Source: Desulfuromonadales bacterium (GTDB taxonomy: Bacteria; Desulfobacterota; Desulfuromonadia; Desulfuromonadales; JACZKF01). Taken from it: a stretch of 64,000 nt of DNA. The DNA is taken from contig JARFUG010000004.1 in assembly GCA_029289095.1 (NCBI GenBank), positions 13,250 through 77,249 of the forward strand. Reading direction: 5' to 3'. This document shows, in pieces, positions 1 through 64,000 of the stretch (position 1 is the stretch's first letter; each line of letters opens with the position of its first letter). The notes under the pieces were generated by a model. It searched no databases and had not been told where the DNA came from. It worked only from the letters and a program-made list of their open reading frames with translations. Made by a program: the position numbers and the translations under genes.

Positions 1-123
1 GTCCGGTTGCCGCTACAAAGACCTTTTTGGCCACGTCGCCTCCTCAATCGGAACGCCTTGGTTGCATGACCCCATGCCATGCATCATATCAGAGCTCCGA
101 TATAGACGAACAAAAAATATGTG

Positions 124-930
124 CTACTCCATCGCGACAACGAAACTGTTTGCATATCCGCTTCTTTCGAAATCTAATTGCGCCCCTTCGGCCGATTCGA
201 GCGTCGTATACTTTCCGACGCGAACGCGGTAGAAAAGCTGCCCTTTGACCCATCCCTCCTCCACGGAGGCCGAACCGTAACGGGCGCGCATCTCGCCCGC
301 CAGCCGATCGGCATTTTCGCGGACGGTAAAGGCGCCGATCTGGATCGCATAGCTGCCAATGGAATAGCTGCGCGGCTGCCGATAGGCGACATGTCCGGAG
401 CCGTCAGTCTCCCTGAAACCGAGCGCCTCGACCCGCACCGGAGCAGTTCCCGGCCCGACGATGTCGAGTTCCTGAGCCAGGGTATAGGAAAGATCGATGA
501 TGCGCCCCTTGACGAAGGGTCCGCGATCGTTGATGCGGGCGAGGATCACCTTGCCGTTGTTCAGATTGGTGACACGGACGGTGACCCCCATGGGAAGCGT
601 CTTGTGGGCGGCGGTGCGGGCGTACATGTCATAGATCTCGCCGTTGCTCGTCTTTTTTCCGTGAAAGTCCTTGCCGTACCAACTGGCATGCCCCTTTTCG
701 ACGAAACCGATATGAGCATCGCCAAGCATAGGCTCATATCGTTCGCCGAAAACGACATAAGGCCGCTCCCAACCCCTGAGTGAACGGAGTTCCGCAGGAT
801 CTGAAGGAGTGCGGGTTTCTGGCGAGGCCGGAGAAGCCGGGGTCTTGAAAGGGGGATGCTTATACCGTGGGGCGCAGGCCGAAAGGGAAGTGAGCAGGAA
901 TGCGGCAAGCAGAAGAAGCGGGTATTTCAT
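124..930 (-). CDS. rlpA: RlpA-like septal-ring lytic transglycosylase lipoprotein (DPBB core + C-terminal SPOR-like domain)
   Basis: ORF 124..939. Hydrophobic signal with lipobox LTSLSAC. Core GHASWYGKDFHGKKTSNGEIYD...ARINDRGPF is typical of RlpA. C-terminus YAIQIGAF...FYRVRVG is SPOR-like. ATG at 930 (MKYPLLLL) preferred because it avoids overlap with the upstream stop at 936. Confidence 0.85.
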   Translation of the reverse strand: MKYPLLLLAAFLLTSLSACAPRYKHPPFKTPASPASPETRTPSDPAELRSLRGWERPYVVFGERYEPMLGDAHIGFVEKGHASWYGKDFHGKKTSNGEIYDMYARTAAHKTLPMGVTVRVTNLNNGKVILARINDRGPFVKGRIIDLSYTLAQELDIVGPGTAPVRVEALGFRETDGSGHVAYRQPRSYSIGSYAIQIGAFTVRENADRLAGEMRARYGSASVEEGWVKGQLFYRVRVGKYTTLESAEGAQLDFERSGYANSFVVAME

Positions 931-935
931 CAATA

Positions 936-1883
936 TCACTCATGGGGAAAAAGAGCCGGGGCTCGCTGTAAAAAATCTTCGACCTCAGATCGATCGGGAA
1001 TCGCCGTGCGCCCGCCGAGGAAGCGCGTCTTGAGAGCGGCGCAGGCGGCGGCGAAGACGACGGTTCGCTGCAGGCTCCACTTCTGGAGCAGACCAAAGAT
1101 GTAGCCGCCGTGAAAAACGTCGCCGCACCCCGTGGTGTCGACGGCTGCGACCTCAAAGGCGGGCTGATGAAAAATCTCTCCATCGGCGCCCCGGGTGAGG
1201 CACCCATTTTTTCCCGATGTCACGGTGACGGCGCGCGCGCCGTAGCGCAGAAGAGCCTCAAGCGCCTCGGATGGTTTGTCGGCGATCCGCCGAGCGAAGG
1301 TTTCGCTGACGACGAGATGGTCGATATGGGGCAGGAGCTCATCCGTCCCCTCCCGCCAGCTTCCGCCGTCGAGGACGGTGACGATGCCGCGCGCCCGGGC
1401 GAAACGGGCCGCTGCCAGGGAAGCGACCCGCTGAAGTCCGTCCAGATGCAGAACACGAGCCGAAGCGATGAGGTCCCGCGGGATCTCGGCTTTTTCGAGG
1501 GGGCGGGCGCTCCCCCGGGTCCAGAAGATGTTTCTGCGGGCGCGCTCCTGCTCGACAACGATGAAGGCGACCTGACTGCTCCCTTCGGGATCGGTCGAAA
1601 GAGCGCGGCAATCGACCCCCTCGGAAAGAAGGCCAGCTCGGATCTTCTCTCCGAAATCGTCGCCGCCGACGCGTCCCGCAAAGGCGGTCGAAACTCCCAG
1701 TCTTGAGAGAGTCACCAAGGCTGTCGCCACCGGCCCCCCGCCCTGCACCAGAAAGTCCCCCAACTCCGCCTTCTGATCGACCTCGGGGTACTGCGCCACC
1801 GTCCCCAGGATATCGAGAGAGCACTGCCCGAGGCCGACAACGTCGAAGAGCGGAGCGGATGTCAGGGTTTGCGAAACTGGCAT
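936..1883 (-). CDS. PfkB-family carbohydrate/nucleoside kinase
   Basis: 315 aa. N-terminal VVGLGQCSLD...GGGPVATA and C-terminal DTTGCGDVFHGG match the PfkB/ribokinase signatures. Substrate not assignable. Confidence 0.8.
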   Translation of the reverse strand: MPVSQTLTSAPLFDVVGLGQCSLDILGTVAQYPEVDQKAELGDFLVQGGGPVATALVTLSRLGVSTAFAGRVGGDDFGEKIRAGLLSEGVDCRALSTDPEGSSQVAFIVVEQERARRNIFWTRGSARPLEKAEIPRDLIASARVLHLDGLQRVASLAAARFARARGIVTVLDGGSWREGTDELLPHIDHLVVSETFARRIADKPSEALEALLRYGARAVTVTSGKNGCLTRGADGEIFHQPAFEVAAVDTTGCGDVFHGGYIFGLLQKWSLQRTVVFAAACAALKTRFLGGRTAIPDRSEVEDFLQRAPALFPHE

Positions 1884-1891
1884 GGCGCCTT

Positions 1892-1958
1892 CCTAGGTCC
1901 TGGGTTCCAGGTTGCAGGCTTTCTCCTGGCTTCTGGATTCCGGCTCCTGGCTCCTGCC
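1892..1958. repeat. Degenerate tandem heptamer tract (TGGCTCC / GGAGCCA type)
   Basis: cctaggt cctgggt tccaggt tgcaggc tttctcc tggcttc tggattc cggctcc tggctcc, between the kinase start and the accA stop. Confidence 0.7.
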
Positions 1959-1962
1959 TTAA

Positions 1963-2916
1963 CTATTCCGTCACCCGCGTCATGGCGCGGAACTTGTCGT
2001 ACCTTTGCACTACCAGTTCCTGGGGGGAGAGCTGCTTGAGTTCATAAAGATTCTTTTTCAAATACTTCTTGAGGTTGCGCGCCGCTTCGGCGTGGTCGTT
2101 GTGCGCTCCCCCCACCGGCTCGGGGACGACGTCGTCGATAACGCATCCCAGTGAAGCAATGTCCGACGCGGTCAGTTTGAGGGCATCGGCAGCGATCGAC
2201 CCCTTGGTGCCGTCGCTCCAGAGGATGGCGGCGCACCCTTCGGGGGAGATGACGGCATAGACCGAGTATTCCATCATCAGAACACGGTTGCCGACGGCGA
2301 TGGCCAGGGCGCCCCCCGAGCCCCCTTCGCCTGTAATGGTAACGATGATCGGAACACTCAGGGCAGCCATTTCGCGAAGGTTGCGGGCGATGGCTTCGGC
2401 CTGTCCCCTCTCCTCGGCGCCGATGCCGGGAAAAGCCCCGGGAGTGTCGACGAAGGTGAAGATCGGAAGACCGAACTGTTCGGCCATCTGCATCACCCGC
2501 AGGGCCTTGCGGTACCCTTCGGGATTGGGCATGCCGAAGTTTCGGTAGACCTTCTCCTTGGTGTCCCTCCCCTTCTGATGACCGATAATGCAGCACGGCT
2601 CACCGTCGAGACGGGCAAAGCCGCAGACGATGGCCGGATCGTCCCGGAAATTGCGGTCGCCGTGCACTTCGACCCAGTCGGTGAAGATCTCCCTCACAAA
2701 ATCGAGGGTGAAAGGACGGTTGATGTGACGGGCAAGCTGGGTGCGCTGCCAGCGCGAAAGGTTGGAGAAGATATCCTCGCGCAGCTTTTCGACCTTCTTC
2801 TCCAGCTTGCGTATATCCCCGGAAAAATCAACATTGTCGGTTGAATACTGCCGCAGTTCCCGGATCTTCTGCTCGAGTTCAGCGATCGGTTTTTCAAAGT
2901 CGAGAAAGAATTGCAT
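1963..2916 (-). CDS. accA: Acetyl-CoA carboxylase carboxyltransferase alpha subunit
   Basis: 317 aa. [15 protein letters not shown]..., [26 protein letters not shown] and [11 protein letters not shown] are diagnostic AccA blocks. Confidence 0.95.
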
Positions 2917-2933
2917 TTAGGACTCCTTTTTAT

Positions 2934-3008
2934 GAGGCGATAGGCAATGGGCCATGGGCGATAGGCTGGTTTACCCTGTTGCCTCGTGCCTATTGCCTCG
3001 TGCCTGCT
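2934..3008. repeat. Heptamer-built inverted repeat (TAGGCAA type)
   Basis: gaggcga taggcaa tgggcca tgggcga taggctg ... ctgttgc ctcgtgc ctattgc ctcgtgc. The arms are imperfect reverse complements, between the accA start and the dnaE stop. Confidence 0.7.
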
Positions 3009-6482
<3,474 letters not shown>

Positions 6483-6680
6483 ATAAAAGCAGGCTCGAGG
6501 CGCCAGAGCGATGGGCTCCAGGCTGAATTTTAATCACAGTAAAATATCGGCGGATGATACCACTGAGCAGAACAGAAGGTCAAGAAATCCGGATTAAGGA
6601 TAAGCGGCGGAAATGGAAAGCATTTTGGGTCCGGGGGTCATTTCTTGAGCCGAATGGACGCTATGGGACTCATGGAATTT

Positions 6681-7286
6681 TCATCTTTCATCCTTCATCC
6701 CTGAACCCAGCACCTCAACCCCGCAATGCCGCAGGAACTCGGTCAGCCGGATGAGCGGCAGACCGATGAGGCTGGTGTAATCGCTCCCCTGCATCCCCTG
6801 CATGAGGGCGATCCCGAGCCCCTCGATCTTGAACGATCCGGCGCAGTCGACGGGGTTTTCCCGCTCCACATAGGAACGGATTTCGGCGTCGGTGAGTGAA
6901 CGCAGCGTGACAGTGAAGGGGACGCAGTCCGAAAATGATTCGCCGGTGGCGGCGTCGATAAGGGCCACTCCCGTATAGAAGGTGTGGGTTCTGCCTGCCA
7001 TCGCCCGCAGTTGTTCAAAGGCCTTTTCAGGGGTCAGGGGCTTGCCCAGGATGCGACCACGATAGTCTACGAAAACCTGATCCGCGCCGATGATGAGCGC
7101 ATCGGGAAAATACTTCCGAAGAGATTCGGCTTTGTGGTAGGCGAGATGCTTGACCAGAAGCGAAGGCGCAACCCCCTGGTCGATTCTCTCCTCGAAGACC
7201 GGAGAAGCGGTGACAAAAGGGATCTGCAACTGCTGGAGGAGTTGCTTGCGGTAGGGGCTGGTCGAAGCGAGGACGATGGAACGCAT
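6681..7286 (-). CDS. maf: Maf-like nucleoside triphosphate pyrophosphatase (septum formation protein)
   Basis: ORF 6681..7331. ATG at 7286 (MRSIVLASTSPYRKQLL) has a GGAGG about 7 nt upstream and gives the canonical Maf N-terminus. GADQV and AGSFKIEG motifs present. Confidence 0.9.
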   Translation of the reverse strand: MRSIVLASTSPYRKQLLQQLQIPFVTASPVFEERIDQGVAPSLLVKHLAYHKAESLRKYFPDALIIGADQVFVDYRGRILGKPLTPEKAFEQLRAMAGRTHTFYTGVALIDAATGESFSDCVPFTVTLRSLTDAEIRSYVERENPVDCAGSFKIEGLGIALMQGMQGSDYTSLIGLPLIRLTEFLRHCGVEVLGSGMKDER

Positions 7287-7353
7287 GAAGGAACCTCCCG
7301 TGGATGGACGCTCCTTTATACTCTCGTACAATGGTTGAGGGCAAGAAGGGATA

Positions 7354-7420
7354 ATAGCAATTTTGAATGTTGAATGTTGAATTTTGAATTAAGGCGCCTG
7401 GCTCATGACTCCTGGCAAGT
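7354..7420. repeat. Heptamer tract (TTGAATN type, then GGCNCCT type)
   Basis: agcaattttgaatgttgaatgttgaattttgaatt followed by ggcgcct ggctcat gactcct ggcaagt. It shares a 21-nt exact block (ttgaatgttgaattttgaatt) with 43429..43527. Confidence 0.75.
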
Positions 7421-7504
7421 CGTCCGGGTTCGAGCTCGGTTTCAGGGGCGGCGGCGACCAAAAGGCCTGCTGCGCTTGCTCCATTTACCAGGCGGCAAAA
7501 TTTC

Positions 7505-8323
7505 TTACAACGGCACCTCAACCACCTCCATATGCAGAAGGTCGATGGAGAGCATGCGACCGCGCAGGGGCGCCCCTTCGCCTACGAGAATTTTGGAGAC
7601 CTCGGCCACCTGGAGACTGGCGACGACGGCCGGAGTAAAGGAGGGATTGCCGAGCCTCTGCTCGGCCCCTTTCCCTTCTTTCCAGTGATTGTAGATGCGC
7701 CGCACCGCGCCGTCCCCCGGAAAGACCGAGGCGATATGCCCGTACCATCCGGCAATGGCGCCGTGCACCAGGGGCAGGCCGAGAAATGCGCAGACCTCTT
7801 CGAGTTCGAGACGCACGGGGATGCTGTCGAGGGCATCGACGACGACGGATGCACCGGTGAATAGTTCGGCCCCGTTTTCGCTGGAGAACGCCTCGCACAC
7901 AGGATGAAAAATGACCGCGGGATTGATCTCTGCGATCCGCGCAGCCGCCGATTCGACCTTTGCCTGAGCGAGCCTCTGCGGTGATGAAAGGATCTGACGG
8001 TTAAGATTGTGCTCCTCGAACGTGTCGGGATCGATGCCGACGATCTGTCCGACCCCCAGCCGTGCCAATTCCTCGAGGACATACCCCCCGAGGCCCCCGC
8101 AGCCGACCACGGCCACGCGGCTGCGAAAGAGCCGGAGCTGCTGCTCGATCGAAAGCATCTGCCGGTTTCGCTGGTAACGTGCGGGTAAAAGTCCCGCCTC
8201 CAGAATGACCTCCTCGATTTCGGCGAAGCTCCTTCTGAACTCCCTGGCGGCGGCCGTCTGTACCGCCCACGAAATCAGGTCCCCCTCGGCCCTTTTTGCC
8301 AGGAAAGCCCGGACCTCTTCCAA
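7505..8323 (-). CDS. ThiF/MoeB/HesA-family E1-like adenylyltransferase
   Basis: 272 aa. Nucleotide-binding loop VAVVGCGGLGGYVLEELARLGVGQIVGIDPDTFEEHNLNRQ. No rhodanese domain and no Zn-cysteine pairs seen. Stop of the upstream MoaD-like gene is 1 nt away. Confidence 0.85.
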   Translation of the reverse strand: MEEVRAFLAKRAEGDLISWAVQTAAAREFRRSFAEIEEVILEAGLLPARYQRNRQMLSIEQQLRLFRSRVAVVGCGGLGGYVLEELARLGVGQIVGIDPDTFEEHNLNRQILSSPQRLAQAKVESAAARIAEINPAVIFHPVCEAFSSENGAELFTGASVVVDALDSIPVRLELEEVCAFLGLPLVHGAIAGWYGHIASVFPGDGAVRRIYNHWKEGKGAEQRLGNPSFTPAVVASLQVAEVSKILVGEGAPLRGRMLSIDLLHMEVVEVPL

Positions 8324-8324
8324 C

Positions 8325-8549
8325 TCACCCTCCCCCGACGAGCGGAAAGAGCGCCAGGGTATCCCCTTCGCTCAGAGCGTGTTCGACACTGACATGTCGG
8401 CTGTTTACGAGGATGATCCCCAGTTCGTGCCTCGAGATGCCGAGTCCGTCGACGATTTCCCCTACCATTGTCCCTTCCGGGCACTCCCTGTCCTCGATCT
8501 CGAACCGATTGTTGCGGAATGTGGCAAAAAGCTTGACGGTCACCCTCAT
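8325..8549 (-). CDS. MoaD/ThiS-family ubiquitin-like sulfur-carrier protein (C-terminal GG)
   Basis: 74 aa, MRVTVKLFATFR...GDTLALFPLVGGG. Beta-grasp pattern with a terminal Gly-Gly. Overlaps the upstream ORF by 4 nt. Confidence 0.8.
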   Translation of the reverse strand: MRVTVKLFATFRNNRFEIEDRECPEGTMVGEIVDGLGISRHELGIILVNSRHVSVEHALSEGDTLALFPLVGGG

Positions 8550-9163
8550 GATTTCAGCTCCTCGAAAACGACGCAGAGCCGGACTCGTTCTCCGGCCTGC
8601 GGGATGCCCTCCCCCTTTATTAAAGCTTCCGGCAAAACGGGCCGCCCGTCAAGAGTCGACTCCGAGCATCCTTTCCAGAACGCGGGGTCCTGACGGGCGA
8701 GAAAATCTTTCATTTCCGATAACGGCAGCACGATCCCCTTCAGAAGAAAAATCGGCCCGAGCTCTTCCATCATCAGATTGAAGAGCTTGACTTTGATCTC
8801 CCCCTCTCCCGAAGGGACGGCGCTCTCCTCACCGTGGGAAATGCCTCCACGCATAGCGGAGTAGAATCCCCCGCGCCGCATGGTAGCCCCAACCAGCCCC
8901 GGCATTGCTCCTGAGAGGGCAAGGGTCGAGCCGTCGCGCAGCACGGCAGTCTTAATGTCGTCGACCGGTTTGTAGTCGAGGAAGATCGTGGTAATCCGCC
9001 CCCTGACGAAGTCGGGATCGAGACGCAGTTGCCGACAGAGAAGATCCTCCAGCGTCGACCCCGCCTCCACGCGAAAGGAAAAACCTTGCTGCACTATCGC
9101 AGAGAAGGCGCGGACCTGTTCCCGATGCAGAAAGAGCTGAAGAGTGCTGCATGCCTGACTCAT
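8546..9163 (-). CDS. Uncharacterised protein; N-terminal half resembles a MoaD/ThiS beta-grasp fold without a terminal GG
   Basis: 205 aa. RVEAGSTLEDLL...ITTIFLDYKPVDDIKTAVLRDGSTLALSGAMPGLVG follows the beta-grasp sulfur-carrier pattern. The second half (EGEIKVKLFNLMMEELG...) has no family I recognise. Translationally coupled to the MoaD-like gene. Confidence 0.6.
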   Translation of the reverse strand: MSQACSTLQLFLHREQVRAFSAIVQQGFSFRVEAGSTLEDLLCRQLRLDPDFVRGRITTIFLDYKPVDDIKTAVLRDGSTLALSGAMPGLVGATMRRGGFYSAMRGGISHGEESAVPSGEGEIKVKLFNLMMEELGPIFLLKGIVLPLSEMKDFLARQDPAFWKGCSESTLDGRPVLPEALIKGEGIPQAGERVRLCVVFEELKS

Positions 9164-9257
9164 TTTCCTCCTTCTCTCGAGATCCCCAATGATCGGAAAT
9201 CAATCAAATTCACAGAGATCAAGGAGATGCAGGGGGTCAAGATGTGTGCCGGTTTTT

Positions 9258-9287
9258 AACTCCTGGCTCCAACTCCTGACTCCTCGC
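9258..9287. repeat. Short heptamer tract (CCTGRCT type)
   Basis: aactcct ggctcca actcctg actcctc, next to the AOR terminator. Confidence 0.5.
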
Positions 9288-9288
9288 A

Positions 9289-9330
9289 GAAAAAGGGGGA
9301 GAAGCCCATCGGACTCCTCCCCCCTTTTTC
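9289..9330 (-). terminator. Rho-independent terminator after the AOR gene (bidirectional shape)
   Basis: aaaaaggggggaggagtccgatgggcttctccccctttttc on the minus strand. GC stem GGGGGAG/CTCCCCC is flanked by A- and T-runs. Confidence 0.75.
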
Positions 9331-9336
9331 AGCGGA

Positions 9337-11073
9337 TTACCAGTTGAAGACCTGATCCATCTCCTCATCGCTGACGGAGAATGTCTGGTTGTGCGGTGCG
9401 ATCGGGTCGGTGTAGAAGAAGCGCGGCAGGCGGTCGTGCTGAGCGGTGAAGCCGGCCCGCTTGTTGAAGTCGCGCTCTGCCGAGAGGACCTTCTTCCCGA
9501 GGGCCACGACATCGTCGCCGGTGAGGTTGGTACCGTAGAAAGCATTGAGCATGTCGAGCAGAGCCTGGAACGTTTCGGGCTGATCCATGATCGCGAAGGC
9601 GATGAAGAGGCACATGCCCGTGGAGTCGATGGCGGCCGTGGCGATCTGCAGATCGCGCGAGAGGGCTACCTGTCCCTCGGTCTTGAGAGGATCGACATCC
9701 CCGCCGACCTTCAGGATGTTGGTGGCGATGGCGTAGCCGGCGGTGTGGTCGGCGCCCTGAGTGCTGGTGGCGTAGGTGACGCCTATTCCCTGGATGGGGC
9801 GGGGGTCGTAGGCGGGGATCGCCTGCCCCTTGACGACGGGCACCTTCTCGACGCCGAAGACCTTGCCGGTAATCTCGGCCCCGCACCCGAGGATGCGCCC
9901 GAGGGGCGTTCCCTTGGCGACCTCTTCCACGAGGCGAATGGCGGCTGCGCCATCACCGAACTCGGCCAGGCCTGCGTCCATGGCAACGCCGATGGTCGCT
10001 CCCATCTCGATGGTGTCGACACCGATGTTGTCGTCCATATAATCAAGGCGGGCGATGACGTCGAGATCATCGATGCCGCAGTTGCCGCCGTGCGACCAGA
10101 CGGTCTCATACTCGGGCTGCTTGGTGACGTAGTTGCCTTCGGCGTCGTTGAAGATCCCGGAGCACTGGATGACGCAGCCGCGGTGGCAGCCGTGGGTGGC
10201 GCTGCCGCCGCGCTTGACCTCCAGCTCGGCCTGGGCCTCGCCGCTGATCTTGGCGCCGTTGGGGAAGACACCGGTCTTGAAGTTGTAGGTCGGATAGCCG
10301 CCGGCCTCGTTGAGAACGTTCGTGAGGACGTTGGTGCCGTAAGCGGGGAGCCCTTCGCCGGTGACGGGGTGCTTGCGCAGCCCTTCGACGAACTTGCGGT
10401 TGGCGTCGCGGTACTTCTCGGGATTCACGGGGGTACGGTGCTTCAGGCCGCTGTCATCGAGGATGATCGCCTTGACCTTCTTGGAACCCATGACGGCGCC
10501 GACGCCGCCGCGGCCGCAGTGCCGGGTGGGGCGAAGCTCGGGGTCGGTGCAGGCGATGGAAGCGGCAAGAAGCTGACGCTCACCGGCCGAACCGATGGTG
10601 ACGTAGGCAGGCTTGTCGCCGTACTCGCCGCGCAGCTTCTCGACCAGGGGATAGTTGTCGAGGAGCTTCAGGCTGTTGTCGACGGAGATCTTCACGCCGT
10701 CCTTGTTGATGAAGATCTTGTAGAGCTCGTCCCCTTCGGGCTTGCCTTCAAGGATAATCGCTGCATAGCCGAGGCGCGCAAGCACCTGGGCGGCCTGCCC
10801 GCCTGCATTGGACTCCTTGATGGTGCCGGTCAGGGGGCTCTTGCAGCCGACCGAGAGGCGGCCCGTCATGGCGCCGGTGGAGCCGCTCAGCATCCCCGGG
10901 GAGATGACGAGCTTGTTTTCCGCCCCAAGGGGATGGGCGAGCGGGTGCACTTCCTTGTTGACGATGAGGGAGGTCGTCGCTCTGCCCCCCAGTCCGAGGT
11001 ACTCGCCGACCGGTTCGGTCGTCATCTTCGGGCCGCCCTGGGCGCCCATGTCGATTCTGAGAATCTTGTCCAT
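9337..11073 (-). CDS. aor: Tungsten-type aldehyde:ferredoxin oxidoreductase (AOR family)
   Basis: Real start is MDKILRIDMGAQGG at 11073, with GGAG upstream. 578 aa carrying AOR N-terminal and catalytic-domain blocks (GGRATTSLIV, GLGYAAIILEG, CHRGCVIQC, TQGADHTAG). The 1009-aa ORF in the track is read-through into mftF in another frame. Confidence 0.93.
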   Translation of the reverse strand: MDKILRIDMGAQGGPKMTTEPVGEYLGLGGRATTSLIVNKEVHPLAHPLGAENKLVISPGMLSGSTGAMTGRLSVGCKSPLTGTIKESNAGGQAAQVLARLGYAAIILEGKPEGDELYKIFINKDGVKISVDNSLKLLDNYPLVEKLRGEYGDKPAYVTIGSAGERQLLAASIACTDPELRPTRHCGRGGVGAVMGSKKVKAIILDDSGLKHRTPVNPEKYRDANRKFVEGLRKHPVTGEGLPAYGTNVLTNVLNEAGGYPTYNFKTGVFPNGAKISGEAQAELEVKRGGSATHGCHRGCVIQCSGIFNDAEGNYVTKQPEYETVWSHGGNCGIDDLDVIARLDYMDDNIGVDTIEMGATIGVAMDAGLAEFGDGAAAIRLVEEVAKGTPLGRILGCGAEITGKVFGVEKVPVVKGQAIPAYDPRPIQGIGVTYATSTQGADHTAGYAIATNILKVGGDVDPLKTEGQVALSRDLQIATAAIDSTGMCLFIAFAIMDQPETFQALLDMLNAFYGTNLTGDDVVALGKKVLSAERDFNKRAGFTAQHDRLPRFFYTDPIAPHNQTFSVSDEEMDQVFNW

Positions 11074-11222
11074 TGCTTCTCCTTTTCCTTTCATCCAGTA
11101 GTGGATAGAAAAATCTCCTTTCCCCAGGGAGGCTCGACCGTTTCCCGTCGAACCCGGTGGCCGGGCGCCATGAGAGATGATCTCTTTTAGGCGCTCAGGC
11201 TCGGAGATGTGAACATGTCCTT

Positions 11223-12659
11223 TCAGAAAACAAGGGGCATGCGCCTTTGAAATTGAAGTCTGTAGCTGGCGAAGGTCCTCTGGGCCATGCAACCGCGAAA
11301 GACGCCGCTTCCGTACGCGAGGTGCTCCGAAAGATAGAAAAACAGAAATACGGCGGGATTCAGATCGGGACGGCGCACGTACCAATCCACGGCGGCAGGC
11401 CACAGCACAACGATAAGGAGTACGGGCCACGCGGCCGGCCATGTCAGTGCAAGAGCAATCAGCGGTACACCGTAATAGCGTACCAGATGGAAACCTAGGT
11501 AATAGACGAGACTCGCGAATGTTCGAACACGAGATGCGATCACCTGCAGAAAGCCGAGGGAAAAGCCCGGCCTTTTCGATTCCGACCGGATGACGACCGC
11601 GTCGGCAGCCAGAAGGATCGCCGCACCGAGAAACCAGCTCAGTCCCCCTGCGAGGAGGCCGACGACGCAACAGGCCAGGACGCCGCAAAGCAGCGGCGGG
11701 AATGCCATCTTCTTGCGCCGTTCGGGGTGGAGGGCCTGCAGGAGCCCCTCCGAGGTGCCGTATTCGAAGCGCCGCTTCAGAAAAGCCGGAAGATAGCTGC
11801 GGTGAGCATGCCAGACTCGTCCCTTCGGGCGATAGATGATACGAAAGCCGCCGTCGCGCAGACGCCAGGTCAGGTCGACGTCTTCGCCGACGTGCATCTC
11901 CGAGCGGAATCCGCCGACCCGTCTGAACGCGTCGCGACGCACCAGCAGGTTGCAGCTTGGCAGGTAGAAGGTGTCGTCCCCCCCCTGCCCGGAGCGTTCG
12001 TGCTTGCCGAGGCTGAGACTCGACATGACCGCTTCGTAGCGGTCGAGAGCCGAGGAGCGGTACATGCCGTCCACCAGTCCGCCGATCGCCGCCACCTCGG
12101 GATCGGCAAAGACGTCGATCAGCTCCCTCAGCCAGGGGACCGAGGCGGTGCAGTCTGAATCGATGAAGGCGAGAATCTCGCCTGTCGCCGCTTCGGCGCC
12201 GCGGTTGCGGGCCGCGGCCGGCCCCCTCCCACGCCCACCGGAGGGCAGGACCGTGGCCCCGAAAGCGCGGGCGACGTCGGCGCTGCCGTCGCTGCTGCCG
12301 TCGTCGACGACGATCACTTCCAGCAGCTCCGCAGGATAATCGATCAAGGAGAGGGAGGTGAGGCACTCGCGCAGCTCCTCTTCCCGGTCCTTAACAGGGA
12401 TCACGACGCTAACCCTCGGCAGGTCCGCGGAAGTCTGTTCAACCGCCCCGATCCGCTGCAGAAATCCGCGTTTGGCCAACTCCTCCAGGGCACGGGCCGC
12501 CCCCTCGGAAGCCGGAGAGAGAGGAGCCTCCGCCATCTGCCTCACCAGCGAGAGGAGCGCTCCGTTGAGTCGCACCATGCGCAGAGGACGGGGCGCCACG
12601 AGAAAGGTCCCCTCGGCCGACTCGCGGATGCTGATGTCGGAGGCGAGAGCGTAAGTCAT
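11223..12659 (-). CDS. mftF: Mycofactocin-system glycosyltransferase (GT2 core + C-terminal membrane domain)
   Basis: 478 aa. VSVVIPVKDREEEL...VVDDGSSDGS...IDSDC GT-A core, preceded by a ~90-aa N-domain and followed by multiple TM helices. This is the architecture of MftF, and the gene lies in the same strand block as mftABC. Confidence 0.85.
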   Translation of the reverse strand: MTYALASDISIRESAEGTFLVAPRPLRMVRLNGALLSLVRQMAEAPLSPASEGAARALEELAKRGFLQRIGAVEQTSADLPRVSVVIPVKDREEELRECLTSLSLIDYPAELLEVIVVDDGSSDGSADVARAFGATVLPSGGRGRGPAAARNRGAEAATGEILAFIDSDCTASVPWLRELIDVFADPEVAAIGGLVDGMYRSSALDRYEAVMSSLSLGKHERSGQGGDDTFYLPSCNLLVRRDAFRRVGGFRSEMHVGEDVDLTWRLRDGGFRIIYRPKGRVWHAHRSYLPAFLKRRFEYGTSEGLLQALHPERRKKMAFPPLLCGVLACCVVGLLAGGLSWFLGAAILLAADAVVIRSESKRPGFSLGFLQVIASRVRTFASLVYYLGFHLVRYYGVPLIALALTWPAAWPVLLIVVLWPAAVDWYVRRPDLNPAVFLFFYLSEHLAYGSGVFRGCMAQRTFASYRLQFQRRMPLVF

Positions 12660-13552
12660 CCCTGCGTCTCCGGGAGAAGGCCTTCGGCCTTGATGATCCT
12701 GAAAAGCCCGTCTGCGACGTCTTCAACCGAACCGGTGTGCATCTTCCCTTCCCGGGCCTTGATGCCGCCGGAGAGAAGCGCCAGAATCCGTTCATAGGCG
12801 GGAAGATTCGCATCCGGGGTCGTCACCCGCAGCGGGTTCGGACGGGGCAAGCCGTACTCGGCCTCTTGAAGCAAAGCCCCTGTTCCCCCGAGCTCCCAGA
12901 AGGGAAGACCGAGTTCCGGTAGCCCCCACGACTCCACCTTTCCCTCGACAGAGCGCATGAGCGCATCCTGACTTGGATAGCGAGGATCGCGAAGACCGTC
13001 CTCGAAGAAGACCGCGCAGGGGATTGAAGTCGCGACCTTGAGCCGGGCGCCCTTGTCTCCCTTGCGCAAAATCTCGAGTCCCCCCTCGAAACGGGCGAGG
13101 GAAAGGGCCGCCGTCACGTAGGGGATCCCTCTGGCGGCCGCAGCGACGGCAGGAGCGGGGTCGCTGCCCCGGTCGAGGAGGCGATTGCCGCAGAAGAAGA
13201 GATCGGGCTTGAGGATTTCGATCGCCCGGGAGAGGACCCTGGCCTCGGCCACCGCGTCGCCCCCCTTCAGACCCCCGTCCCAGATGCGGATGACACGGTC
13301 CGCCCCCATCGACAGGGCGAGGCGCAGGGAATCGTCGAGACGCTTCGGACCCACCGCCACGACCGTCACCTGAGCGCTCCCCGCATCGCGGAAGCCAAGC
13401 GCCTGCTCCAGCGCGCCGAGGTCCGCAGGGTTGGGGATCCGCCGCACCTCCTTGTCGCGAATTCCCGCACCCTTTTCCATCAGACGCACGGGGGTGCGGG
13501 GGTCGCAGACTTCACGGAGCAGGACGAGTATGTTGAGTTTGGAATTGGACAT
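12656..13552 (-). CDS. fixA: Electron transfer flavoprotein beta subunit (FixA/EtfB)
   Basis: ATG at 13552 (MSNSKLNILVLLREV). NPADLGALEQALGFRD and VTVVAVGP match EtfB blocks. About 298 aa, longer than typical EtfB. Overlaps mftF by 4 nt. Confidence 0.85.
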   Translation of the reverse strand: MSNSKLNILVLLREVCDPRTPVRLMEKGAGIRDKEVRRIPNPADLGALEQALGFRDAGSAQVTVVAVGPKRLDDSLRLALSMGADRVIRIWDGGLKGGDAVAEARVLSRAIEILKPDLFFCGNRLLDRGSDPAPAVAAAARGIPYVTAALSLARFEGGLEILRKGDKGARLKVATSIPCAVFFEDGLRDPRYPSQDALMRSVEGKVESWGLPELGLPFWELGGTGALLQEAEYGLPRPNPLRVTTPDANLPAYERILALLSGGIKAREGKMHTGSVEDVADGLFRIIKAEGLLPETQG

Positions 13553-13574
13553 AATAAACCTCAAAATTGCTTTC

Positions 13575-13865
13575 TCAGGTCATCCTGAACGACACCCCGA
13601 ACCCCCCCCGGGGATAGCGCCAGAGCTTGAACGCTCCCGGGCGGCAGACGACATAGCAGGTGCCGCATTCGAGGCAGCCGTCGTACACGAAGGTCATCTT
13701 CTTCTCCTCCTCCGACCAGGTGTAGCAGCGCGCCGGGCAGGAGTTGGTGCAGGCCCGCTGGTCGCAGCGGACGCAGATCGCGGGGTCGAGAACGATGTGC
13801 GCCTCGCGATCGATGTTGAAGCTGGTATAGTCGAAAATTTCGTCGATATTCATAGCGATCTCCAT
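13575..13865 (-). CDS. fixX: FixX ferredoxin-like protein
   Basis: 96 aa. CVRCDQRACTNSCPA...YDGCLECGTCYVVC...WRYPRGGFGVSFR matches the FixX pattern. An alternative ATG at 13853 forms an ATGA overlap with the fixC stop. Confidence 0.85.
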   Translation of the reverse strand: MEIAMNIDEIFDYTSFNIDREAHIVLDPAICVRCDQRACTNSCPARCYTWSEEEKKMTFVYDGCLECGTCYVVCRPGAFKLWRYPRGGFGVSFRMT

Positions 13866-15148
13866 CCCGAGTAGACGTCGGCCAGCGCGTTCTTGAGCCC
13901 GACCTTTTCTTTGACGGCGCGCATCAGCAGTTGGGTCATCGTGCTTTTGGGGTTGCCGTCGATGCGGTAGATCTCGTCCATGATGCCGCAGACCAGTTCT
14001 GGATAGCTGGTGTAGATGCGATCGTTATGGAGCATGTGCGGTGCGCGCTTGTAGAGCTTGAGATCCTTCAGGACGAAGCTCTCCTCCAGCATCCGCCGGT
14101 AGATCGAGAGTCCCGATTTGGTGAAGTCGCGGCTGTTGTGAGCCTCCAGCGCCGCCTTGCCGGCAAGGACCCCCGACTGGGCCGCCAGGTTGATCCCCTC
14201 CAGGTTGAGCCCGGTGACGATGCACATGGCCGCGGCGTCGCCCGCTACCATGATTCCGTCGCCGACGAGTTCGGGCATCATCTCGTATCCCCCCTCCGGG
14301 ACGAGATGCGCGGAGTATTCCAGAAGCCGCCCCCCCCTGAGGAGTTTGGCCATCTGAGGCTGGGCCATGAAACGGTTGAGCAGGTCGTAGGGGGTTTTGC
14401 CGCTATCGGCGAGGCTCCCCAGATGCAGGACGAGGCCGAGAGAGAGGGCGTCGTAGTTGGTGTAGAGAAAGGCGCCGCCTCGAACCCCTTCGGTGCAGCC
14501 GACGATTTCTGTGGAGGCCCCCTGGTCGCGCACCAGTCCGAAGCGCTCGTCGATCGTCTCTTTGGGCATCTCGATCAAGGCCTTGACTCCGATCGCCATG
14601 TGTGAACGATCGAATTTGGGACGACGGAGGCCCGCCTTCTCGGCGGTGAGGGAAAGAACGCCGTCGGCGGCGATCACAATCGGGGCCTTGAGCGCTCCGC
14701 CGTCGCGAAGGGTCGTCACGCCGGTGATCTTCCCCCCTTCCCGGATGACGTCGTCGACGGTGGTGCGGGTGATGAGGGTCGCACCGGCTTTCTGCGCCTC
14801 TTCGGCGAGCCAGCGGTCGAACCTTGGGCGATGGACGGTGTAGCCGTTGTAGGGGGTGCGGTCGCTCGCCTGGGTGTCGAAGTTGACGTTGAAGGTCGCC
14901 TCACCGGTCATGAAGGTCAGCCCCTTCTTGACGATGTGACGCTCCAGGGGGGCCTGATCCCAGAAATCGGGGAAGAACTCTTCAAGCGCCGTCAGGCGGT
15001 GAAGAACTCCTCCGAACATGTTCTTTTCGCCCGGGAAGGCGCCCCTCTCGAGGAGGGCGACGTCGAGCCCGGCCTTGGCCATGGTCAGCGCCGCCGAGGA
15101 GCCGGCCGGACCGGCGCCGACGACGATGGCGTCAAAGTTTTTCTTCAT
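13850..15148 (-). CDS. fixC: FixC, FAD-dependent ETF:quinone-oxidoreductase-like flavoprotein
   Basis: 432 aa. FDAIVVGAGPAGSSAA dinucleotide fold with overall FixC/ETF-QO-like layout. Overlaps fixB by 4 nt. Confidence 0.9.
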   Translation of the reverse strand: MKKNFDAIVVGAGPAGSSAALTMAKAGLDVALLERGAFPGEKNMFGGVLHRLTALEEFFPDFWDQAPLERHIVKKGLTFMTGEATFNVNFDTQASDRTPYNGYTVHRPRFDRWLAEEAQKAGATLITRTTVDDVIREGGKITGVTTLRDGGALKAPIVIAADGVLSLTAEKAGLRRPKFDRSHMAIGVKALIEMPKETIDERFGLVRDQGASTEIVGCTEGVRGGAFLYTNYDALSLGLVLHLGSLADSGKTPYDLLNRFMAQPQMAKLLRGGRLLEYSAHLVPEGGYEMMPELVGDGIMVAGDAAAMCIVTGLNLEGINLAAQSGVLAGKAALEAHNSRDFTKSGLSIYRRMLEESFVLKDLKLYKRAPHMLHNDRIYTSYPELVCGIMDEIYRIDGNPKSTMTQLLMRAVKEKVGLKNALADVYSGWRSL

Positions 15149-16161
15149 GCGGCACCTCCCATGACCGACTTGACCCGCTTGAGCAGCAGCGGCAGGACTT
15201 CACTGACATCGGCCACGAACCCCTCGTCCGCATTGGGGAAGATCGGAACCTTGGGATCGATGTTCACCGCGACGATCTTCTTCGAATCCTTGATCCCCCC
15301 CAGATGATGCATCGAGCCGGAGATCCCGAGGGCGAGGTAAAAGCGCGGGGCAACCGAGCGGCCGGTCTGTCCGACCATCCGCTCGAAACCGGTCCAGCCG
15401 AGGTCGTACACCGGGCGGGTCACGCCCAGAGAGACGTTGAGAAGGCGGGCCAGTTCCTGGAGTTGTTCAAAAGATTGACGATTGCATCCGAGACCCGCGG
15501 CGAAGATGACTTCGGCCTCGGAGACATCCACCGTCTGGGGATCGGGGGGGATGCGTTCGACGATGCGGGTCGGGGCAGCGCCGGGAAGAACCTCGGGACT
15601 CCAGACGCTCACTACGGGCTCTCTGCGGTGCATCGACGGAAGAACGACAGCGCTGATCACCCTTGTATCCATCGTCAGGACCAGGGGGACGCTCCCATCC
15701 CACACCCTGGCCTCGGCGACCTGCCGGCCAAGGGCCGGACGCCGGATCTTGAGCCCCTCTTCCCATCGCTCGAATGCGATCGCTTCGGTCACGATCCCCC
15801 CTTGAATCTCGGCGGCGACCAGCGGAGCCAGGGCGGCCCCGAGGTCGTTGTGAGGAAGAAGGAGGACCTTGGCGCCAAGATCGCGAACCGCCGCGGCCAA
15901 GAGCTTCCCCTGGACCTCGAGGAAATCGGCGACATCGCTTTCGATCACCGTCACGGCAGAGGCGCCGTAGGGGGCGAACTCCGAAAAAATCAGGTCGGCA
16001 GCGTCGCCGAAGCAGATCGCTCCCCATCCTCTCTGCAGCGCCCCGGCAAGGCGGGAGGCCTCGGAGAGGATCCCTTTGCCGGCATCGTCGAGTCCGCCTT
16101 CCGGCAGATCGACAAACGCAAGGATGGTAGGGTGCGTCTCGGGAGAAATCGTCGCGGGCAT
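15145..16161 (-). CDS. fixB: Electron transfer flavoprotein alpha subunit (FixB/EtfA)
   Basis: 338 aa. C-terminal FAD block RFYLALGISGSMHHLGGIKDSKKIVAVNIDPKVPIF is diagnostic for EtfA. Start overlaps the OYE gene stop by 1 nt. Confidence 0.9.
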   Translation of the reverse strand: MPATISPETHPTILAFVDLPEGGLDDAGKGILSEASRLAGALQRGWGAICFGDAADLIFSEFAPYGASAVTVIESDVADFLEVQGKLLAAAVRDLGAKVLLLPHNDLGAALAPLVAAEIQGGIVTEAIAFERWEEGLKIRRPALGRQVAEARVWDGSVPLVLTMDTRVISAVVLPSMHRREPVVSVWSPEVLPGAAPTRIVERIPPDPQTVDVSEAEVIFAAGLGCNRQSFEQLQELARLLNVSLGVTRPVYDLGWTGFERMVGQTGRSVAPRFYLALGISGSMHHLGGIKDSKKIVAVNIDPKVPIFPNADEGFVADVSEVLPLLLKRVKSVMGGAA

Positions 16162-18122
16162 CAGATCTCCCTCCCTACCCGATGCCCTTCCCAGATGGCC
16201 ATGTCGACCTTGCGGGGGGCAACCGAGTCGCCGATGCGGTAGAGCTCCTTGACCTTCCCTTTCAGCTCCTTATAGAGGGCCTCCTCCACCCTCTGCCCCA
16301 TGGCCAGGACGATGGAATCGAAGGGTCCCCACTCCTCCCAGACGTTGGAGTAGACGTTGAATCCCTTGACGGTCTTTGCGCCGGTCTCGCCGCCGATCTC
16401 CATCACTGCGATGTCGGGAGTGAACGTCGTCCCCTTCTGCAGGAGGCGCTGACGGGTCAGGTAAAGGTCCTGGGTCGGTCCGAGCTCGGCGCCGATAAAG
16501 AGGCTGGAGGTGATCATGTGCACCGTCTTCCCCTGGTCGGCGAGAAACTCGGCGGTGGCGGTGGCCCTGTGATGGCCGTCGTAGTCGATAAGGCAGACTT
16601 TCTGGCCCAGTTCGGGCTTGCCGTCGAGCACCTGCCAAACGTTGTAGACCGATGGGCCGTCGGCCCCGCCGACCGGGTGCTCCTTGGGGACGCTTCCGGT
16701 GGCGACAATGACGACTTCGGGCTTGTCGGCCAGGACCTGCCCTGCAGTCACCTCGGCCCCGAGCTTCACCCTCACCCCGGCCTTGTCCACCTGCTCCTTC
16801 TCGTTGCGGATGATGACTCCGAACTCGTCGCGGCCGGTCCCCTTCATGGCGGTGCGGACCTGTCCGCCGAGGGTTTCGTTACGGTCGTACAGGGTGACGT
16901 CGTGGCCGCGGCGGCCAGCCATCTTTGCCGCCCACATGCCGGCGGGGCCACCGCCGACGACCGTCACCTTCTTCTTCACGGCCGCCCTCTCCAGCGTCCC
17001 TTCGCCCCACTCCTTCTCCCGTCCGATAGCCGGATTCTGCACGCAGCCAAGTGACTTGTTCATGCCGATGCGGCCGATGCACCCCTGGTTGCAGGCGATG
17101 CAGTAGCGGATATCCTCGAGCCTTCCCTCCTGAGCCTTCTTCGGCAGGAAGGGGTCGCAGATCAGGGCACGACACATGCCGATCATGTCGGCCTGACCGC
17201 CGGCCAGGACCTTCTCGGCCATGACCGGGTCGTTGATACGCCCGGTGCAGAAGACAGGCAGTTTGAGTCTTTCGCGAACGCCGGCCGCCAGGGGAATGGT
17301 GTACCCCAGGGGGGTGTGCATGGAGCCTTCCACCAGGTAAAGGTTGTAGAAGGTGGCGATGGAGAGATCCATAAAGTCGATGAGGCCGCTCGCCTCGAAG
17401 CGAGCACAGATCTCCTGCACCTGGGCCAGGTCGAGACCGCCCGGGATCATCTCGTCGGCGCACATGCGGATGCCGACCGGGAAATCGGCGCCCACCGCTT
17501 TGCGCACCGCGGAGATGAACTTGAGGGGGGCCCGCATCCGGTTCTCCAGGCTCCCGCCGTACTCGTCGCTGCGGAAGTTCGTCAGAGGGGAGAGAAACTG
17601 TCGGGCGAGGCTGGAATGGCCGAACTGCAGCTCAATCCCGTCAAAGCCCCCTTCCCGCACGTGGACGGCGCTGAGGGCGAAATAGCGCGCCACTTCCTCG
17701 ATGTCCTCGTGCTCCATTTCCTTGGGCGTCTCACGGAAGAGGACGTCGGGGATCGGAGAGGGCGCCCAGACGGGAAGCCGCGAGATGGAACCGTCCCCCT
17801 GCTGGCCGTTGTGGTTGAGCTGGGCGAAGATCTTGGCGTCGAACTGGTGGACGTAGTCGGTGACCTTCCTGAAGCCGGGGACCACCTCCGCATGGTAGAC
17901 GTCGATCAGCTTCTCGTAAGCCATGTCCGTGGGGTGGACGGTCAGTTCCTCGGTGATGATGAGGCCGGCGCCCCCCTTGGCCCGCTCTCCCCAGTAGTAC
18001 ATCTGGCGCTCGCTGGGTAGATTCTTCACCGCCAGGTTCGTCAGGTGCGGCTGAAAGGAGATGCGGTTCTTCACCTCGACCGAGCCGAGCTTCAGGGGGG
18101 AGAACAGGTGTTGAAACATCAT
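16161..18122 (-). CDS. FadH/Old-Yellow-Enzyme-family Fe-S flavoprotein (FMN TIM barrel + 4Fe-4S + FAD/NAD(P) domain)
   Basis: 653 aa. OYE N-terminus LFSPLKLGSVEVKNRISFQPH, cluster motif YCIACNQGCIGR...LGCVQNP, then VTVVGGGPAGMWAA Rossmann domain. Same architecture as 2,4-dienoyl-CoA reductase, enoate reductases and trimethylamine dehydrogenase. Confidence 0.9.
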   Translation of the reverse strand: MMFQHLFSPLKLGSVEVKNRISFQPHLTNLAVKNLPSERQMYYWGERAKGGAGLIITEELTVHPTDMAYEKLIDVYHAEVVPGFRKVTDYVHQFDAKIFAQLNHNGQQGDGSISRLPVWAPSPIPDVLFRETPKEMEHEDIEEVARYFALSAVHVREGGFDGIELQFGHSSLARQFLSPLTNFRSDEYGGSLENRMRAPLKFISAVRKAVGADFPVGIRMCADEMIPGGLDLAQVQEICARFEASGLIDFMDLSIATFYNLYLVEGSMHTPLGYTIPLAAGVRERLKLPVFCTGRINDPVMAEKVLAGGQADMIGMCRALICDPFLPKKAQEGRLEDIRYCIACNQGCIGRIGMNKSLGCVQNPAIGREKEWGEGTLERAAVKKKVTVVGGGPAGMWAAKMAGRRGHDVTLYDRNETLGGQVRTAMKGTGRDEFGVIIRNEKEQVDKAGVRVKLGAEVTAGQVLADKPEVVIVATGSVPKEHPVGGADGPSVYNVWQVLDGKPELGQKVCLIDYDGHHRATATAEFLADQGKTVHMITSSLFIGAELGPTQDLYLTRQRLLQKGTTFTPDIAVMEIGGETGAKTVKGFNVYSNVWEEWGPFDSIVLAMGQRVEEALYKELKGKVKELYRIGDSVAPRKVDMAIWEGHRVGREI

Positions 18123-18150
18123 GGCAGAGAATCCTTATTCACAGTGGGTT

Positions 18151-18228
18151 CGTAGGGGCGATCCTTGTGATCGCCCTGGCTTGGGTGATCGCCCGCAGTT
18201 CCGGGCGAACACAAGGTTCGCCCCTACG
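18151..18228. repeat. REP-like nested palindromic element (GTAGGGGCGA ... TCGCCCCTAC)
   Basis: cgtaggggcgatccttgtgatcgccc...gggcgaacacaaggttcgcccctacg. An outer 10-bp stem encloses two internal GGGCGA(N)TCGCCC hairpins. It fills the mftC-OYE intergenic gap. Confidence 0.7.
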
Positions 18229-18236
18229 TCAATGTT

Positions 18237-19271
18237 TCACGCCGCTGCCGCCTTCTCGGCAATGGACGTCACGCACCTCTCCAGACATTCGGGGTCCCCC
18301 CCCTCGATGTCGTTCTTGAGGTGATAGGCCACCGCCGGGCAGCCGCCGTGGCACTGATCGAAGCGCCGGCAGTCCTCGCAGGAATGGATGCGCAATCCGC
18401 GCAGGGAGGCGAAAATTTCCGAATCGTCCCAGATCGCCTGGAAGTCCCTTTCACGCAGAGATCCGGCCTTGAACTGGTCGAGTTGCATGAAGGCACAGGG
18501 GTAGACGTTCCCCGTGGGGCCGACACAGCAGGTCAGCTTGGCGGCTCCGCACAGATTGAGCCCCAGCCCCTGGCGCTCCTGGGCCGTGAGAGAGAAGAAG
18601 CTGTCCCCGGTGCGCACGTCCCCCCGGCTCTCGAGCCAGTTGGAAAAATCGAGGAGCTGCTGAGGCGAAGGGCGCAGGGCTTCCCAGTTGTCGCTGCCGC
18701 GCCCGGAGGGGCGGAAGCGACTGACCCGCAGAGTAACTCCAAGCCTTTCAGCCAGATCGTAGAGGGCCGGAACCTCTGTGGTGTTCTGTGCGGTCAGCAC
18801 CGTGTTGATGCTCGTCGGGATCGGGCTTGCCGCAAGAAGTCGCAGCGCGCGCAGCGCATCGTCATAGGTTCCAGCGCCGCGGATCGCTTCGCAGGTCGCC
18901 TTTTCCGCGCCGTCGAGACTGACCTGAATGGCGACAAGTCGGGTGCGCGAGAGCCTCTCGACCAGACCGGCATCGATGAGCGTCCCGTTGGTCGAGATGC
19001 AGGTCATGATCCCCCGGGCATGGCAGGCATCCAGTATCTCTTCGAAGTCGGTGCGCATGAAGGGCTCCCCGCCGCCGAAATTGATCTGGAACACCCCAAC
19101 CTTGTGCATCTGGTCGACGAGTGAAAGCGCCTCTGCCGTGGAAAGCTCCCCTTCAGCCGGCTCTCCGGAGGAGGAAAGACAGTGCTCGCATCGGAGATTG
19201 CACGCCAGAGTGACTTCCCAGGTCAGGTTCACCGGGGCCCGTAGCCCGGCCTCAACAAATCGGTTGCTCAC
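18237..19271 (-). CDS. mftC: Mycofactocin radical SAM maturase (SPASM domain)
   Basis: 344 aa. VNLTWEVTLACNLRCEHCLSSSG radical-SAM cluster motif. C-terminal Cys-rich SPASM region CGAAKLTCCVGPTGNVYPC...CEDCRRFDQCHGGCPA. Overlaps mftB by 20 nt. Confidence 0.93.
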   Translation of the reverse strand: MSNRFVEAGLRAPVNLTWEVTLACNLRCEHCLSSSGEPAEGELSTAEALSLVDQMHKVGVFQINFGGGEPFMRTDFEEILDACHARGIMTCISTNGTLIDAGLVERLSRTRLVAIQVSLDGAEKATCEAIRGAGTYDDALRALRLLAASPIPTSINTVLTAQNTTEVPALYDLAERLGVTLRVSRFRPSGRGSDNWEALRPSPQQLLDFSNWLESRGDVRTGDSFFSLTAQERQGLGLNLCGAAKLTCCVGPTGNVYPCAFMQLDQFKAGSLRERDFQAIWDDSEIFASLRGLRIHSCEDCRRFDQCHGGCPAVAYHLKNDIEGGDPECLERCVTSIAEKAAAA

Positions 19272-19509
19272 GGAGAAAACCCTTTTCTATAAGTTGCGCC
19301 AGGAAACTGCGCAACGTGTTCTTTTGCCGTTCCGAAAGCCCCTCGGGAAACTCGTCTTTGCGACGGACCGTCCCGAAGAAGTCGGCGGGAAGAAGGCTGC
19401 CGGTTTCGGCGAAGAGAAGGCGCGGCCCCCTGGAATCGTAAAACAGGAGGCCGAACCCTTCTTGCCTCACGCGGCAGGCCGGGTGCAGCTTGATGCCTGC
19501 CGCCGCCAT
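19252..19509 (-). CDS. mftB: Mycofactocin precursor-binding chaperone (PqqD/RRE-like)
   Basis: 85 aa. HPACRVRQEGFGLLFYDSRGPRLLFAET resembles the MftB core. Start is 1 nt after the mftA stop. Confidence 0.85.
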   Translation of the reverse strand: MAAAGIKLHPACRVRQEGFGLLFYDSRGPRLLFAETGSLLPADFFGTVRRKDEFPEGLSERQKNTLRSFLAQLIEKGFLREQPIC

Positions 19510-19510
19510 C

Positions 19511-19627
19511 TCAGTAGACCCCGCAGATGCCGTCGATGGCGAGCTCTTCGATCTGGATTTCTTCCAGGATCTGAGGCTCTTCGTTGCAGGTGTCGCAGGT
19601 CTCGTTGATCTGTCTTTCGTTCTCCAT
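19511..19627 (-). CDS. mftA: Mycofactocin precursor peptide
   Basis: 38 aa from the ATG at 19627 (GGAG 8 nt upstream): MENERQINETCDTCNEEPQILEEIQIEELAIDGICGVY. The C-terminal IDG(I/M)CGVY is the MftA hallmark. Confidence 0.9.
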   Translation of the reverse strand: MENERQINETCDTCNEEPQILEEIQIEELAIDGICGVY

Positions 19628-19690
19628 GTGTATCTCCTTCCGTCTGTTGGTTCGGCCCGTGATCAGGCCCTCTTTGGGGAAGTCAATACT

Positions 19691-19705
19691 GCAACCGCAG
19701 TGCCA
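19691..19705 (-). promoter_or_regulatory. Sigma-54 (-24/-12) promoter of the mftA operon
   Basis: Minus strand reads TTCTTGGCACTGCGGTTGCAGT, an exact TGGCAC-N5-TTGC, about 65 nt upstream of the mftA ATG. Confidence 0.75.
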
Positions 19706-19828
19706 AGAATCAAACATTGATTTATTATGTGTTTTAGACAGTTAGCAGATAAAGAACGGAAGCGATCCGGCAAAGCTTGTGGAGAAATTGGACAATGGCG
19801 AATACTCCATTCACTCTCCCTCCTCCCT

Positions 19829-19868
19829 GCAGTGGGGATTTGTTCTACATGCATGGAGATTCTCCCCA
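19829..19868. promoter_or_regulatory. Candidate enhancer (UAS) motif shared with the alcohol dehydrogenase promoter
   Basis: gCAGTGGGGAtttgttctacatgcATGGAGATTctcccca. Both 9-mers (CAGTGGGGA, ATGGAGATT) recur at 26419..26441. Lies 125-165 bp upstream of the sigma-54 promoter. Confidence 0.35.
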
Positions 19869-19999
19869 GTTTCCATAAACCGATGTTCTGTATTTTCAGG
19901 AAAATTCCTTGCGGCGAAATGGAATAAAAAATGCTATCCCTTCCACAGGCCATTCCCCCTTCAGGCCCGGTCGATGAGCCCTTTGCACGGAGTGCCGGC

Positions 20000-20503
20000 A
20001 TGCACGAAAAGAATTCCCACTGTTCATATTGCGGAACCATGTTCCTCGATTTGGACCGCGGCCGGCGCCATTGCAGGTCGTGCGGCAACATATCCTACGT
20101 GAACCCCCTCCCGGTCGCCGTCGTCATCCTCCCCGTCGCCGAGGGCGTCGTCGTCATTCGCAGGAATACCGAACCGCGCAAAGGGACTCTCACCCTTCCT
20201 GGGGGATACATCGATATCGGGGAAACCTGGCAGGAAGCGGCGCGGCGCGAAGCCCTCGAAGAAACTGGAATAGAGGTAGAGGCCGGCCGGATCATTCTCT
20301 ATGATGTCCAGAACGGGTTCGACGACACTCTGGTCATTTTCGGTCTTGCGCCGAAGCAGTCCGGAGATGTCCTCAAGCCGTTCAGCTCGGAAGAGACGCA
20401 GGAAGTTTTGCTGATCGAAGCGCCGATCGAGCTCGGGTTTCCGATGCACAGCCAAGTGGTGGAACGATATTTTGCGGAAAGGGAGGCTGGCGAGGGGCAC
20501 TAG
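20000..20503 (+). CDS. NUDIX hydrolase with N-terminal zinc-ribbon (NudC-like layout)
   Basis: ATG at 20000 ([12 protein letters not shown]...RHCRSCG gives CxxC-x13-CxxC). Nudix box [24 protein letters not shown]. Divergent from mftA. Confidence 0.8.
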
Positions 20504-20506
20504 ACC

Positions 20507-22414
20507 CTATTCCCCGCAGGCCGGCAGCATCACGGTAAACTCCGACCCCTCGCCGACCCTGCTCTCCAGCCGGATCTCCCCTCCGTGCCGCTTTACGATG
20601 TTGTAGGAGATGGCAAGGCCAAGGCCGACTCCTCTGCCGACTTCCTTGGTCGTGAAGAACGGCTCCCAGATCCGATCGACAATGTTTTGCGCCATGCCGC
20701 ACCCGTCGTCGCGAATGACGATGGAGATCATTCCCTCGTCGATCTTTTTGGACGTCACTTCCACCGTGCCCGGCCCTTCGAAGGCTTGATGAGCGTTTAC
20801 CAGCAGATTCATGCAGACCTGGCGCAGCCCTGAAGGATCCCCCATCACGCCGGGGAGATTTTTCTCCAGGTTTGTCACAACCCTGATTCGCCTGTAGTTC
20901 GACTGGTATCTGACCAACTCGAGAATTTCCAGCAGCACTGCGTTCATGTCGACCTTGACGGCCAGCCCGTCGGACTTGCGCCCGAAGGTGAGCAGATTGC
21001 CGATAATCCCCTTGCAGCGATAGGACTCTCGGACAATGACCTCAAGATAATGGGGAAAGACATCGAGGCGCGGGTCCTCCTTCAGTGCGGATTCATCGCG
21101 AAAACGGCGCAAAAGCGCTTCGGCAAAACCGGCCACGGAGGTTAGGGGGTTGTTGATCTCGTGTGCAATGCCTGTTGCAAGGACGCCGATGCTCGACATC
21201 TTTTCCGTCTGGATCAGGTGCATCTCCTGGAGGCGCTTTTCCGAGACATCCCTGAAAAAGACGAGAGCCCTGTTCTTTTCTCCCAGGGCATCCTTGATGG
21301 GGGTGGCTGTGATATCCACATAACGGGTCTTGTGACCATCGGCGCGCACGACGAGAGAGGAATCGACCCGCTCTCCCCTGAGAGCTCTCTCGACGGGACA
21401 CTCCAGCGGTTTGGAAGCGCACTCCGGATGAAAGATCTCATGGCAGGGATTGCCGGACCGGGTCTCGGCGGGAAAGAGCTGGGGGCTGATGGCGTTGTGA
21501 TGCTGGATCAGGCCGCTGCTGTCGTAGACCGTGATGCCGTCTCCGATCGAATCGAAGATCGTCTGAAGCTCGTTCGTCTTGTTCCGAAGGTCGACTTCGG
21601 CCTGTTTGCGCTGGGTGATGTCCTGCGTCGTGCCGTAGAGCTTCACGACCTTGCCCGCCGTATTGACCGACGGCTCGACGATGGTGTAGACCCATTTCAG
21701 CGTGCCGTCGCCAAACAGGAGACGGTGCTCGATCTCGTAACTCCTGCCGTGCTCGACTCCCATCCGCAGATGGTCGATGACCATCGGGTGGTCCTCAGGG
21801 TGGACCACCCGAGCGAAAGCTTCCTGGGTCGTTTCTTCCGGTTGCAGCCGCATGATGCGCAGCAGTTCTTCAGAAGCCTTCACCTCGCCCGTCGCGGGAT
21901 TGAAGCTCCATGAACCCACATGCGTCATGGCCTGTGCTTTCGCCAGGTTGTACTCGCTCTCGGCCAGCGCCTTTTCAGCCCTGTTTTTCTCGGTGATGTC
22001 GACGAGAACGGCCAGACACTCCTCGCCCGATTCGGTCGCCATCGCCTCGATGCGCACATGCCGGGGACGCTCGGTCGCAAGCTGCAGCCTGCAGGTTTCC
22101 TTACCCTCCGACTGGAAAACGGTTCGAAGATAGTTGCCGAAAAGGAAGCGGTCCCGGTCGGCCACGCAATCCTCGAACCTGCGCCCGATCAGCGATTCGC
22201 GCTCCATCCCGAGAAGGCGGACACCGAAAAGGTTTACCGACTGGATGATCCCCTGCCGATCGATGGTGAAGTAGCCCACGGGGGCAAAATCATACAGCAA
22301 GGCAAATTTGTTGCGTGACGCTTCCAACTCCTGCCGTGAGCGGCGCAATTCTTCAATTTTGGATTCGAGTTCGCGCTGGTGGGCGCGTAGTTCACATTTG
22401 GCCTTGCTCGTCAT
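20507..22414 (-). CDS. Cytoplasmic multi-PAS sensor histidine kinase (NtrB-like HisKA + HATPase)
   Basis: Coiled-coil N-terminus, three PAS-like regions, H-box GIAHEINNPLTS, and N/G boxes (LLVNAHQA, DDGCGM, GVGLGL). ATG at 22414 has GGAG upstream. An alternative GTG at 22438 overlaps the VWA stop. Confidence 0.9.
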   Translation of the reverse strand: MTSKAKCELRAHQRELESKIEELRRSRQELEASRNKFALLYDFAPVGYFTIDRQGIIQSVNLFGVRLLGMERESLIGRRFEDCVADRDRFLFGNYLRTVFQSEGKETCRLQLATERPRHVRIEAMATESGEECLAVLVDITEKNRAEKALAESEYNLAKAQAMTHVGSWSFNPATGEVKASEELLRIMRLQPEETTQEAFARVVHPEDHPMVIDHLRMGVEHGRSYEIEHRLLFGDGTLKWVYTIVEPSVNTAGKVVKLYGTTQDITQRKQAEVDLRNKTNELQTIFDSIGDGITVYDSSGLIQHHNAISPQLFPAETRSGNPCHEIFHPECASKPLECPVERALRGERVDSSLVVRADGHKTRYVDITATPIKDALGEKNRALVFFRDVSEKRLQEMHLIQTEKMSSIGVLATGIAHEINNPLTSVAGFAEALLRRFRDESALKEDPRLDVFPHYLEVIVRESYRCKGIIGNLLTFGRKSDGLAVKVDMNAVLLEILELVRYQSNYRRIRVVTNLEKNLPGVMGDPSGLRQVCMNLLVNAHQAFEGPGTVEVTSKKIDEGMISIVIRDDGCGMAQNIVDRIWEPFFTTKEVGRGVGLGLAISYNIVKRHGGEIRLESRVGEGSEFTVMLPACGE

Positions 22415-22434
22415 GCTCACTCCGCTCCGACCTG

Positions 22435-23823
22435 TCACCAGTGCGTACGCCCTTCAGGATCAAGGGCAGGCGCCGCCCCCCCGCCACCGCGCGTGTAGTA
22501 CTCGCGGTAATCGTATGCCTCTTCTTGTTCAACCTTCTTCACCGATCTCATCGACCGGTGCTCCTCCTCGAGATAGATACTGCGGAAAAGGTCTTCGACA
22601 ATCGCGTTCAGCTCCTCGACACTTTTGACGACTTCCACCCTGTCGCACCAGGCGCCGTAAGTCTCGATCACGCAATCGCCCCTCTTCCACAACGAGCGCT
22701 CTTCAGGCGTCAGCCAGAGCATGTATCCTGCCTTGTCTCTCACCTGTTCAAGCACCCAGTCGTTGGTCTTCCCGTAGTTGTTGCGGGCATCGCCGAGGAA
22801 GATGACTGCCGGTCTGCCGCGCAGGTTCTCGAGATACTTCTCCTTGAATTTCAGCAGGACCTTTCCGTAGTCGCTGTTGTCGTCGAGGTTGACGATCTTT
22901 CCGCCGTCGATCTCCTTCATCATCGCGTTGATCGGGGAGTTGGAGAGCATTTCGGTGATCTCCGCCAGTTCCGCGTTGAAAATGAAGCTCCTTACATCCA
23001 TCATCCGATTGTGCAGCGTGTGCAGCAGAAGGAGCATGAACTTCGAAGCGTGGCTGACGGAGAAGCTCACGTCGCACAGAACGACGAGACGCGGCTTCTG
23101 CTTGCGTTTGCGGCGCAGTTCGAGCAGAAAGGGCACCATGCCGTTGCGGTAGTTCTTCTGAATCGTGCGGATCACGTGGATCTTGCCGCGGTTCTCGCGG
23201 TTCTTAACCCGCCGGATATCCTTCTTCAGACGCAGGAGCATGCGCGTCACCGCATCCTGCATCGCATCGAGTTCCTGCTGGGAGAAGGTGACGTCGCGCT
23301 TCTGCCCGGCGGAATCCTTGAACGCCATGGTGACGGGATTTTGCGGCATCCGCATCGAGGGCCTGGGCGCCTCCATCGCCCCCTGGTAGTCCTTGAGCTT
23401 TATCTCGATTTCCGAGCCATCGAGCTGATCCAGATCCGTTTCCTTGAGGCTCTGAAGATCCTTCAGATCATTGGGGCTCAGGCCGGCATCGACCCCCGCC
23501 AGCGACATGTTGTCGTTGATCATCTCAGGATTGGTGCCGAGCATCTCCCCTTCCATGCTGATGATCGCTTCTTTCAACAAATCGTCTGGATCAATTCCCA
23601 TGCCGGCAGGGGCTGCGCTGAAGAAGCGATTGAACACTTTCTCGAAGATTGGAATGTCATGAACATTTTTCACCAGCGTCAAACGCAGCAGACTGCTCAC
23701 CTGGCCGCGCCCTTCAAGCCCGCCGTAAGCCAGGGCGCAAACGGCATCGAGGCTCTCCCCCGGAGAGACCCGCAGACCTTCCTTTCTCAGTTCAGCCACA
23801 AAACGCGTGATGACGGTTTCCAT
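22435..23823 (-). CDS. VWA domain protein (CoxE-like)
   Basis: 462 aa. N-terminus FVAELRKEGLRVSPGESLDA and C-terminal VWA block LVVLCDVSFSVS are typical of CoxE-type partners of MoxR ATPases. Confidence 0.85.
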   Translation of the reverse strand: METVITRFVAELRKEGLRVSPGESLDAVCALAYGGLEGRGQVSSLLRLTLVKNVHDIPIFEKVFNRFFSAAPAGMGIDPDDLLKEAIISMEGEMLGTNPEMINDNMSLAGVDAGLSPNDLKDLQSLKETDLDQLDGSEIEIKLKDYQGAMEAPRPSMRMPQNPVTMAFKDSAGQKRDVTFSQQELDAMQDAVTRMLLRLKKDIRRVKNRENRGKIHVIRTIQKNYRNGMVPFLLELRRKRKQKPRLVVLCDVSFSVSHASKFMLLLLHTLHNRMMDVRSFIFNAELAEITEMLSNSPINAMMKEIDGGKIVNLDDNSDYGKVLLKFKEKYLENLRGRPAVIFLGDARNNYGKTNDWVLEQVRDKAGYMLWLTPEERSLWKRGDCVIETYGAWCDRVEVVKSVEELNAIVEDLFRSIYLEEEHRSMRSVKKVEQEEAYDYREYYTRGGGGAAPALDPEGRTHW

Positions 23824-23827
23824 GCGA

Positions 23828-24727
23828 CTAACCCAGTTCCGCCGCCGCCAGTTCTGTCACCTGTTTCAGGTCGGCCTGGTGCTTGGAGATCACACCGACG
23901 GTATTGGCGACCACCTCCGGCGTCAGATTCGTCACGTGCAGGATGGAGAGGACCTCTGCCCAGTCGAGGGTTTCCGATACGCTGGGAGGCTTGCGCAGGT
24001 TGAGTTCACGAACCTTGCGAAGAAAGCCGACCATCTGCTGGGCGAGTTCATCGCAAAGGTCGGGGAACCGGGCGCGAACGATCATCACCTCACGCTCCAT
24101 TTCCGGATAATCGATATAGAGATAGAGGCAGCGGCGCCGAAGGGCGTCAGAGATCATTCGAGTCCCATTGCTGGTGAGGATCGCAAGAGGCTTGTTGTTA
24201 GCTTCGAGTACGCCGAGTTCGGGAATCGAGACCTGAAAATCGCTCAGGCACTCCAGGAGCAGCGCCTCGAATTCGTCATCGGAGCGGTCGATTTCGTCGA
24301 TCAGCAGCACGGACCGTTTCTCCGAAAGGAAGCTGCGCAGCACCGGGCGCTGCACCAGAAAATTCTTCGAAAAAAAGAGGCTCTCCTCGCTTGCCAGACG
24401 ATCGACGGCCTCCCGCAGGTCGGAGGCGCCGCAAAGCTGATTGTCTAGCTGCGTACGCAGCATCTGGGTATAGAGAAGCTGCTTGCCGTACTCCCAATCA
24501 TAGAGAGCCTTGCCTTCGTCTATCCCTTCATAGCACTGCAAGCGCACCAGAGGGAAATCCATGACTTGCGAGAGAGTCTTTGCCAGACCAGTTTTGCCGA
24601 CGCCGGGAGGACCCTCGATCAGGATCGGCTTTTCCATCCGCAGTGCCAGGAAAACCGCCGTAGCAATAGCCTCATCGGCAATGTAGCCCCCGGAGCGGAG
24701 AAGTTCTTTGACTTTGTTTTCGGTCAT
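23828..24727 (-). CDS. MoxR-family AAA+ ATPase (CoxD-like)
   Basis: 299 aa. Walker A ILIEGPPGVGKTGLAK, Walker B VLLIDEIDR, MoxR-type length. Confidence 0.9.
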   Translation of the reverse strand: MTENKVKELLRSGGYIADEAIATAVFLALRMEKPILIEGPPGVGKTGLAKTLSQVMDFPLVRLQCYEGIDEGKALYDWEYGKQLLYTQMLRTQLDNQLCGASDLREAVDRLASEESLFFSKNFLVQRPVLRSFLSEKRSVLLIDEIDRSDDEFEALLLECLSDFQVSIPELGVLEANNKPLAILTSNGTRMISDALRRRCLYLYIDYPEMEREVMIVRARFPDLCDELAQQMVGFLRKVRELNLRKPPSVSETLDWAEVLSILHVTNLTPEVVANTVGVISKHQADLKQVTELAAAELG

Positions 24728-24743
24728 ATGAAAACCTCGTGAT

Positions 24744-24822
24744 GGGTGAGGCGTCAGGAGTGAGGAGAAAAACCTTATTGGTGAAGAGAAAAGCTGTCTC
24801 CTTACTTCTCACTCCTCACCCG
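24744..24822. repeat. Heptamer-built hairpin (GAGGAGT type)
   Basis: gggtgaggcgtcaggagtgaggag ... ctccttacttctcactcctcaccc. Contains a 22-nt block identical (reverse orientation) to 30983..31004. Confidence 0.75.
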
Positions 24823-24823
24823 G

Positions 24824-24864
24824 AAAAAAGCTGGCCCCGGAAATGAACAACTCTCCGGGGCCGG
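24824..24864 (-). terminator. Rho-independent terminator of the alcohol dehydrogenase gene
   Basis: Minus strand gccggccccggagagttgttcatttccggggccagctttttt. Stem GGCCCCGG/CCGGGGCC followed by a T-run. Confidence 0.65.
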
Positions 24865-24889
24865 CAATCGTTACCTCACATTACGGTGA

Positions 24890-26095
24890 CTACATGCAGC
24901 CCTTGAAGACGGCGCGCATATTGTCGAAGCCGATGTCCACGGGATTACCTTCGGAGCAGATGTCGGCGGCGGCGAACTTGGCCAGACCGTCGAGGTCCTT
25001 TTCCTGCAGGCCGAGGTCGGCGAATTTGGTGGTGATCCCGAGATCGTCCTTGAGCTCCTGGATCATGTCGATGAACAACTCGCCGGCCTTGATGTCGGAA
25101 ATATTTCGCGTGTCGATTCCGGCGGCGCGGGCCATCATGGCGAAGCGCTCGGGGCACGCCGGCAGATTGAGGCGGCAGACGTCGACCAGGGCGATGGCGT
25201 TGCACAGGCCGTGGGGAGAGTCGTAAAGACCGCCCATGGCGTGGGCCATCGAGTGGACGATGCCGAGACCGGCGCTGTTGAAACTGTAGGCGGCCGCCAT
25301 CTCGGCCCAGACCATCTGCTCGATGGCCTTGTCGTTGTTGCGGTTGCTCGCAGACTGACGCAGGTTGGCGAAGATCTCGGTGATCGCCCAGAGGCCGGGG
25401 CCGTAAGCCGACTGCACGCACAGGCGCGATGCGATCGCTTCGACGGCGTGGGTCAGGGCGTCCATCCCGGTGTAGGCGGCGAGATCGCTCGGCATGCACT
25501 GGTGGAGCAGGGGGTCGTTGACCGACTTGCTCGGTGTGCAATTGGGATCGAAAAGGGCCATCTTGTACATCTTCTCGGTGTGGTTGATGATCGAGAAGCA
25601 CGAAATCTCCGAACCGGTTCCCGAGGTGGTGTTGATGGCGAGTTGGGGGATCTTGTTCTTCTTCGTTGCCTTAAAGGCGCCTTCGAAGGAGCGGACATCC
25701 TGTCCGTCGTGGCTGTAGACGAGCTTGATCGCCTTGGCGCAGTCGGTGGTGCTGCCGCCCCCGATGCTGATGATGCCGTCGAATTTTCCGGAGGCCAGGA
25801 CCTTGGCCCCTTCCATGACTTCATAGTCTTTGGGGTTGGGCGTTGCCTTGTCGAACACCTCGGAAGCCACCCCTGCGTGCTTCAGAACCCCCTGGATCGC
25901 CTCGATAATGCCGGTCCCCTTCAGGCCGGTGGTGACGATCAGGGCATTGGTCATCCCCAGCGCCTTGGCGTCGTTGCCGACCATCGTGTGAGCACCCCAG
26001 CCGATATTGACTGAAGGATAGGCGTGCTGCATCCGGATAGGGTATTCCTGCCTTTCGAGCTTGAGGGTCCGTTTTGCGTCTCTGAAATGTGGCAT
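24890..26095 (-). CDS. Iron-containing (group III) alcohol dehydrogenase
   Basis: 401 aa. GGGSTTDCAKA and metal-binding His blocks (DALTHAVEA, VHSMAHAMGG). Strong RBS GAAGGAGG before the ATG at 26095, giving a ~21-aa N-terminal extension relative to typical family members. Confidence 0.93.
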   Translation of the reverse strand: MPHFRDAKRTLKLERQEYPIRMQHAYPSVNIGWGAHTMVGNDAKALGMTNALIVTTGLKGTGIIEAIQGVLKHAGVASEVFDKATPNPKDYEVMEGAKVLASGKFDGIISIGGGSTTDCAKAIKLVYSHDGQDVRSFEGAFKATKKNKIPQLAINTTSGTGSEISCFSIINHTEKMYKMALFDPNCTPSKSVNDPLLHQCMPSDLAAYTGMDALTHAVEAIASRLCVQSAYGPGLWAITEIFANLRQSASNRNNDKAIEQMVWAEMAAAYSFNSAGLGIVHSMAHAMGGLYDSPHGLCNAIALVDVCRLNLPACPERFAMMARAAGIDTRNISDIKAGELFIDMIQELKDDLGITTKFADLGLQEKDLDGLAKFAAADICSEGNPVDIGFDNMRAVFKGCM

Positions 26096-26284
26096 CTGTA
26101 CTTACCTCCTTCTGTGTGGGTGCTTTGGGTTGGATTGCACTTGCATCGACCATCGGGCGCCAGAACTAGCCTTCGTTTCCGACCACCACCTCCTTGCAAC
26201 AATGTTTTAAGCAGCCCCTTCAGTCGTAGAAGAATGAATTCCTGAAATGACCGCGCCTTTCTTCACATCGTGTCAACGGATAGA

Positions 26285-26299
26285 GCAAGGAGAGTGCCA
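26285..26299 (-). promoter_or_regulatory. Sigma-54 (-24/-12) promoter of the alcohol dehydrogenase gene
   Basis: Minus strand TTCTTGGCACTCTCCTTGCTCT, an exact TGGCAC-N5-TTGC. It shares the 11-nt TTCTTGGCACT with the mftA promoter. About 190 nt upstream of the ATG. Confidence 0.75.
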
Positions 26300-26418
26300 A
26301 GAAAGGAACCTTGGCTATAACGCTATTTTAGGCCATGCGAATGGAGGGACCGCAGGTGGACGGAGGCAGGACGGGGAATTCTGTAACAGTTTTATAAACT
26401 CAAAGCCGTAGAGGAGGT

Positions 26419-26441
26419 ATGGAGATTGTCTACAGTGGGGA
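26419..26441. promoter_or_regulatory. Candidate enhancer (UAS) motif shared with the mftA promoter
   Basis: ATGGAGATTgtctaCAGTGGGGA, 120-140 bp upstream of the sigma-54 promoter. Same two 9-mers as 19829..19868. Confidence 0.35.
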
Positions 26442-26454
26442 ATAAGGAATCAGG

Positions 26455-26628
26455 GCAATTTGAATTTTTGAATTCAGAGATTTGAATTTAAAGGCAAGAA
26501 CCCCCGTCCCGTAGCGCTGCACAGACAAGAGCCGATCGTGGTTGATGGCGCCGAAAGGTTGGATTTCCAGGTGATTTGCTTTTGCTCCAACAATTCAAAT
26601 TTAAAAAATCACAATTCAAAATTGCCTT
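26455..26628. repeat. Pair of inverted TTGAAT-type heptamer tracts flanking a ~95-bp spacer
   Basis: ggcaatttgaatttttgaattcagagatttgaattt (26455-26492) and caattcaaatttaaaaaatcacaattcaaaattgcc (26591-26627) are imperfect reverse complements. They sit just downstream of the ALDH stop. Confidence 0.65.
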
Positions 26629-26629
26629 A

Positions 26630-28120
26630 TTACACGTCCACCTGCGCCCGCTGGAGGCGTCCGCTGAAGTCGCGGTAGACGGTTTTGATGCGGGTGTAGA
26701 AATCGATAGCTCCCATGCGACCGCCGCATTCGGGATGCCCCGATCCCGAATGCCGATAGCCTCCGAAAGGCAACTGAATTTCGGCGCCGATGGTGCTGGC
26801 GTTGATGTAGACCAGGCCGGTGTCGAGCTCTCTTTCGGCACGGGCGCTGAGATTGACGTCGCGGGTGTAAATGGCGGATGAAAGGCCGTAATGGCTGTCA
26901 TTGACGATCTGCACTCCTTCCTCAAAGGAAGAGCAGCGAAGCAACGACACCACTGGGCCGAAAATTTCTTCGCGGGCGATGCGCATCTGCGGCTCAACTT
27001 CGGAAAAGAGTGTCGGTGCGATGAAATATCCATGCTCAAGCTCGCCTTCGGTTACCTGCATTCCTCCGGTATGCAGCTTCGCCCCCTCCTCCTCGCCGAT
27101 ACGGATATATTCAAGGACCTTTTTCACGGCGGGCTCGTTGATGACTGGTCCGATCTTCGTCTCCTCCTCCAGGCCGTCGCCGAGCCGCAGGGGCGCGATG
27201 GCCGCTAGGAGCATCTCGAGAAATCGGTCGTGCACATCCTGGTGGACGATGACTCGGCTCGAGGCGGTACAGCGTTGCCCCGAGGTGCCGAATCCGCCCC
27301 AGAGAACCCCTTCCACCGCGAGATCCAGGTCGGCGTCGGGCATGATGAGGATGGCGTTCTTTCCCCCCATCTCCACGGCGATGGGGCGGTGAAGCTCGGC
27401 CGCCTTGCGTTCGAGCGCCTCACCGACAGGGCTGGAACCGGTGAAGGAAATCCCTGCCACATCAGGATGGAGGGCGAGCGGCTCGCCGACCGCCCTCCCC
27501 TCCCCCATGACGAGATTCAGAACGCCCGCAGGAAGGCCGGCTTCTTCGAGAATCTCCACCAGGCGCACGGCGCACAGGGGGGAATCGGAGGAAGGTTTGA
27601 GGACAGCGGTGTTGCCGCAGATCAGTGCGGTGAAGACCTTCCACACCGGAATGGCGACAGGAAAATTCCAGGGAGTGATGAGGGCGAAGACCCCGTGGGG
27701 AACGCGGATCGACCTGGCATCCTTGTTCGGCAGCTCGGCCGGGACGACCTCGCTCACCAGACGGCGCCCCTCTCCGGCCATGTAGTAGGCGAAATCGATC
27801 GCCTCCTGCACGTCCCCCTTCCCTTCCGGGAGGACTTTCCCCATCTCCCGGGTGACGAGCCGGCCGAGTTCGTCTTTGCGGCCCCGGAGGGCTTCCGCCG
27901 CCTTGAACAGAATCTCCCCCCGCCGCGGGGCGGGCGTCAGGCGCCAGGGGTCATAGGCCTTTTTCGCAGCGGCGACGGCCCGATCAACATCCTCCCGAGC
28001 CGAGAGAGGAAAACGGGCGACCACATCGGAGATCCGCGCAGGATTAATGCTTTCGCCGTATTCGCCGGTGGAGGGCTCCACCCATTCGCCGCCGATGAAA
28101 TTCCTCAGCAATTCCGCCAT
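26630..28120 (-). CDS. NAD(P)-dependent aldehyde dehydrogenase
   Basis: 496 aa. FIGGEWV N-terminus, catalytic-region blocks [10 protein letters not shown] and [28 protein letters not shown]. Confidence 0.93.
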
Positions 28121-28304
28121 GATCGCCTCCTCTTCCTTGTGGTTTCACCATTTAAGAATATCAGGAGGCGCCTGCGGCGCAATGCTGCGGATTAAGAGAA
28201 AGCCCTTGTTCCGAGAGTGGCGGAGGTGATATAAATCAGGCTCTCCCTGACAATCAGATCTACAGGGACGGAGGGAGACTTTCACCGCCCGTTCGCTCCG
28301 CTCA

Positions 28305-28397
28305 CTCAAGGCGCAAAGTCCGCAAAGAAGAACCTCAGAACTTAGAAGGTTTTCTTTGCGCTCTTCGCGCCTTTGCGGTGAAACGGTTTTTTTCTCA
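28305..28397. repeat. Long imperfect hairpin ending GGTGAAAC + T-run, homologous to 59395..59478
   Basis: ggcgcaaagtccgcaaagaagaacc-loop-ggttttctttgcgctcttcgcgcc, then tttgcGGTGAAACggttttttt. Lies in the divergent ALDH/lpxA intergenic region. Confidence 0.6.
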
Positions 28398-28434
28398 TCA
28401 CCCGCTTTTCAGATCTTTATCCGCAGGAGACCGT

Positions 28435-29226
28435 ATGCCCGAAATTCACCCCAGCGCCTATGTCCACCCCTCGGCCCGCCTAGCCGACGACGTCGTCGTC
28501 GGCCCCAACGCCTTCATCGATGCCGACGTCACCATCGGCAAAGGGACCCGCATCGATCACGGCGCCCATGTCGCGCGCTGGACGACTCTCGGAGAGAACA
28601 ACCGTCTTTACCCGGGCGCGGTCGTCGGCCATGAACCGCAGGACATCGGCTACAAGGGGGAGGAGGCCTACACCGTCATCGGCAACGGCAACATCATCCG
28701 GGAGGGGGTGACGATCCACCGTGGCAATCGTGCCGGAACGACGACGAGCGTCGGCAACAACAATTTCCTCATGGTCAACAGCCACATCGGGCACAACTGC
28801 ATCGTCGGGAACAACGTCATCCTCGTCAACGGCTGCCTGCTCGCAGGGCACGTCGAGATCGGCGACCGAGCGATCATTTCCGGCAATTGCATGATTCACC
28901 AGTTCGTGCGCATCGGCTCGTTCGCCATGATGCGCGGCGGCTCCGGCGCCACCAAGGACGTTCCCCCCTTCTGCATCAACGACGGGCTGAGCTGGATCCG
29001 CGCCATCAACGCCGTCGGTCTCAAGCGCAACGGCTTCGACGCCTGCCGCGTCCGCGCCATCAAGGAAGCCTTCAAAGTCATCTTCCGGGCTGAACTCCCC
29101 TTGAAAGAAGCCCTGGCGAAGGTAGAGAGCGAACTCGACGTCACCGATGACGTCAAAAAGATGCTCGACTTCATCCGCGCCAGCAAACGCGGCATCGGCA
29201 ACGGACGAGGGTCGAATCGGGAGTAG
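28435..29226 (+). CDS. lpxA: Acyl-ACP:UDP-N-acetylglucosamine O-acyltransferase
   Basis: ATG at 28435 (MPEIHPSAYVHPSARLADDVVVGPNAFI). Hexapeptide-repeat left-handed beta-helix plus the LpxA C-terminal helical domain. No other lpx/fabZ genes adjacent. Confidence 0.88.
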   Translation: MPEIHPSAYVHPSARLADDVVVGPNAFIDADVTIGKGTRIDHGAHVARWTTLGENNRLYPGAVVGHEPQDIGYKGEEAYTVIGNGNIIREGVTIHRGNRAGTTTSVGNNNFLMVNSHIGHNCIVGNNVILVNGCLLAGHVEIGDRAIISGNCMIHQFVRIGSFAMMRGGSGATKDVPPFCINDGLSWIRAINAVGLKRNGFDACRVRAIKEAFKVIFRAELPLKEALAKVESELDVTDDVKKMLDFIRASKRGIGNGRGSNRE

Positions 29227-29267
29227 ATTCTCAGCTTCGATTTTGCTTCCCTGAAACCTTGACGAAA

Positions 29268-29308
29268 ACGACGCGGCCATCTCCTCGGGCGAGAGATGGC
29301 CGCGTCGT
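29268..29308. terminator. 16-bp GC-rich hairpin between convergent lpxA and the DUF5996-like gene
   Basis: acgacgcggccatctc ctcgggcga gagatggccgcgtcgt. The A-run on the + side gives a U-run for the minus-strand transcript. Confidence 0.55.
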
Positions 29309-29348
29309 CCGCCTTGCCCCTGCCGTCCTTCTGGCATTTCATCATTGT

Positions 29349-30281
29349 TCAATGCCCCCGCTCCAACTCCTTACGGTTCCATCCCCCGAGATCGGCGGCG
29401 GCCTCATAGGTGCTCTGCAGGAAATCGAGGAGCATCTCATCCGGTGATGCCGCCTTCCGAACGGCCTCATAGGGGAGGACGAATTCCTTGAGGTCCGGGT
29501 GGTAACAGGCGGCGTCCGGGGCCACCCGGGCGCTGCCGAATCCCTCGGGCTCCGGATAGGCGTAGGAATAGAAAGCGGGTTCGGGGAACTGCTCGTTTCC
29601 CGGCCAGAATCCGCAGCTACTCACCTCGTGCGAATAAGCCTCCCGGGCGACCCAATCGGGAAGGTGCGGTACGCCACCCGGGTGCTCGGGGGCTCGGCGA
29701 CCGGAGAAGCGCGTGACCGCCAGGTCGAAAGAACCCCAGAAAAAATGCACGGGGCTGCTCTTGCCGATGAAGCGGGCCCGGAACTCCTTGAATATCCTGT
29801 CGGCCTGGACCAGGGTGCGCCAGAACCGGTTCGCGTAGTCAGCATCGTAGGCTGCATGCTGTTCGTCGAGGTCGAAGGGAATGGGATCAGGGAGTTCGGA
29901 AGGTGTCGTGTGAATATCGACCTTCAGATCGAGCTCAACCAGCATGGCTGAGACCTTCCGGTAGAAATCGGCCACTGAGCGCGGAGTCAGAGACATGGTC
30001 CTGACTGAGCCGTCGCTGGTCTGGAGCAGAAGGCGGTGGTCTAGAAAATCGAAGTCGACCTGAAAGGTCCGGCTCCCGTAAGGAATCGGTGAAGTGGAGA
30101 GACCACGGGAGGTGAGGTAAAAGACTACATGCCAGGAGTGATTGACCCAGGGAGTCTTCACGAGCCGGATCTTGCCGATAATCTGAGCCCAGAGGTGGAG
30201 GGTCGCGCAGGTGTCTTTCCACTCCGCGAACGGGAGGGTCGGCCAGACATCCACTTCATCGATGCGTCCGCGTTCCGACAT
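29349..30281 (-). CDS. Conserved hypothetical protein (DUF5996-like)
   Basis: 310 aa. WKDTCATLHLWAQIIGKIRL... resembles the family I recall as DUF5996. Assignment is from memory only. Confidence 0.55.
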   Translation of the reverse strand: MSERGRIDEVDVWPTLPFAEWKDTCATLHLWAQIIGKIRLVKTPWVNHSWHVVFYLTSRGLSTSPIPYGSRTFQVDFDFLDHRLLLQTSDGSVRTMSLTPRSVADFYRKVSAMLVELDLKVDIHTTPSELPDPIPFDLDEQHAAYDADYANRFWRTLVQADRIFKEFRARFIGKSSPVHFFWGSFDLAVTRFSGRRAPEHPGGVPHLPDWVAREAYSHEVSSCGFWPGNEQFPEPAFYSYAYPEPEGFGSARVAPDAACYHPDLKEFVLPYEAVRKAASPDEMLLDFLQSTYEAAADLGGWNRKELERGH

Positions 30282-30472
30282 CTCTTCCCTCGAATCTTCC
30301 GCTGTAACCGCAATTTACCTATATCAACTCCAGTCGGAGGCGCAACCGCTCCGGGGCGGAATGGAGTGTCCTTGGGGTCAAGTGGTCGGCTTCGCAGAGC
30401 AGAAAGAGGAGAATTAGGTCATCCGAGGCGGGCGTTCCGGGTTCGCTTGGCTCGCTGGCACGCCAAGGCGAA

Positions 30473-30500
30473 GCCCCGCAACCCTTCAGGGTTGCGGGGC
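30473..30500 (-). terminator. Hairpin immediately 3' of tmRNA
   Basis: gccccgcaaccc ttca gggttgcggggc, a 12-bp perfect stem 6 nt after the tmRNA CCA end. Confidence 0.65.
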
Positions 30501-30506
30501 GAAGAC

Positions 30507-30862
30507 TGGTGGAGGTGGCGGGAATCGAACCCGCGTCCGAACGTCTTTCACGTAAGGCTTCTACATGCTTAGTCCGTATATTGATTTGACTCGCCGGAAC
30601 TCCCACGGACAGGATTTCCGTCGAGCGAGTCCGCTAAAGTTTCGCTTCGGCGCCGCGGACAGGCGCCGTTGCTATCCCGCATTAATGACGTCTCAAGCCC
30701 CACACGGGCGATGAGTCAGGAGACGCGGCTGCAATTAAGCAGCCAGTGCGTAACGAACGTCGTTGTCGGCGTTTGTGTTTGTGCCAGTTTTTTAACGAGG
30801 CCAACTGGCGTCCCCGGCATGCCACCTTCGCTTCCAACCTCCGTCGAAACCAGGTCACCCCC
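30507..30862 (-). ncRNA. ssrA: tmRNA (SsrA)
   Basis: Minus strand starts GGGGGTGACCTGGTTTCGACGG and ends GCGGGTTCGATTCCCGCCACCTCCACCA. Tag reading frame GCC GAC AAC GAC GTT CGT TAC GCA CTG GCT GCT TAA encodes ADNDVRYALAA. smpB is adjacent. Confidence 0.93.
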
Positions 30863-30880
30863 GTAAAATCGTGCGAAGTC

Positions 30881-31006
30881 GGTAGTGAGGTGTGAGGAGC
30901 AAAAAACCAGGATCCTTCGCTCCTTACGTTCGCCCATTATGGCATAACGGGCCGAATATTCCTAGGGGAAAAGGGTATTTCACTCCTCACTCCTGACGCC
31001 TCACGT
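30881..31006. repeat. Heptamer-built inverted arms (GAGGAGT type) spanning the ssrA-smpB spacer and the smpB stop
   Basis: ggtagtgaggtgtgaggagc ... cactcctcactcctgacgcctcac. The right arm contains the 22-nt block shared with 24746..24767 and covers the last 5 smpB codons. Confidence 0.7.
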
Positions 31007-31451
31007 CCTTGATCGCCTTGGCCACTTCCCGATCGGCTTCCTTGCGCTTGAGGGTCTCGCGCTTGTCATGGAGCTTTTTCCCCCGCGCCAGCCCGATTTC
31101 GAGCTTGGCCCGGTTGTTCTTGAAGTAGATCTTGGTCGGCACCAGCGAGAAGCCGCGCTCGTCGACCTTTCGGATCAGCTTGGCGATCTCTTCCCTGTGC
31201 AGCAAAAGCTTGCGCATCCGGGTCGGATCGGCGGGGTTCTCACGGTTGCCGTGCACGTAAGGGTTGATGTTCATGTTGTTGATGAACACTTCGCCGTCCT
31301 TGATGCGGCAGAACGCCTCCTTCAGATTGACCTTGCCGTCGCGAAGGGATTTCACCTCGGTGCCGGCCAGAACGATGCCCGCCTCGTAGACATCTTCGAT
31401 GAAATAGTCGTGATAGGCTTTTTTATTCGTTGCGATGATCTTAATGCCCAT
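30987..31451 (-). CDS. smpB: SsrA-binding protein
   Basis: 154 aa. [29 protein letters not shown] is a canonical SmpB N-terminus. Confidence 0.95.
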
Positions 31452-31920
31452 TTTTCTTCAGGTCTTTCACGAAAACCTCCTCCTCGGGCAGAATTTCGGC
31501 GATGCGGGGAAGATAATTCTCCCGGGGGATGGCACGGCTTCCGACGCGGATGACGAAAAATGAGCCGACGAGGAAAGTCGTTCCGAAAATCGCCGAAAAC
31601 AGATCCGGGTCGAGGGGTGTATCGAGGCGCTGCCCGATGAGATTCCCCAGGATGGCCCCGAGAACGAGAGCAAGCAGGGGAACGATATAGAGGATGAAGG
31701 AGGACTGCAGAAAACTTCTGGAGCTTGTGATGATCTTGACCCGGTCTCCGACCGATGCGCCGATGGGGTTGTGGGCTTCGACCAGCATCGAGCGGTTGTC
31801 GTCACCTATCCTGCAGTTCTCCATGGAGGCGCAATGCTTGCAGAAGCTCCCCTTTTCGCCGTGGACGACGGCGAGATGCTTTCCCTTGAGTTCGACCACA
31901 TTGCCGACTTCTTCAATCAT
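31441..31920 (-). CDS. RseC/MucC-family (SoxR-reducing system) membrane protein
   Basis: ATG at 31920 ([19 protein letters not shown]). Cys motif [10 protein letters not shown] followed by two TM helices. Confidence 0.7.
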
Positions 31921-32043
31921 CCCGGGCCTCCTTTCCGACGCGCCAGACACAGGGCCGTCTTTTCTATTCCATTATAATATAACAGTGTATTGCAGATATG
32001 AGTTTTCGGGGGCGATGTAAAGGAGGGAAATTATAGGCAGCTT

Positions 32044-33312
32044 TTACGCTCTTTGCAACACATCCCGTCCATCGAGGAACAGAGCGCTGATCTCTTCGGT
32101 ACGACCGGAAGTGCAGAGAAATTCTTCCAGTTCGAAACGGGTCGGAAGAGCGGCGGGGGTCAGGACCTGGAAATGGGCGCCGGCCCCCCTGGTGAGAAAT
32201 CCCATTTCGCCTCCCATTCCAAGAGCGTGCGCTCCTGCGAATGTGGCCATATTCAACAGATCCCGGGGGGAGAGCTCGCCTGGAAAGTAGCGGCGTGCAA
32301 AGGCGATTTCATCCCAGATCGACAGGGAGTCGCTGCTTGCCATGCTGTCGGTTCCCAGGGCGAGCGGGACCCCTGCACGAAGGTAGCGCTGGATGGGCGC
32401 CTTGCCGACGCCGAGCCGAGCATTGGAGCGGGGGCAGAGGACGACGGTCGCCCGACTCCGGGCGATGCGTTCGATGCCTTCGGGATCGACATGGACGCCG
32501 TGGACCAGCAGGTTCGAGGGGATGAGACCGCCGCGCTCCGCCAGGTAGACGACGGGAGAAGAACGCGTTGCAGAGGGAATTTTCCATCCGGCGGCAGGAA
32601 AGAGCTTTTCGGCGAACGCTCCCCTCCCCTCGGACACCAGAAGCACCTCTTCCTGTGATTCGGCGAGGTGCGTACTTACCGGAAACCCTCTGTCGCAGGC
32701 GACGGCATAGACCTCTTCGAGGAACGCGGATGTCAGGCTGTAGGTGGAATGGGGTGAAAGGCCGGCGGTGAGGTGCTGGGCCGGCTGACGGGCGGCAAGA
32801 TCGAGAGCGCGCTGGAACCTGGGTCGAAATATTTCGGGCGTTCGGCCGAGGATTTCGAGGTAGACGCGCCCCCGAAGGGGTGATCCCCGATATGCGCCGT
32901 AGCTCTCGTGGCGAGAAAGGATATCGCCAACCGCCCCCGTGCCGGCCTGGAGAGACTGGACGATGCCAGCCTGAAGGGAGGCCGCCAGTTCGGCCGGCGC
33001 GAGCCCGCGCTTGATGTGGACGAGACGCAGAATCCAGTCGACGAACGACTCCGGCGGCGAAGTCTCACCCGCCCGCTCGGACCAGACCCGGAAATTGGTC
33101 AGTTCGAGGTGGGTATGAGCATTGGCAAAGGGAGGCAGAAGGATCGCCTCCCCGAAATCGACGAGTTCGGCCCCGGAAGAGGCGCTCTGCAGTTCCCTTC
33201 GGGCTCCAAAGGCAGCGATCCGCCCCCCCTCGACGAGCAGTGCGCCGTCTTCAATGGGCTCTGCAACCATCGGCAGCAGGTAGCGGGCAGTGAAAAGTCG
33301 TGCGTTTTTCAT
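32044..33312 (-). CDS. Metal-dependent amidohydrolase (chlorohydrolase/deaminase superfamily)
   Basis: FANAHTHLELT HxH motif and overall amidohydrolase layout. Start at 33312 (MKNARLF) or 33321 avoids overlap with the upstream decarboxylase stop. Substrate unknown. Confidence 0.75.
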   Translation of the reverse strand: MKNARLFTARYLLPMVAEPIEDGALLVEGGRIAAFGARRELQSASSGAELVDFGEAILLPPFANAHTHLELTNFRVWSERAGETSPPESFVDWILRLVHIKRGLAPAELAASLQAGIVQSLQAGTGAVGDILSRHESYGAYRGSPLRGRVYLEILGRTPEIFRPRFQRALDLAARQPAQHLTAGLSPHSTYSLTSAFLEEVYAVACDRGFPVSTHLAESQEEVLLVSEGRGAFAEKLFPAAGWKIPSATRSSPVVYLAERGGLIPSNLLVHGVHVDPEGIERIARSRATVVLCPRSNARLGVGKAPIQRYLRAGVPLALGTDSMASSDSLSIWDEIAFARRYFPGELSPRDLLNMATFAGAHALGMGGEMGFLTRGAGAHFQVLTPAALPTRFELEEFLCTSGRTEEISALFLDGRDVLQRA

Positions 33313-33353
33313 GGATCCCATGGGACTACTATGTCCTGCAGGTTCTTTCCGAG

Positions 33354-35036
33354 TCAAATAGCTACGGCGCAATGAGTGATGTGTGGGGTGACGCCGGGTT
33401 CTACGCAGAGCGTTTCAATCTGCTGGATAAGGGCGCGGATCTCCGACTGCTGCACGATCTCACACTGCTCGGCAAGGACCTGCGAGAGAATATCGTCGGT
33501 GGTCAGGGGATTTGCGAGCACGACGCGCAGGACGGTGATGAGCTGACCGCCGTAGGCGCTCGACGACAGGCGGGTCCGGGAGACGAAGGTCTTGCCGGCC
33601 TCGCGCTGGGCTTTCTGCAGCATCTGATTCACCTGGTCCAGCACCTCGTTGATGCAGGCGCGCTGATCGGCTGTCGCCGCGCTCAGCTTCTGTCGCACTG
33701 CCGGTGGGCAGTAACGGTAGGTCAGAATATTCAGCTCCGGAGTGCTGGTCAGCTCGAAATCGGGATGCTTTTCGATCATCCGGGCAAACGTTCTGGCCCG
33801 CTCGATCCCGAGGTCGATCAGCAGCTCGTACCCTTTGCGTCCGATGATCGAGAGACCGGCATGCACCAGCATCGCCTTGCCCGGACGCGAGCCTTCCAGA
33901 GTATGACTGCCGAGGTCCTTGGAACCGTGGCGCAGGATATAGGCGGCATGATGCTCGATGGCGGAAACGGCCGTGGGATCCTTGAAGACGACCATCCCCG
34001 CCCCCATCGGCACGTAGAGCTGCTTGTGCGCATCGATGGTGACCGAGTCGGCGCGTTCGATACCCCTGAGAAGATGGCTGTAGCGCTCGGAGAAGAGGGT
34101 CGGGCCGCCCCAGGCGGCATCGACGTGGAAATGGCAGCCGATCTCGAGGGCCAGATCGGCCATCGCCTCCAAGGGGTCGACGGTGCCGGTCTCGGTCGTT
34201 CCGGCGATGCCGATGAGCGCCAGCGGTCGGATGTTCTCTCCCTGAAGCCGTCGGCACTCCTCTTTGAGCCGGCCGAGATCAATGCGGTTGTTCGCATCGG
34301 TGTCGACCATCACCAGGTGGTCGCGTCCGATGCCGAGGAGATCGGCCGCCTTGCCGAGCGAATAGTGCCCCCGCTTCGAGACGAGCAGGGCGATGCCGTC
34401 GCAGCCGAGGCGCCTGAGAGAGCGGACGAGCCCCTCCTGCCCGATGCCGCGGAAGGTTCCGGACGGGGCAAAAAGGCGGTTTCGCGCCACCCACAGGGCG
34501 GTCACGTTGGCAATGGTCCCTCCGGAGCAGAACGCCCCCAGGGCATTGCGGCTGTCGTGGATCCATCTATCGTAGAAAGAGTCCCCCTCCCGGTAAACGA
34601 GGCGGTGGAGCATGGCCAGCACCTGGCGCTCCAGCGGGGTGAACGACTTGGACGTCTCGACCTTGACCAGGTTCTGATTGAGCGCGGTCATGATCCGCGA
34701 GAGCGGCAGCATGAAGTAGGGGAGCGCCGAGGTCATGTGCCCGATGAATCCGGGGGAGGCGGTGTGCACCGAGTGGGCGACCAGTCTTTCCTTGACGAAG
34801 TCAGTGTACTCGGAGACGAAGGTCGGCTCCTCCGGGATGCGCGATGAAGTGAAGTCCGCCTCGATCTCCTCGATCTGCCGCTGCAGAGCGACGATATGGG
34901 TCTGCAGAAAACCGGCGACATCGCCGGTAATCGCCTGGTCGATCGCCCCGAGGGTCGAGTCGGGCGCTTCCGGAACGGTGAAGATCCGATAGAGGTTTTC
35001 CAGGTTTGCGCGGGCCGTTTCTCTGTTTTTGGGCAT
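33354..35036 (-). CDS. panP: PLP-dependent group II decarboxylase, probable aspartate 1-decarboxylase (PanP type)
   Basis: ATG at 35036 (MPKNRETARANLEN). SGGTIANVTAL and VTIDAHKQLYVPMGAGMV (PLP lysine) blocks. Directly downstream of panB-panC, and no pyruvoyl panD is in the window. Confidence 0.8.
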   Translation of the reverse strand: MPKNRETARANLENLYRIFTVPEAPDSTLGAIDQAITGDVAGFLQTHIVALQRQIEEIEADFTSSRIPEEPTFVSEYTDFVKERLVAHSVHTASPGFIGHMTSALPYFMLPLSRIMTALNQNLVKVETSKSFTPLERQVLAMLHRLVYREGDSFYDRWIHDSRNALGAFCSGGTIANVTALWVARNRLFAPSGTFRGIGQEGLVRSLRRLGCDGIALLVSKRGHYSLGKAADLLGIGRDHLVMVDTDANNRIDLGRLKEECRRLQGENIRPLALIGIAGTTETGTVDPLEAMADLALEIGCHFHVDAAWGGPTLFSERYSHLLRGIERADSVTIDAHKQLYVPMGAGMVVFKDPTAVSAIEHHAAYILRHGSKDLGSHTLEGSRPGKAMLVHAGLSIIGRKGYELLIDLGIERARTFARMIEKHPDFELTSTPELNILTYRYCPPAVRQKLSAATADQRACINEVLDQVNQMLQKAQREAGKTFVSRTRLSSSAYGGQLITVLRVVLANPLTTDDILSQVLAEQCEIVQQSEIRALIQQIETLCVEPGVTPHITHCAVAI

Positions 35037-35084
35037 GGTCGCGTCCAGTCGAAGGGGTGACCGGTAACTGGTCACCGGCACGGG

Positions 35085-35936
35085 TCACCGGTCTCCAAGA
35101 AGGAAACCATTGTCGAGCAGCCGGGTCTTGCCGATGAAGACCGCCAGCAGCAGGACCGAATCTCCGTCGACCCGGTCCTGATCCTGCAGCGTCGCTTGAT
35201 GGCAGATCTTCAGATAATCAATGCGAGCGGCGCTGTGCTGCTCAATGGCAGCGCGCAATACCGCAAGAATTCTGGCGCAATCGTTCTCCCCCTCGCGGGC
35301 CATCCGGCGAGCGGAGGCGAGCGCCTGCGACAAGGCCAGGGCCTGGCGCCGCTCCTCGACCGAGAGATAAACGTTGCGCGAACTCATCGCGAGCCCGTCG
35401 TTTTCCCGAACGATGGGCATGCCGACGATCTCGATCGGAAGGTTCAGATCGGCGCTCATGCGACGGATGACCGCCAACTGCTGAAAATCTTTCTGCCCGA
35501 AGAAGGCGAAATGTGGCTGGACGATATTGAAGAGTTTCGCCACCACCGTCGTCACACCGCGAAAATGTCCAGGTCGGCTCTCTCCGCAGAGGCGCTCCGT
35601 CAGCCCCTCGACGTCGACATAGGTGGAGTACCCTTTGGGATACATCGCGGCGGCTTCGGGGGCGAAGAGGAAATCGACTCCCATGCTGCGGGCCATTTGG
35701 GCATCACGCGTCAGGTCGCGCGGATAGCTTTCGTAATCCTCCCCCACACCGAACTGGGCCGGATTGACGAAAATCGAAAGAACCAGGATATCGGCGCGGC
35801 GCCGCCCCTCCCGCAGAAGAGAGAGATGGCCTTCGTGAAGATACCCCATGGTCGGAACGAAAGAGATCTGCAGCCCGCGCCTGCGCGCCTCGACGCAGCG
35901 CATCTGCATCTCTGAAATATCAGTGATGATTTTCAT
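35085..35936 (-). CDS. panC: Pantoate-beta-alanine ligase
   Basis: 283 aa. [14 protein letters not shown] and FGQKDFQQL motifs. Confidence 0.95.
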
Positions 35937-35966
35937 ATAATAAAGCTCTTAGCTCTTGGCCTGCTT

Positions 35967-36776
35967 TTAAAAACTATGCTCGTCTCCGGGGAAGGTCCCT
36001 TCCTTCACCTCGCGGATGTACGATTCGATCCCTTCCCTGATGATCCCGGAGACATCGGCGAATTTCTTGACGAACCTGGGCGAATACTTCTCGCACAACC
36101 CGAGGATGTCGTGGATGACGAGAACCTGGCCGTCGCAGTGGACCCCGGCGCCGATGCCGATGGTGGGGATCGAGATCGAAGAGGTGATCTCTTCGGCCAG
36201 TTTCGCCGGGATCCCCTCGAGGACGAGGGCGAAGGCGCCGGCCGCCTCGACGGCGCGCGCATCGTTCAAAAGCTGACGGGCCTGCTCTTCGAGGCGTCCC
36301 TGCACCCGAAAACCGCCCATGCGGTGCACCGATTGCGGTGTGAGGCCGATATGCCCGACGACCGGGATGTCCATGGCGGCTATGGCGCGGATCGTCCCGG
36401 CGACATTCTCTCCCCCCTCCAGCTTGACCGCATGGGCGCCCCCCTCCTTCACAAGCCGCCCCGCATTGCGCCGGGCCTCCGACAGGTCGACCTGATACGA
36501 GAGAAAAGGCATATCGGCCAGGACCAGGGCTTCCGAAGTCCCCCGCACCACCGCCCTTGTGTGGTAGATCATCTCGTCCATCGTCACCGGCAGGGTCGTA
36601 TCGTAGCCGCACACGACGGTGCCGACCGAGTCGCCTACCAGAATCATATCGATCCCCGCAAGATCCATCAGACGCGCCAGGGGGTAATCATAGGCCGTCA
36701 GAACGGTGATCTTCTCCCCCTGCGCCTTCATGCGCTGGATATCGAGAATCGTCTTCTTTTTCCTTGTTTCACTCAT
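35967..36776 (-). CDS. panB: 3-methyl-2-oxobutanoate hydroxymethyltransferase
   Basis: 269 aa. [17 protein letters not shown] and VKLEGG blocks. Confidence 0.95.
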
Positions 36777-36780
36777 AACG

Positions 36781-36812
36781 AAAAAAACCTTTCAGACACG
36801 GTCCGAAAGGCT
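36781..36812 (-). terminator. Intrinsic-terminator-like hairpin 4 nt upstream of the panB start (attenuator candidate)
   Basis: Minus strand agCCTTTCggaccgtgtctGAAAGGttttttt cgtt ATG. Confidence 0.45.
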
Positions 36813-37112
36813 CTCGGGCATGGGACGGTTTCCTTACCCTTCGCTATCGCCTCCCGTCCCGGTCCTCGTCGAATCCAGGCGGTATCTGTGAGTCGTTTTT
36901 TCTCTCCGGAAAACCGGCTCCGGTACGTGTTCCGGGCCCTCGGACGAGTCTGAAAAAACATCTAGCGTATACTATAATTTTTCAGAAAAATCCACAACAT
37001 TCTCCCGTATGATCCGGGTCGTCATTGCGTCCGGCAGGGTTGCACATCGAGCCGTACGCGCTATATCTATAAATGAAATGATTTTTCAGAAGTCATGCGA
37101 AAGGAGGTTCAC

Positions 37113-37367
37113 ATGCTCGGACTTGTCATCAGGGACGAGGTGCGCTGGCATGACAGTTGGTCGTCCGAAATCGGCAAAAGACTCAAGGTCGTCGACAGCA
37201 CAAACAACATGTATATTTTCGATGAAAAGCACAGCCGCGACGATATCCTCGCCATCATCGAAAACGCCCCCGGCGAACTCTATGAAATCTTCGAATTGGA
37301 GAAGGCGCCCCCGGATAGCTGCGATTTTCTCCTCGATTCGGGCAGATGCTACAACAAGCGGCATTAG
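37113..37367 (+). CDS. Hypothetical small protein
   Basis: 84 aa from the ATG at 37113, preceded by AAGGAGG at 7 nt spacing. No recognisable family. Confidence 0.5.
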   Translation: MLGLVIRDEVRWHDSWSSEIGKRLKVVDSTNNMYIFDEKHSRDDILAIIENAPGELYEIFELEKAPPDSCDFLLDSGRCYNKRH

Positions 37368-37513
37368 ATTTGCGCCGACCGCCGGCTCCCTTTCGAACAC
37401 GAAAGCGTGTAGAGAGGGGAGCCCACGGCAGAGAATCCGAACCTTCCAGCTTGAAAAAACCTGACCGACGGATGAAGAGGCCGTCGAAAACGGCGCAAAA
37501 GGAGCTCAGATCG

Positions 37514-37726
37514 ATGCAGATGGCAACCGTTCGACTGCAGATGGTCGATGGACACGAGATTTATTTTCGAGCCCCAAAAAATGAAATTCACCGCCTCGTC
37601 GTCCGCCGACACGGGAGGGATCCCGAACCGGGAGATGAGCACATTGTCAGGACGGAGAAAGACGTTCCGATCACCGTTGCGTGGAGACAGATCCGCACCA
37701 TCCATATCTCATCCGACGTCCATTGA
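37514..37726 (+). CDS. Hypothetical small protein
   Basis: 70 aa from the ATG at 37514, preceded by AAAGGAG. No recognisable family. Confidence 0.4.
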   Translation: MQMATVRLQMVDGHEIYFRAPKNEIHRLVVRRHGRDPEPGDEHIVRTEKDVPITVAWRQIRTIHISSDVH

Positions 37727-37783
37727 CTCTGAAACGCCGGATCTTCGTTTCACCCGCCAGAACATCATCGATGAACAAGAAAA

Positions 37784-37820
37784 GCGGCCCTCTCCCCCTC
37801 GGGAAAGGGCCGCACCTTTG
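37784..37820. terminator. Hairpin between the convergent small ORF and gdh
   Basis: aaaaGCGGCCCtctccccctcgggaaaGGGCCGCaccttt. Confidence 0.6.
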
Positions 37821-37822
37821 GC

Positions 37823-40800
37823 TCAATCCTCGGATCGCAGATCTTCAAGGGCGGTCAGAAGAACCGTAAAGGGGTGGAAATTGGCGGGAGTGATCTGGCG
37901 AACCTGCTGTTGAAGGGTGCGAAGGGAGCGCACCTTCGAGCGACGGCGGGCAAAGAACGTCTCGGGATTCCCCTCGGCCTCTCTCCAGACCCCTTTCGAG
38001 AGATCGAAGACGACGCTGTTCAGACGTTTGGTCACGGCCTGCGAGCTCAAGCGGTCCCATCGATCTCGAATCGGAACGTCTTCCATTCGCTGGAGCAGGT
38101 CTCCGATTCCGGCAAAGGAGCGGACTTCCCCGTAGATGCGCGCGACGGGATAAATGTCGTCGTCGAACTCCGACGCGATGGTCGCCACCGGGAGGAAGTC
38201 CCCCAGGTGGAGCAGCATTGCCTGAAGGCGGGCGGTTTCGGGAGAAAAGCCGTCTTCTTCGAGCTGCTCCATCTCCCTGCGCCTCAGGGACCACTCCTGT
38301 TCGGGGAGGAGGCTGGCGAGACTCTTGAGATACGACGACATCTTCTGCTTCCAGAGTTCGATCCCGTCCTGCTGGGCTGCAATATCGAGGCCGTGGTCGA
38401 GAGCCCAGAGCGAGAGGGTCGCAAGGGTGTTTTCCAGGTCGAGCAGATAGCGGTACTGACGCGCCGCGGGGACGCGGTTGTCGAGGGCGTTCACGTGCCG
38501 CCGGATGCTCTCCCCCTCAAGGACGCGATCGAAAGCGAGATAGGTCCTGACGCCCGCGACGAGCGATGCGCCGGTTCTGCGGGTCAGTGCCGCGAAAAAG
38601 GCGCTGCCGCACTGGCCGACCACGGCATTGGTGATGACCGTGGCGCAGATCTCCCTGGCCAGAGGATGGGAGGGTATGAACTCTGCGTACTCCCTCCGGA
38701 GGCGCGTCGGAAAGTAGCTCTGCAGGAAATCGCCAACCTCTTTCGATTCACACAGGTCGCTTTCGACCAGGGCCTGAAAGATCTGCATTTTCGCGTAGGC
38801 CATGAGGATGGCGAGTTCGGGCCGGGTCAAACTGCGCTCGGAACGGGCCATGACTTCCTTGGCCGAGGGGAGAAATTCCCCCCTTCGGTCGAGAAGTCCC
38901 GCATCGGCGAGCCGGTCGGCAAGCTGCAGAAAGGGCTCCACATCGTCTGCGCTGCGAAGTACATCGAGAGAGATGCACAGCCCCTGCCCGTAGGTGTTCG
39001 CCAGAACGGCCTCACAGACCTCCTCGGTCAGTTCCCCCAGAATCCGGTCCCTGTCCGGACCTGCGGCGATCACCCCTTTTTGCTGCAGATGCTGCATGAG
39101 GATCTTCAGATTGACCTCGTGATCGGATGTGTCGACGCCGGCTGAATTGTCGACGGCATCGGTATTGATTCGCCCTCCCTGCAGGGCGAACTCGATGCGC
39201 CCGCGCTGAGTCAGTCCGAGATTTCCCCCCTCGCCGACGACCTTGGCTCGCAACTGCGAAGCGTCGATGCGAAGGGCGTCGTTGGCCCGGTCGCCGACGT
39301 CATCGTTCTTCTCGGTGCTCGCCTTCACATAGGTTCCGATTCCGCCGTTCCAGAGCAGATCGACTTCCGCAGTGAGAATGAGGCGCATCAGCCCCATGGG
39401 ATCGATGGACGTGTGACGCACGCCGAGCCAGCGCCGAAGCTCTGAGGAAAGGGGGATCTCCTTGGCGCTGCGGGGCCAGACGCCACCTCCTTTGGAGATC
39501 AGCTCCGGGCGGTAATCGGCCCAGGACGAGCGGGGCAGGGAGAATAGGCGGCTGCGTTCGCGGAACGAGATCTCCGGATCGGGGTCGGGATCGAGAAAGA
39601 TATGCCGATGATCGAAGGCGGCCAGCAGACGGATCTGGCGCGACAGGAGCATCCCGTTTCCGAAGACGTCTCCGCTCATATCGCCGATGCCGATCACAGT
39701 GAACGGTTCGCGTTGGATATCCCGCCCCATTTCCCGAAAATGGCGCTTCACGCTCTCCCACGCGCCGCGGGCGGTAATCCCGAGTTTTTTGTGATCGTAG
39801 CCGTGGGAGCCTCCGCTGGCGAAAGCATCTCCCAGCCAGAAATCGTATTCTCGGCTGACGGCGTTGGCCGTGTCGGGAAGGTGAGCCGTTCCCTTGTCGG
39901 CCGCGACGACAAGATAGGGGTCCTCCTCGTCATAGGCTACCAGGCCGGCCGGGCGCACGATCCGGTCGGCGACGCGGTTGTCGGTGAGATCGAGGAGGCC
40001 GCGCATGAGGGTCCGATACGCTTCCTTCGACAGTTCCGCCCCTTCTTCGCGACTGTTCCAGGGAGTTTTTACGATGAACCCCCCTTTGGAGCCGACAGGA
40101 ACGATAAGGGCGTTCTTCGTCATTTGTGTCTTCATGAGGCCGAGAATCTCGGTGCGGAAATCGTCTGGGCGATCCGACCACCGGATTCCCCCCCGCGCCA
40201 CCTTGCCGCCGCGCAGGTGAATTCCCTCCATCCGAGCGCTGTGGACGTACGTCTCGAACAGCGGCCGCGGTGCGGGCATATCGATGATCCCGATGGCGCT
40301 GATCTTGAATGAGAAGAAAAAATCGCGGCGCCCGACACGCAGAAAGAAGTTGGTGCGCACCGTCGAGTCGATCAGATTGAAGAGGGTGCGCAGAATGCGG
40401 TCTTCGTTGAGGTCGTTCACCTCCTCCAGAGCCTGGGCCAATTCCATGCGCAGCGGAGAGAGGGTCTTCTCTTCACGGCGCCACGGCTCCTCCTCGTCGT
40501 CGCCGGGATGAAACCGCGCTTCGAAATAGCGATAGAGAAGAAGAGCGATCTTCGGATTGTTGATGAGAGCGAAGGCGACCCGGCGCTTGCTGAAAGGGGA
40601 TCCGAGCTGGAAGTCGTAATTGAGGTACCCGCGAAAGATATCGATCTGTCTCCAGGAAAGACCGGTCAGAACGAGCAGACGGTTGAGGTAGTCGTCTTCG
40701 GTCACCCCCTTGCGCAGAGCCGTCAGCGCATCGAGCAGCAGAGGCTTCAATTCCGATAGCCTCAGAGAGCCCTCGACCCCCCGGATGGAGAAGCTTTTGA

Positions 40801-42574
40801 TGAAGACTTTGCGACGCTCTACGCTCAGCGTAAAGTCAACCTCGTCGACGATGCACAGGTTGAGGTTCTCCAGAAGAGGCATCAATTCATTGAGATAGCT
40901 TTCCCGCAGGCTGTAGAACTGAAGGCGATAGAACTCCTCGCGGCTCCTGAAAGGCCCCCAGAGATCAAAAACCTCTTCACCGGATTTCAGAACCCCTTCG
41001 ATGCTGCGGATGTCCCGAAGCGCGAGGCGAGGGTGAATCAGCAGGCGGTACTCCCGTGAGAAACTCTCGGCATAACGCCGCCACGCCACCCTCCCCTCTT
41101 CTTCGCCGAAGTGACGAATGAGCAGAAGGCGCATCCTGAGCTCCCAGGGGCGGATCAGGTTCGTCAGGCTCATTTCGAGCCTGTCGAGATCGACCCTGAA
41201 CTCCTCGTCGCGGGGATGCAGCGTCACATGAAGGCTCAGATAGTCGGGTGAGATGTGAATGACGCGACTCTCGATCTTGTGTGCCCGGAAGTAGCGCTTC
41301 AGGTAGCGCTCCATCCTTCTCTCCCGTTCGACATGGTAGAACTCGCGCGGCATGATGAGCAGCAGCGTGAGGCCATGGACCGCCAACGAACGAGTGGCGA
41401 CGACTTTCACCATTCCCTGACGGTAGAGCAGCGCAAAGGAGCGCACGATCTCCATCAGTTCGCCCTCTTCCATGAAAAAGAGCTCGACCTTGGGAAAGGA
41501 ATTAAAAATTTCTACCGTTTTTCGATAGTCATGAGAGTTGTCGGGGATGCAAAGGGAATCGAGAGCCTTTTCGATCCGCCGTCGAAGGGATGGGACGTTG
41601 AAGGCCGGTTCATCCACGCTCTTCTGGGTGAATAGGCCGAGAAAAGCGTGTTCGCGCACCTCCCCTTCCCGGGTCTGCTCGCGAAACCCGAGGTAGACGA
41701 GCGGCTCGTCCCGGTGAATGGGACTGCGCCGGGCGATCGTCTCGACCACAATCGGCCTGTGCCGTCGGATGCGCTCGCGAAAAGGTCCCTCGAAATCGTC
41801 CAGAGGTCTCTGTCGGCAGCAGGTCAGTTCCTGCGGATCGGGAGGGAGCCCCATCGCACTCCCCTCCACTTCCTGGATGTGACCCCCGTTTTCAAGCCGC
41901 ACCTGCAGGCAGCGGTACGAGAAGGGAAGAAAATTACCTTTTTGAAGCCACTGCAGAAAATCCCTGTAGATGCCGAGCTCGGACGAGTCTTCGAGGCTGC
42001 GGAGGCGCTGCCGGATCGTTTCGCGGTCACGGTGGGCCAGTAAAACCGCATGGAGCACTCTTCGGACGGCCCCCTCCAGGGAGGCGATTTCTTTCGGGGA
42101 GAGGCGTTGGAGCTCGACAATGATGAACGATTCGCGCACCCCCTCAGCGCCGACGCCCCCAAGCCGAACGATCTTCCCACGACGCCGGCGGATCGAAAGA
42201 ATCGGATGCGCCAGAACGCGGTTGCGAAGGTGTCTGCGGGCGAGGAGGTTCTGCAGTGAATCGAGAAGGAACGGGGCATCGGGGGTGTTGGTCAGCAGCA
42301 CGACTCCACCGGGGGTGGCCGCGGGGACGATCCGGATCGAGATCTGCTCCTGACGCTCATCGAGAAAGCGCAGAAACTCTTCAATCCATGCGGCAATCTC
42401 GTCGGCGGGAGGAGTGTCGAGGATGTTCAGGGGGGTGTGCGCGCGAAGGACGTGGGCAAGTTCGATGAGCAGGGGGTCGTTTCTCTTCGCCAGCAGTTCA
42501 AGGACATTCTCGAGTTTCCGGGCAACCTCCTGCGGTGAAACTCCTCGACCTCGCGATTCAAATACAATCTTCAT
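37823..42574 (-). CDS. gdhB: Large (about 180 kDa) NAD-specific glutamate dehydrogenase
   Basis: 1583 aa. Catalytic block GGIRWSDRPDDFRTEILGLMKTQMTKNALIVPVGSKGGF and a long N-/C-terminal helical scaffold typical of the Bac_GDH family. Confidence 0.93.
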   Translation of the reverse strand: MKIVFESRGRGVSPQEVARKLENVLELLAKRNDPLLIELAHVLRAHTPLNILDTPPADEIAAWIEEFLRFLDERQEQISIRIVPAATPGGVVLLTNTPDAPFLLDSLQNLLARRHLRNRVLAHPILSIRRRRGKIVRLGGVGAEGVRESFIIVELQRLSPKEIASLEGAVRRVLHAVLLAHRDRETIRQRLRSLEDSSELGIYRDFLQWLQKGNFLPFSYRCLQVRLENGGHIQEVEGSAMGLPPDPQELTCCRQRPLDDFEGPFRERIRRHRPIVVETIARRSPIHRDEPLVYLGFREQTREGEVREHAFLGLFTQKSVDEPAFNVPSLRRRIEKALDSLCIPDNSHDYRKTVEIFNSFPKVELFFMEEGELMEIVRSFALLYRQGMVKVVATRSLAVHGLTLLLIMPREFYHVERERRMERYLKRYFRAHKIESRVIHISPDYLSLHVTLHPRDEEFRVDLDRLEMSLTNLIRPWELRMRLLLIRHFGEEEGRVAWRRYAESFSREYRLLIHPRLALRDIRSIEGVLKSGEEVFDLWGPFRSREEFYRLQFYSLRESYLNELMPLLENLNLCIVDEVDFTLSVERRKVFIKSFSIRGVEGSLRLSELKPLLLDALTALRKGVTEDDYLNRLLVLTGLSWRQIDIFRGYLNYDFQLGSPFSKRRVAFALINNPKIALLLYRYFEARFHPGDDEEEPWRREEKTLSPLRMELAQALEEVNDLNEDRILRTLFNLIDSTVRTNFFLRVGRRDFFFSFKISAIGIIDMPAPRPLFETYVHSARMEGIHLRGGKVARGGIRWSDRPDDFRTEILGLMKTQMTKNALIVPVGSKGGFIVKTPWNSREEGAELSKEAYRTLMRGLLDLTDNRVADRIVRPAGLVAYDEEDPYLVVAADKGTAHLPDTANAVSREYDFWLGDAFASGGSHGYDHKKLGITARGAWESVKRHFREMGRDIQREPFTVIGIGDMSGDVFGNGMLLSRQIRLLAAFDHRHIFLDPDPDPEISFRERSRLFSLPRSSWADYRPELISKGGGVWPRSAKEIPLSSELRRWLGVRHTSIDPMGLMRLILTAEVDLLWNGGIGTYVKASTEKNDDVGDRANDALRIDASQLRAKVVGEGGNLGLTQRGRIEFALQGGRINTDAVDNSAGVDTSDHEVNLKILMQHLQQKGVIAAGPDRDRILGELTEEVCEAVLANTYGQGLCISLDVLRSADDVEPFLQLADRLADAGLLDRRGEFLPSAKEVMARSERSLTRPELAILMAYAKMQIFQALVESDLCESKEVGDFLQSYFPTRLRREYAEFIPSHPLAREICATVITNAVVGQCGSAFFAALTRRTGASLVAGVRTYLAFDRVLEGESIRRHVNALDNRVPAARQYRYLLDLENTLATLSLWALDHGLDIAAQQDGIELWKQKMSSYLKSLASLLPEQEWSLRRREMEQLEEDGFSPETARLQAMLLHLGDFLPVATIASEFDDDIYPVARIYGEVRSFAGIGDLLQRMEDVPIRDRWDRLSSQAVTKRLNSVVFDLSKGVWREAEGNPETFFARRRSKVRSLRTLQQQVRQITPANFHPFTVLLTALEDLRSED

Positions 42575-42609
42575 GACCTCTCCCTGTCGGACAGAGGAAC
42601 GAAATATTA

Positions 42610-43428
42610 TTAAATAATAGAACCTCCATCGCCGGATAACAAGCGCCGCGCGCCCAGAGCCTGCGACAGACGGGCGAATTCTTCGAGGGTCAGCGTCTCG
42701 CCCCTGCGCCCCGGGTCGATGCCGTTGGCCGCCAGCACCTCATCGAGACCGTCTCCGAACCCGGCAGCGTTCAATGTGTTTCGAAGCGTTTTTCTGCGTT
42801 GGGCGAAAGCGCCCTTGACGACTTTCCGGAAAAAAGCCTCATCGTCGAGAGGAACCCGGGGGGCCTCCAGAGGTTCAAAGGCAAGGACAGCCGAGGTCAC
42901 TTTGGGGGGAGGATAGAAGGCGCCTGGAGGAACGATGGCGATGCGACGGATATCGAACCAGAGCCTGCAGAAGACCGACAGAATGCCGTAGTCCTTCGTG
43001 CCGGGGTCTGCGGCGAGACGGTCCGCCACCTCTTTCTGGAACATCAACACACAACGCCGGAAAAGGGCGCGGTGATCGAGAATCTGGAAGACGACCTGAC
43101 TGGAGATATTGTAGGGAAGATTCGCCACGAGAGTATAAGGGGGATTCGGCAGCAGATGCGGCCAGTCCATACAGAGGCAATCCCCCTCGTGGATGATCAG
43201 ACGGGGCTCTTTTCTGCTCTTGAGCCTCTCGACCAGGTCCCTGTCAACCTCCATGACATGCACCTCGGCGCTGCGATCGAGAAGGCGTCCGGTCAGAACC
43301 CCGAGTCCGGGCCCGATCTCCAAAACGCGGGAGTCCTCCTCCAGAGCGGCGGCGGCAAGAATACGATCGACCACACTCTGATCACGAAGAAAATTCTGGC
43401 CGAAACGCTTTTTGGGACGATAGGTCAT
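42610..43428 (-). CDS. rsmA: 16S rRNA (adenine1518/1519-N6)-dimethyltransferase
   Basis: 272 aa. KKRFGQNFL, EIGPGLGVLT and NLPYNISS motifs. Confidence 0.95.
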   Translation of the reverse strand: MTYRPKKRFGQNFLRDQSVVDRILAAAALEEDSRVLEIGPGLGVLTGRLLDRSAEVHVMEVDRDLVERLKSRKEPRLIIHEGDCLCMDWPHLLPNPPYTLVANLPYNISSQVVFQILDHRALFRRCVLMFQKEVADRLAADPGTKDYGILSVFCRLWFDIRRIAIVPPGAFYPPPKVTSAVLAFEPLEAPRVPLDDEAFFRKVVKGAFAQRRKTLRNTLNAAGFGDGLDEVLAANGIDPGRRGETLTLEEFARLSQALGARRLLSGDGGSII

Positions 43429-43527
43429 AAGGCAATTTTGAATTTTGAATGTTGAATTTTGAATTGAAACCCCAACCTTGAACCTTGAATCTTGAACCTT
43501 TGGCCTCGAGCCTCCGGCCTCGGATCT
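43429..43527. repeat. 99-bp intergenic region made entirely of drifting heptamers (TTGAATT to TTGAACC to TCGGCCT)
   Basis: aaggcaa ttttgaa ttttgaa tgttgaa ttttgaa ttgaaac cccaacc ttgaacc ttgaatc ttgaacc tttggcc tcgagcc tccggcc tcggatc. Starts directly after the rsmA start codon and ends at the DUF2062 stop. Confidence 0.8.
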
Positions 43528-44016
43528 TCAGCGCGGTCTTCGGGGCCTGGGCCATCTTTGGATGCGCCAGGTGCGAAGGACCGGGAGAAAGCGCAGGGCC
43601 AGGGCATATGAAATGGCGGCGCAGATCGTTCCGAGGATGAGGCTGCCGACGGTCAGGGGCAAAAGCACCCCCCAGCCCAGATCCCTGACGATCCCGAAAG
43701 AAAGTTCCTCGGGAAGGCGCGCCCGCTCCATCCCAAGGAGCATTCGCCCCATTTCGTATTCGAGGGCGTAGATGAAAGGGGCGGTCAGGGGATTGGTCAC
43801 CCACACCCCGAGGGCGGCGGCGAGTTTGTTTTCCTTCAGAAGAAAGGCAAGAAAGATCGCAATGGGGATCTGCACCCCCATGGTCGGAGTCAGGCCGACG
43901 AAAACGCCGAGTGCGAACCCTTTGGCGATCTCGTCCGGTGAATTCCGCAAACGGATGAACCGCAGCACGTTGAGTTTGAACTGGCGGATGTAGGACCAAC
44001 GCTTCCAGATTCCCAC
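43528..44016 (-). CDS. DUF2062-family membrane protein
   Basis: Only the C-terminal 162 codons of the 348-aa ORF look real (GFALGVFVGLTPTMGVQIPIAIFLAFLL...VTNPLTAPFIY). GTG at 44016 lies just after the tsaD stop. The upstream part overlaps tsaD out of frame. Confidence 0.65.
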   Translation of the reverse strand: MGIWKRWSYIRQFKLNVLRFIRLRNSPDEIAKGFALGVFVGLTPTMGVQIPIAIFLAFLLKENKLAAALGVWVTNPLTAPFIYALEYEMGRMLLGMERARLPEELSFGIVRDLGWGVLLPLTVGSLILGTICAAISYALALRFLPVLRTWRIQRWPRPRRPR

Positions 44017-44026
44017 GGCGACTCCG

Positions 44027-45049
44027 TTATGAACGCGCAGGTCCGACCTGGTCGAGAGGCCAGTTCGCCGCCCCGTTGAGATCGAGAGAGGCTCTCTCTC
44101 CCCGGCTGAGGTAGAAATCTCCCGCGACGGCGAGCATCGCGGCGTTGTCGGCGCACAGGATGGGAGCCGGGAAATGCACAAGGAGGTCGCGCTGGGCGGC
44201 AGCCGCTGCGAAGGAGGCCCGCAGTCCGCTGTTGCAGGCGACGCCTCCGGCCACGACGATCCTTGAGAGCCCTGCCGCTTCGGCGGCTCGAAGGGTCTTG
44301 ACGGTGAGCACCTCGACCACCGCCGCCTGGAAAGAGGCCGCAAGGTCGCTGAGATGGTCCCCCGAGATCGGCTCACCCTGGCGGCGCACGTAATTGAGAA
44401 CGGAGGTTTTGATTCCGCTGAAGCTGAAGTCGTAGCCTTCCTGATGCAGCAGAGGCCGGGGGAAGTTGATGGCGCCGGGATCTCCCTTGGCAGCCAGGCG
44501 ATCGATGACGACGCCCCCCGGATATCCGAGACCAAGCAGCTTTGCCACCTTGTCGAAGGCCTCCCCGGCCGCATCGTCGAGGGTGCGTCCGAGAGTGGTG
44601 TAGCGCCCTATGCCGTCCACCCGGTAAAGATGGGTGTGCCCTCCTGAAACGGCCAGCGCCAGAAAGGGAAATTCGATCTCGCGCTCCAACAGGGGCGCAA
44701 GGATGTGCCCTTCCATATGATGCACCCCGATCAGGGGAAGATCGAGAGCGAGCGCCATCGCCTTGGCGGCGGAGATCCCCACCAGCAGCGCCCCGATGAG
44801 TCCGGGTCCCCGGGTCACGGCGATACCCTCCACATCGTTCAAGGTGATGCAGGCCTTCTCGAGGGCCTCATCGACGACGACGGAGATCGCTTCGATGTGC
44901 CGGCGCGATGCCAGTTCGGGGACGACTCCGCCATAGCGGGCATGTACGTCGACCTGGGACGCGATCACGTTGGAAAGGACCTGACGCCCGTCCCGCACCA
45001 CCGCCGCGGAAGTCTCGTCGCAGGAAGTTTCAATCGTCAGTAGAAGCAT
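44027..45049 (-). CDS. tsaD: tRNA N6-adenosine threonylcarbamoyltransferase
   Basis: ATG at 45049 (MLLLTIETSCDETSAAVV). HHMEGH and GGVACN motifs. Confidence 0.95.
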   Translation of the reverse strand: MLLLTIETSCDETSAAVVRDGRQVLSNVIASQVDVHARYGGVVPELASRRHIEAISVVVDEALEKACITLNDVEGIAVTRGPGLIGALLVGISAAKAMALALDLPLIGVHHMEGHILAPLLEREIEFPFLALAVSGGHTHLYRVDGIGRYTTLGRTLDDAAGEAFDKVAKLLGLGYPGGVVIDRLAAKGDPGAINFPRPLLHQEGYDFSFSGIKTSVLNYVRRQGEPISGDHLSDLAASFQAAVVEVLTVKTLRAAEAAGLSRIVVAGGVACNSGLRASFAAAAAQRDLLVHFPAPILCADNAAMLAVAGDFYLSRGERASLDLNGAANWPLDQVGPARS

Positions 45050-45054
45050 GGGAT

Positions 45055-45145
45055 CCGGGAGTAAGGAGTTGGGAGCTGGTAGTCGGTAGTAAGGCAAGAG
45101 ACGAAGATCACAATGATCTCCCCACTCCCAACTCCCAGCTCCTGA
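45055..45145. repeat. Heptamer-built inverted arms (GGAGTTG type)
   Basis: ggagtaa ggagttg ggagctg gtagtcg gtagtaa ggcaaga ... ccccact cccaact cccagct cct, between the tsaD start and the phoH-like stop. Confidence 0.7.
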
Positions 45146-45146
45146 T

Positions 45147-46463
45147 TTAAAGAAGATTCGCCGCCAGTTCCGCCAGGGGGGAGCGCTCCCCTTTGTTCAG
45201 CGTGATGTGGCCGGAGATGGACTGTCCCTTGAACTTCTCCACCACGTAGGCGAGTCCGTTGCTGGACGAATCGACATAGGGATTGTCGATCTGGTACGGA
45301 TCGCCGGTAAGGACGATCTTGGTCCCTTCCCCCGCGCGGGTGATGATCGTCTTGATTTCATGGGGAGTGAGGTTCTGGGCCTCGTCGACGATCATGAACT
45401 GTTTGGGAATGGAACGCCCCCGGATATAGGTGAGAGGTTCGATCTCGAGCAGCCCCATATCGACCAGTTCGCGGTACCCCCGCTTGCGCCTTCCGCGCTC
45501 CTCCACCGCTCCGAGCAGAAGCTCGACGTTGTCGAAGATCGGCTGCATCCAGGGCGAGAGCTTCTCCTCCACGTCTCCGGGGAGAAATCCGAGATCGCGG
45601 CCCAGGGGGAAGATGGGGCGGGAGACGAGCAGGCGGCTGTATTTTCCTTCGTCGGCCGACTTGAAGAGCCCCGCCGCGATGGCCAGCAGCGTCTTGCCGG
45701 TGCCGGCCTTGCCGACCAGAGTGACGAGCTGGATCTCATCGTCAAGTAGCATGTCGAAGGCGAACTGCTGCTCCCGGCTGCGCGGGTGTATCCCCCAGAT
45801 CCCTTCCTTCGGGGCGCGGATGAGGGGAAGCATCTTCTGCTTCGCCTTGCTGAAACGGCCGATGGCGGTGTGGGATGGATTTGAGGCGTCGATGGCGGTA
45901 ATGTACTCGTTCGGATAGAGGTCCTCTTCGACGGGGATCTCTCCCTGCGAGTAGAAGGCGTTGACCGTCTCGGCCTTCACGACGATCTCCGTCGTCCCCG
46001 AGTAGAGCTCATCGATGGGAACCTTGTCGGAGGCATAGTCCTCGGCTACGAGACCGATGGCGTCCGCCTTGATGCGCAGATTGGTGTCCTTGGTCACGAA
46101 AATGACAGGACAGTCGCAGCGCTCCTTCAACTCCATCGCCACGGCAAGCATCCGATTGTCCCCCTGGTCGCCACGCAGTTCGGGAGGGAGGCGCTTCATC
46201 GCCTCCTCGGTATAGAGAACGACCCGCAAAAAGCCGCCCCCCTGCAGCTCCACTCCCTTCACCAGCGGGTTGTGTCTGCGCAGACCGTCGAGTATGCGAG
46301 AGACGTGGCGTGCGTTTCGGCCCGTTTCACTCTGGTCTTTCTTGAACCGATCGATCTCCTCGATAACCGTGATGGGAATGGCGAGATCGTTGTCCTGGAA
46401 CTGAAAGAGCGCTTGCGGATCGTGGAGCAGTACGTTTGTATCGAGGACGAACGTTTTCTTCAT
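45147..46463 (-). CDS. PIN-domain + PhoH-like ATPase (YlaK-type)
   Basis: 438 aa. N-terminal PIN (FVLDTNVLLHDP) and C-terminal PhoH P-loop LVGKAGTGKTLLA. Confidence 0.9.
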   Translation of the reverse strand: MKKTFVLDTNVLLHDPQALFQFQDNDLAIPITVIEEIDRFKKDQSETGRNARHVSRILDGLRRHNPLVKGVELQGGGFLRVVLYTEEAMKRLPPELRGDQGDNRMLAVAMELKERCDCPVIFVTKDTNLRIKADAIGLVAEDYASDKVPIDELYSGTTEIVVKAETVNAFYSQGEIPVEEDLYPNEYITAIDASNPSHTAIGRFSKAKQKMLPLIRAPKEGIWGIHPRSREQQFAFDMLLDDEIQLVTLVGKAGTGKTLLAIAAGLFKSADEGKYSRLLVSRPIFPLGRDLGFLPGDVEEKLSPWMQPIFDNVELLLGAVEERGRRKRGYRELVDMGLLEIEPLTYIRGRSIPKQFMIVDEAQNLTPHEIKTIITRAGEGTKIVLTGDPYQIDNPYVDSSSNGLAYVVEKFKGQSISGHITLNKGERSPLAELAANLL

Positions 46464-46494
46464 AAAAACCTTTCACAAACGGGAAACACACCCA

Positions 46495-47643
46495 TCAGGG
46501 GTGCGATGCAAGGGAGGCCACCGAGGCGATGAAATAATCGATCTCTTCCGGCGTGTTGAAATAGCCGGGGCTGACCCGCACCGTGCCTCGGGGGAAGGTT
46601 CCGATCGTCCGGTGGGCATCGGGAGCGCAGTGCAGCCCCACCCGCACCGAGATGCCGTGTTGGTGGTCGAGAAGAAATCCGATTTCGGACGGATCACGTC
46701 CGGCCAGATTGAAGGAAAGAACCCCGCCATGAAAGAGGGGATCGAGGGGACCGTAAAGTTCAACTTCGTCGATCGACCTGAGCCCGTCGATCAACTGCTC
46801 CATCAATGCGCTTTCGTGGGAACGCACCGCCGTCCCCTGGGTCAGGAGGAAATCGAGCCCGGCCTTCAGCCCGGCCAGCCCCGGGGTGTTGAGAGTGCCG
46901 CTCTCAAGGCTTTCAGGCATCTGGAGGGGAGGCAGATCGGAGTGGGAATGCGCCCCCGTTCCTCCGTACATCAGGGGGAGCGGATTCAGGCCGGGACGGA
47001 CGTAGAGACAGCCCGTTCCCGGCGGCCCCATCAGCCCCTTGTGCCCGGGGACGGCCAGCAGGTCGATCCCCATCGACTCGACATTGAGCGGGAAAAGACC
47101 GGCGCTCTGCGCAGCGTCGACGAGAAAGAGAATCCCCTCGCGCCGACACCACGGGCCAATCTCTTCAATGGGCTCGACGGTGCCGGTGACATTCGAGCAG
47201 TGGGTCAGCACCACCATGCGGGTCGGTTCGCTGCAGGCTTCCCGCACGGCGGCGGGGTGGAGAAAACCCCTGGCGTCCGCAGGGACCTTGACGACCTGGA
47301 CGCCGCGCTCCTGCAGCATGCGCAGGGGACGCGTGACAGCATTGTGTTCCATGCTCGAGGTCACAACGCGATCGCCGGGACGCACAAGGCCGAAGAGTGC
47401 GATGTTGATCGCCTCCGTCGCACCGGAGGTGAAGGCGATGCGTTCAGGATCGGTCACGTGGAAGAACTGTGCGACACTCTCGCGCACCTCGAAAAGAAGG
47501 CGCCCGGCCTCGAGAGTCGGGCGGTGCCCGCCCCGTCCGGGGTTCGCTCCGATATGCCTGAGCGCATGATCGACCGCACGGTAGACCGACTCAGGCTTGG
47601 GGAAGGAAGTTGCCGCATTGTCGAGATAAATGCTTCGAGTCAT
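46495..47643 (-). CDS. Class V aminotransferase-fold PLP enzyme (cysteine desulfurase family)
   Basis: 382 aa. IYLDNAATSFPKP N-terminus and PLP-lysine block VPGHKGLMGPPGTG. Confidence 0.85.
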   Translation of the reverse strand: MTRSIYLDNAATSFPKPESVYRAVDHALRHIGANPGRGGHRPTLEAGRLLFEVRESVAQFFHVTDPERIAFTSGATEAINIALFGLVRPGDRVVTSSMEHNAVTRPLRMLQERGVQVVKVPADARGFLHPAAVREACSEPTRMVVLTHCSNVTGTVEPIEEIGPWCRREGILFLVDAAQSAGLFPLNVESMGIDLLAVPGHKGLMGPPGTGCLYVRPGLNPLPLMYGGTGAHSHSDLPPLQMPESLESGTLNTPGLAGLKAGLDFLLTQGTAVRSHESALMEQLIDGLRSIDEVELYGPLDPLFHGGVLSFNLAGRDPSEIGFLLDHQHGISVRVGLHCAPDAHRTIGTFPRGTVRVSPGYFNTPEEIDYFIASVASLASHP

Positions 47644-47790
47644 CGTGTTCCGGCAAGAAAAGGCACTCCGGCGTTACACCCGGTCGAGCGCCCCGGTCCG
47701 TACCGGTGGGGCGAATTAGACCAAACGCCACAATACCACAGCTCACTGCAGAGACTAAAGGATTTTCAAAAGGGGAGTCGATCGGAGGGA

Positions 47791-48879
47791 TCAGCCCGAA
47801 AGGACGGTGGAATTCAACGCGGGGGCGACGCTCAGGGGATCCTGGACATAGTGAACAAGGTTTTTTCCACGCCTTTTGGCCATGTACAGGTGGTCGTCGA
47901 GTTTCTGCAGAAGGGGTTCAAGCTCCTGTCCGTCCTGTGGATAGGAGGCGACGCCGATGCTGACCGTCAGACCTCGATCGGCGATCTCCCTGAGAGCCTC
48001 GGGAGACTTCTCCTCGATTTCATGCCGACTGCGTTCGGCGGCGACCAGCGCTTCTTCGATCTCGGTTTCCGGCAGCAGGGCGACAAATTCTTCTCCGCCG
48101 CAACGAAAGAGGATATCGCACTCGCGCAGCGACTCACGCAGGATCTGTGCCGTCGCGGCCAGCGCCTTGTCCCCGGCGGGGTGTCCGTAGGAGTCGTTGA
48201 AGAGCTTGAAGTTGTCGATGTCGAATACGATCAGGGACATCGGTTTGCGATAACGGCTCATGCGGCTGAGTTCGTCTTTTACCAGGTGCCTGAACATGCG
48301 GTAATTGTACAGACCGGTGAGACCGTCGGTCGAAGCGAGCTGACGCGTGACCTCATGGGTCCGTGCATGGTCGATGCTCATGCTGGCGAAGGATGAAAGG
48401 ACGGTCATCTGGGCGAGTCCGGCTTCAGAAAAACGACGAGGGACGAAATCGTCGAGGTAGATGATTCCGAGGGGCTTTCGTTGCAGGATCAGCGGAATGA
48501 CGACGATAGCGCAGACCCCAGCCTCCCGGACCGGGCGGCTCGTGGGGGTCGGGGCGTGCCGGACGTCCTCGACGACCACGATCTCCCCACTCTCCAAAGC
48601 TCGAGAGGCCAGATCTCCTGGACGCAGCGGCCAGCATCCCTTCGACGCCAGGGGCGCACCTAGTCCGGCGTGCGCCTTGAGATGGAAAAAACCGCTCCGC
48701 TCGTCGAACAGTGCAACACTCCCGGCCGGCATGTCCAGTGCCGCCATGGAACAATAAAGGATATTCTTCGCCGCCTCTTCCATCTCGAGCGCGGAGACGA
48801 CCACCTGGGCGATGCTCAGAAGGCCCATGAGGCCCCGGGCCTCATCGTTCGCAGGGGGTATCCAGTCCGAATCGATCAT
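47791..48879 (-). CDS. GAF-domain diguanylate cyclase (GGEEF, with RxxD I-site)
   Basis: 362 aa. GAF N-domain, DGLTGLYNYR, RECDILFRCGGEEF. Confidence 0.9.
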   Translation of the reverse strand: MIDSDWIPPANDEARGLMGLLSIAQVVVSALEMEEAAKNILYCSMAALDMPAGSVALFDERSGFFHLKAHAGLGAPLASKGCWPLRPGDLASRALESGEIVVVEDVRHAPTPTSRPVREAGVCAIVVIPLILQRKPLGIIYLDDFVPRRFSEAGLAQMTVLSSFASMSIDHARTHEVTRQLASTDGLTGLYNYRMFRHLVKDELSRMSRYRKPMSLIVFDIDNFKLFNDSYGHPAGDKALAATAQILRESLRECDILFRCGGEEFVALLPETEIEEALVAAERSRHEIEEKSPEALREIADRGLTVSIGVASYPQDGQELEPLLQKLDDHLYMAKRRGKNLVHYVQDPLSVAPALNSTVLSG

Positions 48880-48974
48880 TCATGGCTCTATAATGAGTTT
48901 TCGTTTATTCGGGACATTTTTACCATTCTCCCCGCCTTTGTAAAGAACTTTTCTCGACCTTCTGCCAAGCTCTC

Positions 48975-49031
48975 TTGACAGACACGAGATCTTGTGGTTA
49001 ATAACAAGACTCGCCACACAATGTAGTGTCT
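48975..49031 (+). promoter_or_regulatory. Candidate sigma-70 promoter overlapped by two NrdR-box-like palindromes
   Basis: TTGACA(48975)-N17-TTAATA. ACACGAGATCTTGTGG (48982-48997) and CCACACAATGTAGTGT (49014-49029) each match about 12/16 of the NrdR box as I recall it (acaCwAtATaTwGtgt). Their starts are 32 bp apart. Confidence 0.5.
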
Positions 49032-49084
49032 CCGTCTTCCACCCGCCTTAGCCAATGAACTGTTCGAATCCAGAGGGAAAAGGA

Positions 49085-51304
49085 ATGAAAAAGTCTGCCA
49101 GCAACCTGCAATTGTCCAAGAATGCCGTCACTGTCCTCGAGCGCCGTTATCTGAAGCGCAACGACAAGGGAAAAGCTCTCGAGACTCCGAACGACATGTT
49201 CCGCCGGGTCGCCGAGACGATCGCATCGGCCGAACAATCTTTCGAAAACGGTCAGGATCCCGCTGAACTCGCGGGTCGGTTCTACGATGCCATGACTTCA
49301 CTCGAGTTTCTCCCCAACTCCCCCACCCTGATGAACGCCGGGCGCGAACTCGGCCAGCTCTCGGCCTGTTTCGTGCTGCCCGTCGGCGATTCGATGGATG
49401 AGATCTTCGAGTCGATCAAGCACACGGCCCTGATCCACAAGAGCGGCGGAGGGACCGGTTTCTCCTTTTCCCGCATCCGACCGGCCAACGACGTGGTGCG
49501 CTCGACCAGCGGCGTCTCCTCGGGTCCTCTGTCTTTCATGAAGGTCTTCGACGCCGCCACCGAAACGATCAAACAGGGGGGAACCCGTCGCGGCGCCAAC
49601 ATGGGGATCCTTCGGATCGACCATCCCGACATCATGGACTTCATCATGGCCAAGCGCGATCAGAGCGTATTGACCAATTTCAACATTTCGGTCGGCATCA
49701 CCGAAACTTTCATGGAGGCGGTGGAAAAAGACGCTGAATACGACATCGTCAACCCGCGCACCGGAGAACCGCTGAAAAAGATGTCCGCCCGCAAGGTCTT
49801 CGACCACATCGTCGACCTCGCCTGGACCAATGGGGAGCCGGGCATCATCTTCCTCGACCGCCTCAACCGCGACAACCCCACTCCACATGTGGGAGAGATC
49901 GAGGCGACAAACCCCTGCGGCGAGCAGCCGCTGCTTCCCTATGAATCGTGCAATCTCGGATCCATCAACCTGGCCCGAATGGTGACCGACGAAGGCAAAA
50001 TCGACTGGGATCGTCTGCGCGCAGTGGTGCGGCTCGCCGCACGCTTTCTCGACAACGTCATCGAGGTGAACAACTATCCGATCCCGCAGATCGACGAAAT
50101 GACCCGTGCCAACCGCAAGATCGGCCTCGGCGTCATGGGTTGGGCCGACATGCTCATCCTGCTGGGCTTGGCATACAACAGCGACGAGGCGGTGGCTCTC
50201 GGTGAGAAGATCATGCAGTTCATCACCGCCGAAGCTCGCCGCACCTCCGTCGAACTCGCCGAGGAACGAGGGGCTTTCCCCAACTTCAAAGGAAGCGTCT
50301 TCGATCAGCGCGGCCACGCTCCGCTTCGAAACGCCACCAGCACCACCATCGCCCCTACGGGGACGATCTCGATCATCGCCAACAGCAGCAGCGGGGTCGA
50401 GCCCCTGTTCGCCGTCTCGTACGTACGCCAGGTCCTCGACAATGACATTCTGGTCGAGGTTCATCCCCTCTTCGAGAAGATCGCCCGGGAACGGGGCTTC
50501 TACTCGCAGGACCTGATGAAGCGCATCGCCGAGCACGGCACGGTGCGCGATCTGGAGGAGATCCCCGAAGACGTCCGCCGGATTTTCGTCACATCTCACG
50601 ACATCACCCCGGAAGACCATATCCGGATGCAGGCCGCCTTCCAGAAATACACCGACAACGCCGTCTCCAAGACGGTCAACTTCTGCCACGACGCGAGCCG
50701 TGACGATGTCGCCACCGTCTATCGTCTCGCCTACCGCCTGGGGTGCAAAGGGGTCACGATCTACCGCGACGGCTCCCGCGACATGCAGGTTCTCTCGGTA
50801 GCCAAAAAAGAAGAAAAAACATCGGAAAAATCGGTGCCCGCCGAGTCGCTCAAGGCGGGACGCAAGCGCGACCGTCCCCGGGCGCTGCGGGGCGCCACCT
50901 ACCAGATGGAGACCGGCTGCGGCCCTCTCTACGTCACCATCAACGAAGACAACCAGGGGCTCTTCGAGCTCTTCACCACCATGGGCAAGGCCGGCGGATG
51001 CGCCGCCAGCCAGTGCGAAGCCATCGGGCGCCTCGTCTCTCTCGCCTGGCGCAGCGGCGTCCAGGCCCGCCAGGCGGTCAAGCAGCTCATCGGCATCACC
51101 TGCCACAAGCCGGCCGGCTTCGGCGAGAACAAGATCCTCTCGTGCGCCGACGCCGTCGCCAAGGCGATCCAGATGCACATGAGCGAAACCCTCGGCGAAG
51201 TCCACAATCAGAACGGCGGCGCCTGCCCCGAATGCGGCGGCCCCGTCGAACACGAAGGGGGATGCTGCGTCTGTCATGCGTGCGGGTACAGCGAGTGCGC
51301 ATGA
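49085..51304 (+). CDS. nrdJ: Class II (adenosylcobalamin-dependent) ribonucleotide reductase
   Basis: ATG at 49085 (MKKSASNLQLSKNAVTVLERRYL). NPCGEQPLLPYESCNLGSINL active-site block. C-terminal Cys-rich tail CPECGGPVEHEGGCCVCHACGYSEC. Confidence 0.95.
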   Translation: MKKSASNLQLSKNAVTVLERRYLKRNDKGKALETPNDMFRRVAETIASAEQSFENGQDPAELAGRFYDAMTSLEFLPNSPTLMNAGRELGQLSACFVLPVGDSMDEIFESIKHTALIHKSGGGTGFSFSRIRPANDVVRSTSGVSSGPLSFMKVFDAATETIKQGGTRRGANMGILRIDHPDIMDFIMAKRDQSVLTNFNISVGITETFMEAVEKDAEYDIVNPRTGEPLKKMSARKVFDHIVDLAWTNGEPGIIFLDRLNRDNPTPHVGEIEATNPCGEQPLLPYESCNLGSINLARMVTDEGKIDWDRLRAVVRLAARFLDNVIEVNNYPIPQIDEMTRANRKIGLGVMGWADMLILLGLAYNSDEAVALGEKIMQFITAEARRTSVELAEERGAFPNFKGSVFDQRGHAPLRNATSTTIAPTGTISIIANSSSGVEPLFAVSYVRQVLDNDILVEVHPLFEKIARERGFYSQDLMKRIAEHGTVRDLEEIPEDVRRIFVTSHDITPEDHIRMQAAFQKYTDNAVSKTVNFCHDASRDDVATVYRLAYRLGCKGVTIYRDGSRDMQVLSVAKKEEKTSEKSVPAESLKAGRKRDRPRALRGATYQMETGCGPLYVTINEDNQGLFELFTTMGKAGGCAASQCEAIGRLVSLAWRSGVQARQAVKQLIGITCHKPAGFGENKILSCADAVAKAIQMHMSETLGEVHNQNGGACPECGGPVEHEGGCCVCHACGYSECA

Positions 51305-51324
51305 CGGGATGAGATAACGAGAAA

Positions 51325-51352
51325 GGCCCCCTGGCGACAGGGGGCCTTTTTT
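51325..51352 (+). terminator. Rho-independent terminator of nrdJ
   Basis: GGCCCCCTGgcgaCAGGGGGCCtttttt. Confidence 0.8.
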
Positions 51353-51393
51353 CATCCTTTAGTTGTCCTGCCGGGCATCAGCGCGCAGTCGCT

Positions 51394-52737
51394 CTAGCGC
51401 AGGCACTGGAACAGCCCCATGCACCAAAGGCAACTGCCGCAGGGCTCCTCGTTGATGTGGCAGTCCTGCTCAAAGGCCTCTGTTTGCACGTAGTCGCAGG
51501 GGGCCAGGCTGCAACTGATGCAATAGGGATAGTCGTAGCGCAGGACGCTCCGGCGAAACTTTTGGAACGGCTCGGAATTCCAGATTTCCAGGATCCCCTG
51601 CTCCGCCAGGTTTCCGAAGACTTTCGGCTGAACCATCTGGGTCCAGCCGCTGGCGAAGCAGTTGTAGCGGTGCCAGAGGAAATAGCACGGATGGACGCCC
51701 CCCTCCCATGAGACGAAAGCCCCCCCTTCCTCCACGAATTCACACTGGCGCTCCCCTCTCAGAGTCACCTCCGGCAGACGCAGATCGATGCCGTGCTGCG
51801 CGGCGACTCCCTTCGCCTCGGCAAAGACCTCCTTCATTTCGTCCAGCCACCCGAAATCGAGCCTGAAAAGCTTCTTCAGGTCCAAACCGATGCCGCGCAA
51901 GGCCGCCTCGGCCTTCATCTGCTCGACGAAGCGCAGAACGTCCTGCTCCTGAGGCGTCTTGGAATATTTCCAGAGCACCTGGAAATACCGGGAGATGTCG
52001 ACACCGGCGGCCTCGGCCTTGCGGCGCCATTTCTGGAAAAGTTCGATGGAGTGGTCCGTGCAGTCGAGATAGGCCGCCTCCTGCGCATGTCCCTCCTCGT
52101 AGGGGAGCACATGGGTCACCAGGGCGAAGCTCGCTCCCCGGGAAGCCGCCCATCGCAGGGCCGCCGGGAGCTCGTGCAGGTTGCGCCGCATGAGAACGAA
52201 CTCCACTCCGATCTGGAAACCGCTTCTGCCCGTGTCGCGCCGAGCCTGATCGAGAGCGTCGAGGGCCCTTTCGACGGCGCTGATCTCTCCCCCTTCGCGA
52301 ACCTCCCGAAAAATGTCGGGCGACACCGCGTCGATGGAGAGACAGATCCGGTCCAGCCCCGCCTCCAGGAGGGAGCGGGCTCGTCGTTCGTTGAGAAGGA
52401 GGGCGTTCGATTGAAATCCGATCGACCCTTTTTCCGGCATCCGTTCCCTGGCATATCGGATGAAATCCTCGAGGTGCGCGTTGAGCAGCGGCTCACCGAC
52501 CCCGTTCAGGATGAGCGCCTCGAGATGAGGAAGGGCCGGGCTCAGCCTCTCGAAGAGTTCGAAAGGGATGTCCCCCTCGTCAATGCAGCACTCCCCGGAC
52601 TGTTTTACGCACATGAAACAGCCGAGGTTGCAGCGGGTGGTCGTCTCGACGAAAAGTTTTGAAGGATATTTCCGGAGGGCGGGATGATTGGACGGTTCCG
52701 AAAATTCCATGGGCGGCGCGCTCTGATTCGTTCTCAT
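51394..52737 (-). CDS. Radical SAM protein with C-terminal SPASM-type Cys-rich domain (orphan)
   Basis: 447 aa. FVETTTRCNLGCFMC cluster motif. C-terminus CEFVEEGG...HPCYFLW...YCISCSLAPC...CGSCLWCMGLFQC. Confidence 0.85.
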   Translation of the reverse strand: MRTNQSAPPMEFSEPSNHPALRKYPSKLFVETTTRCNLGCFMCVKQSGECCIDEGDIPFELFERLSPALPHLEALILNGVGEPLLNAHLEDFIRYARERMPEKGSIGFQSNALLLNERRARSLLEAGLDRICLSIDAVSPDIFREVREGGEISAVERALDALDQARRDTGRSGFQIGVEFVLMRRNLHELPAALRWAASRGASFALVTHVLPYEEGHAQEAAYLDCTDHSIELFQKWRRKAEAAGVDISRYFQVLWKYSKTPQEQDVLRFVEQMKAEAALRGIGLDLKKLFRLDFGWLDEMKEVFAEAKGVAAQHGIDLRLPEVTLRGERQCEFVEEGGAFVSWEGGVHPCYFLWHRYNCFASGWTQMVQPKVFGNLAEQGILEIWNSEPFQKFRRSVLRYDYPYCISCSLAPCDYVQTEAFEQDCHINEEPCGSCLWCMGLFQCLR

Positions 52738-52961
52738 ATCTCCTCCATTACTTCCCGGACAGGGGGGACAGGGGGGTTCTTGTGTAACAATGTTCTACTA
52801 ATAGAACCACTCGGCCCCCGTCAACCTTGATGCAGATCAAAAAAAGAGGTATACGGTTTCTGAGAGAAGAAATAATCGGACCATTGCCCTGGGTCGATTC
52901 TCACCCTAGACTTTGGCGTCACCGCCTATGAATGAAATTGAAATCGGAGTTTGCAAAAAGC

Positions 52962-53285
52962 ATGAACCTCTTCGATGACATTTGCCACAGCCTGACAGAG
53001 GAAGAGACTCTCCCCCTTCTCACCTCCGGCAACGTGCGCATCGAGCGCATCGTTTCCACCGGGCAGGCGTCGGCGCCCGGCTTCTGGTACGATCAGCAGG
53101 AGCACGAATGGGTCGTGGTGCTGCGGGGGCGCGGGATCATCGAATACGAAGACGGCGAGCAGGTATCCCTGTCGCCGGGCGATCATCTTCATATCCCCGC
53201 CGGGGTCCGGCACCGTGTACGCGAGACGAGCCGGGACGAGCCGACCGTCTGGCTGGCTGTTTTCTGGCGGGATCAGGCAGACTGA
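52962..53285 (+). CDS. Cupin-domain protein
   Basis: EHEWVVVLRGRGIIEYEDGE...GDHLHIPAGVRHRV cupin motifs. The start is either 52962 or 52932. Confidence 0.75.
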   Translation: MNLFDDICHSLTEEETLPLLTSGNVRIERIVSTGQASAPGFWYDQQEHEWVVVLRGRGIIEYEDGEQVSLSPGDHLHIPAGVRHRVRETSRDEPTVWLAVFWRDQAD

Positions 53286-53343
53286 ATGGAAAAGCCTTCC
53301 CGAAGAAACGGGAAGGCTTGGGAACTGCGCGGAAAACGCCGGA

Positions 53344-53772
53344 TCAGGCGACTTCCAGAAGCTCGATTTCGAAGGTCAGTTCTTTGCCGGCGAGGGGGTG
53401 GTTGGCATCGAGGGTGATGCTCTCGTCCGTGACCTCGATGACGGTCACGACCATCGACCGGCCGTCCTGCTGGTTGGCCTGCAACTGCATGCCGACGACC
53501 GGTTCCAGATCGGGCGGGAGCTCTCCTCGAGAAACCTCGGCCTTCATCTCGTCCCTGCGGGGACCGTATCCCTTTTCCGCGGGGATCTTCACGACCTTCT
53601 TCTCCCCGGGGGACATGCCGTTGACGGCCTCATCGAAACCGGCGATGAGTTGGCCCGAACCGAGGGTAAACTCCAGGGGAGCGCGTTCGACAGAGGAGTC
53701 GAAAACGCTTCCGTCCGCGAGGGTGCCGGTATAATGTACCTTTACGGTGTCGCCTTGTTTGGCCTGTGCCAT
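53344..53772 (-). CDS. FKBP-type peptidyl-prolyl cis-trans isomerase (SlyD-like, with insert-in-flap)
   Basis: ATG at 53772 ([27 protein letters not shown]). [13 protein letters not shown] block. Confidence 0.9.
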
Positions 53773-54025
53773 CTTTTTCACCTTTCATCCGGAGTTTGAA
53801 AATGTGGGGAAACAGCAGGCTCAGGCTGCAGCCGCAAATCCATCCCCCCTGCGACCGGCGTACACTTCTTCGCCGGAGCGCGCTTCGGGTTTTTCACCCT
53901 AACATACCCCCTTGCGACCCGCAACCGCCCGACTCCGATTAATCCGGAACGTGACGAGTTGGGAGACACGGCGGAGAAACTCACCGATTCGTGGTAATGC
54001 AAACGATCAAGGAAAGGTTTCACCC

Positions 54026-54478
54026 ATGGACAATCCGCAGCACACCGTCGTCGTCGGCTGTCTGGTGCGCAACGATGCCGATGAGGTCTTGCTGATCCGA
54101 CATCACCGGCGCGGCTGGGAAATCCCACAAGGGCGCGTCGAGCAGGGCGAAGGTCTTTTCGAAGCGGCCCACCGTGAAGTGATGGAGGAAACGGGGGTGA
54201 CGATCGATCTCGGTCCCCTGGCTGCCGTCCACTCGAAAGTATCGGATCCGCCGGCGATCATCTTCACCTTTCTCGCCCGCCATCTCGGCGGTGAGCCGAG
54301 AGCCTGCGACGAGACCCTGGAGGTCGGCTGGTTTCCCGCACCGCAGGCTCTTGCCAAAATCGCAAACCCGGTCAACCTTGATCGCCTGCGAACGCTGCTC
54401 GATTATTCAGGGAAAGTCGTCTACCGCAGTTACACATCCAAGCCCTTCCGGATCACGTCCGAGGGGGTTCTCGGATGA
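54026..54478 (+). CDS. NUDIX hydrolase
   Basis: ATG at 54026. Nudix box QGRVEQGEGLFEAAHREVMEETGV. Confidence 0.85.
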   Translation: MDNPQHTVVVGCLVRNDADEVLLIRHHRRGWEIPQGRVEQGEGLFEAAHREVMEETGVTIDLGPLAAVHSKVSDPPAIIFTFLARHLGGEPRACDETLEVGWFPAPQALAKIANPVNLDRLRTLLDYSGKVVYRSYTSKPFRITSEGVLG

Positions 54479-54495
54479 ATCCTCATTGAGGAAAG

Positions 54496-55002
54496 ATGCG
54501 CGAAAACAGATCCGTCACCATCACCTACCCGCTCACCGAAGATCTCTGGCGGCGCTTCTACGAAGCGCATTACGCCGCTGATCCGGCGCTGAAGACGAGG
54601 TATTTCTGGGGAGCGCTCTGCATCGTCATCGGCGCCCTCGGATTCGGGGGACTCTACGAAAGCAGGATCGTCGCCGGCCTGCTCCTTCTGACCGGGTTCT
54701 ACGCTGTTCTCTCCCGCCAGATATTCCTCGTGAAATCCGTTGCCGCCGCAAGAAGGCACCCGTTTTTCGGCAAGGAGATCACCGTCACCTTGAGCGACGA
54801 GGGCGTCGCCGTGCGAAGCGGCGCCTCGGGGTACATGCAGGCCTGGCAGAACTTTGCAGGCTGGCGCAGGACGAAGCCCGGCTATATTCTCTACCTTGAC
54901 CGGAACGCCTTTTTTTTCATTCCAAAGTCGGCCTGCTCCCCGGAAGACGAAAAGCGCATCGATCTCTTTATGCATCGCCTGGAGGAAAGGGGTCGCACAT
55001 GA
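54496..55002 (+). CDS. YcxB-like membrane protein
   Basis: 168 aa. Two central TM helices and a C-terminal FFFIPKS-type segment. Family call is from memory. Confidence 0.6.
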   Translation: MRENRSVTITYPLTEDLWRRFYEAHYAADPALKTRYFWGALCIVIGALGFGGLYESRIVAGLLLLTGFYAVLSRQIFLVKSVAAARRHPFFGKEITVTLSDEGVAVRSGASGYMQAWQNFAGWRRTKPGYILYLDRNAFFFIPKSACSPEDEKRIDLFMHRLEERGRT

Positions 55003-55070
55003 AAAAGACGCAGGGAAAAACCGTTAAAGGGTCTTCCCTGCGTCTCGGTTGTCTGCTTTCACTCGGGGGG

Positions 55071-55829
55071 TCAGAAATCTCCGCCGACGAATTCCGCAAA
55101 CGGTACGGAACGGTACTGTGCCGGCACGCTGAAGGCGTCGCTCGGCATGCTTTTCGTCTCGACCTTGACGATCTCTTCGTCGATATTGGCTCCCCCTGCC
55201 TGGAGCGAGACGACCTTGAGCGGATAACCCTCTTTATAGAGAGCCTGATACTCCGGAGTGTTCTCCGGGTTCGCCGAAAGATTCATTCCCATCGCGTCTT
55301 CCATGCAGGCGCTCATCTCGGCGGTCAGCGCCAGCAGCTTTTGCAGACCGCCAAGCTCCCGCTCAAGCACCCTGTCGCTGGAGAGCCACAGCTCGGCATA
55401 GGGTGCGCCGTCGACGTCCACACGGTATTTCGTCGTTTCAAGCCCTGCGATTTTCCCTCCGCTCCCCTGTGACGCAATGGAAACGGCCGGTCTGGGGGAC
55501 GGCGCGCCCTGGCTTGCCCCCATGAACTGTCTCATCATCTCCCGCTCTTCGGGAGACATCCCCGCCATGACGGAATCCATCAGGTCTTTGCCGGTGCGGC
55601 AGAAATCGTTCACCGTTCCGCGGGCATAGATCCGGCGATTGTCGTCGATGAGGATGATCTCCCCCTTCTCGGGGAGAAAAACCTGCGACTGCCCGTCCTG
55701 GCTGACGAACTTCATCCGCCCGTCCGAAATATAGGTCCGATCCCCCGAGATATCGGTCAGAACGACCCCCGCCAGTGCGAGCGCAGGCAAAAAGGGAATC
55801 AGCAGAATGCTCCATACGATTTTCTTCAT
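55071..55829 (-). CDS. Secreted hypothetical protein (DUF4412-like)
   Basis: 252 aa. Signal peptide MKKIVWSILLIPFLPALALAG. No catalytic motifs. Confidence 0.6.
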   Translation of the reverse strand: MKKIVWSILLIPFLPALALAGVVLTDISGDRTYISDGRMKFVSQDGQSQVFLPEKGEIILIDDNRRIYARGTVNDFCRTGKDLMDSVMAGMSPEEREMMRQFMGASQGAPSPRPAVSIASQGSGGKIAGLETTKYRVDVDGAPYAELWLSSDRVLERELGGLQKLLALTAEMSACMEDAMGMNLSANPENTPEYQALYKEGYPLKVVSLQAGGANIDEEIVKVETKSMPSDAFSVPAQYRSVPFAEFVGGDF

Positions 55830-55909
55830 CTTTTCCTCCTCTGGATTGAATGCCCCGAGCCGTGTCGGAGAGTCGGTACGAAAGATTATAGGTGATGCTT
55901 CGATTATGT

Positions 55910-56081
55910 CACTCTAGTGTCCCGATTGGTTTATTCCCTTCATTAATTCTGGTCCTTTTGCCCGCTGGCTGCGTTGCGTCTCCTCGGCTTAGTGTTGGCT
56001 AGACCTGCGTGCCGCGCCTTGCCAGCGACCAAAATGCCTCAGAACTATCTAAACGGACTAACCCAAACGGAACACTAGTTG
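55910..56081. other. 172-nt imperfect long palindrome (MITE-like or rod-shaped sRNA)
   Basis: Left arm cactctagtgtcccgattggtttattccc...ttttgcccgctggc. The reverse complement of the right arm reads caactagtgttccgtttgggttagtcc...ttttggtcgctggc. Lies in a 320-bp non-coding gap. Confidence 0.5.
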
Positions 56082-56149
56082 AACTCCGCCTCGACCGATG
56101 ATAGTAATATAGCGTGCATTCTTCTTTCCGCCTGCCGAAGGGATCTCCG

Positions 56150-56959
56150 ATGAAAAAATCAGCGTTGTGGGGCGTCTTTCTTCTCGTCTTGGTCGGCTTC
56201 ATCGCCGTATTCTACCTGCGTCAGCAGGACAGAGCGCCTGAGACCGACATTGCAGACGTCGAGACGATTACGGTGGTCGAAGAGGCGCCGGCAATCCGTC
56301 ATCCCGTTCCCGATGCGCCTCCGGAAGAAAAGGAAAAGCCCCTGCCCCTCCTTGACGATAGCGATCCCGCCGTTCGCGCAGGGTATCCTGCCATTTTCGA
56401 ACATCGGGAGTTCGGGCAACTTTTCCTCGATCAGATCATCCGCCGCATCGTCGTCACGGTCGACAATCTCCCTCGAAGAACCGTTCCCCAGAAATTCGTC
56501 CCCCTTCAGCCTCCTCCCGATTCCTTTGTTCCCGAGGCCGAAGAGGATGTCACCTTCATGTCCCCTGAGAACTACAAACGCTACACCATCTACGCCCGCC
56601 TGGCCGAAGCCGTCGACCTGCAGAGGCTCGTTCCACTCTACGTTCGCCTGTACCCCCTGTTCCAGTCGGCGTATGTGGAACTCGGTTACCCGACGGCCTA
56701 TTTCAACGACCGGCTCATCGAAGTCATCGACCATCTTCTGGAAACGCCCCGCGTCGAAGAGCCCGTGGCGCTTGTACGACCCAAGGTCTTCTATCTCTTC
56801 GCCGATCCTCAACTCGAAGCGCTCTCGGCCGGCCAGAAGATCCTCATTCGCATGGGTCCGGAGAATGCGGCTGTGATTAAAGAGCGTCTGAGACAGTTCC
56901 GTCACCAGATCAGCGATCTGCCTGATACGCGGGAGATGACGCCGCAGCAGCAGACCTGA
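56150..56959 (+). CDS. DUF3014-like membrane-anchored protein
   Basis: ATG at 56150. N-terminal TM helix, then PLPLLDDSDPAVRA, which I recall as a DUF3014 hallmark. Confidence 0.6.
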   Translation: MKKSALWGVFLLVLVGFIAVFYLRQQDRAPETDIADVETITVVEEAPAIRHPVPDAPPEEKEKPLPLLDDSDPAVRAGYPAIFEHREFGQLFLDQIIRRIVVTVDNLPRRTVPQKFVPLQPPPDSFVPEAEEDVTFMSPENYKRYTIYARLAEAVDLQRLVPLYVRLYPLFQSAYVELGYPTAYFNDRLIEVIDHLLETPRVEEPVALVRPKVFYLFADPQLEALSAGQKILIRMGPENAAVIKERLRQFRHQISDLPDTREMTPQQQT

Positions 56960-56964
56960 ACGAA

Positions 56965-57651
56965 TCATTCAACCCACTTCCGACTCTCCCAGTCGAACCA
57001 TTCCCGGGGACGAAACCGGTCCTTGTAGGCCATGCGGGAGCATCCTGGCACATAATAGCCGAGGTAATAATAGGGAAGGCCGAGAAGGCGGGCGTGCTCG
57101 ATTTCCTTCAGCACGCTGAAGATGCCGGGGCTCATGCGGGAGAAACGCGTATCGTAGCAGAAGTAGACGGTGCTCAGGCAATCTTCCCCATGGTCGAGAA
57201 ATCCGGCGCCGATGAGTTCATCCCCGAAATAGATTTCCGTCTGCAGAGTAGGACATGAAGGCAGGTAGAAGTTGAGAAGGAAATCGTCGCGCGCGACATT
57301 CTGACTGAAACGTTCGAGAGAGTGCTCGCGGTAGATGTCGAAAATCCGTTCCTTCATTCGAAGCGCCCCGAACTCCACCCGGAGACGATCCCCCTTGTTC
57401 AGAACCCGCTGCTGGCTGCGCGACGGGGTGAAAAGCCGGGTCGGCACCCGCACCGGTATGCAAAGGCGGCAGTCGGGACAGGCGGGTCGGAAAAAGTAGA
57501 ACCCGAACTTGCGCCATCCCCCGGCCAGAAGAGCCCCGATCTCCCCCCCGCTGAGAAACCCGGCAAGAAAATATTCGTAGCGCTTGCGCCGCCCTGGAAG
57601 ATACGGACATTCGGTGATCTCTTCGATCTGGGAGGTCTGGATGATTTGCAT
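56965..57651 (-). CDS. bpt: Arginyl-tRNA/leucyl-tRNA protein transferase (Ate/Bpt family)
   Basis: 228 aa. CPYLPGR...GWRKFGFYFFRPACPDCRLC N-terminal Cys motif and LGYYV C-domain. Confidence 0.9.
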   Translation of the reverse strand: MQIIQTSQIEEITECPYLPGRRKRYEYFLAGFLSGGEIGALLAGGWRKFGFYFFRPACPDCRLCIPVRVPTRLFTPSRSQQRVLNKGDRLRVEFGALRMKERIFDIYREHSLERFSQNVARDDFLLNFYLPSCPTLQTEIYFGDELIGAGFLDHGEDCLSTVYFCYDTRFSRMSPGIFSVLKEIEHARLLGLPYYYLGYYVPGCSRMAYKDRFRPREWFDWESRKWVE

Positions 57652-57652
57652 G

Positions 57653-57720
57653 GGCAGAATTCAGAATTCAGGAGCCAGAAGCCAGGAGCAGGAGCCAGGA
57701 GCCAAGAACCGGGAGCAGAG
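57653..57720. repeat. Heptamer tract (GCCAGGA type)
   Basis: ggcagaa ttcagaa ttcagga gccagaa gccagga gcaggag ccaggag ccaagaa ccgggag. Starts 2 nt upstream of the bpt ATG. Confidence 0.75.
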
Positions 57721-57778
57721 ATGTATCCTGTGGCGGCCTTTATGCTAAATTGATAGAAACTGTTCGGGATATCTTCGC

Positions 57779-58411
57779 ATGGAATTCGATCATATTGTAC
57801 AAATAATCGCGCTGACTCTTGGGATGGCGTGGGCCAGCGGCATCAATCTCTATGCCGCACTTCTCGTTCCCGGGATCCTCGGGGCGACGGGACACATGAC
57901 GCTCCCCCCCGATCTGCAGATCCTGAGCGATCCCCTGGTGCTCTGGGCCGCCGGGATCATGTTCGTGATCGAGTTCGTGGCGGACAAGATCCCGGGGGTC
58001 GATTCGGCCTGGGACACGGTGCACACCTTCATCCGCATACCGGCAGGGGCGGTGCTGGCGGTCGGCGCCATCGGCGACGTCTCGCCGGCGCTGACGATGG
58101 CGGCAGCCATCATCGGAGGGAGCCTGGCCGCCACTTCGCACCTGACCAAGGCCGGAACCCGCCTCATCATCAACGCCTCGCCGGAACCCTTCAGCAACTG
58201 GTTCGCTTCGCTGAGCGAAGATGTGCTGGCCATCGCCGTCCTTTTCCTCGCCCTCTACTTTCCCTGGATCTTTTTCGCTTTCCTGATCGTTCTGCTGCTC
58301 CTGACGATCTGGTTTCTGCCCCGGATCTGGAGAGGAATCAGGGCTCTTTTCTCCGGAATCGCCCGGCTCATGAACAGGGGGGAACCTCATGGCCCGCCGG
58401 GACGGGGTTGA
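57779..58411 (+). CDS. DUF4126-family membrane protein
   Basis: 210 aa. Multi-TM with a VADKIPGVDSAWD block. Confidence 0.7.
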   Translation: MEFDHIVQIIALTLGMAWASGINLYAALLVPGILGATGHMTLPPDLQILSDPLVLWAAGIMFVIEFVADKIPGVDSAWDTVHTFIRIPAGAVLAVGAIGDVSPALTMAAAIIGGSLAATSHLTKAGTRLIINASPEPFSNWFASLSEDVLAIAVLFLALYFPWIFFAFLIVLLLLTIWFLPRIWRGIRALFSGIARLMNRGEPHGPPGRG

Positions 58412-58424
58412 TGGGAGTACCGAC

Positions 58425-59063
58425 ATGCTCTACCGGCCAGCGCCGCTGCATTCGCTTGATGATATCGCCAAAGCCCTCGATATGCGCCCCGCCCACATCA
58501 TCGCCCCCGGAAACCACAGGGCCGCCGCCGTAGCGATGATCCTGAAAGAAGAGGCGTCATTTCCTCACGTCCTCTTCATCGAACGTGCGCGCCGCACCGG
58601 CGACCCCTGGTCCGGAGATCTGGGCTTCCCCGGGGGAAAGGTCGAGAAGGACGATTCCGGCTCCCGAAACGCCGCCATCCGGGAAACCTACGAAGAGATC
58701 GGTCTCGACCTCACTGATTCGCACTGCCTCGGACGACTCGACGACATCGCCGGGGAACACCTGCCGGTGCTGATTTCGTGCTTTCTCTTCCACATCGAAG
58801 AAGACCCTCCGTTCACCCTGAGCGACGAAGTGACTCGCGCCTTCTGGGTTCCTCTGTCAACGTTGTGCGATCCGGCGCGGCACATCGAAACGGTCGTGCA
58901 TTTTTCAGGAAAGCCCCTCACCCGGCCGGCTATCGATCTGCTCGGTCCGGGAGAAACTGTCCTGTGGGGGATCACCTATCGCCTCGTACGCCAGTTGCTG
59001 GAGCGCCTCGGTGAAAGTGCTGCATTCCAGCCCTTGCTAGGAGTGAAGAGAGGCCGGATATGA
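58425..59063 (+). CDS. NUDIX hydrolase (CoA pyrophosphatase-like)
   Basis: ATG at 58425. HRAAAVAMIL..., then Nudix box GFPGGKVEKDDSGSRNAAIRETYEEIGL. Confidence 0.8.
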   Translation: MLYRPAPLHSLDDIAKALDMRPAHIIAPGNHRAAAVAMILKEEASFPHVLFIERARRTGDPWSGDLGFPGGKVEKDDSGSRNAAIRETYEEIGLDLTDSHCLGRLDDIAGEHLPVLISCFLFHIEEDPPFTLSDEVTRAFWVPLSTLCDPARHIETVVHFSGKPLTRPAIDLLGPGETVLWGITYRLVRQLLERLGESAAFQPLLGVKRGRI

Positions 59064-59326
59064 AGATCCGAAAGGAGCAGATCGATTGGGAATCTCTCTG
59101 CAGGCGCTGTGGGGAGTGCTGCTTCGAGAAATGGATTGAAGATGACGGTACGATCATTCCCACCGGCGTCGCCTGCCGCCATCTCGACATCGTCACCAGG
59201 GAGTGCAGGGTGTACCACAAGCGTTTCGACGTCGGCGAAGACTGCGTCCTCCTCACCCCGGAGGTGGTCAGCAGCGTCCGGTGGCTTCCGGATACATGCG
59301 GATACGTCCGACACTTGAAGGAGTAA
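59060..59326 (+). CDS. YkgJ-family Cys-cluster protein (CxxCxxCC)
   Basis: 88 aa. CRRCGECCFEKW motif. ATGA overlap with the upstream NUDIX gene. Confidence 0.7.
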   Translation: MKIRKEQIDWESLCRRCGECCFEKWIEDDGTIIPTGVACRHLDIVTRECRVYHKRFDVGEDCVLLTPEVVSSVRWLPDTCGYVRHLKE

Positions 59327-59336
59327 GACGCAAAGT

Positions 59337-59478
59337 TTTACAATTCAAAATACAAAATTCAAAATTGATGGTCTCGCAATTCAAAATCTACCGCCGAGAC
59401 ACCAAGACACAAAGAGAACCTATTGATTCAAAAAGATTTTCTTGGTGCACTTGGTGTCTTGGTGGTGAAACAATGCTT
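59337..59478. repeat. AATTCAA-type heptamer tract followed by the CACCAAG-type hairpin ending GGTGAAAC
   Basis: caattcaaaatacaaaattcaaaattgatgg...caattcaaaat, then gagacaccaagacacaaagagaacc-loop-ttttcttggtgcacttggtgtcttggtGGTGAAAC. Confidence 0.7.
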
Positions 59479-59503
59479 TTTGCATTGATCTTCAGAGGTA
59501 TTC

Positions 59504-60295
59504 ATGGACTCACGCTACTTCACCCCTCCCCGCCCCCGCTTCTTCGCCCATCGCGGCAGCAGCGCCGCCTTCCCGGAAAACACCCTCCCCGCCTTTTCTG
59601 CGGCCGTGAGCATCGGGATAGGATACCTGGAGCTCGACGTATGGGGGAGCCGGGACGGGCGCATCTTCGTCCATCATGACGAAACCCTGGATCGCACCTG
59701 CGGCGACCCCCGACGCATCTGCGAGGTCGATTCGACGGAACTCGCCGCTCTGGACGCCGGCTACGGCTTCACCATGGACGGACGGATCTTTCCTTTTCGC
59801 GGGCAGGGAATTTCTCCACCGCTGCTGGAGGATGTGCTGAGGTCTTTTCCGCAGGTACGGGTGAACATCGAGATCAAACAGAACGAGCCGCCCGTGGAGA
59901 AGGAGGTTCTCGAGGTGGTGAAAAAGACGGGCTCTGAAGACAGGGTCCTGCTCGCGTCGGAGAAGGACGCCGTACTTCAGCGGATGCGGAAGATCTGCGG
60001 CCCCATTCCCACCGGGATGAGTGCGGGCGAAGCGGCCGGATTCTTCGGATGGGTCAAGGGGGGATGCAGCGCTTCGTACCGGCCGCCGGGCGCCGCACTG
60101 CAAATACCCGAGGAATATGGCATTGTGAAGCTCGTCACTGAGGAGACGGTTGCGGCGGCTCATGCCGCAGGCCTTGAGGTGCACGTCTGGACGGTGAATC
60201 AACTCTCGGATATGCGCCGCCTGCTCTCAGTCGGTGTCGACGGCATCATGAGCGACTATCCCAACCTGCTCATGGAAGTGAGCGCAGAGATTTGA
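59504..60295 (+). CDS. Glycerophosphodiester phosphodiesterase
   Basis: 263 aa. FAHRGSSAAFPENT, LELDVW and HVWTVN blocks. Confidence 0.9.
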   Translation: MDSRYFTPPRPRFFAHRGSSAAFPENTLPAFSAAVSIGIGYLELDVWGSRDGRIFVHHDETLDRTCGDPRRICEVDSTELAALDAGYGFTMDGRIFPFRGQGISPPLLEDVLRSFPQVRVNIEIKQNEPPVEKEVLEVVKKTGSEDRVLLASEKDAVLQRMRKICGPIPTGMSAGEAAGFFGWVKGGCSASYRPPGAALQIPEEYGIVKLVTEETVAAAHAAGLEVHVWTVNQLSDMRRLLSVGVDGIMSDYPNLLMEVSAEI

Positions 60296-60334
60296 TTCCT
60301 GCATGATCTCAGCAGGAACTTGTCCATGCTTGAT

Positions 60335-60643
60335 TCAAACCGGCAGCTTCAGAGTCTTCCTCGTCTCGAAGTCGAGGATCGCTCCGGCAAGCCCGTAGAC
60401 GATCTCCTCCGGATTCCTCCCCCCTTCCCACCAAGTCAGGTCGAGCTGCCACGCCTCCCCCTCCCATCCGCGGATGACGGCCCCGAAGGGATCGCTAAGC
60501 TCACCAAGGACGGTGCGTATCTCGGCGCAGAGAAAGGCGTTCAGTTCTCCATCGAGCACAGCTCCAGGCTGCGTCCCCCGGTGAGCGAAACGGCGACGGG
60601 TCTGCTGCGCGATCTGCGCCACCAGTTCGGCACGATCATTCAT
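60335..60643 (-). CDS. Hypothetical protein
   Basis: 102 aa from the ATG at 60643 (GGAGG 6 nt upstream). No recognisable family. Confidence 0.45.
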   Translation of the reverse strand: MNDRAELVAQIAQQTRRRFAHRGTQPGAVLDGELNAFLCAEIRTVLGELSDPFGAVIRGWEGEAWQLDLTWWEGGRNPEEIVYGLAGAILDFETRKTLKLPV

Positions 60644-60747
60644 GACGCCTCCTGTGGATATTGTAACGGTTTGTTCTGGTGTCCCGTGCGGCAAGGGACG
60701 CCGGTGCACTAACCGGGTGCTCCTCTGGACCGGAAACGCTTTTTAAA

Positions 60748-60840
60748 CTCCCCTCCCTTGATGGGAGGGACAGGGGGAGGGTAAGCTTGAGCCCCCCTCT
60801 CCCCAACCCTCTCCCACGGAGGGGAGAGGGGGCTGGTGGG
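60748..60840. repeat. G/C-homopolymer-rich double hairpin (REP-like)
   Basis: ctcccctccc ttgat gggaggga cagggggaggg ... gcccccctctccccaaccctctcccacggaggggagagggggc. Confidence 0.55.
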
Positions 60841-60863
60841 CGGACCGTTCCCACCCTCGGATG

Positions 60864-61772
60864 CTAAATCAGCTCCCCAGGCAGGTGCAGGAGAAACGGA
60901 CGAAAATCGTGCGGCAGCGGCGCGACGATCGAGATCTCTTCTGCGCTTTCAGGGTGGTGAAATCGCAACCGTCGCGCGTGCAGCAGATACCGGCCGGCGC
61001 TCAGCGCTTCGCCCCCGATCCGCACCCCCGCCGGACCACCGTAGAGAGTGTCGCCCACAATAGGATATCCCTCACCCGCGAGATGGGCGCGGATCTGGTG
61101 GGTTCGGCCGGTCCGCGGGCAGGCTTCCACCAGGGAGAACCCTGCGCCCCGCCCCAACGTGCGGAAATCGGTGTGCGCCTCCTGCCCTCTTCCCTCTGCA
61201 GCGACCGTACGCCCACGGACACCCGCCAGAAGCCGGTTGCGAACCGAAAAATCCTCTGGAGGAAAACCGGCGACCAGGGCGAGATAGTCCTTGGAAACCT
61301 CTCTCTGTGCAAACTGTCGGGCCATCTCGCGATTGGCCGTCTCCGAGAGGGCGAAGAGGAGGACGCCGGAGGTGTCGGCGTCGAGGCGATGCAGGAGGAT
61401 CGGCATCGAACTCCCCTGCATCGGTTTCACCAGGTCGAGAACGCTGGGATGACCCGGCGCGGCGGGGTGGACGGCAAGCCCCGCCGGCTTGTCGAGCGCC
61501 AGGAGGTGGGGATCGCGAAAAAGGATGACCCCCTCGGAGATTTCCGGAGTGGGAGGCGCCCCCTCCAGGGTGACGGTGATCGTCTCTTCCCCGGAGAGAA
61601 GGCGTCCGGCGCGCCTTTCGACACGGCCGTCGAGAAAAACCCTTCCGCCATCGAGAGCCCGCTTGATCGCCTTGCGGGAAACGTCGGGCAGAGAATGCAC
61701 CATGAAGAGATCGAGACGCACTCCGCGAGCGGCCCGATCGGTCACGATCGTCTCGCGCCGGGTCCGACTCAT
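60864..61772 (-). CDS. RluA-family pseudouridine synthase (S4 domain + catalytic domain)
   Basis: ATG at 61772 forms an ATGA overlap with the mtaB stop. HRLDADTSGVLLFA catalytic Asp motif. Confidence 0.9.
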   Translation of the reverse strand: MSRTRRETIVTDRAARGVRLDLFMVHSLPDVSRKAIKRALDGGRVFLDGRVERRAGRLLSGEETITVTLEGAPPTPEISEGVILFRDPHLLALDKPAGLAVHPAAPGHPSVLDLVKPMQGSSMPILLHRLDADTSGVLLFALSETANREMARQFAQREVSKDYLALVAGFPPEDFSVRNRLLAGVRGRTVAAEGRGQEAHTDFRTLGRGAGFSLVEACPRTGRTHQIRAHLAGEGYPIVGDTLYGGPAGVRIGGEALSAGRYLLHARRLRFHHPESAEEISIVAPLPHDFRPFLLHLPGELI

Positions 61773-63046
61773 AGGCGCTCTCCGAAAAGTCCCTTCGGCG
61801 TCCATTTTCTGATGAGAACCCTGGACGTTCGCCCCGGATCTCCATCGTCCGGAAAGCGGATCGTCAGGTAGTTGCGGGTCAGTCCGCGCCGCTCCCCTGC
61901 GTCCCTGCCTCCCTCCACGACCACCTCGACGTCCTGTCCGATGAACCCTTTGGCAAACGCGCGTTCTTTCGCTTCTCCGAGAGCACGCAGGCGGGAGGCG
62001 CGGCGCCGAATCTGCTCTGGAGGGACCTGCCCGCTCATCTGGGCAGCGGGGGTTCCGGGGCGTCGACTGAAGGGGAAGACGTGCAGATGCGTGACCGGCA
62101 ACGCCTCGATAAGTCGGAAGGTATTTTCGAATTGGGCATCGGTTTCGCCGGGAAAGCCGGCGATCACGTCGAGGCCGATGGCCGCATCGGGAAGACGCCA
62201 GCGGATGTCGTGCACAAGATCGGCGAAAAAACCGGCGGTATAGGTCCGGTTCATGGCTCGCAGAATGTCGTCGTCACCCGACTGCAGGGGGATGTGGAAA
62301 TGCGGGCAGATGACCTCGGAGAACGCCACGGCCTCGATCAACTCGGATGAGATTTCCGTCGGTTCGATCGAACCCAGCCGCAGACGCTTCACATCCGTCT
62401 GCGCCTCGAGCTGCCGCAGGAGGGAGAGAAGTGACTGCGGCGGCTGCAGGTCCGAGCCGTACCCGCCGATGTGGATTCCTGTCAGGACGATTTCGGGATA
62501 CCCCCCTTCGACGAGATGTCGAACCTGCTCCACAATTTCGGTGGTGGGAACCGATCGGCTCCGGCCGCGGGCGTAAGGGATGATGCAATAGGCGCAGAAG
62601 GCGTCGCAGCCGTTCTGGATCTGAACGAAGGCGCGGCTGCGCTCGGTGAAGACGGAGATGGAAGGAACCGCAGCGACTTCCGTAAGGCGGATGTCCGAGA
62701 CCCGCGTCCCCTCCTCGGCGAGAAGCACCAGAAGATCGCGTTTCTCTTCGTTGCCGATGACGAGGGAGACGCCGGGGATGGCCGAAAGGGAGGCGGGGTC
62801 GATCTGGGCGTAACAGCCGGTCACCACCACCCGGCAGGAGGCGTTGAGACGCCGTGCCCTACGAATGAGCTTGCGCGACTCGGCATCGGTGGCCGCCGTG
62901 ACGGTGCAGGTGTTCACGATCACAAGGTCCGCCCCCGCCTCGAAAGGGACCTGAGAATATCCGGCCCCCTGAAGACGCTCCTCCATGGCGGCCGATTCGA
63001 ACTGGTTCGTCTTGCATCCGAGGGTGGCTATTGAGAAGGTTTTCAA
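61769..63046 (-). CDS. mtaB: tRNA (t6A37) methylthiotransferase, radical SAM
   Basis: 425 aa. IATLGCKTNQFES N-terminus and CDAFCAYC radical-SAM motif. The apparent start is TTG with no obvious SD, so start confidence is lower. Confidence 0.88.
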   Translation of the reverse strand: MKTFSIATLGCKTNQFESAAMEERLQGAGYSQVPFEAGADLVIVNTCTVTAATDAESRKLIRRARRLNASCRVVVTGCYAQIDPASLSAIPGVSLVIGNEEKRDLLVLLAEEGTRVSDIRLTEVAAVPSISVFTERSRAFVQIQNGCDAFCAYCIIPYARGRSRSVPTTEIVEQVRHLVEGGYPEIVLTGIHIGGYGSDLQPPQSLLSLLRQLEAQTDVKRLRLGSIEPTEISSELIEAVAFSEVICPHFHIPLQSGDDDILRAMNRTYTAGFFADLVHDIRWRLPDAAIGLDVIAGFPGETDAQFENTFRLIEALPVTHLHVFPFSRRPGTPAAQMSGQVPPEQIRRRASRLRALGEAKERAFAKGFIGQDVEVVVEGGRDAGERRGLTRNYLTIRFPDDGDPGRTSRVLIRKWTPKGLFGERL

Positions 63047-63192
63047 GGCAGTATCCAGGAGCCGGGAGCCAGGAGCCAGAAGAAAACCAAGAACTTCTGT
63101 TCAAGTCCTGATCTCGGTGTTTCGAAAGAGGAATGGTTTCTTGTCACGATTTTTAGCCCTTACTCCTGGATTCTGGCTCCTGCTTTCTCTAT
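63047..63192. repeat. Inverted GGAGCCA-type heptamer arms flanking a ~65-bp spacer
   Basis: ggcagta tccagga gccggga gccagga gccagaa ... ttactcc tggattc tggctcc tgc. The right arm overlaps the mnmA stop. Confidence 0.7.
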
Positions 63193-64000
63193 CCACCCCC
63201 CGCCGAGGACCTTGTCCCCCTCATAGAAGACGGCCGCCTGCCCGGGGGTCACCCCTTTCTGGGGTTCGTCGAAGGAGACGGTCGCCCGGCCGTCGGGGAA
63301 CGGAGTGATCAGAGCGGGGACTTCGGTGTGGCGATAACGGATGCGGCACCGCGCGCGCAGCGGCTGCGACGGCGGGGGAACGGTCCAGTTCACCTCGAGG
63401 CAGGTGAACTCCCTGACCAGCAGGTGCTGCGCCTCCCCCACCACGACCTGCCGTTTCGTCGCATCGATCCCGACGACGTAGAGCGGGTCGGGCCAGGCGA
63501 TCCCGAGGCCGCGACGCTGCCCGACGGTGTAGCGGTACGTTCCCTGATGGCGCCCCAGGACCTTTCCGCCGACGTGAACGATCTCACCGTCCATATGCCC
63601 GCTGCCGCGCTCCTCTTCGAGAAACCGCACGTAATCGCCATCGGGGACGAAGCAGATATCCTGACTTTCCGGCTTCTCGGCCGTCCGAAGGCCGAGCCGC
63701 ACAGCATGAATGCGCACCTCCTCCTTGGTCATCCCCCCCAAGGGGAAAACGACGCGTTCCATCTGCTCGGGGGTGAGGGTAAAGAGGAAATAGCTCTGAT
63801 CCTTGGCCGCATCGAGCCCCTTGCGAAGAGCGAAACCTTCCCCCTCGCGAAGAAGCTGCGCGTAATGGCCGGTGGCGAGACAATCGGCCTCGAGTTCCCG
63901 GGCGCGGCGCAGCAGCAGATCGAACTTGAGAACCTGATTGCACAGCACGCACGGATTCGGTGTGCGTCCGGCGAAATAGTCATCGCAAAAACGGTCGATG
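63160..64000 (-). CDS. mnmA: tRNA 2-thiouridine(34) synthase, C-terminal part (N-terminus beyond the window)
   Basis: The reading frame stays open to position 64000 (…[33 protein letters not shown]…). The ORF-track start at 63948 is internal. Confidence 0.92.

Follow-up and report, generated by a model that had tools for sequence, protein, structure and literature searches.

Degenerate tandem heptanucleotide repeats in the gene spacers of an uncultured marine sediment bacterium of the order Desulfuromonadales

The spacers of an uncultured marine sediment bacterium (order Desulfuromonadales) are dense with 7-base tandem repeats, which raises the question of what these repeats are and how they came to lie there. 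We analysed a 64-kb stretch of one contig (JARFUG010000004.1, assembly GCA_029289095.1; termed the window herein), for which a preliminary description had listed period-7 tracts. A lag-k self-match scan (scan window of 21, threshold of ≥16/21 matches) returned 14 regions at lag 7, 5 at lag 14, and 0 to 4 at any other lag; in 30 dinucleotide shuffles, the mean at k = 7 was 0.17 regions. Noncoding DNA holds 12 of the 14 lag-7 regions although it makes up only ∼11% of the window, and every match at lags 3, 6, and 12 is coding. Likewise, the autocorrelation of noncoding DNA peaks at lag 7 (0.294 versus ∼0.262), a signal echoed at lags 14 and 21, and that of coding DNA shows period 3 only. Logan contigs and a second, independently derived MAG at NCBI contain the same arrays, ruling out an assembly artefact as their source. 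The heptad repeats are thus confirmed as a real observation in the window.

Tandem Repeats Finder placed arrays at or beside every locus listed previously except 28305 and 26591, the period is fixed at 7 across loci, and all of the unit types named were found in the window. At 26455 an array was detected, but with a period of 8 in Tandem Repeats Finder; at 28305 the hairpin is strong, but the 7-nt periodicity is weak. Arrays beyond the original list lie at 35937-35966, 43474-43500, and 59397/59440. The elements are as follows (z, folding stability relative to shuffles).

1884-1962, minus strand: fills the entire spacer between the accA stop and the pfkB start (79 nt), reading TTAAGGCAG GAGCCAG GAGCCGG AATCCAG AAGCCAG GAG..., then CCTGGAA-type heptads; RNA fold z −1.0; 85% identity to 63045-63085 over 41 nt.
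2917-3008, unstranded: hairpin of GAGGCAA/TAGGCAC heptads in the dnaE-stop to accA-start spacer; arms 2932-2968 and 2975-3008 (purine fraction 0.68, then 0.26); fold z −2.6.
6672-6715, minus strand: (GATGAAG)x3 array forming the last codons of maf.
7352-7425, minus strand: single composite array in one phase, GGAGTCA TGAGCCA GGCGCCT, then TAATTCA AAATTCA ACATTCA ACATTCA AAATTGC; z +1.7, i.e., less structured than shuffles.
9255-9285, minus strand: single array of four heptads, GAGGAGT CAGGAGT TGGAGCC AGGAGTT, lying directly 3′ of a distinct hairpin (∼9290-9330) that resembles a terminator and has a T run.
24738-24821, unstranded: hairpin of GTGAGGA-type heptads between a canonical terminator (24833-24862) and the ribosome-binding site of an AAA ATPase gene; arms 24738-24768 and 24794-24821 (purine fraction 0.74, then 0.14); fold z −4.0.
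26453-26628, unstranded: a pair of TTTTGAA arms in inverted orientation, with GGCAA at the end of each, flanks a 100-nt core that holds 2 of the 14 differences from a near-identical assembly (L081); the outer end adjoins the ALDH stop (TAA TAAGGCAATTTTGAATT).
28305-28375, unstranded: strong hairpin 5′ of lpxA in a divergent region, with a weak 7-nt period (GCAAAG-type units); fold z −5.6; missed by the lag-7 scan.
30881-31009, unstranded: the smpB-tmRNA spacer is spanned by two GTGAGGA arms in inverted orientation (30881-30899 and 30977-31009), and the last 6 codons of smpB come from the distal one; fold z −3.8; 19/19 match to 24749-24767.
35937-35966, minus strand: mini-array AAAGCAG GCCAAGA GCTAAGA GC; a 1-nt indel in a sister assembly restores (GGCTCTT)x3.
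43429-43527, minus strand: ∼13 contiguous heptads in one phase, filling the gap from the DUF2062 stop to the ksgA start; units drift from GAGGCCG through AAGGTTC to AATTCAA, ending TTGCCTT/ATG; unstructured (z +1.4).
45053-45147, unstranded: hairpin of GGGAGTT heptads filling the gap between the phoH stop and the tsaD start (purine fraction 0.72, then 0.26); fold z −4.3.
57652-57722, plus strand: two tandem elements, each RGCAG plus ∼4 heptads (GGCAG AATTCAG AATTCAG GAGCCAG AAGCCAG GAG / CAG GAGCCAG GAGCCAA GAACCGG GAGCAG), adjoining the ate start in a divergent region; no structure on either strand; family of the Geobacter metallireducens class 3 sites.
59335-59373, plus strand: single AATTCAA array (Tandem Repeats Finder and lag-7 scan).
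59390-59470, unstranded: hairpin of CACCAAG-type units 5′ of a GDPD gene; arms 59397-59415 and 59440-59464, period 8 in Tandem Repeats Finder; the lag-7 scan lists only the neighbouring 59335-59373; fold z −5.1 for 59335-59470.
63046-63187, unstranded: GAGCCAG arms in inverted orientation (63046-63087 and 63158-63187), bounded on the outside by GGCAG/AGCAG, that cover the interval between the upstream gene's stop and the TTG start of a methylthiotransferase gene; fold z −1.45.

The basic element is ∼30 to 40 nt long and consists of a degenerate outer heptad (A/G-GCA-A/G) and ∼4 to 5 units; it occurs singly, in tandem, or as an inverted pair with arms 6 to 180 nt apart. An RGGCAR anchor had been suggested, and AAGGCAR is indeed found 23 times in the window, 6 of them at array edges; it behaves as the degenerate outermost heptad and not as a distinct anchor. 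Inverted arms, previously ascribed to most loci, are present at ∼9 of 16 elements, the remainder being single direct arrays. That the unit differs between loci holds only in part: the 64 kb contain at least eight unrelated unit families (GAGCCAG, TTTTGAA, GTGAGGA, GGGAGTT, GAGGCAA, AAGGTTC, CACCAAG, and GATGAAG), but instead of each locus having its own unit, the families are few and recur between loci with up to 33/34 identical positions (43432-43465 versus 7357-7390). Only arms are shared between loci, the loops being unrelated, and the flank ATAA-GGCAATTTTGAAT is common to 43424, 7349, and 26633. Within the arrays 43429-43527 and 7352-7425, one unit type drifts into another in continuous phase.

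The inverted pairs have a fixed polarity: the purine-rich arm comes first and the pyrimidine-rich arm second, in a ratio of ∼54:0 (∼38 pairs scored by a fixed pattern and the others by our own reading or by purine content). This count comprises 9 pairs in the window (by purine content, one a near-tie), 17 to 0 at metagenome loci, 13 to 0 at viral loci, 8 pairs in G. metallireducens, and 7 of other unit families. Pairs in eight convergent loci (crude gene calls) also obey the rule, and selection for a downstream gene cannot act there, which favours the view that the order reflects a generative polarity.

When the paired regions were folded, six were far more stable than shuffles (z −2.6 to −5.6) and two others were weak, and single arms had less structure than shuffles. 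Sense transcripts folded no better than antisense transcripts; hence, there is no G-U signature of selection at the RNA level. Terminator scans of the window identified no element as an intrinsic terminator, and none matched an Rfam family. Separate terminator-like hairpins adjoin two elements, one found by the scan (24833-24862) and one read by eye from the sequence and not listed by the scan (∼9290-9330). The earlier view that the tracts are neither conventional terminators nor REPs therefore holds.

As described before, the tracts occupy intergenic DNA and directly adjoin stop and start codons; they lie 3′ of stop codons, often filling the complete stop-to-start gap, and are scarce in divergent promoter regions. 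Elements occupy 13/21 tandem, 2/7 divergent, and 0/6 convergent spacers of the window, and the contexts of metagenome loci are 30 tandem, 8 convergent, and 1 divergent (crude gene calls). Among 69 arrays away from contig ends, 35 lie 0 to 44 nt past a sense-strand stop codon, compared to 14 in a mirror control, which hints at a positional function. Arrays enter the last codons of maf (6672-6715) and smpB (30977-31009), as claimed, but not those of the last gene (read earlier as mnmA), where the array begins 4 nt beyond the stop. Several elements are embedded in what appear to be essential-gene operons, e.g., dnaE-accA. The neighbours are unrelated housekeeping genes, so that no regulon theme is visible. 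Arrays adjoin ksgA, tsaD, ate, and the methylthiotransferase gene, which have no Shine-Dalgarno sequence; since only 22 of 53 genes have one by crude gene calls, this absence is not significant.

The arrays extend well beyond the window. We found the same families, across phyla, in metagenome contigs (at least 120) and in viral or proviral contigs (again at least 120), and the contigs and genomes carrying the same unit variants span a GC content of 27 to 72%. The variants TCAGGAG, TCAGAAT, TCAGAAG, and TTTTGAA are at least 3 times commoner than the mirror-order control, and in viral contigs the same motif gave at least 120 matches at period 7 versus 30 at period 8. At 78 unrelated dnaE loci, period 7 is the favoured non-triplet period (25, versus 3 to 7 at lags 4, 5, 8, 10, and 11). 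A degenerate consensus, YCAGRAK, is shared by this MAG, G. metallireducens, and soil, peat, marine, and viral contigs; even the outermost, unconstrained unit retains ..AG-R-A-K, i.e., conservation is position specific. Distribution among genomes is patchy: the window, L011 (its closest relative), L014, and G. metallireducens have the elements in abundance, most relatives lack them, and heptad elements are reported absent from G. sulfurreducens. Of the orthologous dnaE/accA spacers, only those of the window and L011 contain arrays, with differing units. Array turnover is thus fast. Near-identical strains differ by point changes within arrays; across 30 kb of 99.7 to 99.9% identical sequence (two assemblies), at least six arrays neither gained nor lost a unit, and simple ongoing slippage is not visible.

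The preliminary description left open whether the class was known in this lineage. It is not novel: it belongs with the tandem heptanucleotide repeats LSSR and STRR and earlier work recorded it in Geobacter, in cyanobacteria, and in sulfur bacteria. The G. metallireducens class 3 putative global regulator binding sites (Aklujkar et al. 2009, PMC2700814), from a related lineage (Desulfuromonadales/Geobacterales), are five tandem heptads with the consensus MTYCTGA (CTCCTGA/ATTCTGA), paired on opposite strands 75 to 115 bp apart in the same purine-then-pyrimidine configuration, some with TGCCTTT beside the array; the window's GGCAG plus AATTCAG/GAGCCAG elements (57652-57722, 63046-63187, and 1884-1962) are of this family. 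Two IS families in G. metallireducens have insertion sites at a constant distance from related paired sites, and in G. bemidjiensis direct repeats of 6 to 42 nt occur in 12% of intergenic regions (PMC2996986). The Geobacter sites are annotated just as BLAST families in supplementary files, IHF/HU binding being a proposal; the window differs in having more unit families, composite continuous-phase arrays, arrays flush with starts and stops, and an anchor mostly on the outer side (inner in several G. metallireducens sites).

STRR were rightly named as the nearest analogue, with many intergenic tandem heptanucleotides and several unit families per genome. The (TTTTGAA)n repeat of Nostoc PCC 7120 (TTTTGAA/TTCAAAA) is identical to the window's commonest AT-rich family; it lies ≤100 nt from start codons or promoters of 21 genes, and deletion of heptamer repeats altered reporter output in Nostoc. 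The canonical STRR units (CCCCAGT, TTGGTCA, and CAACAGT) are, however, absent here, the host phylum differs, and we know of no description of inverted purine-then-pyrimidine pairing for STRR. According to the summary of Mrazek et al. 2007 in PMC4679880, most genomes with many 5- to 11-nt repeats have heptanucleotides as the top class of long simple sequence repeats (LSSR), non-triplet units are limited to noncoding DNA, and polymerase slippage with a 7-nt footprint is the proposed origin. Our scan of 78 genomes reproduced the preference for period 7, but LSSR are statistically long, homogeneous runs, whereas the window arrays are short (3 to 6 units) and degenerate, form dispersed sequence families, and occur in inverted pairs of fixed orientation. 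TAACTGA repeats of marine Beggiatoaceae, cyanobacteria, and Bacteroidetes (MacGregor 2015, PMC4679880) are similar in their 7-nt unit, sets of 2 to 6 copies a few nucleotides from start codons, rarity of Shine-Dalgarno sequences alongside, downstream genes without a functional theme, and cross-phylum spread. They have a single unit type, with 169 direct sets versus one indirect, oriented toward the start codon; the window has many unit types, about half in inverted pairs, with purine-rich arms mostly after stops. REP/BIME/REPIN elements of enterobacteria and pseudomonads are also extragenic families of ∼35-nt units, single or inverted, that form long hairpins in transcribed spacers at gene 3′ ends, are lineage specific, and turn over quickly. 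REP units carry a conserved GTAG head, form imperfect palindromes on their own, and are moved by a RAYT transposase. Each window arm is instead a direct heptad array lacking internal pairing (less structured than shuffles) and GTAG, and no RAYT gene was seen in the window; REP identity was rejected.

Could a protein read the arrays? They may be binding platforms for an oligomeric nucleic-acid-binding protein recognising a short motif every 7 nt, a reading that we consider rather unlikely. Precedents are HutP, which binds UAG-N4 repeats, and the ribbon-helix-helix omega repressor, whose sites are arrays of 7-bp heptads. On DNA, the protein could be omega-repressor-like or one of the IHF/HU-type "global regulators" suggested in Geobacter; an RNA binder might be HutP-like or CsrA, Csp, or S1, the binders proposed for TAACTGA repeats, and in pairs a protein on the purine arm would compete with the hairpin, controlling the downstream cistron. 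Position-specific conservation that extends to the outermost unit, the YCAGRAK consensus shared from this MAG to G. metallireducens and environmental and viral contigs, the uniform size of 4 to 5 units, the Nostoc reporter result, and the four genes without a Shine-Dalgarno sequence, as reported for TAACTGA, are consistent with a platform. Yet each of the many unrelated families would need its own reader, adjacent genes share no theme, orthologous sites do not conserve arrays, the Shine-Dalgarno deficit is nonsignificant, and no candidate protein was found.

Decidedly improbable, in our judgement, is that the paired elements act as REP-like RNA stem-loops, i.e., U-tract-independent bidirectional terminators, pause sites, or 3′-end stabilisers. 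The r(pyrimidine)-d(purine) hybrid is the weakest class of RNA-DNA hybrid and would form while the 3′ arm is transcribed, so that the forming hairpin could strip the transcript from either direction and the arm order would matter. This hybrid-stability argument, which we draw from established nucleic-acid thermodynamics, the strand-symmetric configuration rule expected of a bidirectional element, the six stable folds (two more being weak), and the position 3′ of genes, with its scarcity in divergent contexts, fit such a role; the failure of every element in the terminator scans, the separate hairpins beside two elements, the empty convergent window spacers, the location within apparent essential-gene operons, and the equal folding of both strands do not, and single arrays could not act in this way. 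Least probable is that the elements are nonautonomous mobile units with arms of ∼35 to 40 nt that depend for their copying on a dedicated enzyme encoded elsewhere, as REP/REPIN depend on RAYT transposases, or in the manner of Nostoc's very small dispersed repeats. Mobility would account for the patchy distribution and the presence in viral or proviral contigs, and it agrees with unlinked arms that are near-identical including variant positions and flanks, a defined outer end motif in every element, a pair orientation fixed like that of terminal inverted repeats, and the IS insertions near related G. metallireducens sites. However, no transposase or RAYT-like gene was found among the 20 of ∼53 window genes scanned against Pfam, there are no target-site duplications, unit number and order vary among copies, loops are unrelated, single arms offer no hairpin for an HUH-type enzyme, and arrays grade in phase into other unit types, which suggests growth in place.

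We favour, at a probability of roughly 0.4, the reading that these are lineage-amplified, dispersed tandem-heptanucleotide repeats of the same kind as LSSR, STRR, and the Geobacter multicopy elements and, just as tentatively, that they are born by slippage, dispersed by copying, and form intercistronic hairpins or unstructured spacers. Slipped-strand mispairing with a general 7-nt step preference would create the arrays and keep units homogeneous, template switching or gene conversion may copy them to other intergenic sites, and fold-back copying of the purine-rich strand could yield the pairs and would give their fixed configuration. Arrays would survive only where promoters and coding sequence stay unbroken. 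The strong period-7 excess confined to noncoding DNA, its recurrence at the 78 dnaE loci and in viral contigs, fast turnover, phase-continuous unit drift, point changes between near-identical strains, the lack of a regulon theme or RNA-level selection signature, arms-only sharing, and pair polarity argue for this origin. Against it stand the rather uniform size (∼4 to 5 units), the arrays without unit gain or loss, and the 35/69 arrays soon after stops versus 14; moreover, the same unit variants recur at GC contents of 27 to 72%, at least 3 times the mirror-order control, which appears more in keeping with recognition by a conserved factor or horizontal spread than with neutral drift, and the mechanisms behind the 7-nt step and the fold-back polarity are hypothetical.

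To the known class, this analysis adds the pair polarity, the position downstream of stops, arm-only sharing, the unchanged unit numbers between two near-identical assemblies, and the distinctness from canonical terminators and Rfam families. In transcripts, the arrays would form long stem-loops or unstructured purine- or A-rich spacers, and as an incidental effect, without being a dedicated regulon, they probably influence how stable the intercistronic mRNA is and how translation starts.

Self-match was scored at each lag k in 21-nt windows with a cutoff of at least 16/21, and the window yielded 14 regions at lag 7, 5 at lag 14, and 0 to 4 at each other lag; the regions at lags 3, 6, and 12 all lay in coding DNA. 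Thirty dinucleotide-preserving shuffles gave a mean of 0.17 lag-7 regions. Noncoding DNA makes up only ∼11% of the window, yet it holds 12 of the 14 lag-7 regions, and its autocorrelation is maximal at lag 7 (0.294 versus ∼0.262), with echoes at 14 and 21, whereas coding DNA shows period 3 only. The excess over shuffles and the noncoding lag-7 peak confirm the claim of a preliminary description that many intergenic tracts of this DNA are built with a 7-nt period. Tandem Repeats Finder likewise reported period-7 arrays (2.4 to 7 copies) at or beside the tracts named there, except at 28305 and 26591, and with a period of 8 at 26455. Of the 34 intergenic spacers of ≥30 nt in the window, 15 carry an array; the sequence examined for this genome amounted to the 64-kb window and a further 2.5 kb. 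As in tandem heptanucleotide repeats of the LSSR/STRR-like type, the units run head to tail in at least three copies, exceed chance, are largely confined to noncoding DNA, and occupy many dispersed loci. The same arrays were present in two independent assemblies of the same population (NCBI MAG GCA_030604755.1 and a Logan contig set), and therefore they are not assembly artifacts. The source is a marine-sediment metagenome, the DnaE of the window is 76 to 83% identical to those of Desulfuromonadales MAGs labeled Trichloromonas, Geoalkalibacter, and Desulfuromonas, and the neighbors of the arrays are ordinary housekeeping genes (pfkB, accA, dnaE, maf, thiF, smpB with tmRNA, ksgA, tsaD, phoH, ate, lpxA, and others).

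With every element taken in the sense orientation of its flanking genes, two kinds were distinguished: inverted pairs of arms that fold into long hairpins (class A) and single direct arrays (class B). RNA folding of the six strong class A stretches gave z scores of −2.6 to −5.6, and the three class B arrays had less structure than 186 to 195 of 200 shuffles.

Heptad elements of the window.
2917-3008, sense of flanking genes: class A, strong fold
24735-24825, sense of flanking genes: class A, strong fold
28300-28380, sense of flanking genes: class A, strong fold
30875-31012, sense of flanking genes: class A, strong fold
45053-45146, sense of flanking genes: class A, strong fold
59335-59470, sense of flanking genes: class A, strong fold (folded as one stretch, containing the hairpin 59390-59470)
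1884-1962, sense of flanking genes: class A, weaker pair
63047-63190, sense of flanking genes: class A, weaker pair
7332-7425, sense of flanking genes: class B, single direct array
43429-43527, sense of flanking genes: class B, single direct array
57652-57725, sense of flanking genes: class B, single direct array

A typical element consists of an end unit plus four to five heptads, and the tract at 57652-57722 corresponds to two such elements in tandem. At several loci the array fills the whole gap from stop to start codon, most clearly at 43429-43527, where ∼13 heptads drift in one unbroken phase from GAGGCCG through AAGGTTC to AATTCAA and the array ends TTGCCTT|ATG at ksgA. The units do not differ at every locus, as had been thought, and instead group into families that recur between loci: GAGCCAG/AATCCAG/AATTCAG at six loci, TTTTGAA at six, and GTGAGGA at two, besides several singletons. 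Similarity between intergenic regions is limited to the arrays and their end motif (best match, 43432-43465 versus 7357-7390, 33 of 34 identical), with unrelated loops. The RGGCAR anchor proposed earlier is real; 6 of the 23 occurrences of AAGGCAR in the window lie at array edges. It is best read as a degenerate outermost heptad rather than a separate motif, because across many arrays from other sources the unit immediately beyond the matched block retains ..AG-R-A-K and has lost the YC.

Four genes, ksgA, tsaD, ate, and a methylthiotransferase gene (43428, 45052, 57651, and 63046), start directly after an array with no recognizable Shine-Dalgarno sequence. Their start codons are probably right, since the predicted N termini match conserved family N termini. 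With gene starts called crudely, a Shine-Dalgarno sequence was present at only 22 of 53 genes overall, and its lack beside arrays is therefore not significant.

Tandem heptanucleotide repeats have been on record for 35 years in cyanobacteria and, since 2007 to 2015, in many other bacteria, and the window is a dense example of this known class, already noted in the Geobacter lineage, and no new kind of element. In Nostoc PCC 7120, (TTTTGAA)3-4 occurs near the starts or promoters of 21 genes, and deletion of heptamer repeats altered reporter output. Of the units canonical for STRRs of heterocystous cyanobacteria, CCCCAGT, TTGGTCA, and CAACAGT, none was found among the arrays of the window, whose host belongs to the Desulfuromonadales. 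For Geobacter metallireducens, Aklujkar et al. 2009 (PMC2700814) described a 49-copy family with four heptanucleotide repeats, as well as inverted pairs of sites, variably spaced and each made of tandem 7-, 8-, or 9-nt repeats, which were annotated as putative "global regulator" sites for IHF/HU. The class 3 alignment among these is CTCCTGA/ATTCTGA ×5, with TGCCTTT adjoining some sites (PMC2700814), and its heptads belong to the same family as those at 57652, 63046, and 1960 of the window. Arrays of the window show the ∼five tandem MTYCTGA units of class 3: the reverse complement of 57652-57722 reads ...CTCCTGA ATTCTGA ATTCTGC, and the arms at 63158 and 1923 (CTCCTGG/TTCTGGC) are one transition off class 3 units. 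The class 3 pairing, on opposite strands at variable distance with the 5′ ends of the pyrimidine strands inward, recurs at 63046-63087/63158-63187 and 1890-1920/1923-1960; the 57652 array is unpaired. In G. bemidjiensis, 12% of intergenic regions carry direct repeats of 6 to 42 nt (PMC2996986). Elsewhere, TAACTGA repeats directly precede start codons and seldom have a Shine-Dalgarno sequence beside them; the proteins proposed to bind them are S1, Csp, and CsrA (MacGregor 2015, PMC4679880). As summarized there, Mrazek et al. 2007 found heptanucleotides to predominate among long repeats of 5- to 11-nt units and proposed polymerase slippage.

Nor are the arrays confined to the window. When the same scan was run on 80 dnaE-centered loci of other genomes, a comparable density was reached by just two, L011 (the closest long relative) and a Geobacter MAG locus; Geomonas, Hydrosulfovibrio, and some Nitrospirota had fewer arrays per length, and most loci had none. 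These dnaE loci (1.35 Mb, not selected for repeats) held 25 regions at lag 7 versus 3 to 7 at lags 4, 5, 8, 10, and 11, which indicates that period 7 is favored generally; their density was ∼18/Mb, compared to ∼219/Mb in the window (∼12-fold). When the maf-dnaE and dnaE-accA spacers and the one following accA were compared with their orthologs, arrays were found only in the window and L011 and with different units, and turnover is thus fast; both arrays downstream of accA begin TAAGGCAG. Expansion or contraction between related strains, a check suggested in the preliminary description, was examined over ∼30 kb in two assemblies that match the window at 99.93% and 99.74% identity: 7 of ∼38 differences fell in arrays or elements, and no unit was gained or lost. 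Through a 1-nt indel at 35960, the sister assembly has a perfect (GGCTCTT)×3. The terminator-like hairpin at 9294-9328, after the gene ending at 9337, carries ∼12 of the 24 differences to the 99.74% identical assembly; this local hot spot may be a replaced or compensated stem. The sole transcriptome of the source sample had no reads or contigs on the window, and Geomonas loci were matched in metatranscriptomes only by contigs sharing 5 to 9% of the locus words.

A degenerate pattern of 3.5 YCAGRAK units occurred in at least 120 JGI metagenome contigs (GC content, 35 to 72%) and at least 120 IMG/VR viral contigs. Control patterns in IMG/VR matched 43 contigs (mirror order) and 30 contigs (the motif at an 8-nt period), and matches in a scan with a 6-nt period were compatible with coding repeats. 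Among the metagenome and viral loci, 19 arrays share flanks (5′ ATCCAAT and, in 18, 3′ AAGTAGG), which suggests a single repeated element carried by contigs related to one another. One viral contig (IMGVR_UViG_3300014656_000076, ∼1100 to 7300) has more than 10 long arrays of TCAGGAG/TCAGAAG units that all lie on the same strand; at least four end within ∼30 nt of an ATG, and the contig would be a suitable natural system in which to look for a translational role.

In inverted pairs, the purine-rich arm precedes the pyrimidine-rich arm at a ratio of ∼54:0 overall, with ∼38 pairs scored by a fixed pattern or from a published table and the rest by reading arm sequences or purine content. Metagenome loci contributed 17 such pairs and viral loci 13, with no pair in the reverse order in either set; the others are 9 in the window (by purine content, one a near-tie), 8 in G. 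metallireducens, and 7 in other unit families. We had considered this order a polarity that tracks transcription and withdrew that reading, because the configuration is identical read on either strand. Rho avoidance, in which the C-rich arm is kept masked, was weakened as a cause by the pair 59397/59440, in which C outnumbers G in the first arm, and by the rule holding also for convergent-class pairs as defined by crude gene calls. By such calls, the spacers that hold metagenome elements were tandem in 30 cases, convergent in 8, and divergent in 1; in the window, 13/21 tandem, 2/7 divergent, and 0/6 convergent spacers were occupied. A sense ORF of ≥80 codons ended 0 to 44 nt upstream of the purine array for 35 of 69 arrays far from contig ends, compared to 14 in the mirror control, and arrays in viral contigs showed no orientation bias toward the upstream ORF (27 versus 27). 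The sense strand had no folding advantage over the antisense strand.

The earlier suggestion that the tracts are neither conventional terminators nor conventional REPs was borne out. None of the arrays in 1-60000, the part scanned, qualified as an intrinsic terminator, and the arms as read lack a T run after them and enclose loops of 6 to 130 nt, whereas an intrinsic terminator has a GC-rich stem, a loop of 3 to 8 nt, and then a T run. The terminator scan placed a canonical terminator at 24833-24862, adjoining an element; a second terminator-like hairpin beside an element (∼9290 to 9330) was read from the sequence. A few AATTCAA arrays create weak −35/−10-like matches (7380-7351 and 59315-59365), which were not counted as evidence. 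REPs and REPINs bear a conserved GTAG-type head, are associated with a RAYT (Y1 transposase) gene, and consist of imperfect palindromes that each fold alone. In contrast, single arms here have no internal palindrome and fold worse than the great majority of shuffles. At array ends the motif is RGCAR, with no GTAG head seen, and the 20 window genes scanned against Pfam included no transposase. No array matched Rfam 15, even at E values up to 1. Such tracts should therefore not be annotated as terminators, REPs, or small-RNA genes by default.

The Rfam gathering threshold was reached in the window only by the tmRNA, a Moco/tungsten riboswitch (11099-11218, minus strand, 68 bits), and a pan motif (36850-36938, minus strand) at exactly the threshold, 36.2 bits. 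The riboswitch lies within the mechanical ORF 9337-12366, so this ORF must in fact comprise two genes separated by a leader under riboswitch control, and the pan motif is supported by its position upstream of panB/panC (pantoate transferase and ligase, from Pfam marks on a near-identical assembly). Between two TTTTGAA arms, the 100-nt core at 26490-26590 contains CGTAGCGCTGC and GCGCCATC, matches no Rfam model, and weakly resembles a 24-copy "short RNA" family of G. metallireducens with the central palindrome GRCGTAGCGCTGCTACGCC. A hairpin at 60760-60817 between convergent genes, not built of heptads, is probably an ordinary bidirectional terminator; its mir-185 match is due to chance (34.5 bits versus a gathering threshold of 60). 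Directly upstream of dnaE, two Trichloromonas MAG loci share a conserved hairpin, CAGGGA(T/C)GAAAGGGA(T/C)AAACAGGATA ... CATCCCTG, resembling the (GATGAAG)×3 tract that ends maf in the window, a likeness that hints at an older shared element at the maf/dnaE junction.

Taken together, the general period-7 bias, the phase-continuous drift between unit types, the fast turnover at orthologous sites, the lack of a functional theme among neighboring genes, the lack of a folding advantage of sense over antisense transcripts, and the sharing of arms but not loops between loci suggest that the repeats arose by slippage and were dispersed by copying. Their persistence would then be set by where they are tolerated. 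The arm order would reflect a generative polarity, for example, fold-back copying from the purine-rich strand, since pairs assigned to the convergent class by crude gene calls obey it, although no selection through Rho-dependent polarity or through how a downstream gene is translated could act there.

Four points count against a purely neutral view: the same degenerate units turn up in different phyla, they outnumber the mirror control, elements have a uniform size of four to five units, and they are placed just after stop codons. Three rivals were therefore kept. By analogy with HutP, which reads RNA in a 7-nt register, and the omega repressor, which does so on DNA, the arrays could be read by a protein with such a register, which we consider possible but doubtful; cross-phylum units stand beside fast turnover and neighbors of no common theme. 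That paired elements act as bidirectional hairpin terminators or stabilizers without a U tract, using the weak r(pyrimidine)-d(purine) hybrid, is unlikely; the strand-symmetric arm order would suit such an element, and the lack of intrinsic-terminator features in the part scanned speaks against it. Mobilization by an enzyme appears decidedly improbable: elements such as 26453-26628 have terminal inverted repeats like those of MITEs but, unlike MITEs, have cores not common to loci and no flanking target-site duplication.

Beyond slippage and copying, we can offer only as a long shot that YCAG-RAK heptads and sister families such as TTTTGAA form a "heptad code" common to several phyla, its reader being an oligomeric factor of the HutP or omega kind that has a 7-nt register and is either conserved or passed on horizontally, and the purine-then-pyrimidine pair being a built-in switchable hairpin or U-tract-free bidirectional terminator. 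If true, such a code would determine how strongly genes are expressed across hundreds of intercistronic junctions, in phages as well as in bacteria. Three handles, the strand-symmetric arm order, the unit families shared from Desulfuromonadales to soil, marine, and viral contigs, and the post-stop placement, are testable in cultured G. metallireducens or Nostoc. The finding is of moderate interest, which it owes to the configuration rule and to the unit families shared across phyla; through these an old question becomes testable.

Follow-up and report, generated by a model that had tools for sequence, protein, structure and literature searches.

The window, that is, the whole 64-kb stretch of DNA analyzed, carries on its minus strand a block of genes (11223-19717) that reads mftA, mftB, mftC, a 114-bp hairpin gap, OYE2, etfA/fixB, fixC, fixX, etfB/fixA and mftF. 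NCBIfam and Pfam profile identities and a reading of the junctions bore out the gene order and overlaps given in a preliminary description of this DNA. The block extends past mftF, where it had been taken to end: a same-strand aldehyde:ferredoxin oxidoreductase gene comes next. The features of the locus and its surroundings are as follows.

19690..19705, minus strand: sigma-54 (-24/-12) promoter, exact match TGGCACtgcggTTGCA, ~64 nt upstream of the mftA start
19511..19626, minus strand: mftA, mycofactocin precursor peptide, 38 aa, ...EELAIDGICGVY (TIGR03969, NF040489; ribosome-binding site read)
19252..19509, minus strand: mftB, peptide chaperone (TIGR03967, 65 bits, cutoff 33)
18237..19271, minus strand: mftC, radical SAM/SPASM maturase (TIGR03962, 359 bits, cutoff 265; Pfam Radical_SAM and SPASM)
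18152..18227, no strand: palindromic (REP-like) element of 76 nt within the 114-bp mftC-OYE2 gap, arms GTAGGGGCGA...TCGCCCCTAC
16161..18122, minus strand: OYE2, FMN/4Fe-4S/FAD-domain flavoprotein of FadH/TMADH architecture (TIGR03997 mycofact_OYE_2, 986 bits, cutoff 793)
15145..16161, minus strand: etfA/fixB, ETF large (alpha) subunit (Pfam ETF and ETF_alpha)
13850..15148, minus strand: fixC, ETF:quinone oxidoreductase flavoprotein (PRK10015/PRK10157, ~380 bits; Pfam ETFQO_UQ-bd)
13575..13865, minus strand: fixX, ferredoxin-like Fe-S subunit (PRK15449 FixX, 59 bits; Fer4 Pfam families; Cys motifs)
12656..13564, minus strand: etfB/fixA, ETF small (beta) subunit (Pfam ETF, 87 bits)
11223..12659, minus strand: mftF, mycofactocin glycosyltransferase (TIGR03965, 387 bits, cutoff 280)
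9337..11073, minus strand: aldehyde:ferredoxin oxidoreductase of the tungsten-enzyme family, ~150 bp past mftF (Pfam AFOR_N and AFOR_C)
19931..20503, plus strand: Zn-ribbon Nudix hydrolase, divergent from mftA (Pfam NUDIX, 56 bits)
20507..26095, minus strand: upstream operon of the following four genes
24890-26095, minus strand: Fe-ADH (best match TIGR04266, NDMA-dependent methanol dehydrogenase, 306 bits, under cutoff)
23828-24727, minus strand: AAA ATPase
22435-23823, minus strand: VWA protein
20507-22438, minus strand: PAS histidine kinase
26284..26299, minus strand: second sigma-54 promoter, exact, upstream of the Fe-ADH operon
26630..28120, minus strand: aldehyde dehydrogenase (Pfam Aldedh, 544 bits; NCBIfam matches)

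Within the block, mftA and mftB are 1 nt apart and mftB overlaps mftC by 20 nt; past the 114-bp gap, overlaps of 1 nt (OYE2/etfA), 4 nt (etfA/fixC), 16 nt (fixC/fixX) and 4 nt (etfB/mftF) follow, with a gap of 10-22 nt between fixX and etfB, whose real start may be the ATG at 13552. MftA scored 41 bits against TIGR03969 (cutoff 25) and 46 bits against the variant_MftA model NF040489 (cutoff 30), and its C-terminus is invariant in all loci. The true mftA start is most likely the ATG at 19626, giving a peptide of 38 aa (MENERQ...IDGICGVY), which we preferred to a 68-aa ORF from 19717 because the latter would enclose the promoter at 19690-19705. The sigma-54 element lies at an equal distance from mftA in 73 of 78 related loci. 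The mftC-OYE2 gap differs in length from locus to locus. Its palindrome folds as RNA at -55 kcal/mol (z -6.45), and no T-run terminator was found there; the element, labeled REP earlier, is real, but it occurs as a single copy in the window.

Among Desulfuromonadales and Geobacterales genomes, 57 full loci and 15 cut short by contig ends show the order mftBC-OYE2-etfA-fixC-fixX-etfB-mftF, against four related loci (L011, L020, L041 and L080) that keep mftABC-mftF without the insert; the arrangement recurs among relatives and is not a one-off rearrangement. The cofactor therefore does not strictly require the insert, unless the four exceptional genomes encode the insert at another site. A metagenome set of 80 loci, recovered by ETF-alpha motifs, fits the architecture throughout (80/80) and includes, as a second lineage, loci with an MftC of only ~50% identity. 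In this set OYE2 lies upstream of ETF-alpha in each of the 51 loci that extend far enough to tell; the figures are 28/28 for mftC upstream, 45/45 for fixC downstream and 22/22 for mftF downstream. The 1-nt OYE/etfA and 4-nt etfB/mftF overlaps were seen again at 38-63% ETF-alpha identity, and overlapping junctions persist in lineages at just 38-48%; the ETF/Fix genes are indeed welded into the operon. Conservation in >150 independent loci confirms that the gene order is more than chance, and the mycofactocin operon of Geobacter-group metal-reducing anaerobes regularly carries its own flavoprotein-to-quinone chain.

Pfam and NCBIfam profiles, applied to essentially all window genes, detected no mftD, mftE or mftG-like GMC gene in the 64-kb window; neither tblastn of the window, using MftD from a Desulfuromonadales genome and MftE from Rhodococcus, nor signature-motif scans gave a match. 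Within the window, the reported lack of mftD and mftE thus holds. Both genes are missing from 78 of 80 related loci and from the whole metagenome set of 80, and the GMC signature is absent from the window and 93 loci. In published tables, Geobacter pickeringii and Geotalea uraniireducens have MftC but neither MftG nor another GMC enzyme; ~25% of mftC genomes are without mftG, and the authors call their fate an open question (PMC11778925). In Haft's data, MftD is present in only 24 and MftE in only 22 of 28 mycofactocin genomes.

These absences, the position of the insert between the biosynthetic mftC and mftF, and the full-length alignment of OYE2 with the amine-oxidizing trimethylamine dehydrogenase (TMADH) and histamine dehydrogenase would suit a biosynthetic role. 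OYE2 would then be an anaerobic TMADH-like amine dehydrogenase in place of MftD, deaminating AHDP (the MftC/peptidase product) to the keto-amide with ETF-FixCX as electron sink instead of O2, and mycofactocin would be matured without MftD. However, bona fide mftD (TIGR03966, over cutoff) adjoins two loci with the insert (L006 and L089, directly after mftF) and one without it (L011), and in one Rhodococcus operon mftD is followed at once by OYE_1 and OYE_2. The OYE/ETF genes are therefore not a simple MftD substitute, and the suggestion that mftD is functionally replaced is weakened. Moreover, a substitute for the MftE peptidase is not encoded in the operon, OYE2 lacks the Cys30 of TMADH (covalent FMN), and a full ETF with ETF:quinone oxidoreductase would be an oversized sink for the trace flux of cofactor synthesis. 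We regard a biosynthetic role as quite improbable.

The relatives of OYE2 in the PDB are NCR (6qkg), FadH (1ps9) and TMADH (1djq), and its matches also include BaiCD and bilirubin reductase. The reactions known for the OYE/FadH family reduce C=C bonds or oxidize C-N bonds and do not include alpha-hydroxy amide oxidation, which counts against mycofactocinol as the OYE2 substrate. OYE2 contains the CIACNQGC...C cluster motif (4Fe-4S). At the nucleotide site of its third domain, 'LIDYDGHHRATA' replaces GxGxxG and is kept in 72 orthologs; OYE2 reads LIDYDGH(H/Q)RAT where FadH reads IIGCGGIG. No NAD(P)H-type Rossmann motif was found in OYE2; the TMADH site is degenerate likewise, and the OYEs of the Rhodococcus mft locus have lost the third-domain NAD(P)H motif too. 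The analogy to TMADH drawn earlier is upheld at the level of sequence by the end-to-end alignment with OYE2, the same loss of GxGxxG, and an EtfB that is closest, among solved structures, to the ETF that partners TMADH.

Given the great diversity of substrates in this family, OYE2 might act on a different substrate (for instance an amine, or an enoate/enal) handled by the same catabolic regulon and pass electrons through a private ETF-FixCX to menaquinone, never touching mycofactocin, with whose genes it would merely be co-transcribed. A sister OYE2-like pair adjoins etfAB in L087, a short contig (5,983 bp) that showed no mft gene; this agrees with such a role, as do the four loci that keep mft genes without the insert. 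The pairing of OYE2-like genes with etfAB in L087 counts for the outlet proposed below as well. A role apart from mycofactocin is unlikely, however: the module lies within mftC-mftF, not just close to it, in >150 loci with MftC identity down to ~50%, TIGR03997, whose cutoff OYE2 far exceeds, is a model made for the mycofactocin system, and the ETF clade is found in mft operons only.

That clade is narrow: bit scores drop sharply from 285 to 178 beyond its edge, and all members examined sit inside mft operons. Against the NCBIfam mycofactocin-associated ETF alpha and beta models (NF038209, TIGR04503), EtfA, whose best NCBIfam match is mft_etfA, scored 136 bits (cutoff 240) and EtfB scored 67 bits against mft_etfB (cutoff 200), which places the window subunits in a separate clade. 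The scores under these cutoffs count against reading the insert as an electron outlet for mycofactocin.

The FixABCX four-subunit make-up and the subunit sizes are those of the bifurcating Thermotoga maritima EtfABCX (FixC scored 284 bits against T. maritima FixC, 7koe_C), and the closest solved structures of EtfA are bifurcating ETFs. With mycofactocinol or NADH as donor, a Fix-type complex could conceivably split electrons between menaquinone and ferredoxin; ferredoxin reduced in this way would supply either the radical-SAM MftC or the ferredoxin pool on which the neighboring aldehyde:ferredoxin oxidoreductase draws. The adjacency of this ferredoxin-dependent enzyme fits, as does the midpoint between menaquinone (-74 mV; PMC10734219) and ferredoxin (~-450 mV), which is near the mycofactocin potential (~-255 mV; PMC11778925). 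The three motifs diagnostic of group-2 bifurcating ETFs (PMC10734219) are, however, unconserved: in place of the small-subunit RxGV, the window has RDKEV and most orthologs have DRGL, the GxxSPTxV position holds a variable GTGALLQE-type stretch, and the large-subunit RPxFGG position reads RKALGV in most orthologs. In addition, the top PDB match of EtfB is 1o94_C, the non-bifurcating partner ETF of TMADH. Bifurcation, raised as a possibility in the preliminary description, is thus disfavored, and we consider it very improbable.

The surroundings of the operon point to alcohol and aldehyde metabolism. An aldehyde:ferredoxin oxidoreductase gene follows mftF in 37 of the 57 full loci, and also in L081, L084, L096, L097 and others. 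The Fe-ADH has Haft's mycofactocin-linked hotspot NPKDYEV, and its operon, which gave MadB-like and MadC-like matches (both under cutoff), is linked to the mft locus in at least 18 loci. In G. pickeringii, a methanol-oxidation cluster lies upstream of the mft genes (PMC4358379). The position of the Nudix hydrolase is conserved, and the L011 ortholog weakly matches NAD+ diphosphatase. The mycofactocin-type Fe-ADH, aldehyde dehydrogenase and aldehyde:ferredoxin oxidoreductase fit the earlier proposal that the insert is an electron outlet for mycofactocin; its bifurcating element is disfavored.

We therefore favor a non-bifurcating outlet from mycofactocinol through OYE2, ETF and FixCX to menaquinone, serving alcohol and aldehyde oxidation, and put its prospects of being correct at about even. 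A single sigma-54-driven operon would provide both a mycofactocin-type cofactor, made by mftA, mftB, mftC and mftF, and a private route to the menaquinone pool. Nicotinoprotein-type Fe-alcohol dehydrogenases, such as that of the neighboring operon, would reduce mycofactocin; OYE2, with FMN and 4Fe-4S and without an NAD(P)H site, would re-oxidize mycofactocinol and pass single electrons to the dedicated, non-bifurcating EtfAB, as TMADH does to its ETF; and FixX and FixC would deliver them to menaquinone for Fe(III) or other anaerobic respiration. That OYE2 acts on mycofactocin(ol), that electrons run this way and that menaquinone accepts them is inferred; at the potentials given above, the transfer would be downhill. 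As OYE_1 and OYE_2 are present in the Rhodococcus mft operon, where no ETF was seen (one locus, 15-kb stretch), the role of OYE2 may not need an ETF. If the proposal is true, the Geobacter group has a route from mycofactocin to respiration without the mycobacterial enzyme, and OYE2-ETF-FixCX is a good candidate for the counterpart, in MftG-less anaerobes, of the GMC enzyme MftG.

With the canonical mftABCDEF(+mftG) loci of Mycobacterium and Rhodococcus, the window shares an MftA ...IDG(M/I)CGVY core, MftB, MftC and MftF, over NCBIfam cutoffs, and a link to alcohol metabolism and its nicotinoprotein-type dehydrogenases. It differs in lacking mftD, mftE, mftG and a TetR-type mftR, in the OYE2, etfA, fixC, fixX and etfB genes between mftC and mftF, in its sigma-54 promoter, in an MftA that fits the variant-type model best, and in its host, an anaerobic Desulfuromonadales bacterium. 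The job proposed here, mycofactocinol re-oxidation feeding the respiratory chain during alcohol oxidation, is that of the mycofactocinol dehydrogenase MftG (PMC11778925), but MftG, a GMC flavoenzyme, belongs to a family unrelated to those of the window's OYE/FadH Fe-S flavoprotein, ETF and FixCX, whose role is inferred. OYE2 is a full member of TIGR03997, one of the NCBIfam mycofactocin system FadH/OYE oxidoreductase families (TIGR03996/7), and this membership, with mft_etfA as the best match of EtfA, indicates that curators already see ETFs and OYEs as mycofactocin-linked; neither a FixCX partnership nor a function is described in those ETF/OYE families. The claim that an ETF/Fix module in an mft operon had not been described is thus qualified by the NCBIfam ETF models and by Haft 2011, where the G. 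uraniireducens cluster is drawn, and stands insofar as no paper in the literature searched mentions mycofactocin and ETF together. TMADH and its ETF (Methylophilus methylotrophus W3A1, PDB 1o94) share with the window a three-domain FMN/4Fe-4S dehydrogenase with a degenerate third-domain nucleotide motif, its gene coupled to ETF genes, and the top solved match of EtfB. The similarity of OYE2 to TMADH is modest (246 bits; NCR and FadH score higher), Cys30 has no counterpart, the OYE2 substrate is presumably no methylamine, and the window ETF is also wired to FixCX. FixABCX/EtfABCX of Azotobacter vinelandii and T. maritima (PDB 7koe) share the four subunits, of like sizes, the ferredoxin-like FixX, and menaquinone reduction as the likely end point; in the window the order is fixB-C-X-A, the bifurcation motifs are unconserved, and an extra dehydrogenase gene stands in front; the electron donor is probably OYE2 rather than NADH.

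The OYE2-ETF-FixCX mft operon is an old, stable operon type in which five genes, encoding OYE2 (a FadH/OYE-type Fe-S flavoprotein), EtfA/FixB, FixC, FixX and EtfB/FixA, stand as an insert between mftC and mftF. In the window, NCBIfam and Pfam scans resolve the minus strand from 9337 to 19705 into one tightly packed gene block, which runs past mftF into an aldehyde:ferredoxin oxidoreductase gene.

Genes of the mft block and its neighborhood (window positions)
Upstream, same strand as the mft block: second operon encoding an Fe-alcohol dehydrogenase (Fe-ADH), an AAA ATPase, a VWA protein and a PAS histidine kinase
19931-20503, plus strand: Zn-ribbon Nudix hydrolase, divergent neighbor of mftA
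Start most likely ATG 19626, minus strand: mftA, 38 amino acids, C terminus ...EELAIDGICGVY; TIGR03969 41 bits (cutoff 25), NF040489 46 bits (cutoff 30)
19252-19509, minus strand: mftB, chaperone; TIGR03967 above curated cutoff
18237-19271, minus strand: mftC, radical SAM/SPASM maturase; TIGR03962 above curated cutoff
16161-18122, minus strand: OYE2, FMN/4Fe-4S/FAD-domain flavoprotein; TIGR03997 (mycofactocin system FadH/OYE oxidoreductase 2) 986 bits (cutoff 793), residues 5-653 of 653
15145-16161, minus strand: etfA/fixB, ETF large subunit; NCBIfam/Pfam
13850-15148, minus strand: fixC; NCBIfam/Pfam
13575-13865, minus strand: fixX; NCBIfam/Pfam
12656-13564, minus strand: etfB/fixA, ETF small subunit; NCBIfam/Pfam
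11223-12659, minus strand: mftF, glycosyltransferase; TIGR03965 above curated cutoff
9337-11073, minus strand: aldehyde:ferredoxin oxidoreductase; Pfam AFOR_N and AFOR_C
8546-9163, minus strand: conserved 205-aa ORF, downstream of the aldehyde:ferredoxin oxidoreductase; no family match
7505-8323, minus strand: ThiF/MoeB-like adenylyltransferase, following the 205-aa ORF

MftA ends in CGVY and carries the conserved 23-residue C-terminal region by which a mycofactocin core is recognized, and MftB, MftC and MftF, whose clustering is the second mark of such a core, are encoded together. The gene junctions given in the preliminary description were borne out: the overlap is 1 nt between OYE2 and etfA and 4 nt between etfB and mftF, and 114 bp separate mftC from OYE2. 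This gap holds a 76-nt palindrome (18152-18227; arms GTAGGGGCGA...TCGCCCCTAC; -55 kcal/mol, z -6.45) that has no T-run, is present in a single copy within the 64-kb window, and might stabilize or partition the transcript. The length of the gap ranges from ~35 to ~770 bp across other loci. Two ORFs without a family match were rejected as genes, namely a 599-aa plus-strand ORF (9391-11190), a shadow of the aldehyde:ferredoxin oxidoreductase gene, and a minus-strand ORF (20024-20500), a shadow of the Nudix gene. The remaining window genes are housekeeping genes (dnaE, accA, panBC, ribonucleotide reductase and others). A 447-aa radical SAM/SPASM protein (51394-52737, minus strand) is unrelated to the mft block; a similar-sized protein in a related locus, L080, matches TIGR04311 'putative metalloenzyme maturase' and is encoded beside tungsten-enzyme genes.

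We examined the conservation of this arrangement in two scans. A genome scan with the window MftC as query returned 80 loci, nearly all labeled Desulfuromonadales or Geobacteraceae, with Geobacter argillaceus and Geobacter sp. OR-1 among them. Among these and later fetched loci, the full order mftC-OYE2-etfA-fixC-fixX-etfB-mftF was found in 57, and 15 more, cut by contig ends, are consistent with the full module; mftC leads directly to mftF, with the insert absent, in only four (L011, L020, L041 and L080). The layout in Geoalkalibacter ferrihydriticus is identical down to the Nudix gene and the aldehyde:ferredoxin oxidoreductase. A metagenome scan for which alignment-based ETF-alpha motifs were the sole seed also gave 80 loci (the single protein P0137 as seed gave no match), and all 80 fit the operon architecture. 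OYE2 is the gene directly upstream in all 51 loci that extend far enough to tell, including three that were flagged by nothing but a distance filter and do contain OYE2; mftC lies upstream in 28/28, fixC downstream in 45/45 and mftF downstream in 22/22. This neighborhood comparison removes the possibility, raised in the preliminary description, that the locus is a one-off rearrangement.

About half of the metagenome loci form a second lineage, with MftC only ~50% identical to that of the window, and the overlapping junctions are kept in both lineages. The second lineage is typified by L088 (ETF-alpha 38% identical to that of the window), where the operon recurs with a further radical SAM gene ahead of mftF. 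The closest named relatives of the ETF-alpha of this lineage are from Syntrophorhabdales, Goldbacteria and Deltaproteobacteria MAGs (41-43% identity). An extra radical SAM/SPASM gene between etfB and mftF is frequent in this lineage (L088 6766-7899, L096, L106, L119), its product showing weak likeness to MftC (23-27% identity), and L011 has an extra radical SAM/SPASM gene located after mftF (12535-13671). In a search of 1.8 billion representative proteins, the window ETF-alpha falls in a narrow clade of ~7 representatives at ≥47% identity, after which the scores drop from 285 to 178 bits; the members that were looked up (L083, L084, L086 and L089) are all encoded in this operon type. That OYE2 acts on a substrate unrelated to mycofactocin is unlikely given that the insert has persisted between mftC and mftF in two deep lineages and that, among the members examined, the ETF clade was found nowhere outside mft operons. 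On a separate short contig, L087 (1-5280), a tandem pair of OYE2-like paralogs, both below the TIGR03997 cutoff, leads directly into etfA and etfB, with no fixCX and no mft gene seen; it suggests an OYE-ETF pairing that predates the mft operon or extends beyond it.

Canonical mftABCDEF loci are expected to encode both MftD, an FMN oxidative deaminase (TIGR03966), and MftE, a creatininase-family peptidase (TIGR03964), and phylogenetic profiles place MftD in 24/28 and MftE in 22/28 mycofactocin genomes (Haft, PMC3023750). The reported lack of both genes holds for the 64 kb of the window, in which family scans, tblastn and a motif scan were all empty. No creatininase, FMN_dh or GMC proteins are among the window genes, and the creatininase signature EQHGPHLP was absent in the motif scan. 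Mycolicibacterium loci L091 and L092 were rejected as canonical MftE references since neither contains mftE; they carry mftABCD and then, in place of mftE/mftF, a fatty-acid-desaturase/AlkB-type gene, two rubredoxins and a TetR gene. Rhodococcus L093 (5365-15176), ordered mftA, mftB, mftC, mftD, OYE, OYE, two small reverse-strand ORFs, mftE and mftF, supplied an MftE, and this query found no match in the window or the loci searched. Likewise, tblastn with the MftDs of relatives found nothing in the window, the other genome-scan loci (all but L006 and L011) or the 80 metagenome loci. In two insert-bearing loci (L006 18939-20942, L089 10001-12063), a bona fide mftD directly follows mftF and is itself followed by a conserved 210-aa protein; the L006 mftD frame is split at ~19960, maybe by an assembly error. 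The 210-aa ORF was rejected as an MftE substitute, being a multi-pass membrane protein with no family match that is found only in these two loci. L011, which lacks the insert, encodes a bona fide MftD (TIGR03966, 667 bits) 1.7 kb from mftA, and L090 has an unlinked mftD copy. MftD and MftE are thus missing from almost all of these loci, although MftD at least exists in the clade, and mutual exclusion of mftD and the insert is ruled out by L006 and L089. Co-occurrence of mftD with the insert, seen in three operon types, also undercuts the idea that OYE2 is an anaerobic replacement for MftD, a role that is chemically attractive in that TMADH (trimethylamine dehydrogenase)-type enzymes oxidize C-N bonds; as a full ETF/ETF-QO chain would in addition be disproportionate to a biosynthetic trickle of electrons, we regard such a replacement as distinctly improbable.

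The gene context of the operon is one of alcohol and aldehyde metabolism. An exact sigma-54 promoter (TGGCAC-N5-TTGCA; 19690-19705, minus strand) precedes mftA and recurs with constant spacing in 73 of 78 related loci; because it would lie within the longer, 68-aa reading of mftA, the short start is taken as real. A second exact sigma-54 promoter (26284-26299, minus strand) precedes the Fe-ADH operon, the two sharing the pattern TGGCAC-N5-TTGCW. The window contains no sigma-54 activator gene; in a few related loci (L020, L030, L055 and L080), AcoR-like activators are encoded nearby. Among NCBIfam models, the one for NDMA-dependent methanol dehydrogenase matches the Fe-ADH best, with a score below cutoff, and the protein contains NPKDYEV, part of the TSNPKDYEVH hotspot that marks the mycofactocin-linked Fe-ADH subfamily (Haft, PMC3023750). 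A methanol-oxidation cluster lies upstream of the mycofactocin genes of G. pickeringii (genome note, PMC4358379). Between the Fe-ADH and the PAS histidine kinase, the AAA ATPase and VWA protein (22435-24727, minus strand) match NCBIfam 'MadB' and 'MadC' below cutoff, a literature search giving no answer as to the meaning of 'Mad'; the set is kept upstream of mft in at least 18 loci, and an aldehyde dehydrogenase gene lies still further upstream in the window. The aldehyde:ferredoxin oxidoreductase follows mftF in most loci, and in L084 a ThiS-like gene comes after it. In most loci the Nudix gene and mftA form a divergent pair, and the L011 ortholog of the Nudix hydrolase is weakly NudC-like. 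The methanol dehydrogenase of Bacillus methanolicus is activated by a Nudix protein. An 'NADH pyrophosphatase' also ranked with the mycofactocin system in the Rhodococcus profile of Haft 2011, and together these hint that the Nudix protein takes part in handling the nicotinamide cofactor bound to the Fe-ADH.

Re-oxidation of mycofactocinol is known only for mycobacteria, where it proceeds via MftG (2025 paper, PMC11778925), a GMC-family flavoenzyme (TIGR03970) whose gene is often within 5 kb of mft genes. Approximately 25% of mftC genomes lack mftG, and the authors of that work call the solution used by these organisms an open question (PMC11778925). The window genes gave no GMC Pfam match, and a PROSITE GMC signature, used here without a positive control, was found neither in the window nor in 93 loci. 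The supplementary table of the MftG paper lists G. pickeringii and Geotalea uraniireducens as MftC-positive and MftG-negative with no other GMC enzyme (PMC11778925); from these two listed genomes, mftG is therefore absent from complete genomes of the Geobacter group.

The genes present, their order and coupling, the state of the motifs and the surroundings are observed and suggest a function for the insert, in which the substrate of OYE2, the direction of electron flow and the acceptor are what we infer. The most economical reading, whose chances we judge to be about even, is a linear, non-bifurcating chain: mycofactocinol would give electrons to OYE2 (FMN, 4Fe-4S), which would hand them to the ETF, then to FixX/FixC and on to menaquinone. 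Such flow would be downhill, because mycofactocin lies at about -255 mV (PMC11778925) and menaquinone at -74 mV (PMC10734219). One sigma-54 promoter would drive both the chain and the synthesis of the cofactor. The chain would serve the adjoining mycofactocin-type Fe-ADH and aldehyde-oxidizing enzymes and would make up for the lack of MftG. More tentatively, with the balance leaning somewhat against it, we speculate that OYE2-EtfAB-FixCX is an unrecognized respiratory entry complex, a mycofactocinol:menaquinone oxidoreductase, through which anaerobic metal reducers burn alcohols via a peptide-derived cofactor and not NAD, and which is the counterpart of MftG in the roughly one-quarter of mycofactocin-encoding genomes without it. 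A variant mycofactocin, made in the absence of MftD and MftE, may be a further substrate of the complex.

The locus is well supported as a conserved system, and the function proposed for it is specific and testable. The preliminary description knew of no ETF/Fix module within an mft operon. That view stands insofar as the literature searched held no paper with both 'mycofactocin' and 'ETF' or 'electron transfer flavoprotein', and no naming of FixCX as a partner of mft was found in the literature and databases searched. However, NCBIfam already holds 'mycofactocin-associated ETF alpha/beta' and 'mycofactocin system FadH/OYE oxidoreductase 1/2', and the G. uraniireducens cluster is drawn in Figure 2 of Haft 2011; co-location of mft, OYE and ETF was therefore known to curators. 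With more than 150 loci in two deep anaerobe lineages, this locus type is a concrete candidate for MftG-less re-oxidation. If the proposal is true, mycofactocin biology extends from aerobic Actinobacteria to anaerobic respiration, the anaerobes concerned being Geobacter-group Fe(III)/metal reducers growing on methanol or ethanol, and the orphan 'mycofactocin system FadH/OYE oxidoreductase' families gain a function. It also raises the chemical question of which form the cofactor takes where MftD/MftE are not encoded with the system.

Compared with known ETFs, the window subunits are related to the NCBIfam mycofactocin-associated ETFs but form a separate clade (alpha 136 against the NF038209 cutoff of 240, beta 67 against the TIGR04503 cutoff of 200). 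The best solved relative of the small subunit is the partner ETF of TMADH (1o94_C, 83 bits), and the large subunit scores best against bifurcating ETFs. FixC matches T. maritima FixC (284 bits) and has the ETF-QO quinone-binding domain. All four subunits of the group-2 bifurcating ETF/FixABCX system (FixA, FixB, FixC and FixX) are present. The marks of that group, RxGV and GxxSPTxV in the small subunit and RPxFGG in the large subunit, surround the bifurcating FAD (PMC10734219). At these sites the window reads RDKEV, GTGALLQE and RPALGR; in most orthologs the first site reads DRGL, the second is variable and the third reads RKALGV. As none of the three motifs is conserved in the ETF clade, the earlier suggestion of possible bifurcation is disfavored, and a Fix complex that bifurcates and feeds ferredoxin is very improbable.

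OYE2, the proposed first carrier of the linear chain, can be aligned over its full length with 2-naphthoyl-CoA reductase (334 bits), FadH, TMADH (246 bits) and histamine dehydrogenase. Both the 4Fe-4S motif CIACNQGC...GC and the first Rossmann motif GGGPAG are retained; in some orthologs the second 4Fe-4S cysteine is replaced by aspartate (C-V-A-D-N-Q-G-C versus C-I-A-C-N-Q-G-C). Where FadH has the NADPH-site motif 'IIGCGGIG', OYE2 has 'LIDYDGHHRATA', which aligns with the degenerate 'ILNADTYFMAPS' of TMADH, and this third-domain motif without GxGxxG is kept in 72 OYE2 orthologs. Both OYEs of Rhodococcus L093, whose genes overlap by 4 nt, also lack the second GxGxxG motif. TMADH binds a covalent 6-S-cysteinyl FMN on Cys30, whereas OYE2 has Leu there ('QPHLTNLA' versus 'PHCIGA'), and TMADH passes electrons to an ETF; for OYE2 the coupling seen is genetic (the 1-nt overlap with etfA, kept across lineages). 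At the sequence level, the analogy with TMADH drawn in the preliminary description holds, in that both enzymes combine an FMN barrel, a CxxCxxC...C 4Fe-4S site and a vestigial NAD(P)H domain without GxGxxG.

Follow-up and report, generated by a model that had tools for sequence, protein, structure and literature searches.

NtrC-dependent promoters carry several dyad-symmetric sites upstream of the -24/-12 element, and the classical IHF-assisted sigma-54 promoters, such as Pu, nifH and glnHp2, have an IHF site between enhancer and promoter. Transcription from sigma-54 promoters is rpoN-dependent and starts some 12 nt past the GC. In Geobacter, where rpoN is established, sigma-54 is an essential global factor with the consensus TTGGCACGGTTTTTGCT (Leang et al. 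2009, PMC2725144). G. metallireducens has no mycofactocin system and neither has G. sulfurreducens (PMC3023750); therefore, the mft genes and the alcohol dehydrogenase considered here lie outside the RpoN regulon described for the latter.

Regulation of mycofactocin has been described only for mycobacteria, in which the acyl-CoA-responsive TetR-family repressor MftR acts on mft through a 27-bp operator, and long-chain acyl-CoAs lift the repression (Mendauletova and Latham 2021, PMC8728441). Full-text literature searches yielded no paper connecting mycofactocin with sigma-54/RpoN. The proposal that the Fe-alcohol dehydrogenase (Fe-ADH) is a client of mycofactocin has so far been based on phylogenetic profiling (PMC3023750). 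In Pseudomonas, the ErcA-ErcS system, i.e. an Fe-ADH-like "regulatory" protein beside a histidine kinase, governs PQQ-dependent ethanol oxidation, according to the account of Hempel et al. (2013) given in PMC12997753.

The locus presented here resembles the mycobacterial one in having a palindromic DNA site and predicted control directly upstream of mftA. Unlike the MftR system, no TetR gene is present here, and the proposed control would be positive, ATP-dependent, based on sigma-54 and common to the cofactor genes and the client dehydrogenase. The architecture of the promoter (-24/-12) and its predicted dependence on an enhancer-binding protein (bEBP) are the same as in the RpoN promoters of G. 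sulfurreducens.

The mftA promoter and its putative enhancer dyads

The stretch of DNA analysed (the window, 64 kb) contains an mft cluster on the minus strand. The first gene of the operon, mftA (19511..19627), codes for the mycofactocin precursor, a 38-aa peptide, MENERQINETCDTCNEEPQILEEIQIEELAIDGICGVY (translation of 19627..19511), which ends in IDGICGVY and matches Pfam MftA as well as the NCBIfam models TIGR03969 and NF040489 (variant_MftA), both above cut-off. This MftA with its final GVY is accompanied by MftB (TIGR03967) and MftC (TIGR03962), all above the NCBIfam cut-offs, and MftF (TIGR03965) is also present above cut-off. No MftD- or MftE-type domains were found among the ORFs scanned in the window, small or unlisted ORFs being only partly covered, and this absence fits the "variant" mycofactocin type. 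The rest of the presumed operon (9337..19509, minus strand), annotated with Pfam and NCBIfam and kept in the same gene order in relatives, comprises mftB, mftC, the genes of a FadH/OYE oxidoreductase, ETF alpha, an ETF-QO-like protein and ETF beta, mftF, and the gene of an aldehyde:ferredoxin oxidoreductase (AOR); consensus and PWM scans found no further sigma-54 consensus inside it. On the other side, a divergent NUDIX hydrolase gene (19931..20503, plus strand; Pfam NUDIX), syntenic in most loci, shares one intergenic region (19628..19930) with the enhancer described below.

The sigma-54 promoter of mftA, TTCTTGGCACTGCGGTTGCAG (19689..19709, minus strand), has its -24 element TGGCAC at 19705..19700 and its -12 element TTGC at 19694..19691. 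The mftA ATG is 64 nt from the C of TTGC, in agreement with the preliminary description, which had placed an exact TGGCAC-N5-TTGC about 65 nt before it. We defined a sigma-54 promoter by a GG (-24) and a GC (-12) exactly 10 bp apart within YTGGCACG-N4-TTGCW; the sequence TTGGCACTGCGGTTGCA at 19706..19690 has both, and its sole deviation is at the G after TGGCAC, which is also the only specified core base at which it disagrees with the Geobacter consensus. The exact TGGCAC-N5-TTGC occurs twice in the 64 kb against 0.09 copies expected (none of 100 shuffles gave two), and both copies are oriented toward the downstream operons, those of mftA and of the Fe-ADH. Furthermore, TGGCAY-N5-TTGC is kept in 69 of the 72 related mftA loci from Geobacterales/Desulfuromonadales, at a distance from the ATG of 72-105 nt (73-87 nt in most cases); the GG and GC are invariant, in contrast to the freely varying 5-nt spacer and flanks. 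The promoter is missing at L062, L072 and L078, where a different gene abuts mftA, and so it must be located further upstream there. In our view, these comparative data settle the mftA element as a sigma-54 promoter.

From the standard position of the GC at -12/-13 we infer a transcription start at about 19679 (19677..19681, minus strand), with a predicted 5'UTR of ~52 nt that carries the ribosome-binding site GGAAGGAGA. A sigma-70 scan found no sigma-70-like promoter on the mftA strand. A weak sigma-70 site on the plus strand coincides in part with TGGCAC read in reverse complement and probably has no meaning. An Rfam search of 19400..26700 gave no match, and neither rpoN nor ihf genes were found in the 64-kb window. 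With respect to transcripts, three RNA runs of the same study as the locus were searched, two of them (X21 and X22) from samples containing the locus: X21 gave no contig on it, and X22 and X23 share no indexed words with it. For the metatranscriptomes X8, X19 and X20 (80% likeness), matches are confined to coding parts of mftA, mftB and mftC from diverged relatives, with no 5' end.

Three 17-bp dyads with the form TGTRGA-N5-TCYMCA lie upstream of the promoter, at positions of about -163, -145 and -90 relative to the -24 element. These sites, S1 (TGGGGAGAATCTCCATG, 19852..19868), S2 (TGTAGAACAAATCCCCA, 19833..19849) and S3 (TGTCCAATTTCTCCACA, 19778..19794), all on the minus strand, are centred at about -181, -162 and -107 from the predicted start and have PWM scores of 10.4, 15.0 and 14.3, respectively; S1 and S2 abut, and the score of S1 is at the weak end of the range. 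In 70 promoters the three dyads are found at -163, -145 and -90 (each +/-2) from TGGCA, with 19.8, 17.7 and 21.8 bits. They are conserved (18-22 bits each) within intergenic DNA that is otherwise unalignable, and the footprints, which are strong, draw on some 70 loci from genomes and some 40 from metagenomes. We took as an enhancer several dyad-symmetric sites about 80-200 bp upstream of -24/-12, and this is the arrangement observed.

The upstream motif had been described earlier as two 9-mers. Both are present, but they are only parts of the two abutting dyads, CAGTGGGGA being the right half of S2 and ATGGAGATT being contained in S1, and the third dyad (19794..19778), conserved to the same degree, had been missed. 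They do recur before the Fe-ADH, as claimed (TCCCCACTG at 19838..19830 and 26441..26433, AATCTCCAT at 19861..19853 and 26427..26419), and so does the 11-mer TTCTTGGCACT of the -24 flank, at 26303..26293. The estimate of how many 9-mers would be shared by chance was too optimistic, since dinucleotide shuffles of both intergenic regions share a mean of 1.85 and the probability of sharing at least six is ~0.04. It is conservation in relatives, and not the shared 9-mers, that validates the motif.

The second sigma-54 promoter, TTCTTGGCACTCTCCTTGC (26285..26303, minus strand; predicted start ~26273), precedes the ADH operon (20507..26095, minus strand), which was annotated with Pfam and NCBIfam and shows conserved synteny. 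This operon encodes the Fe-ADH (26095..24890) with an NPKDYEV motif (the pattern used, NPKDYEVM, was derived from this query), a MadB-like AAA ATPase (24727..23828), a MadC-like VWA protein (23823..22435) and a 3xPAS histidine kinase (22438..20507). The Fe-ADH ATG (26095) is 190 nt from the last C of the promoter TTGC. The proximal dyad TGTTACAGAATTCCCCG (26372..26388, minus strand) is centred at about -107 and shows the block TGT.TC.....TCCCC conserved in the ADH alignment. There are two distal dyads on the same strand: TGTAGACAATCTCCATA (26418..26434; PWM 15.5; block TGT.GA.AA..TCC.TA), which holds the 9-mer AATCTCCAT, and TGATTCCTTATTCCCCA (26436..26452; block AAA.TCCCCA), which together with the next base pairs contains TCCCCACTG; in the latter only the right half is good, and its PWM score of 10.6 is at the weak end of the range.

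The ADH promoters of relatives have the same tripartite layout as the mftA promoters, the distal pair of the window being ~13 bp nearer the promoter than in relatives. Of the ADH orthologues, 46 have 320 nt or more of sequence on their upstream side; the exact sigma-54 consensus is present in 41 of these 46, and the dyads in 39 of the 41. In 1.3 Mb of genome loci we counted 89 exact sigma-54 sites, 70 of which are mftA promoters; of the 19 others, 18 carry dyads and belong to ADH, AOR and one other gene. In addition, 189 of the 287 matches of the dyad PWM fall within the 2% of sequence located upstream of mftA or ADH. The footprints bear out the earlier claim that mftA has a sigma-54 promoter and, upstream of it, an activator motif common to the Fe-ADH promoter, and they support the bEBP control and the co-regulation of mftA and ADH that it implied. 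Taken as a whole, 19628..19930 is very probably a complete enhancer-dependent promoter region, which is the best explanation of what is observed.

The AT-rich element next to -24

An AT-rich near-palindrome, ATAATAAATCAATGTTTGATT (19708..19728, minus strand; core AAATCAATGTTT at 19723..19712), abuts the -24 element. Within it, a 13-mer at 19708..19720 has one mismatch to the IHF consensus WATCAANNNNTTR on either strand. The block had been proposed as a possible IHF site; its conservation and its single mismatch stand, but it has the dyad-symmetric form AAAY-N4-GTTT and a second copy upstream of the enhancer. As AAAYC..TGTTT, it is conserved at -20 from TGGCA in mftA, ADH and AOR promoters. The second copy, GAACATCGGTTT (19877..19888, minus strand), of the AAAC-N4-GTTT type, is just upstream of S1 and 43 nt before the NUDIX ATG, and in 92 promoters of the TTGCA class its position peaks at -185 from TGGCA. 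The element thus occurs twice per mftA promoter.

It is possible, though doubtful, that the block by -24 is a genuine IHF site, bending the DNA so that an activator at -107 to -181 reaches the polymerase. As in Pu, nifH and glnHp2, an AT-rich element partially matching the IHF consensus is located between the activator sites and -24/-12. The match is perfect in some relatives (e.g. L010), and matches with at most one mismatch are present in 58 of 127 regulon promoters versus ~9% of shuffles (-75..-1), clustering near -24, at -16 to -21 from TGGCA. However, the best-conserved bases of the block (TGTT) coincide with the unspecified N4 of IHF and are not those that IHF specifies, and the ATCAA of the putative site is often ATCGN or ACCAA in relatives. 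The block is also unusually near -24 for an IHF site. Moreover, instead of one asymmetric site between enhancer and promoter, as would be expected for IHF and unlike the three promoters mentioned, we find a near-palindrome that abuts -24, is duplicated upstream of S1 and has a related form in the ADH 5'UTR. Judged by its sequence, the AAAY-N4-GTTT near-palindrome is only IHF-like.

The symmetry and the duplication would suit another reading, which we consider unlikely: the AAAY-N4-GTTT elements may bind a second dimeric regulator, e.g. a repressor, bracketing the enhancer and giving the sigma-54 switch a second input. Such a protein could act by a repression loop or by occlusion of -24. The two dyad-symmetric copies are fixed in position, at -20 and -185 from TGGCA and ~165 bp apart, a related AAAC-N3-GTT element is present at +90 in the ADH leader, and the block is missing from the four sigma-54 sites of these loci that are clearly outside the regulon. 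Against this, these control promoters number only four, we have no candidate protein to name, and common promoter descent or a requirement for AT-rich bending could yield the same pattern.

The candidate activator

A GAFTGA scan and tblastn with two bEBP queries found no bEBP gene in the 64-kb window, as had been stated before. Since the GAFTGA regex missed GAFTSA variants (e.g. in L030), tblastn was used as the bEBP detector. The activator of this genome must be encoded outside the window. Relatives carry, directly adjoining the upstream side of their ADH operon, the genes of an ErcA-like Fe-ADH, of a PAS kinase and of a sigma-54 activator of the NtrC/AtoC type. This regulator module was found in 16/16 metagenome loci with enough upstream sequence and also in L014, L015, L030 and L069; it is missing here where all sampled relatives have it, and genes for AldDH and LpxA are in its place. 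A comparison of metagenome X1 with L082, aimed at this organism's own copy of the module, was ambiguous: a 9.9-kb and a 338-nt contig of the right depth (~27-30x) touch the ErcA-like and bEBP regions, but conserved domains of many organisms pile up there.

The candidate activator is 70-85% identical between loci and has the same orientation in them. As in AtoS-AtoC and NtrB-NtrC, it is composed of REC, sigma-54 AAA+ and HTH_8 domains and goes with several 17-bp dyads, located 100-190 bp upstream of the -24/-12 element. Its proposed site (TGTRGA-N5-TCYMCA) and its proposed targets, an alcohol dehydrogenase and the operon of a RiPP cofactor, set it apart from NtrC and AtoC. Its best match is the NCBIfam equivalog model of AtoC, with 429 bits; this value is far below the cut-off of 714, and hence the protein is not AtoC and is AtoC-like in architecture only. 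Both kinases, the short PAS kinase of relatives and the 3xPAS kinase, have AtoS as best match, far below the equivalog cut-offs, and the upstream Fe-ADH of relatives is closest to the ErcA model (426 bits; next family 278; cut-off 550). Two kinds of evidence link the activator to the dyads, gene neighbourhood and covariation: in relatives the dyads also adjoin the operon of the activator itself, and in a distant ADH group, with an adjacent bEBP only ~40% identical, sigma-54-like promoters are kept and the dyads are absent. The AtoC-like activator of relatives is on these data the best candidate regulator.

Whether a bEBP pairs with the 3xPAS kinase (20507..22438) had been raised as a point to check. 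In relatives a second, shorter PAS kinase is encoded beside the bEBP, and it is most likely this kinase that serves the activator, not necessarily the 3xPAS one. Going by what PMC12997753 relates of ErcA-ErcS, relatives likewise have an Fe-ADH-like protein beside a kinase and an alcohol oxidation that relies on a peptide-derived cofactor, mycofactocin here and PQQ there. Judged against the same account, a short soluble PAS kinase takes the place of the hybrid kinase, and a sigma-54 activator that of the LuxR-type output regulator; furthermore, the module is absent from the window, and the ErcA score of the relatives is under its cut-off.

A different bEBP acting at this sigma-54 promoter, e.g. 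an AcoR-type GAF activator or a regulator phosphorylated by the 3xPAS kinase, seems improbable to us. It would agree with the lack of the ErcA-like/kinase/bEBP module in the window, with the 3xPAS kinase, a conserved member of the ADH operon that has no adjacent response regulator, and with L010, where a different kinase-bEBP pair lies between the ADH cluster and NUDIX. AcoR-like bEBPs are found at most 10 kb from the mft cluster in L020, L030 and L055, yet these are only 3 of 80 loci and the positions are inconsistent, for which reason we set them aside. The AtoC-like gene, in contrast, is present in all informative loci, in constant orientation and with dyads beside its own operon. The region between the kinase and NUDIX in relatives holds a variable cargo (toxin-antitoxin-like, LysR and transporter genes); it was rejected as a source of the regulator, as no response regulator is among these genes.

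Proposed co-regulation of mycofactocin and the alcohol dehydrogenase

With the AtoC-like protein as activator, we propose a closed complex of sigma-54 RNA polymerase bound at TGGCAC-N5-TTGC (19705..19691), while the NtrC/AtoC-type response regulator would occupy, as dimers, the three dyads centred at about -107, -162 and -181. The activator would then form an ATPase ring, contact the polymerase through DNA looping, which the AT-rich AAAY-N4-GTTT block near -24 probably assists by bending, and open the promoter. The same arrangement precedes the Fe-ADH operon (26285..26452), and therefore one activator, encoded in relatives directly upstream of the ADH operon with the ErcA-like Fe-ADH and the PAS kinase, would induce both the synthesis of the cofactor and the enzyme: mftABC, the redox partners, mftF and AOR would be turned on together with the cofactor-using Fe-ADH. 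The likely signal would be an alcohol, an aldehyde or a linked redox state. As the same activator sites are found at both sigma-54 promoters and are conserved in more than 100 genomes of relatives, the mycofactocin cofactor and its alcohol dehydrogenase are probably switched on together.

More tentatively, we can imagine, in anaerobic Geobacterales, a dedicated circuit for sensing alcohols or aldehydes in which the ErcA-like Fe-ADH, the PAS kinase and the sigma-54 activator co-induce the variant mycofactocin, the client ADH and AOR, and a second dimeric protein on the AAAY-N4-GTTT sites around the enhancer gates the loop. If true, this circuit and the Pseudomonas ErcA/ErcS system, which governs PQQ-dependent ethanol oxidation, would be convergent counterparts.

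The mechanism is conventional, textbook sigma-54 biology, which we have not found reported for mycofactocin, and the advance is in this sense incremental. For the variant mycofactocin of metal-reducing Deltaproteobacteria, the analysis yields a regulon defined by sequence, together with a candidate two-component regulator. The proposed members are mftA-AOR and the NPKDYEV-type Fe-ADH operon, as well as separate AOR promoters in some genomes. The proposed co-regulation makes the claim that the Fe-ADH is a client directly testable, and the promoter, the enhancer and the activator offer a handle for inducing the pathway in culturable Geobacter.

Finally, the conserved blocks are most improbably non-regulatory, i.e. 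a longer MftA leader, a small upstream ORF or chance: the mftA frame is open upstream through the promoter in some loci, with TGG CAC read as Trp-His, but we rejected a coding explanation because stop codons separate promoter and ATG in many loci, the distance between them (76 to 109 nt when the count begins 4 nt before TGG) takes all three phases and the spacer is free between the invariant GG and GC, while the same blocks precede ADH and AOR genes against the low chance expectation per window given above.

Two operons with probable sigma-54 promoters

The region 19628..19930 is the whole intergenic region between mftA (ATG 19627, minus strand) and a divergent NUDIX hydrolase gene (ATG 19931, plus strand). 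The mftA product, MENERQINETCDTCNEEPQILEEIQIEELAIDGICGVY, matches Pfam MftA and the NCBIfam models TIGR03969 and NF040489 ('variant-type mycofactocin precursor'), both above cut-off. According to Pfam and NCBIfam, mftA is followed on its 3' side and on the same strand by mftB, mftC, the 'mycofactocin system FadH/OYE oxidoreductase 2' (TIGR03997, 986 bits), ETF alpha, an ETF-QO-like flavoprotein, ETF beta, mftF and, at the end of the series, a tungsten-type aldehyde:ferredoxin oxidoreductase (AOR). With these genes and variant_MftA, the cluster (9337..19627, minus strand) belongs to the 'variant' type; the ORFs scanned in the window contained neither an MftD nor an MftE domain. A minor deletion variant exists in the population: one contig of the source metagenome skips 398 bases in the AOR gene (10180..10579), with a depth of 5x compared to about 28x. 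A second operon, on the same strand and about 6.5 kb upstream of mftA, encodes an iron alcohol dehydrogenase (ADH), a MadB-like AAA ATPase, a MadC-like VWA protein and a histidine kinase with three PAS domains (Pfam/NCBIfam). The peptide NPKDYEVM is present in this ADH; the loop TSNPKDYEVH was singled out by Haft in mycofactocin-linked iron ADHs of Geobacter and Desulfotomaculum (PMC3023750).

The preliminary description had proposed a sigma-54 promoter before both mftA and the ADH gene, and every string that it quoted was found in place. Just two copies of TGGCAC-N5-TTGC are present in the 64-kb window (19705..19691 and 26299..26285), both of them on the minus strand and upstream of an operon, against 0.09 expected; none of 100 shuffles contained two or more. 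The 9-mers shared by the two intergenic regions have less weight than was thought, since dinucleotide shuffles of both regions share 1.85 on average, with six observed (P about 0.04). The window promoter, TTGGCACTGCGGTTGCA, fits the general sigma-54 consensus and the one published for Geobacter, TTGGCACGGTTTTTGCT (PMC2725144), and a search of the mftA strand found no sigma-70-like promoter.

With MftC as query, species-representative genomes gave 80 loci in Geobacterales and Desulfuromonadales (72-82% amino-acid identity). Among them mftA was found in 75, with usable upstream sequence in 72, and 69 of these 72 present TGGCAY-N5-TTGC at 72-105 nt before the mftA ATG. In the three exceptions another gene abuts mftA, so their promoter must be further upstream. 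A coding explanation for this conservation was ruled out, because the 5-nt spacer varies and the promoter-ATG distances cover all three phases. As regards the ADH, orthologues with 80% identity or more came from both genome and metagenome loci, and 41 of these 46 have an exact sigma-54 consensus within 320 nt upstream.

The predicted three-dyad enhancer and the AT-rich block

When 70 mftA promoters were anchored on the -24 element, sharply conserved blocks appeared amid otherwise unalignable DNA. The enhancer unit is a 17-bp dyad, TGTRGA-N5-TCYMCA, present three times. Counting from the T of TGGCA, S1 lies at -163 +/-2 (19.8 bits; window 19868..19852, TGGGGAGAATCTCCATG), S2 at -145 +/-2 (17.7 bits; 19849..19833, TGTAGAACAAATCCCCA) and S3 at -90 +/-2 (21.8 bits; 19794..19778, TGTCCAATTTCTCCACA), with centres about -181, -162 and -107 from the predicted start, respectively. 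The upstream motif noticed previously is real, but its two 9-mers correspond only to the core of S1 and, in S2, to the right half; S3 had been missed. That the ADH promoter shares the motif was borne out: ADH promoters are laid out alike, with two abutting distal dyads (26452..26436 and 26434..26418 in the window) and a proximal one (26388..26372), the distal pair of the window being about 13 bp nearer the promoter than usual.

The genome loci, 1.3 Mb in all, contain 89 exact sigma-54 sites. Of these, 70 are mftA promoters, and 18 of the other 19 also have dyads, located before ADH, AOR (several genomes) or one other gene. Furthermore, the stretches preceding mftA or ADH, roughly 2% of the sequence, hold 189 of 287 matches to the dyad matrix. 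In the related loci L036 (~8510), L039 (~8518), L069 (~19116) and L079 (~18495), AOR is preceded by a separate dyad enhancer together with an exact sigma-54 consensus; in L041 (~12714-12748) and L053 (~18197) only dyads were seen. No such enhancer was found at the AOR gene of the window, which is presumably read through from mftA.

Most related loci keep the divergent NUDIX hydrolase gene (19931..20503, plus strand) in synteny. Its product carries an N-terminal zinc-ribbon-like segment and has NAD(+) diphosphatase as top NCBIfam match, below cut-off. Since the end of S1 is only 63 nt from its ATG, the activator may also influence this gene. A NUDIX partner for a nicotinoprotein-type iron ADH recalls Act, the activator of the Bacillus methanolicus methanol dehydrogenase.

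The block abutting the -24 element, kept in mftA, ADH and AOR promoters as AAAYC-N2-TGTTT, reads ATAATAAATCAATGTTTGATT in the window (19728..19708, minus strand) and had been described as a possible IHF site. The block is indeed conserved, and in a set of 127 non-redundant promoters of the regulon, 58 contain WATCAANNNNTTR between -75 and -1 with no more than one mismatch, compared to about 9% in shuffles. However, its strongest conservation falls in the N4 that IHF leaves unspecified, and the block is dyad-symmetric (AAAY-N4-GTTT). A second copy is located at -185, just upstream of S1 (window GAACATCGGTTT, 19888..19877), and a related AAAC-N3-GTT is present in the ADH leader at about +90. In our opinion, binding of a second dimeric factor to AAAY-N4-GTTT is at least as likely as binding of IHF.

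The predicted 5'UTR of the window ADH is about 178 nt long. The leaders of ADH genes in loci L006-L133 conserve TAAAAC-N3-GTTAT followed by a strong SD-like AGGAGGTGAT (about 26184..26209, minus strand), some 95-125 nt past the promoter, and then a GC-rich hairpin region whose sequence varies. No Rfam match was obtained in the ADH leader; the element may regulate through the leader or be bound by a protein.

The candidate activator and its possible signal

As previously described, there is no gene for an enhancer-binding protein (bEBP) in the window: neither a GAFTGA scan in six frames nor tblastn with two bEBP queries found one, and the remaining large ORFs gave housekeeping genes only when scanned with Pfam. 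In related loci, bEBP genes within 10 kb of mftA are rare and inconsistent. The region upstream of the ADH operon is consistent: orthologous bEBPs were found in L014, L030, L069 and, as a C-terminus only, L015 (71-74% identical to that of L014), and in each of the 16 metagenome loci that extend 4.6 kb or more upstream of ADH (72-85%). A 402-aa PAS-HisKA-HATPase kinase comes before the bEBP and is itself preceded, in 15 of the 16 metagenome loci, by a paralogous iron ADH. In the metagenome locus L082 this operon (4273-8008) comprises the ErcA-like ADH, the kinase and a 457-aa AtoC-like activator, with equivalents in L084-L133, L014, L030 and L069. The activator contains REC, Sigma54_activat, AAA_lid and HTH_8 domains; its top NCBIfam match is AtoC, well below cut-off, and that of both kinases is AtoS. 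The paralogous ADH matches best 'alcohol dehydrogenase-like regulatory protein ErcA' (426 bits, cut-off 550; next family 278). Between the regulator module and ADH there is often a radical-SAM/SPASM gene, whose product is 26-28% identical to MftC. Another radical-SAM/SPASM protein of 447 aa is encoded in the window (51394..52737, minus strand), at a position unrelated to the mft cluster.

Dyads are also present beside the regulator operon in metagenome loci. A more distant clade of ADHs (L113-L118, L121, L122; about 70% identity) has next to it a bEBP with only about 40% identity. This clade keeps sigma-54-like promoters of the form YGGYACG-N4-TTGCT at 230-355 nt upstream, and its leaders have a conserved GGAAGGAGGTGAT in common, but TGTRGA dyads are absent. 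This loss of the dyads where the bEBP diverged is expected if the AtoC-like bEBP reads them. Besides its consistent place upstream of the ADH operon, this covariation and the dyads beside its own operon make it the best candidate for the activator.

The regulator operon is absent from the window, where an aldehyde dehydrogenase gene and lpxA occupy its place upstream of the ADH operon. A 173-bp element (26454..26626) with imperfect inverted ends of 35 nt (26454-26488 and 26592-26626), rich in AATTCAAA, lies between the aldehyde dehydrogenase stop and the ADH enhancer, abutting the latter, at exactly the position of the regulator module in relatives; it may have arisen as a MITE-like insertion or be the scar of a rearrangement. 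Comparison of the source metagenome with L082 gave only a suggestive result regarding the host's own module.

In L082, a sigma-54 promoter at ~3885 (minus strand) points away from the regulator operon, towards a 424-aa ORF (2390-3664, minus strand). A similar arrangement was observed in L084, L085, L101, L109, L112, L119 and L133, with dyads in most of these loci. The ORF has no Pfam or NCBIfam match and would be an uncharacterised regulon member.

In the proposed mechanism, sigma-54 holoenzyme would wait in a closed complex on the -24/-12 elements. The AtoC-like response regulator, once phosphorylated, would occupy S1 to S3 and form an oligomer which, by looping across the AT-rich block, would reach the complex and remodel it with ATP. 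This activator would also serve the ADH promoter and, in certain genomes, those of AOR, so that cofactor, client dehydrogenase and aldehyde-handling enzyme would rise together. The pairing of an ErcA-like ADH with a PAS kinase suggests, by analogy, an alcohol, aldehyde or redox signal. A precedent for this pair is ErcA-ErcS, which in Pseudomonas ethanol oxidation serves the peptide-derived cofactor PQQ (PMC12997753). The methanol-utilisation genes of G. pickeringii adjoin its mft cluster (PMC4358379). The model is drawn from sequences, their conservation, their geometry and gene order; the start site, the binding, the regulator and the signal are predictions.

In the literature searched, the only known mft regulator is MftR, a TetR repressor of mycobacteria (PMC8728441). 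Full-text searches found no paper tying mycofactocin to sigma-54, RpoN or enhancer-binding proteins, their sole co-occurrence of mycofactocin and RpoN being an unrelated M. tuberculosis transcriptome paper. Thus, the proposed mycofactocin/ADH regulon is new, although of a well-known kind and with an unsurprising mechanism, and it should be useful for those working on mycofactocin and Geobacter physiology. Finally, contigs 80-95% like mftA, mftB and mftC (window 18200..19660) were observed in sediment, mangrove and soil metatranscriptomes (runs X8, X19, X20), with depth peaking over mftB (19415..19495) and adjoining mftA, so relatives of the mft operon are expressed in nature.
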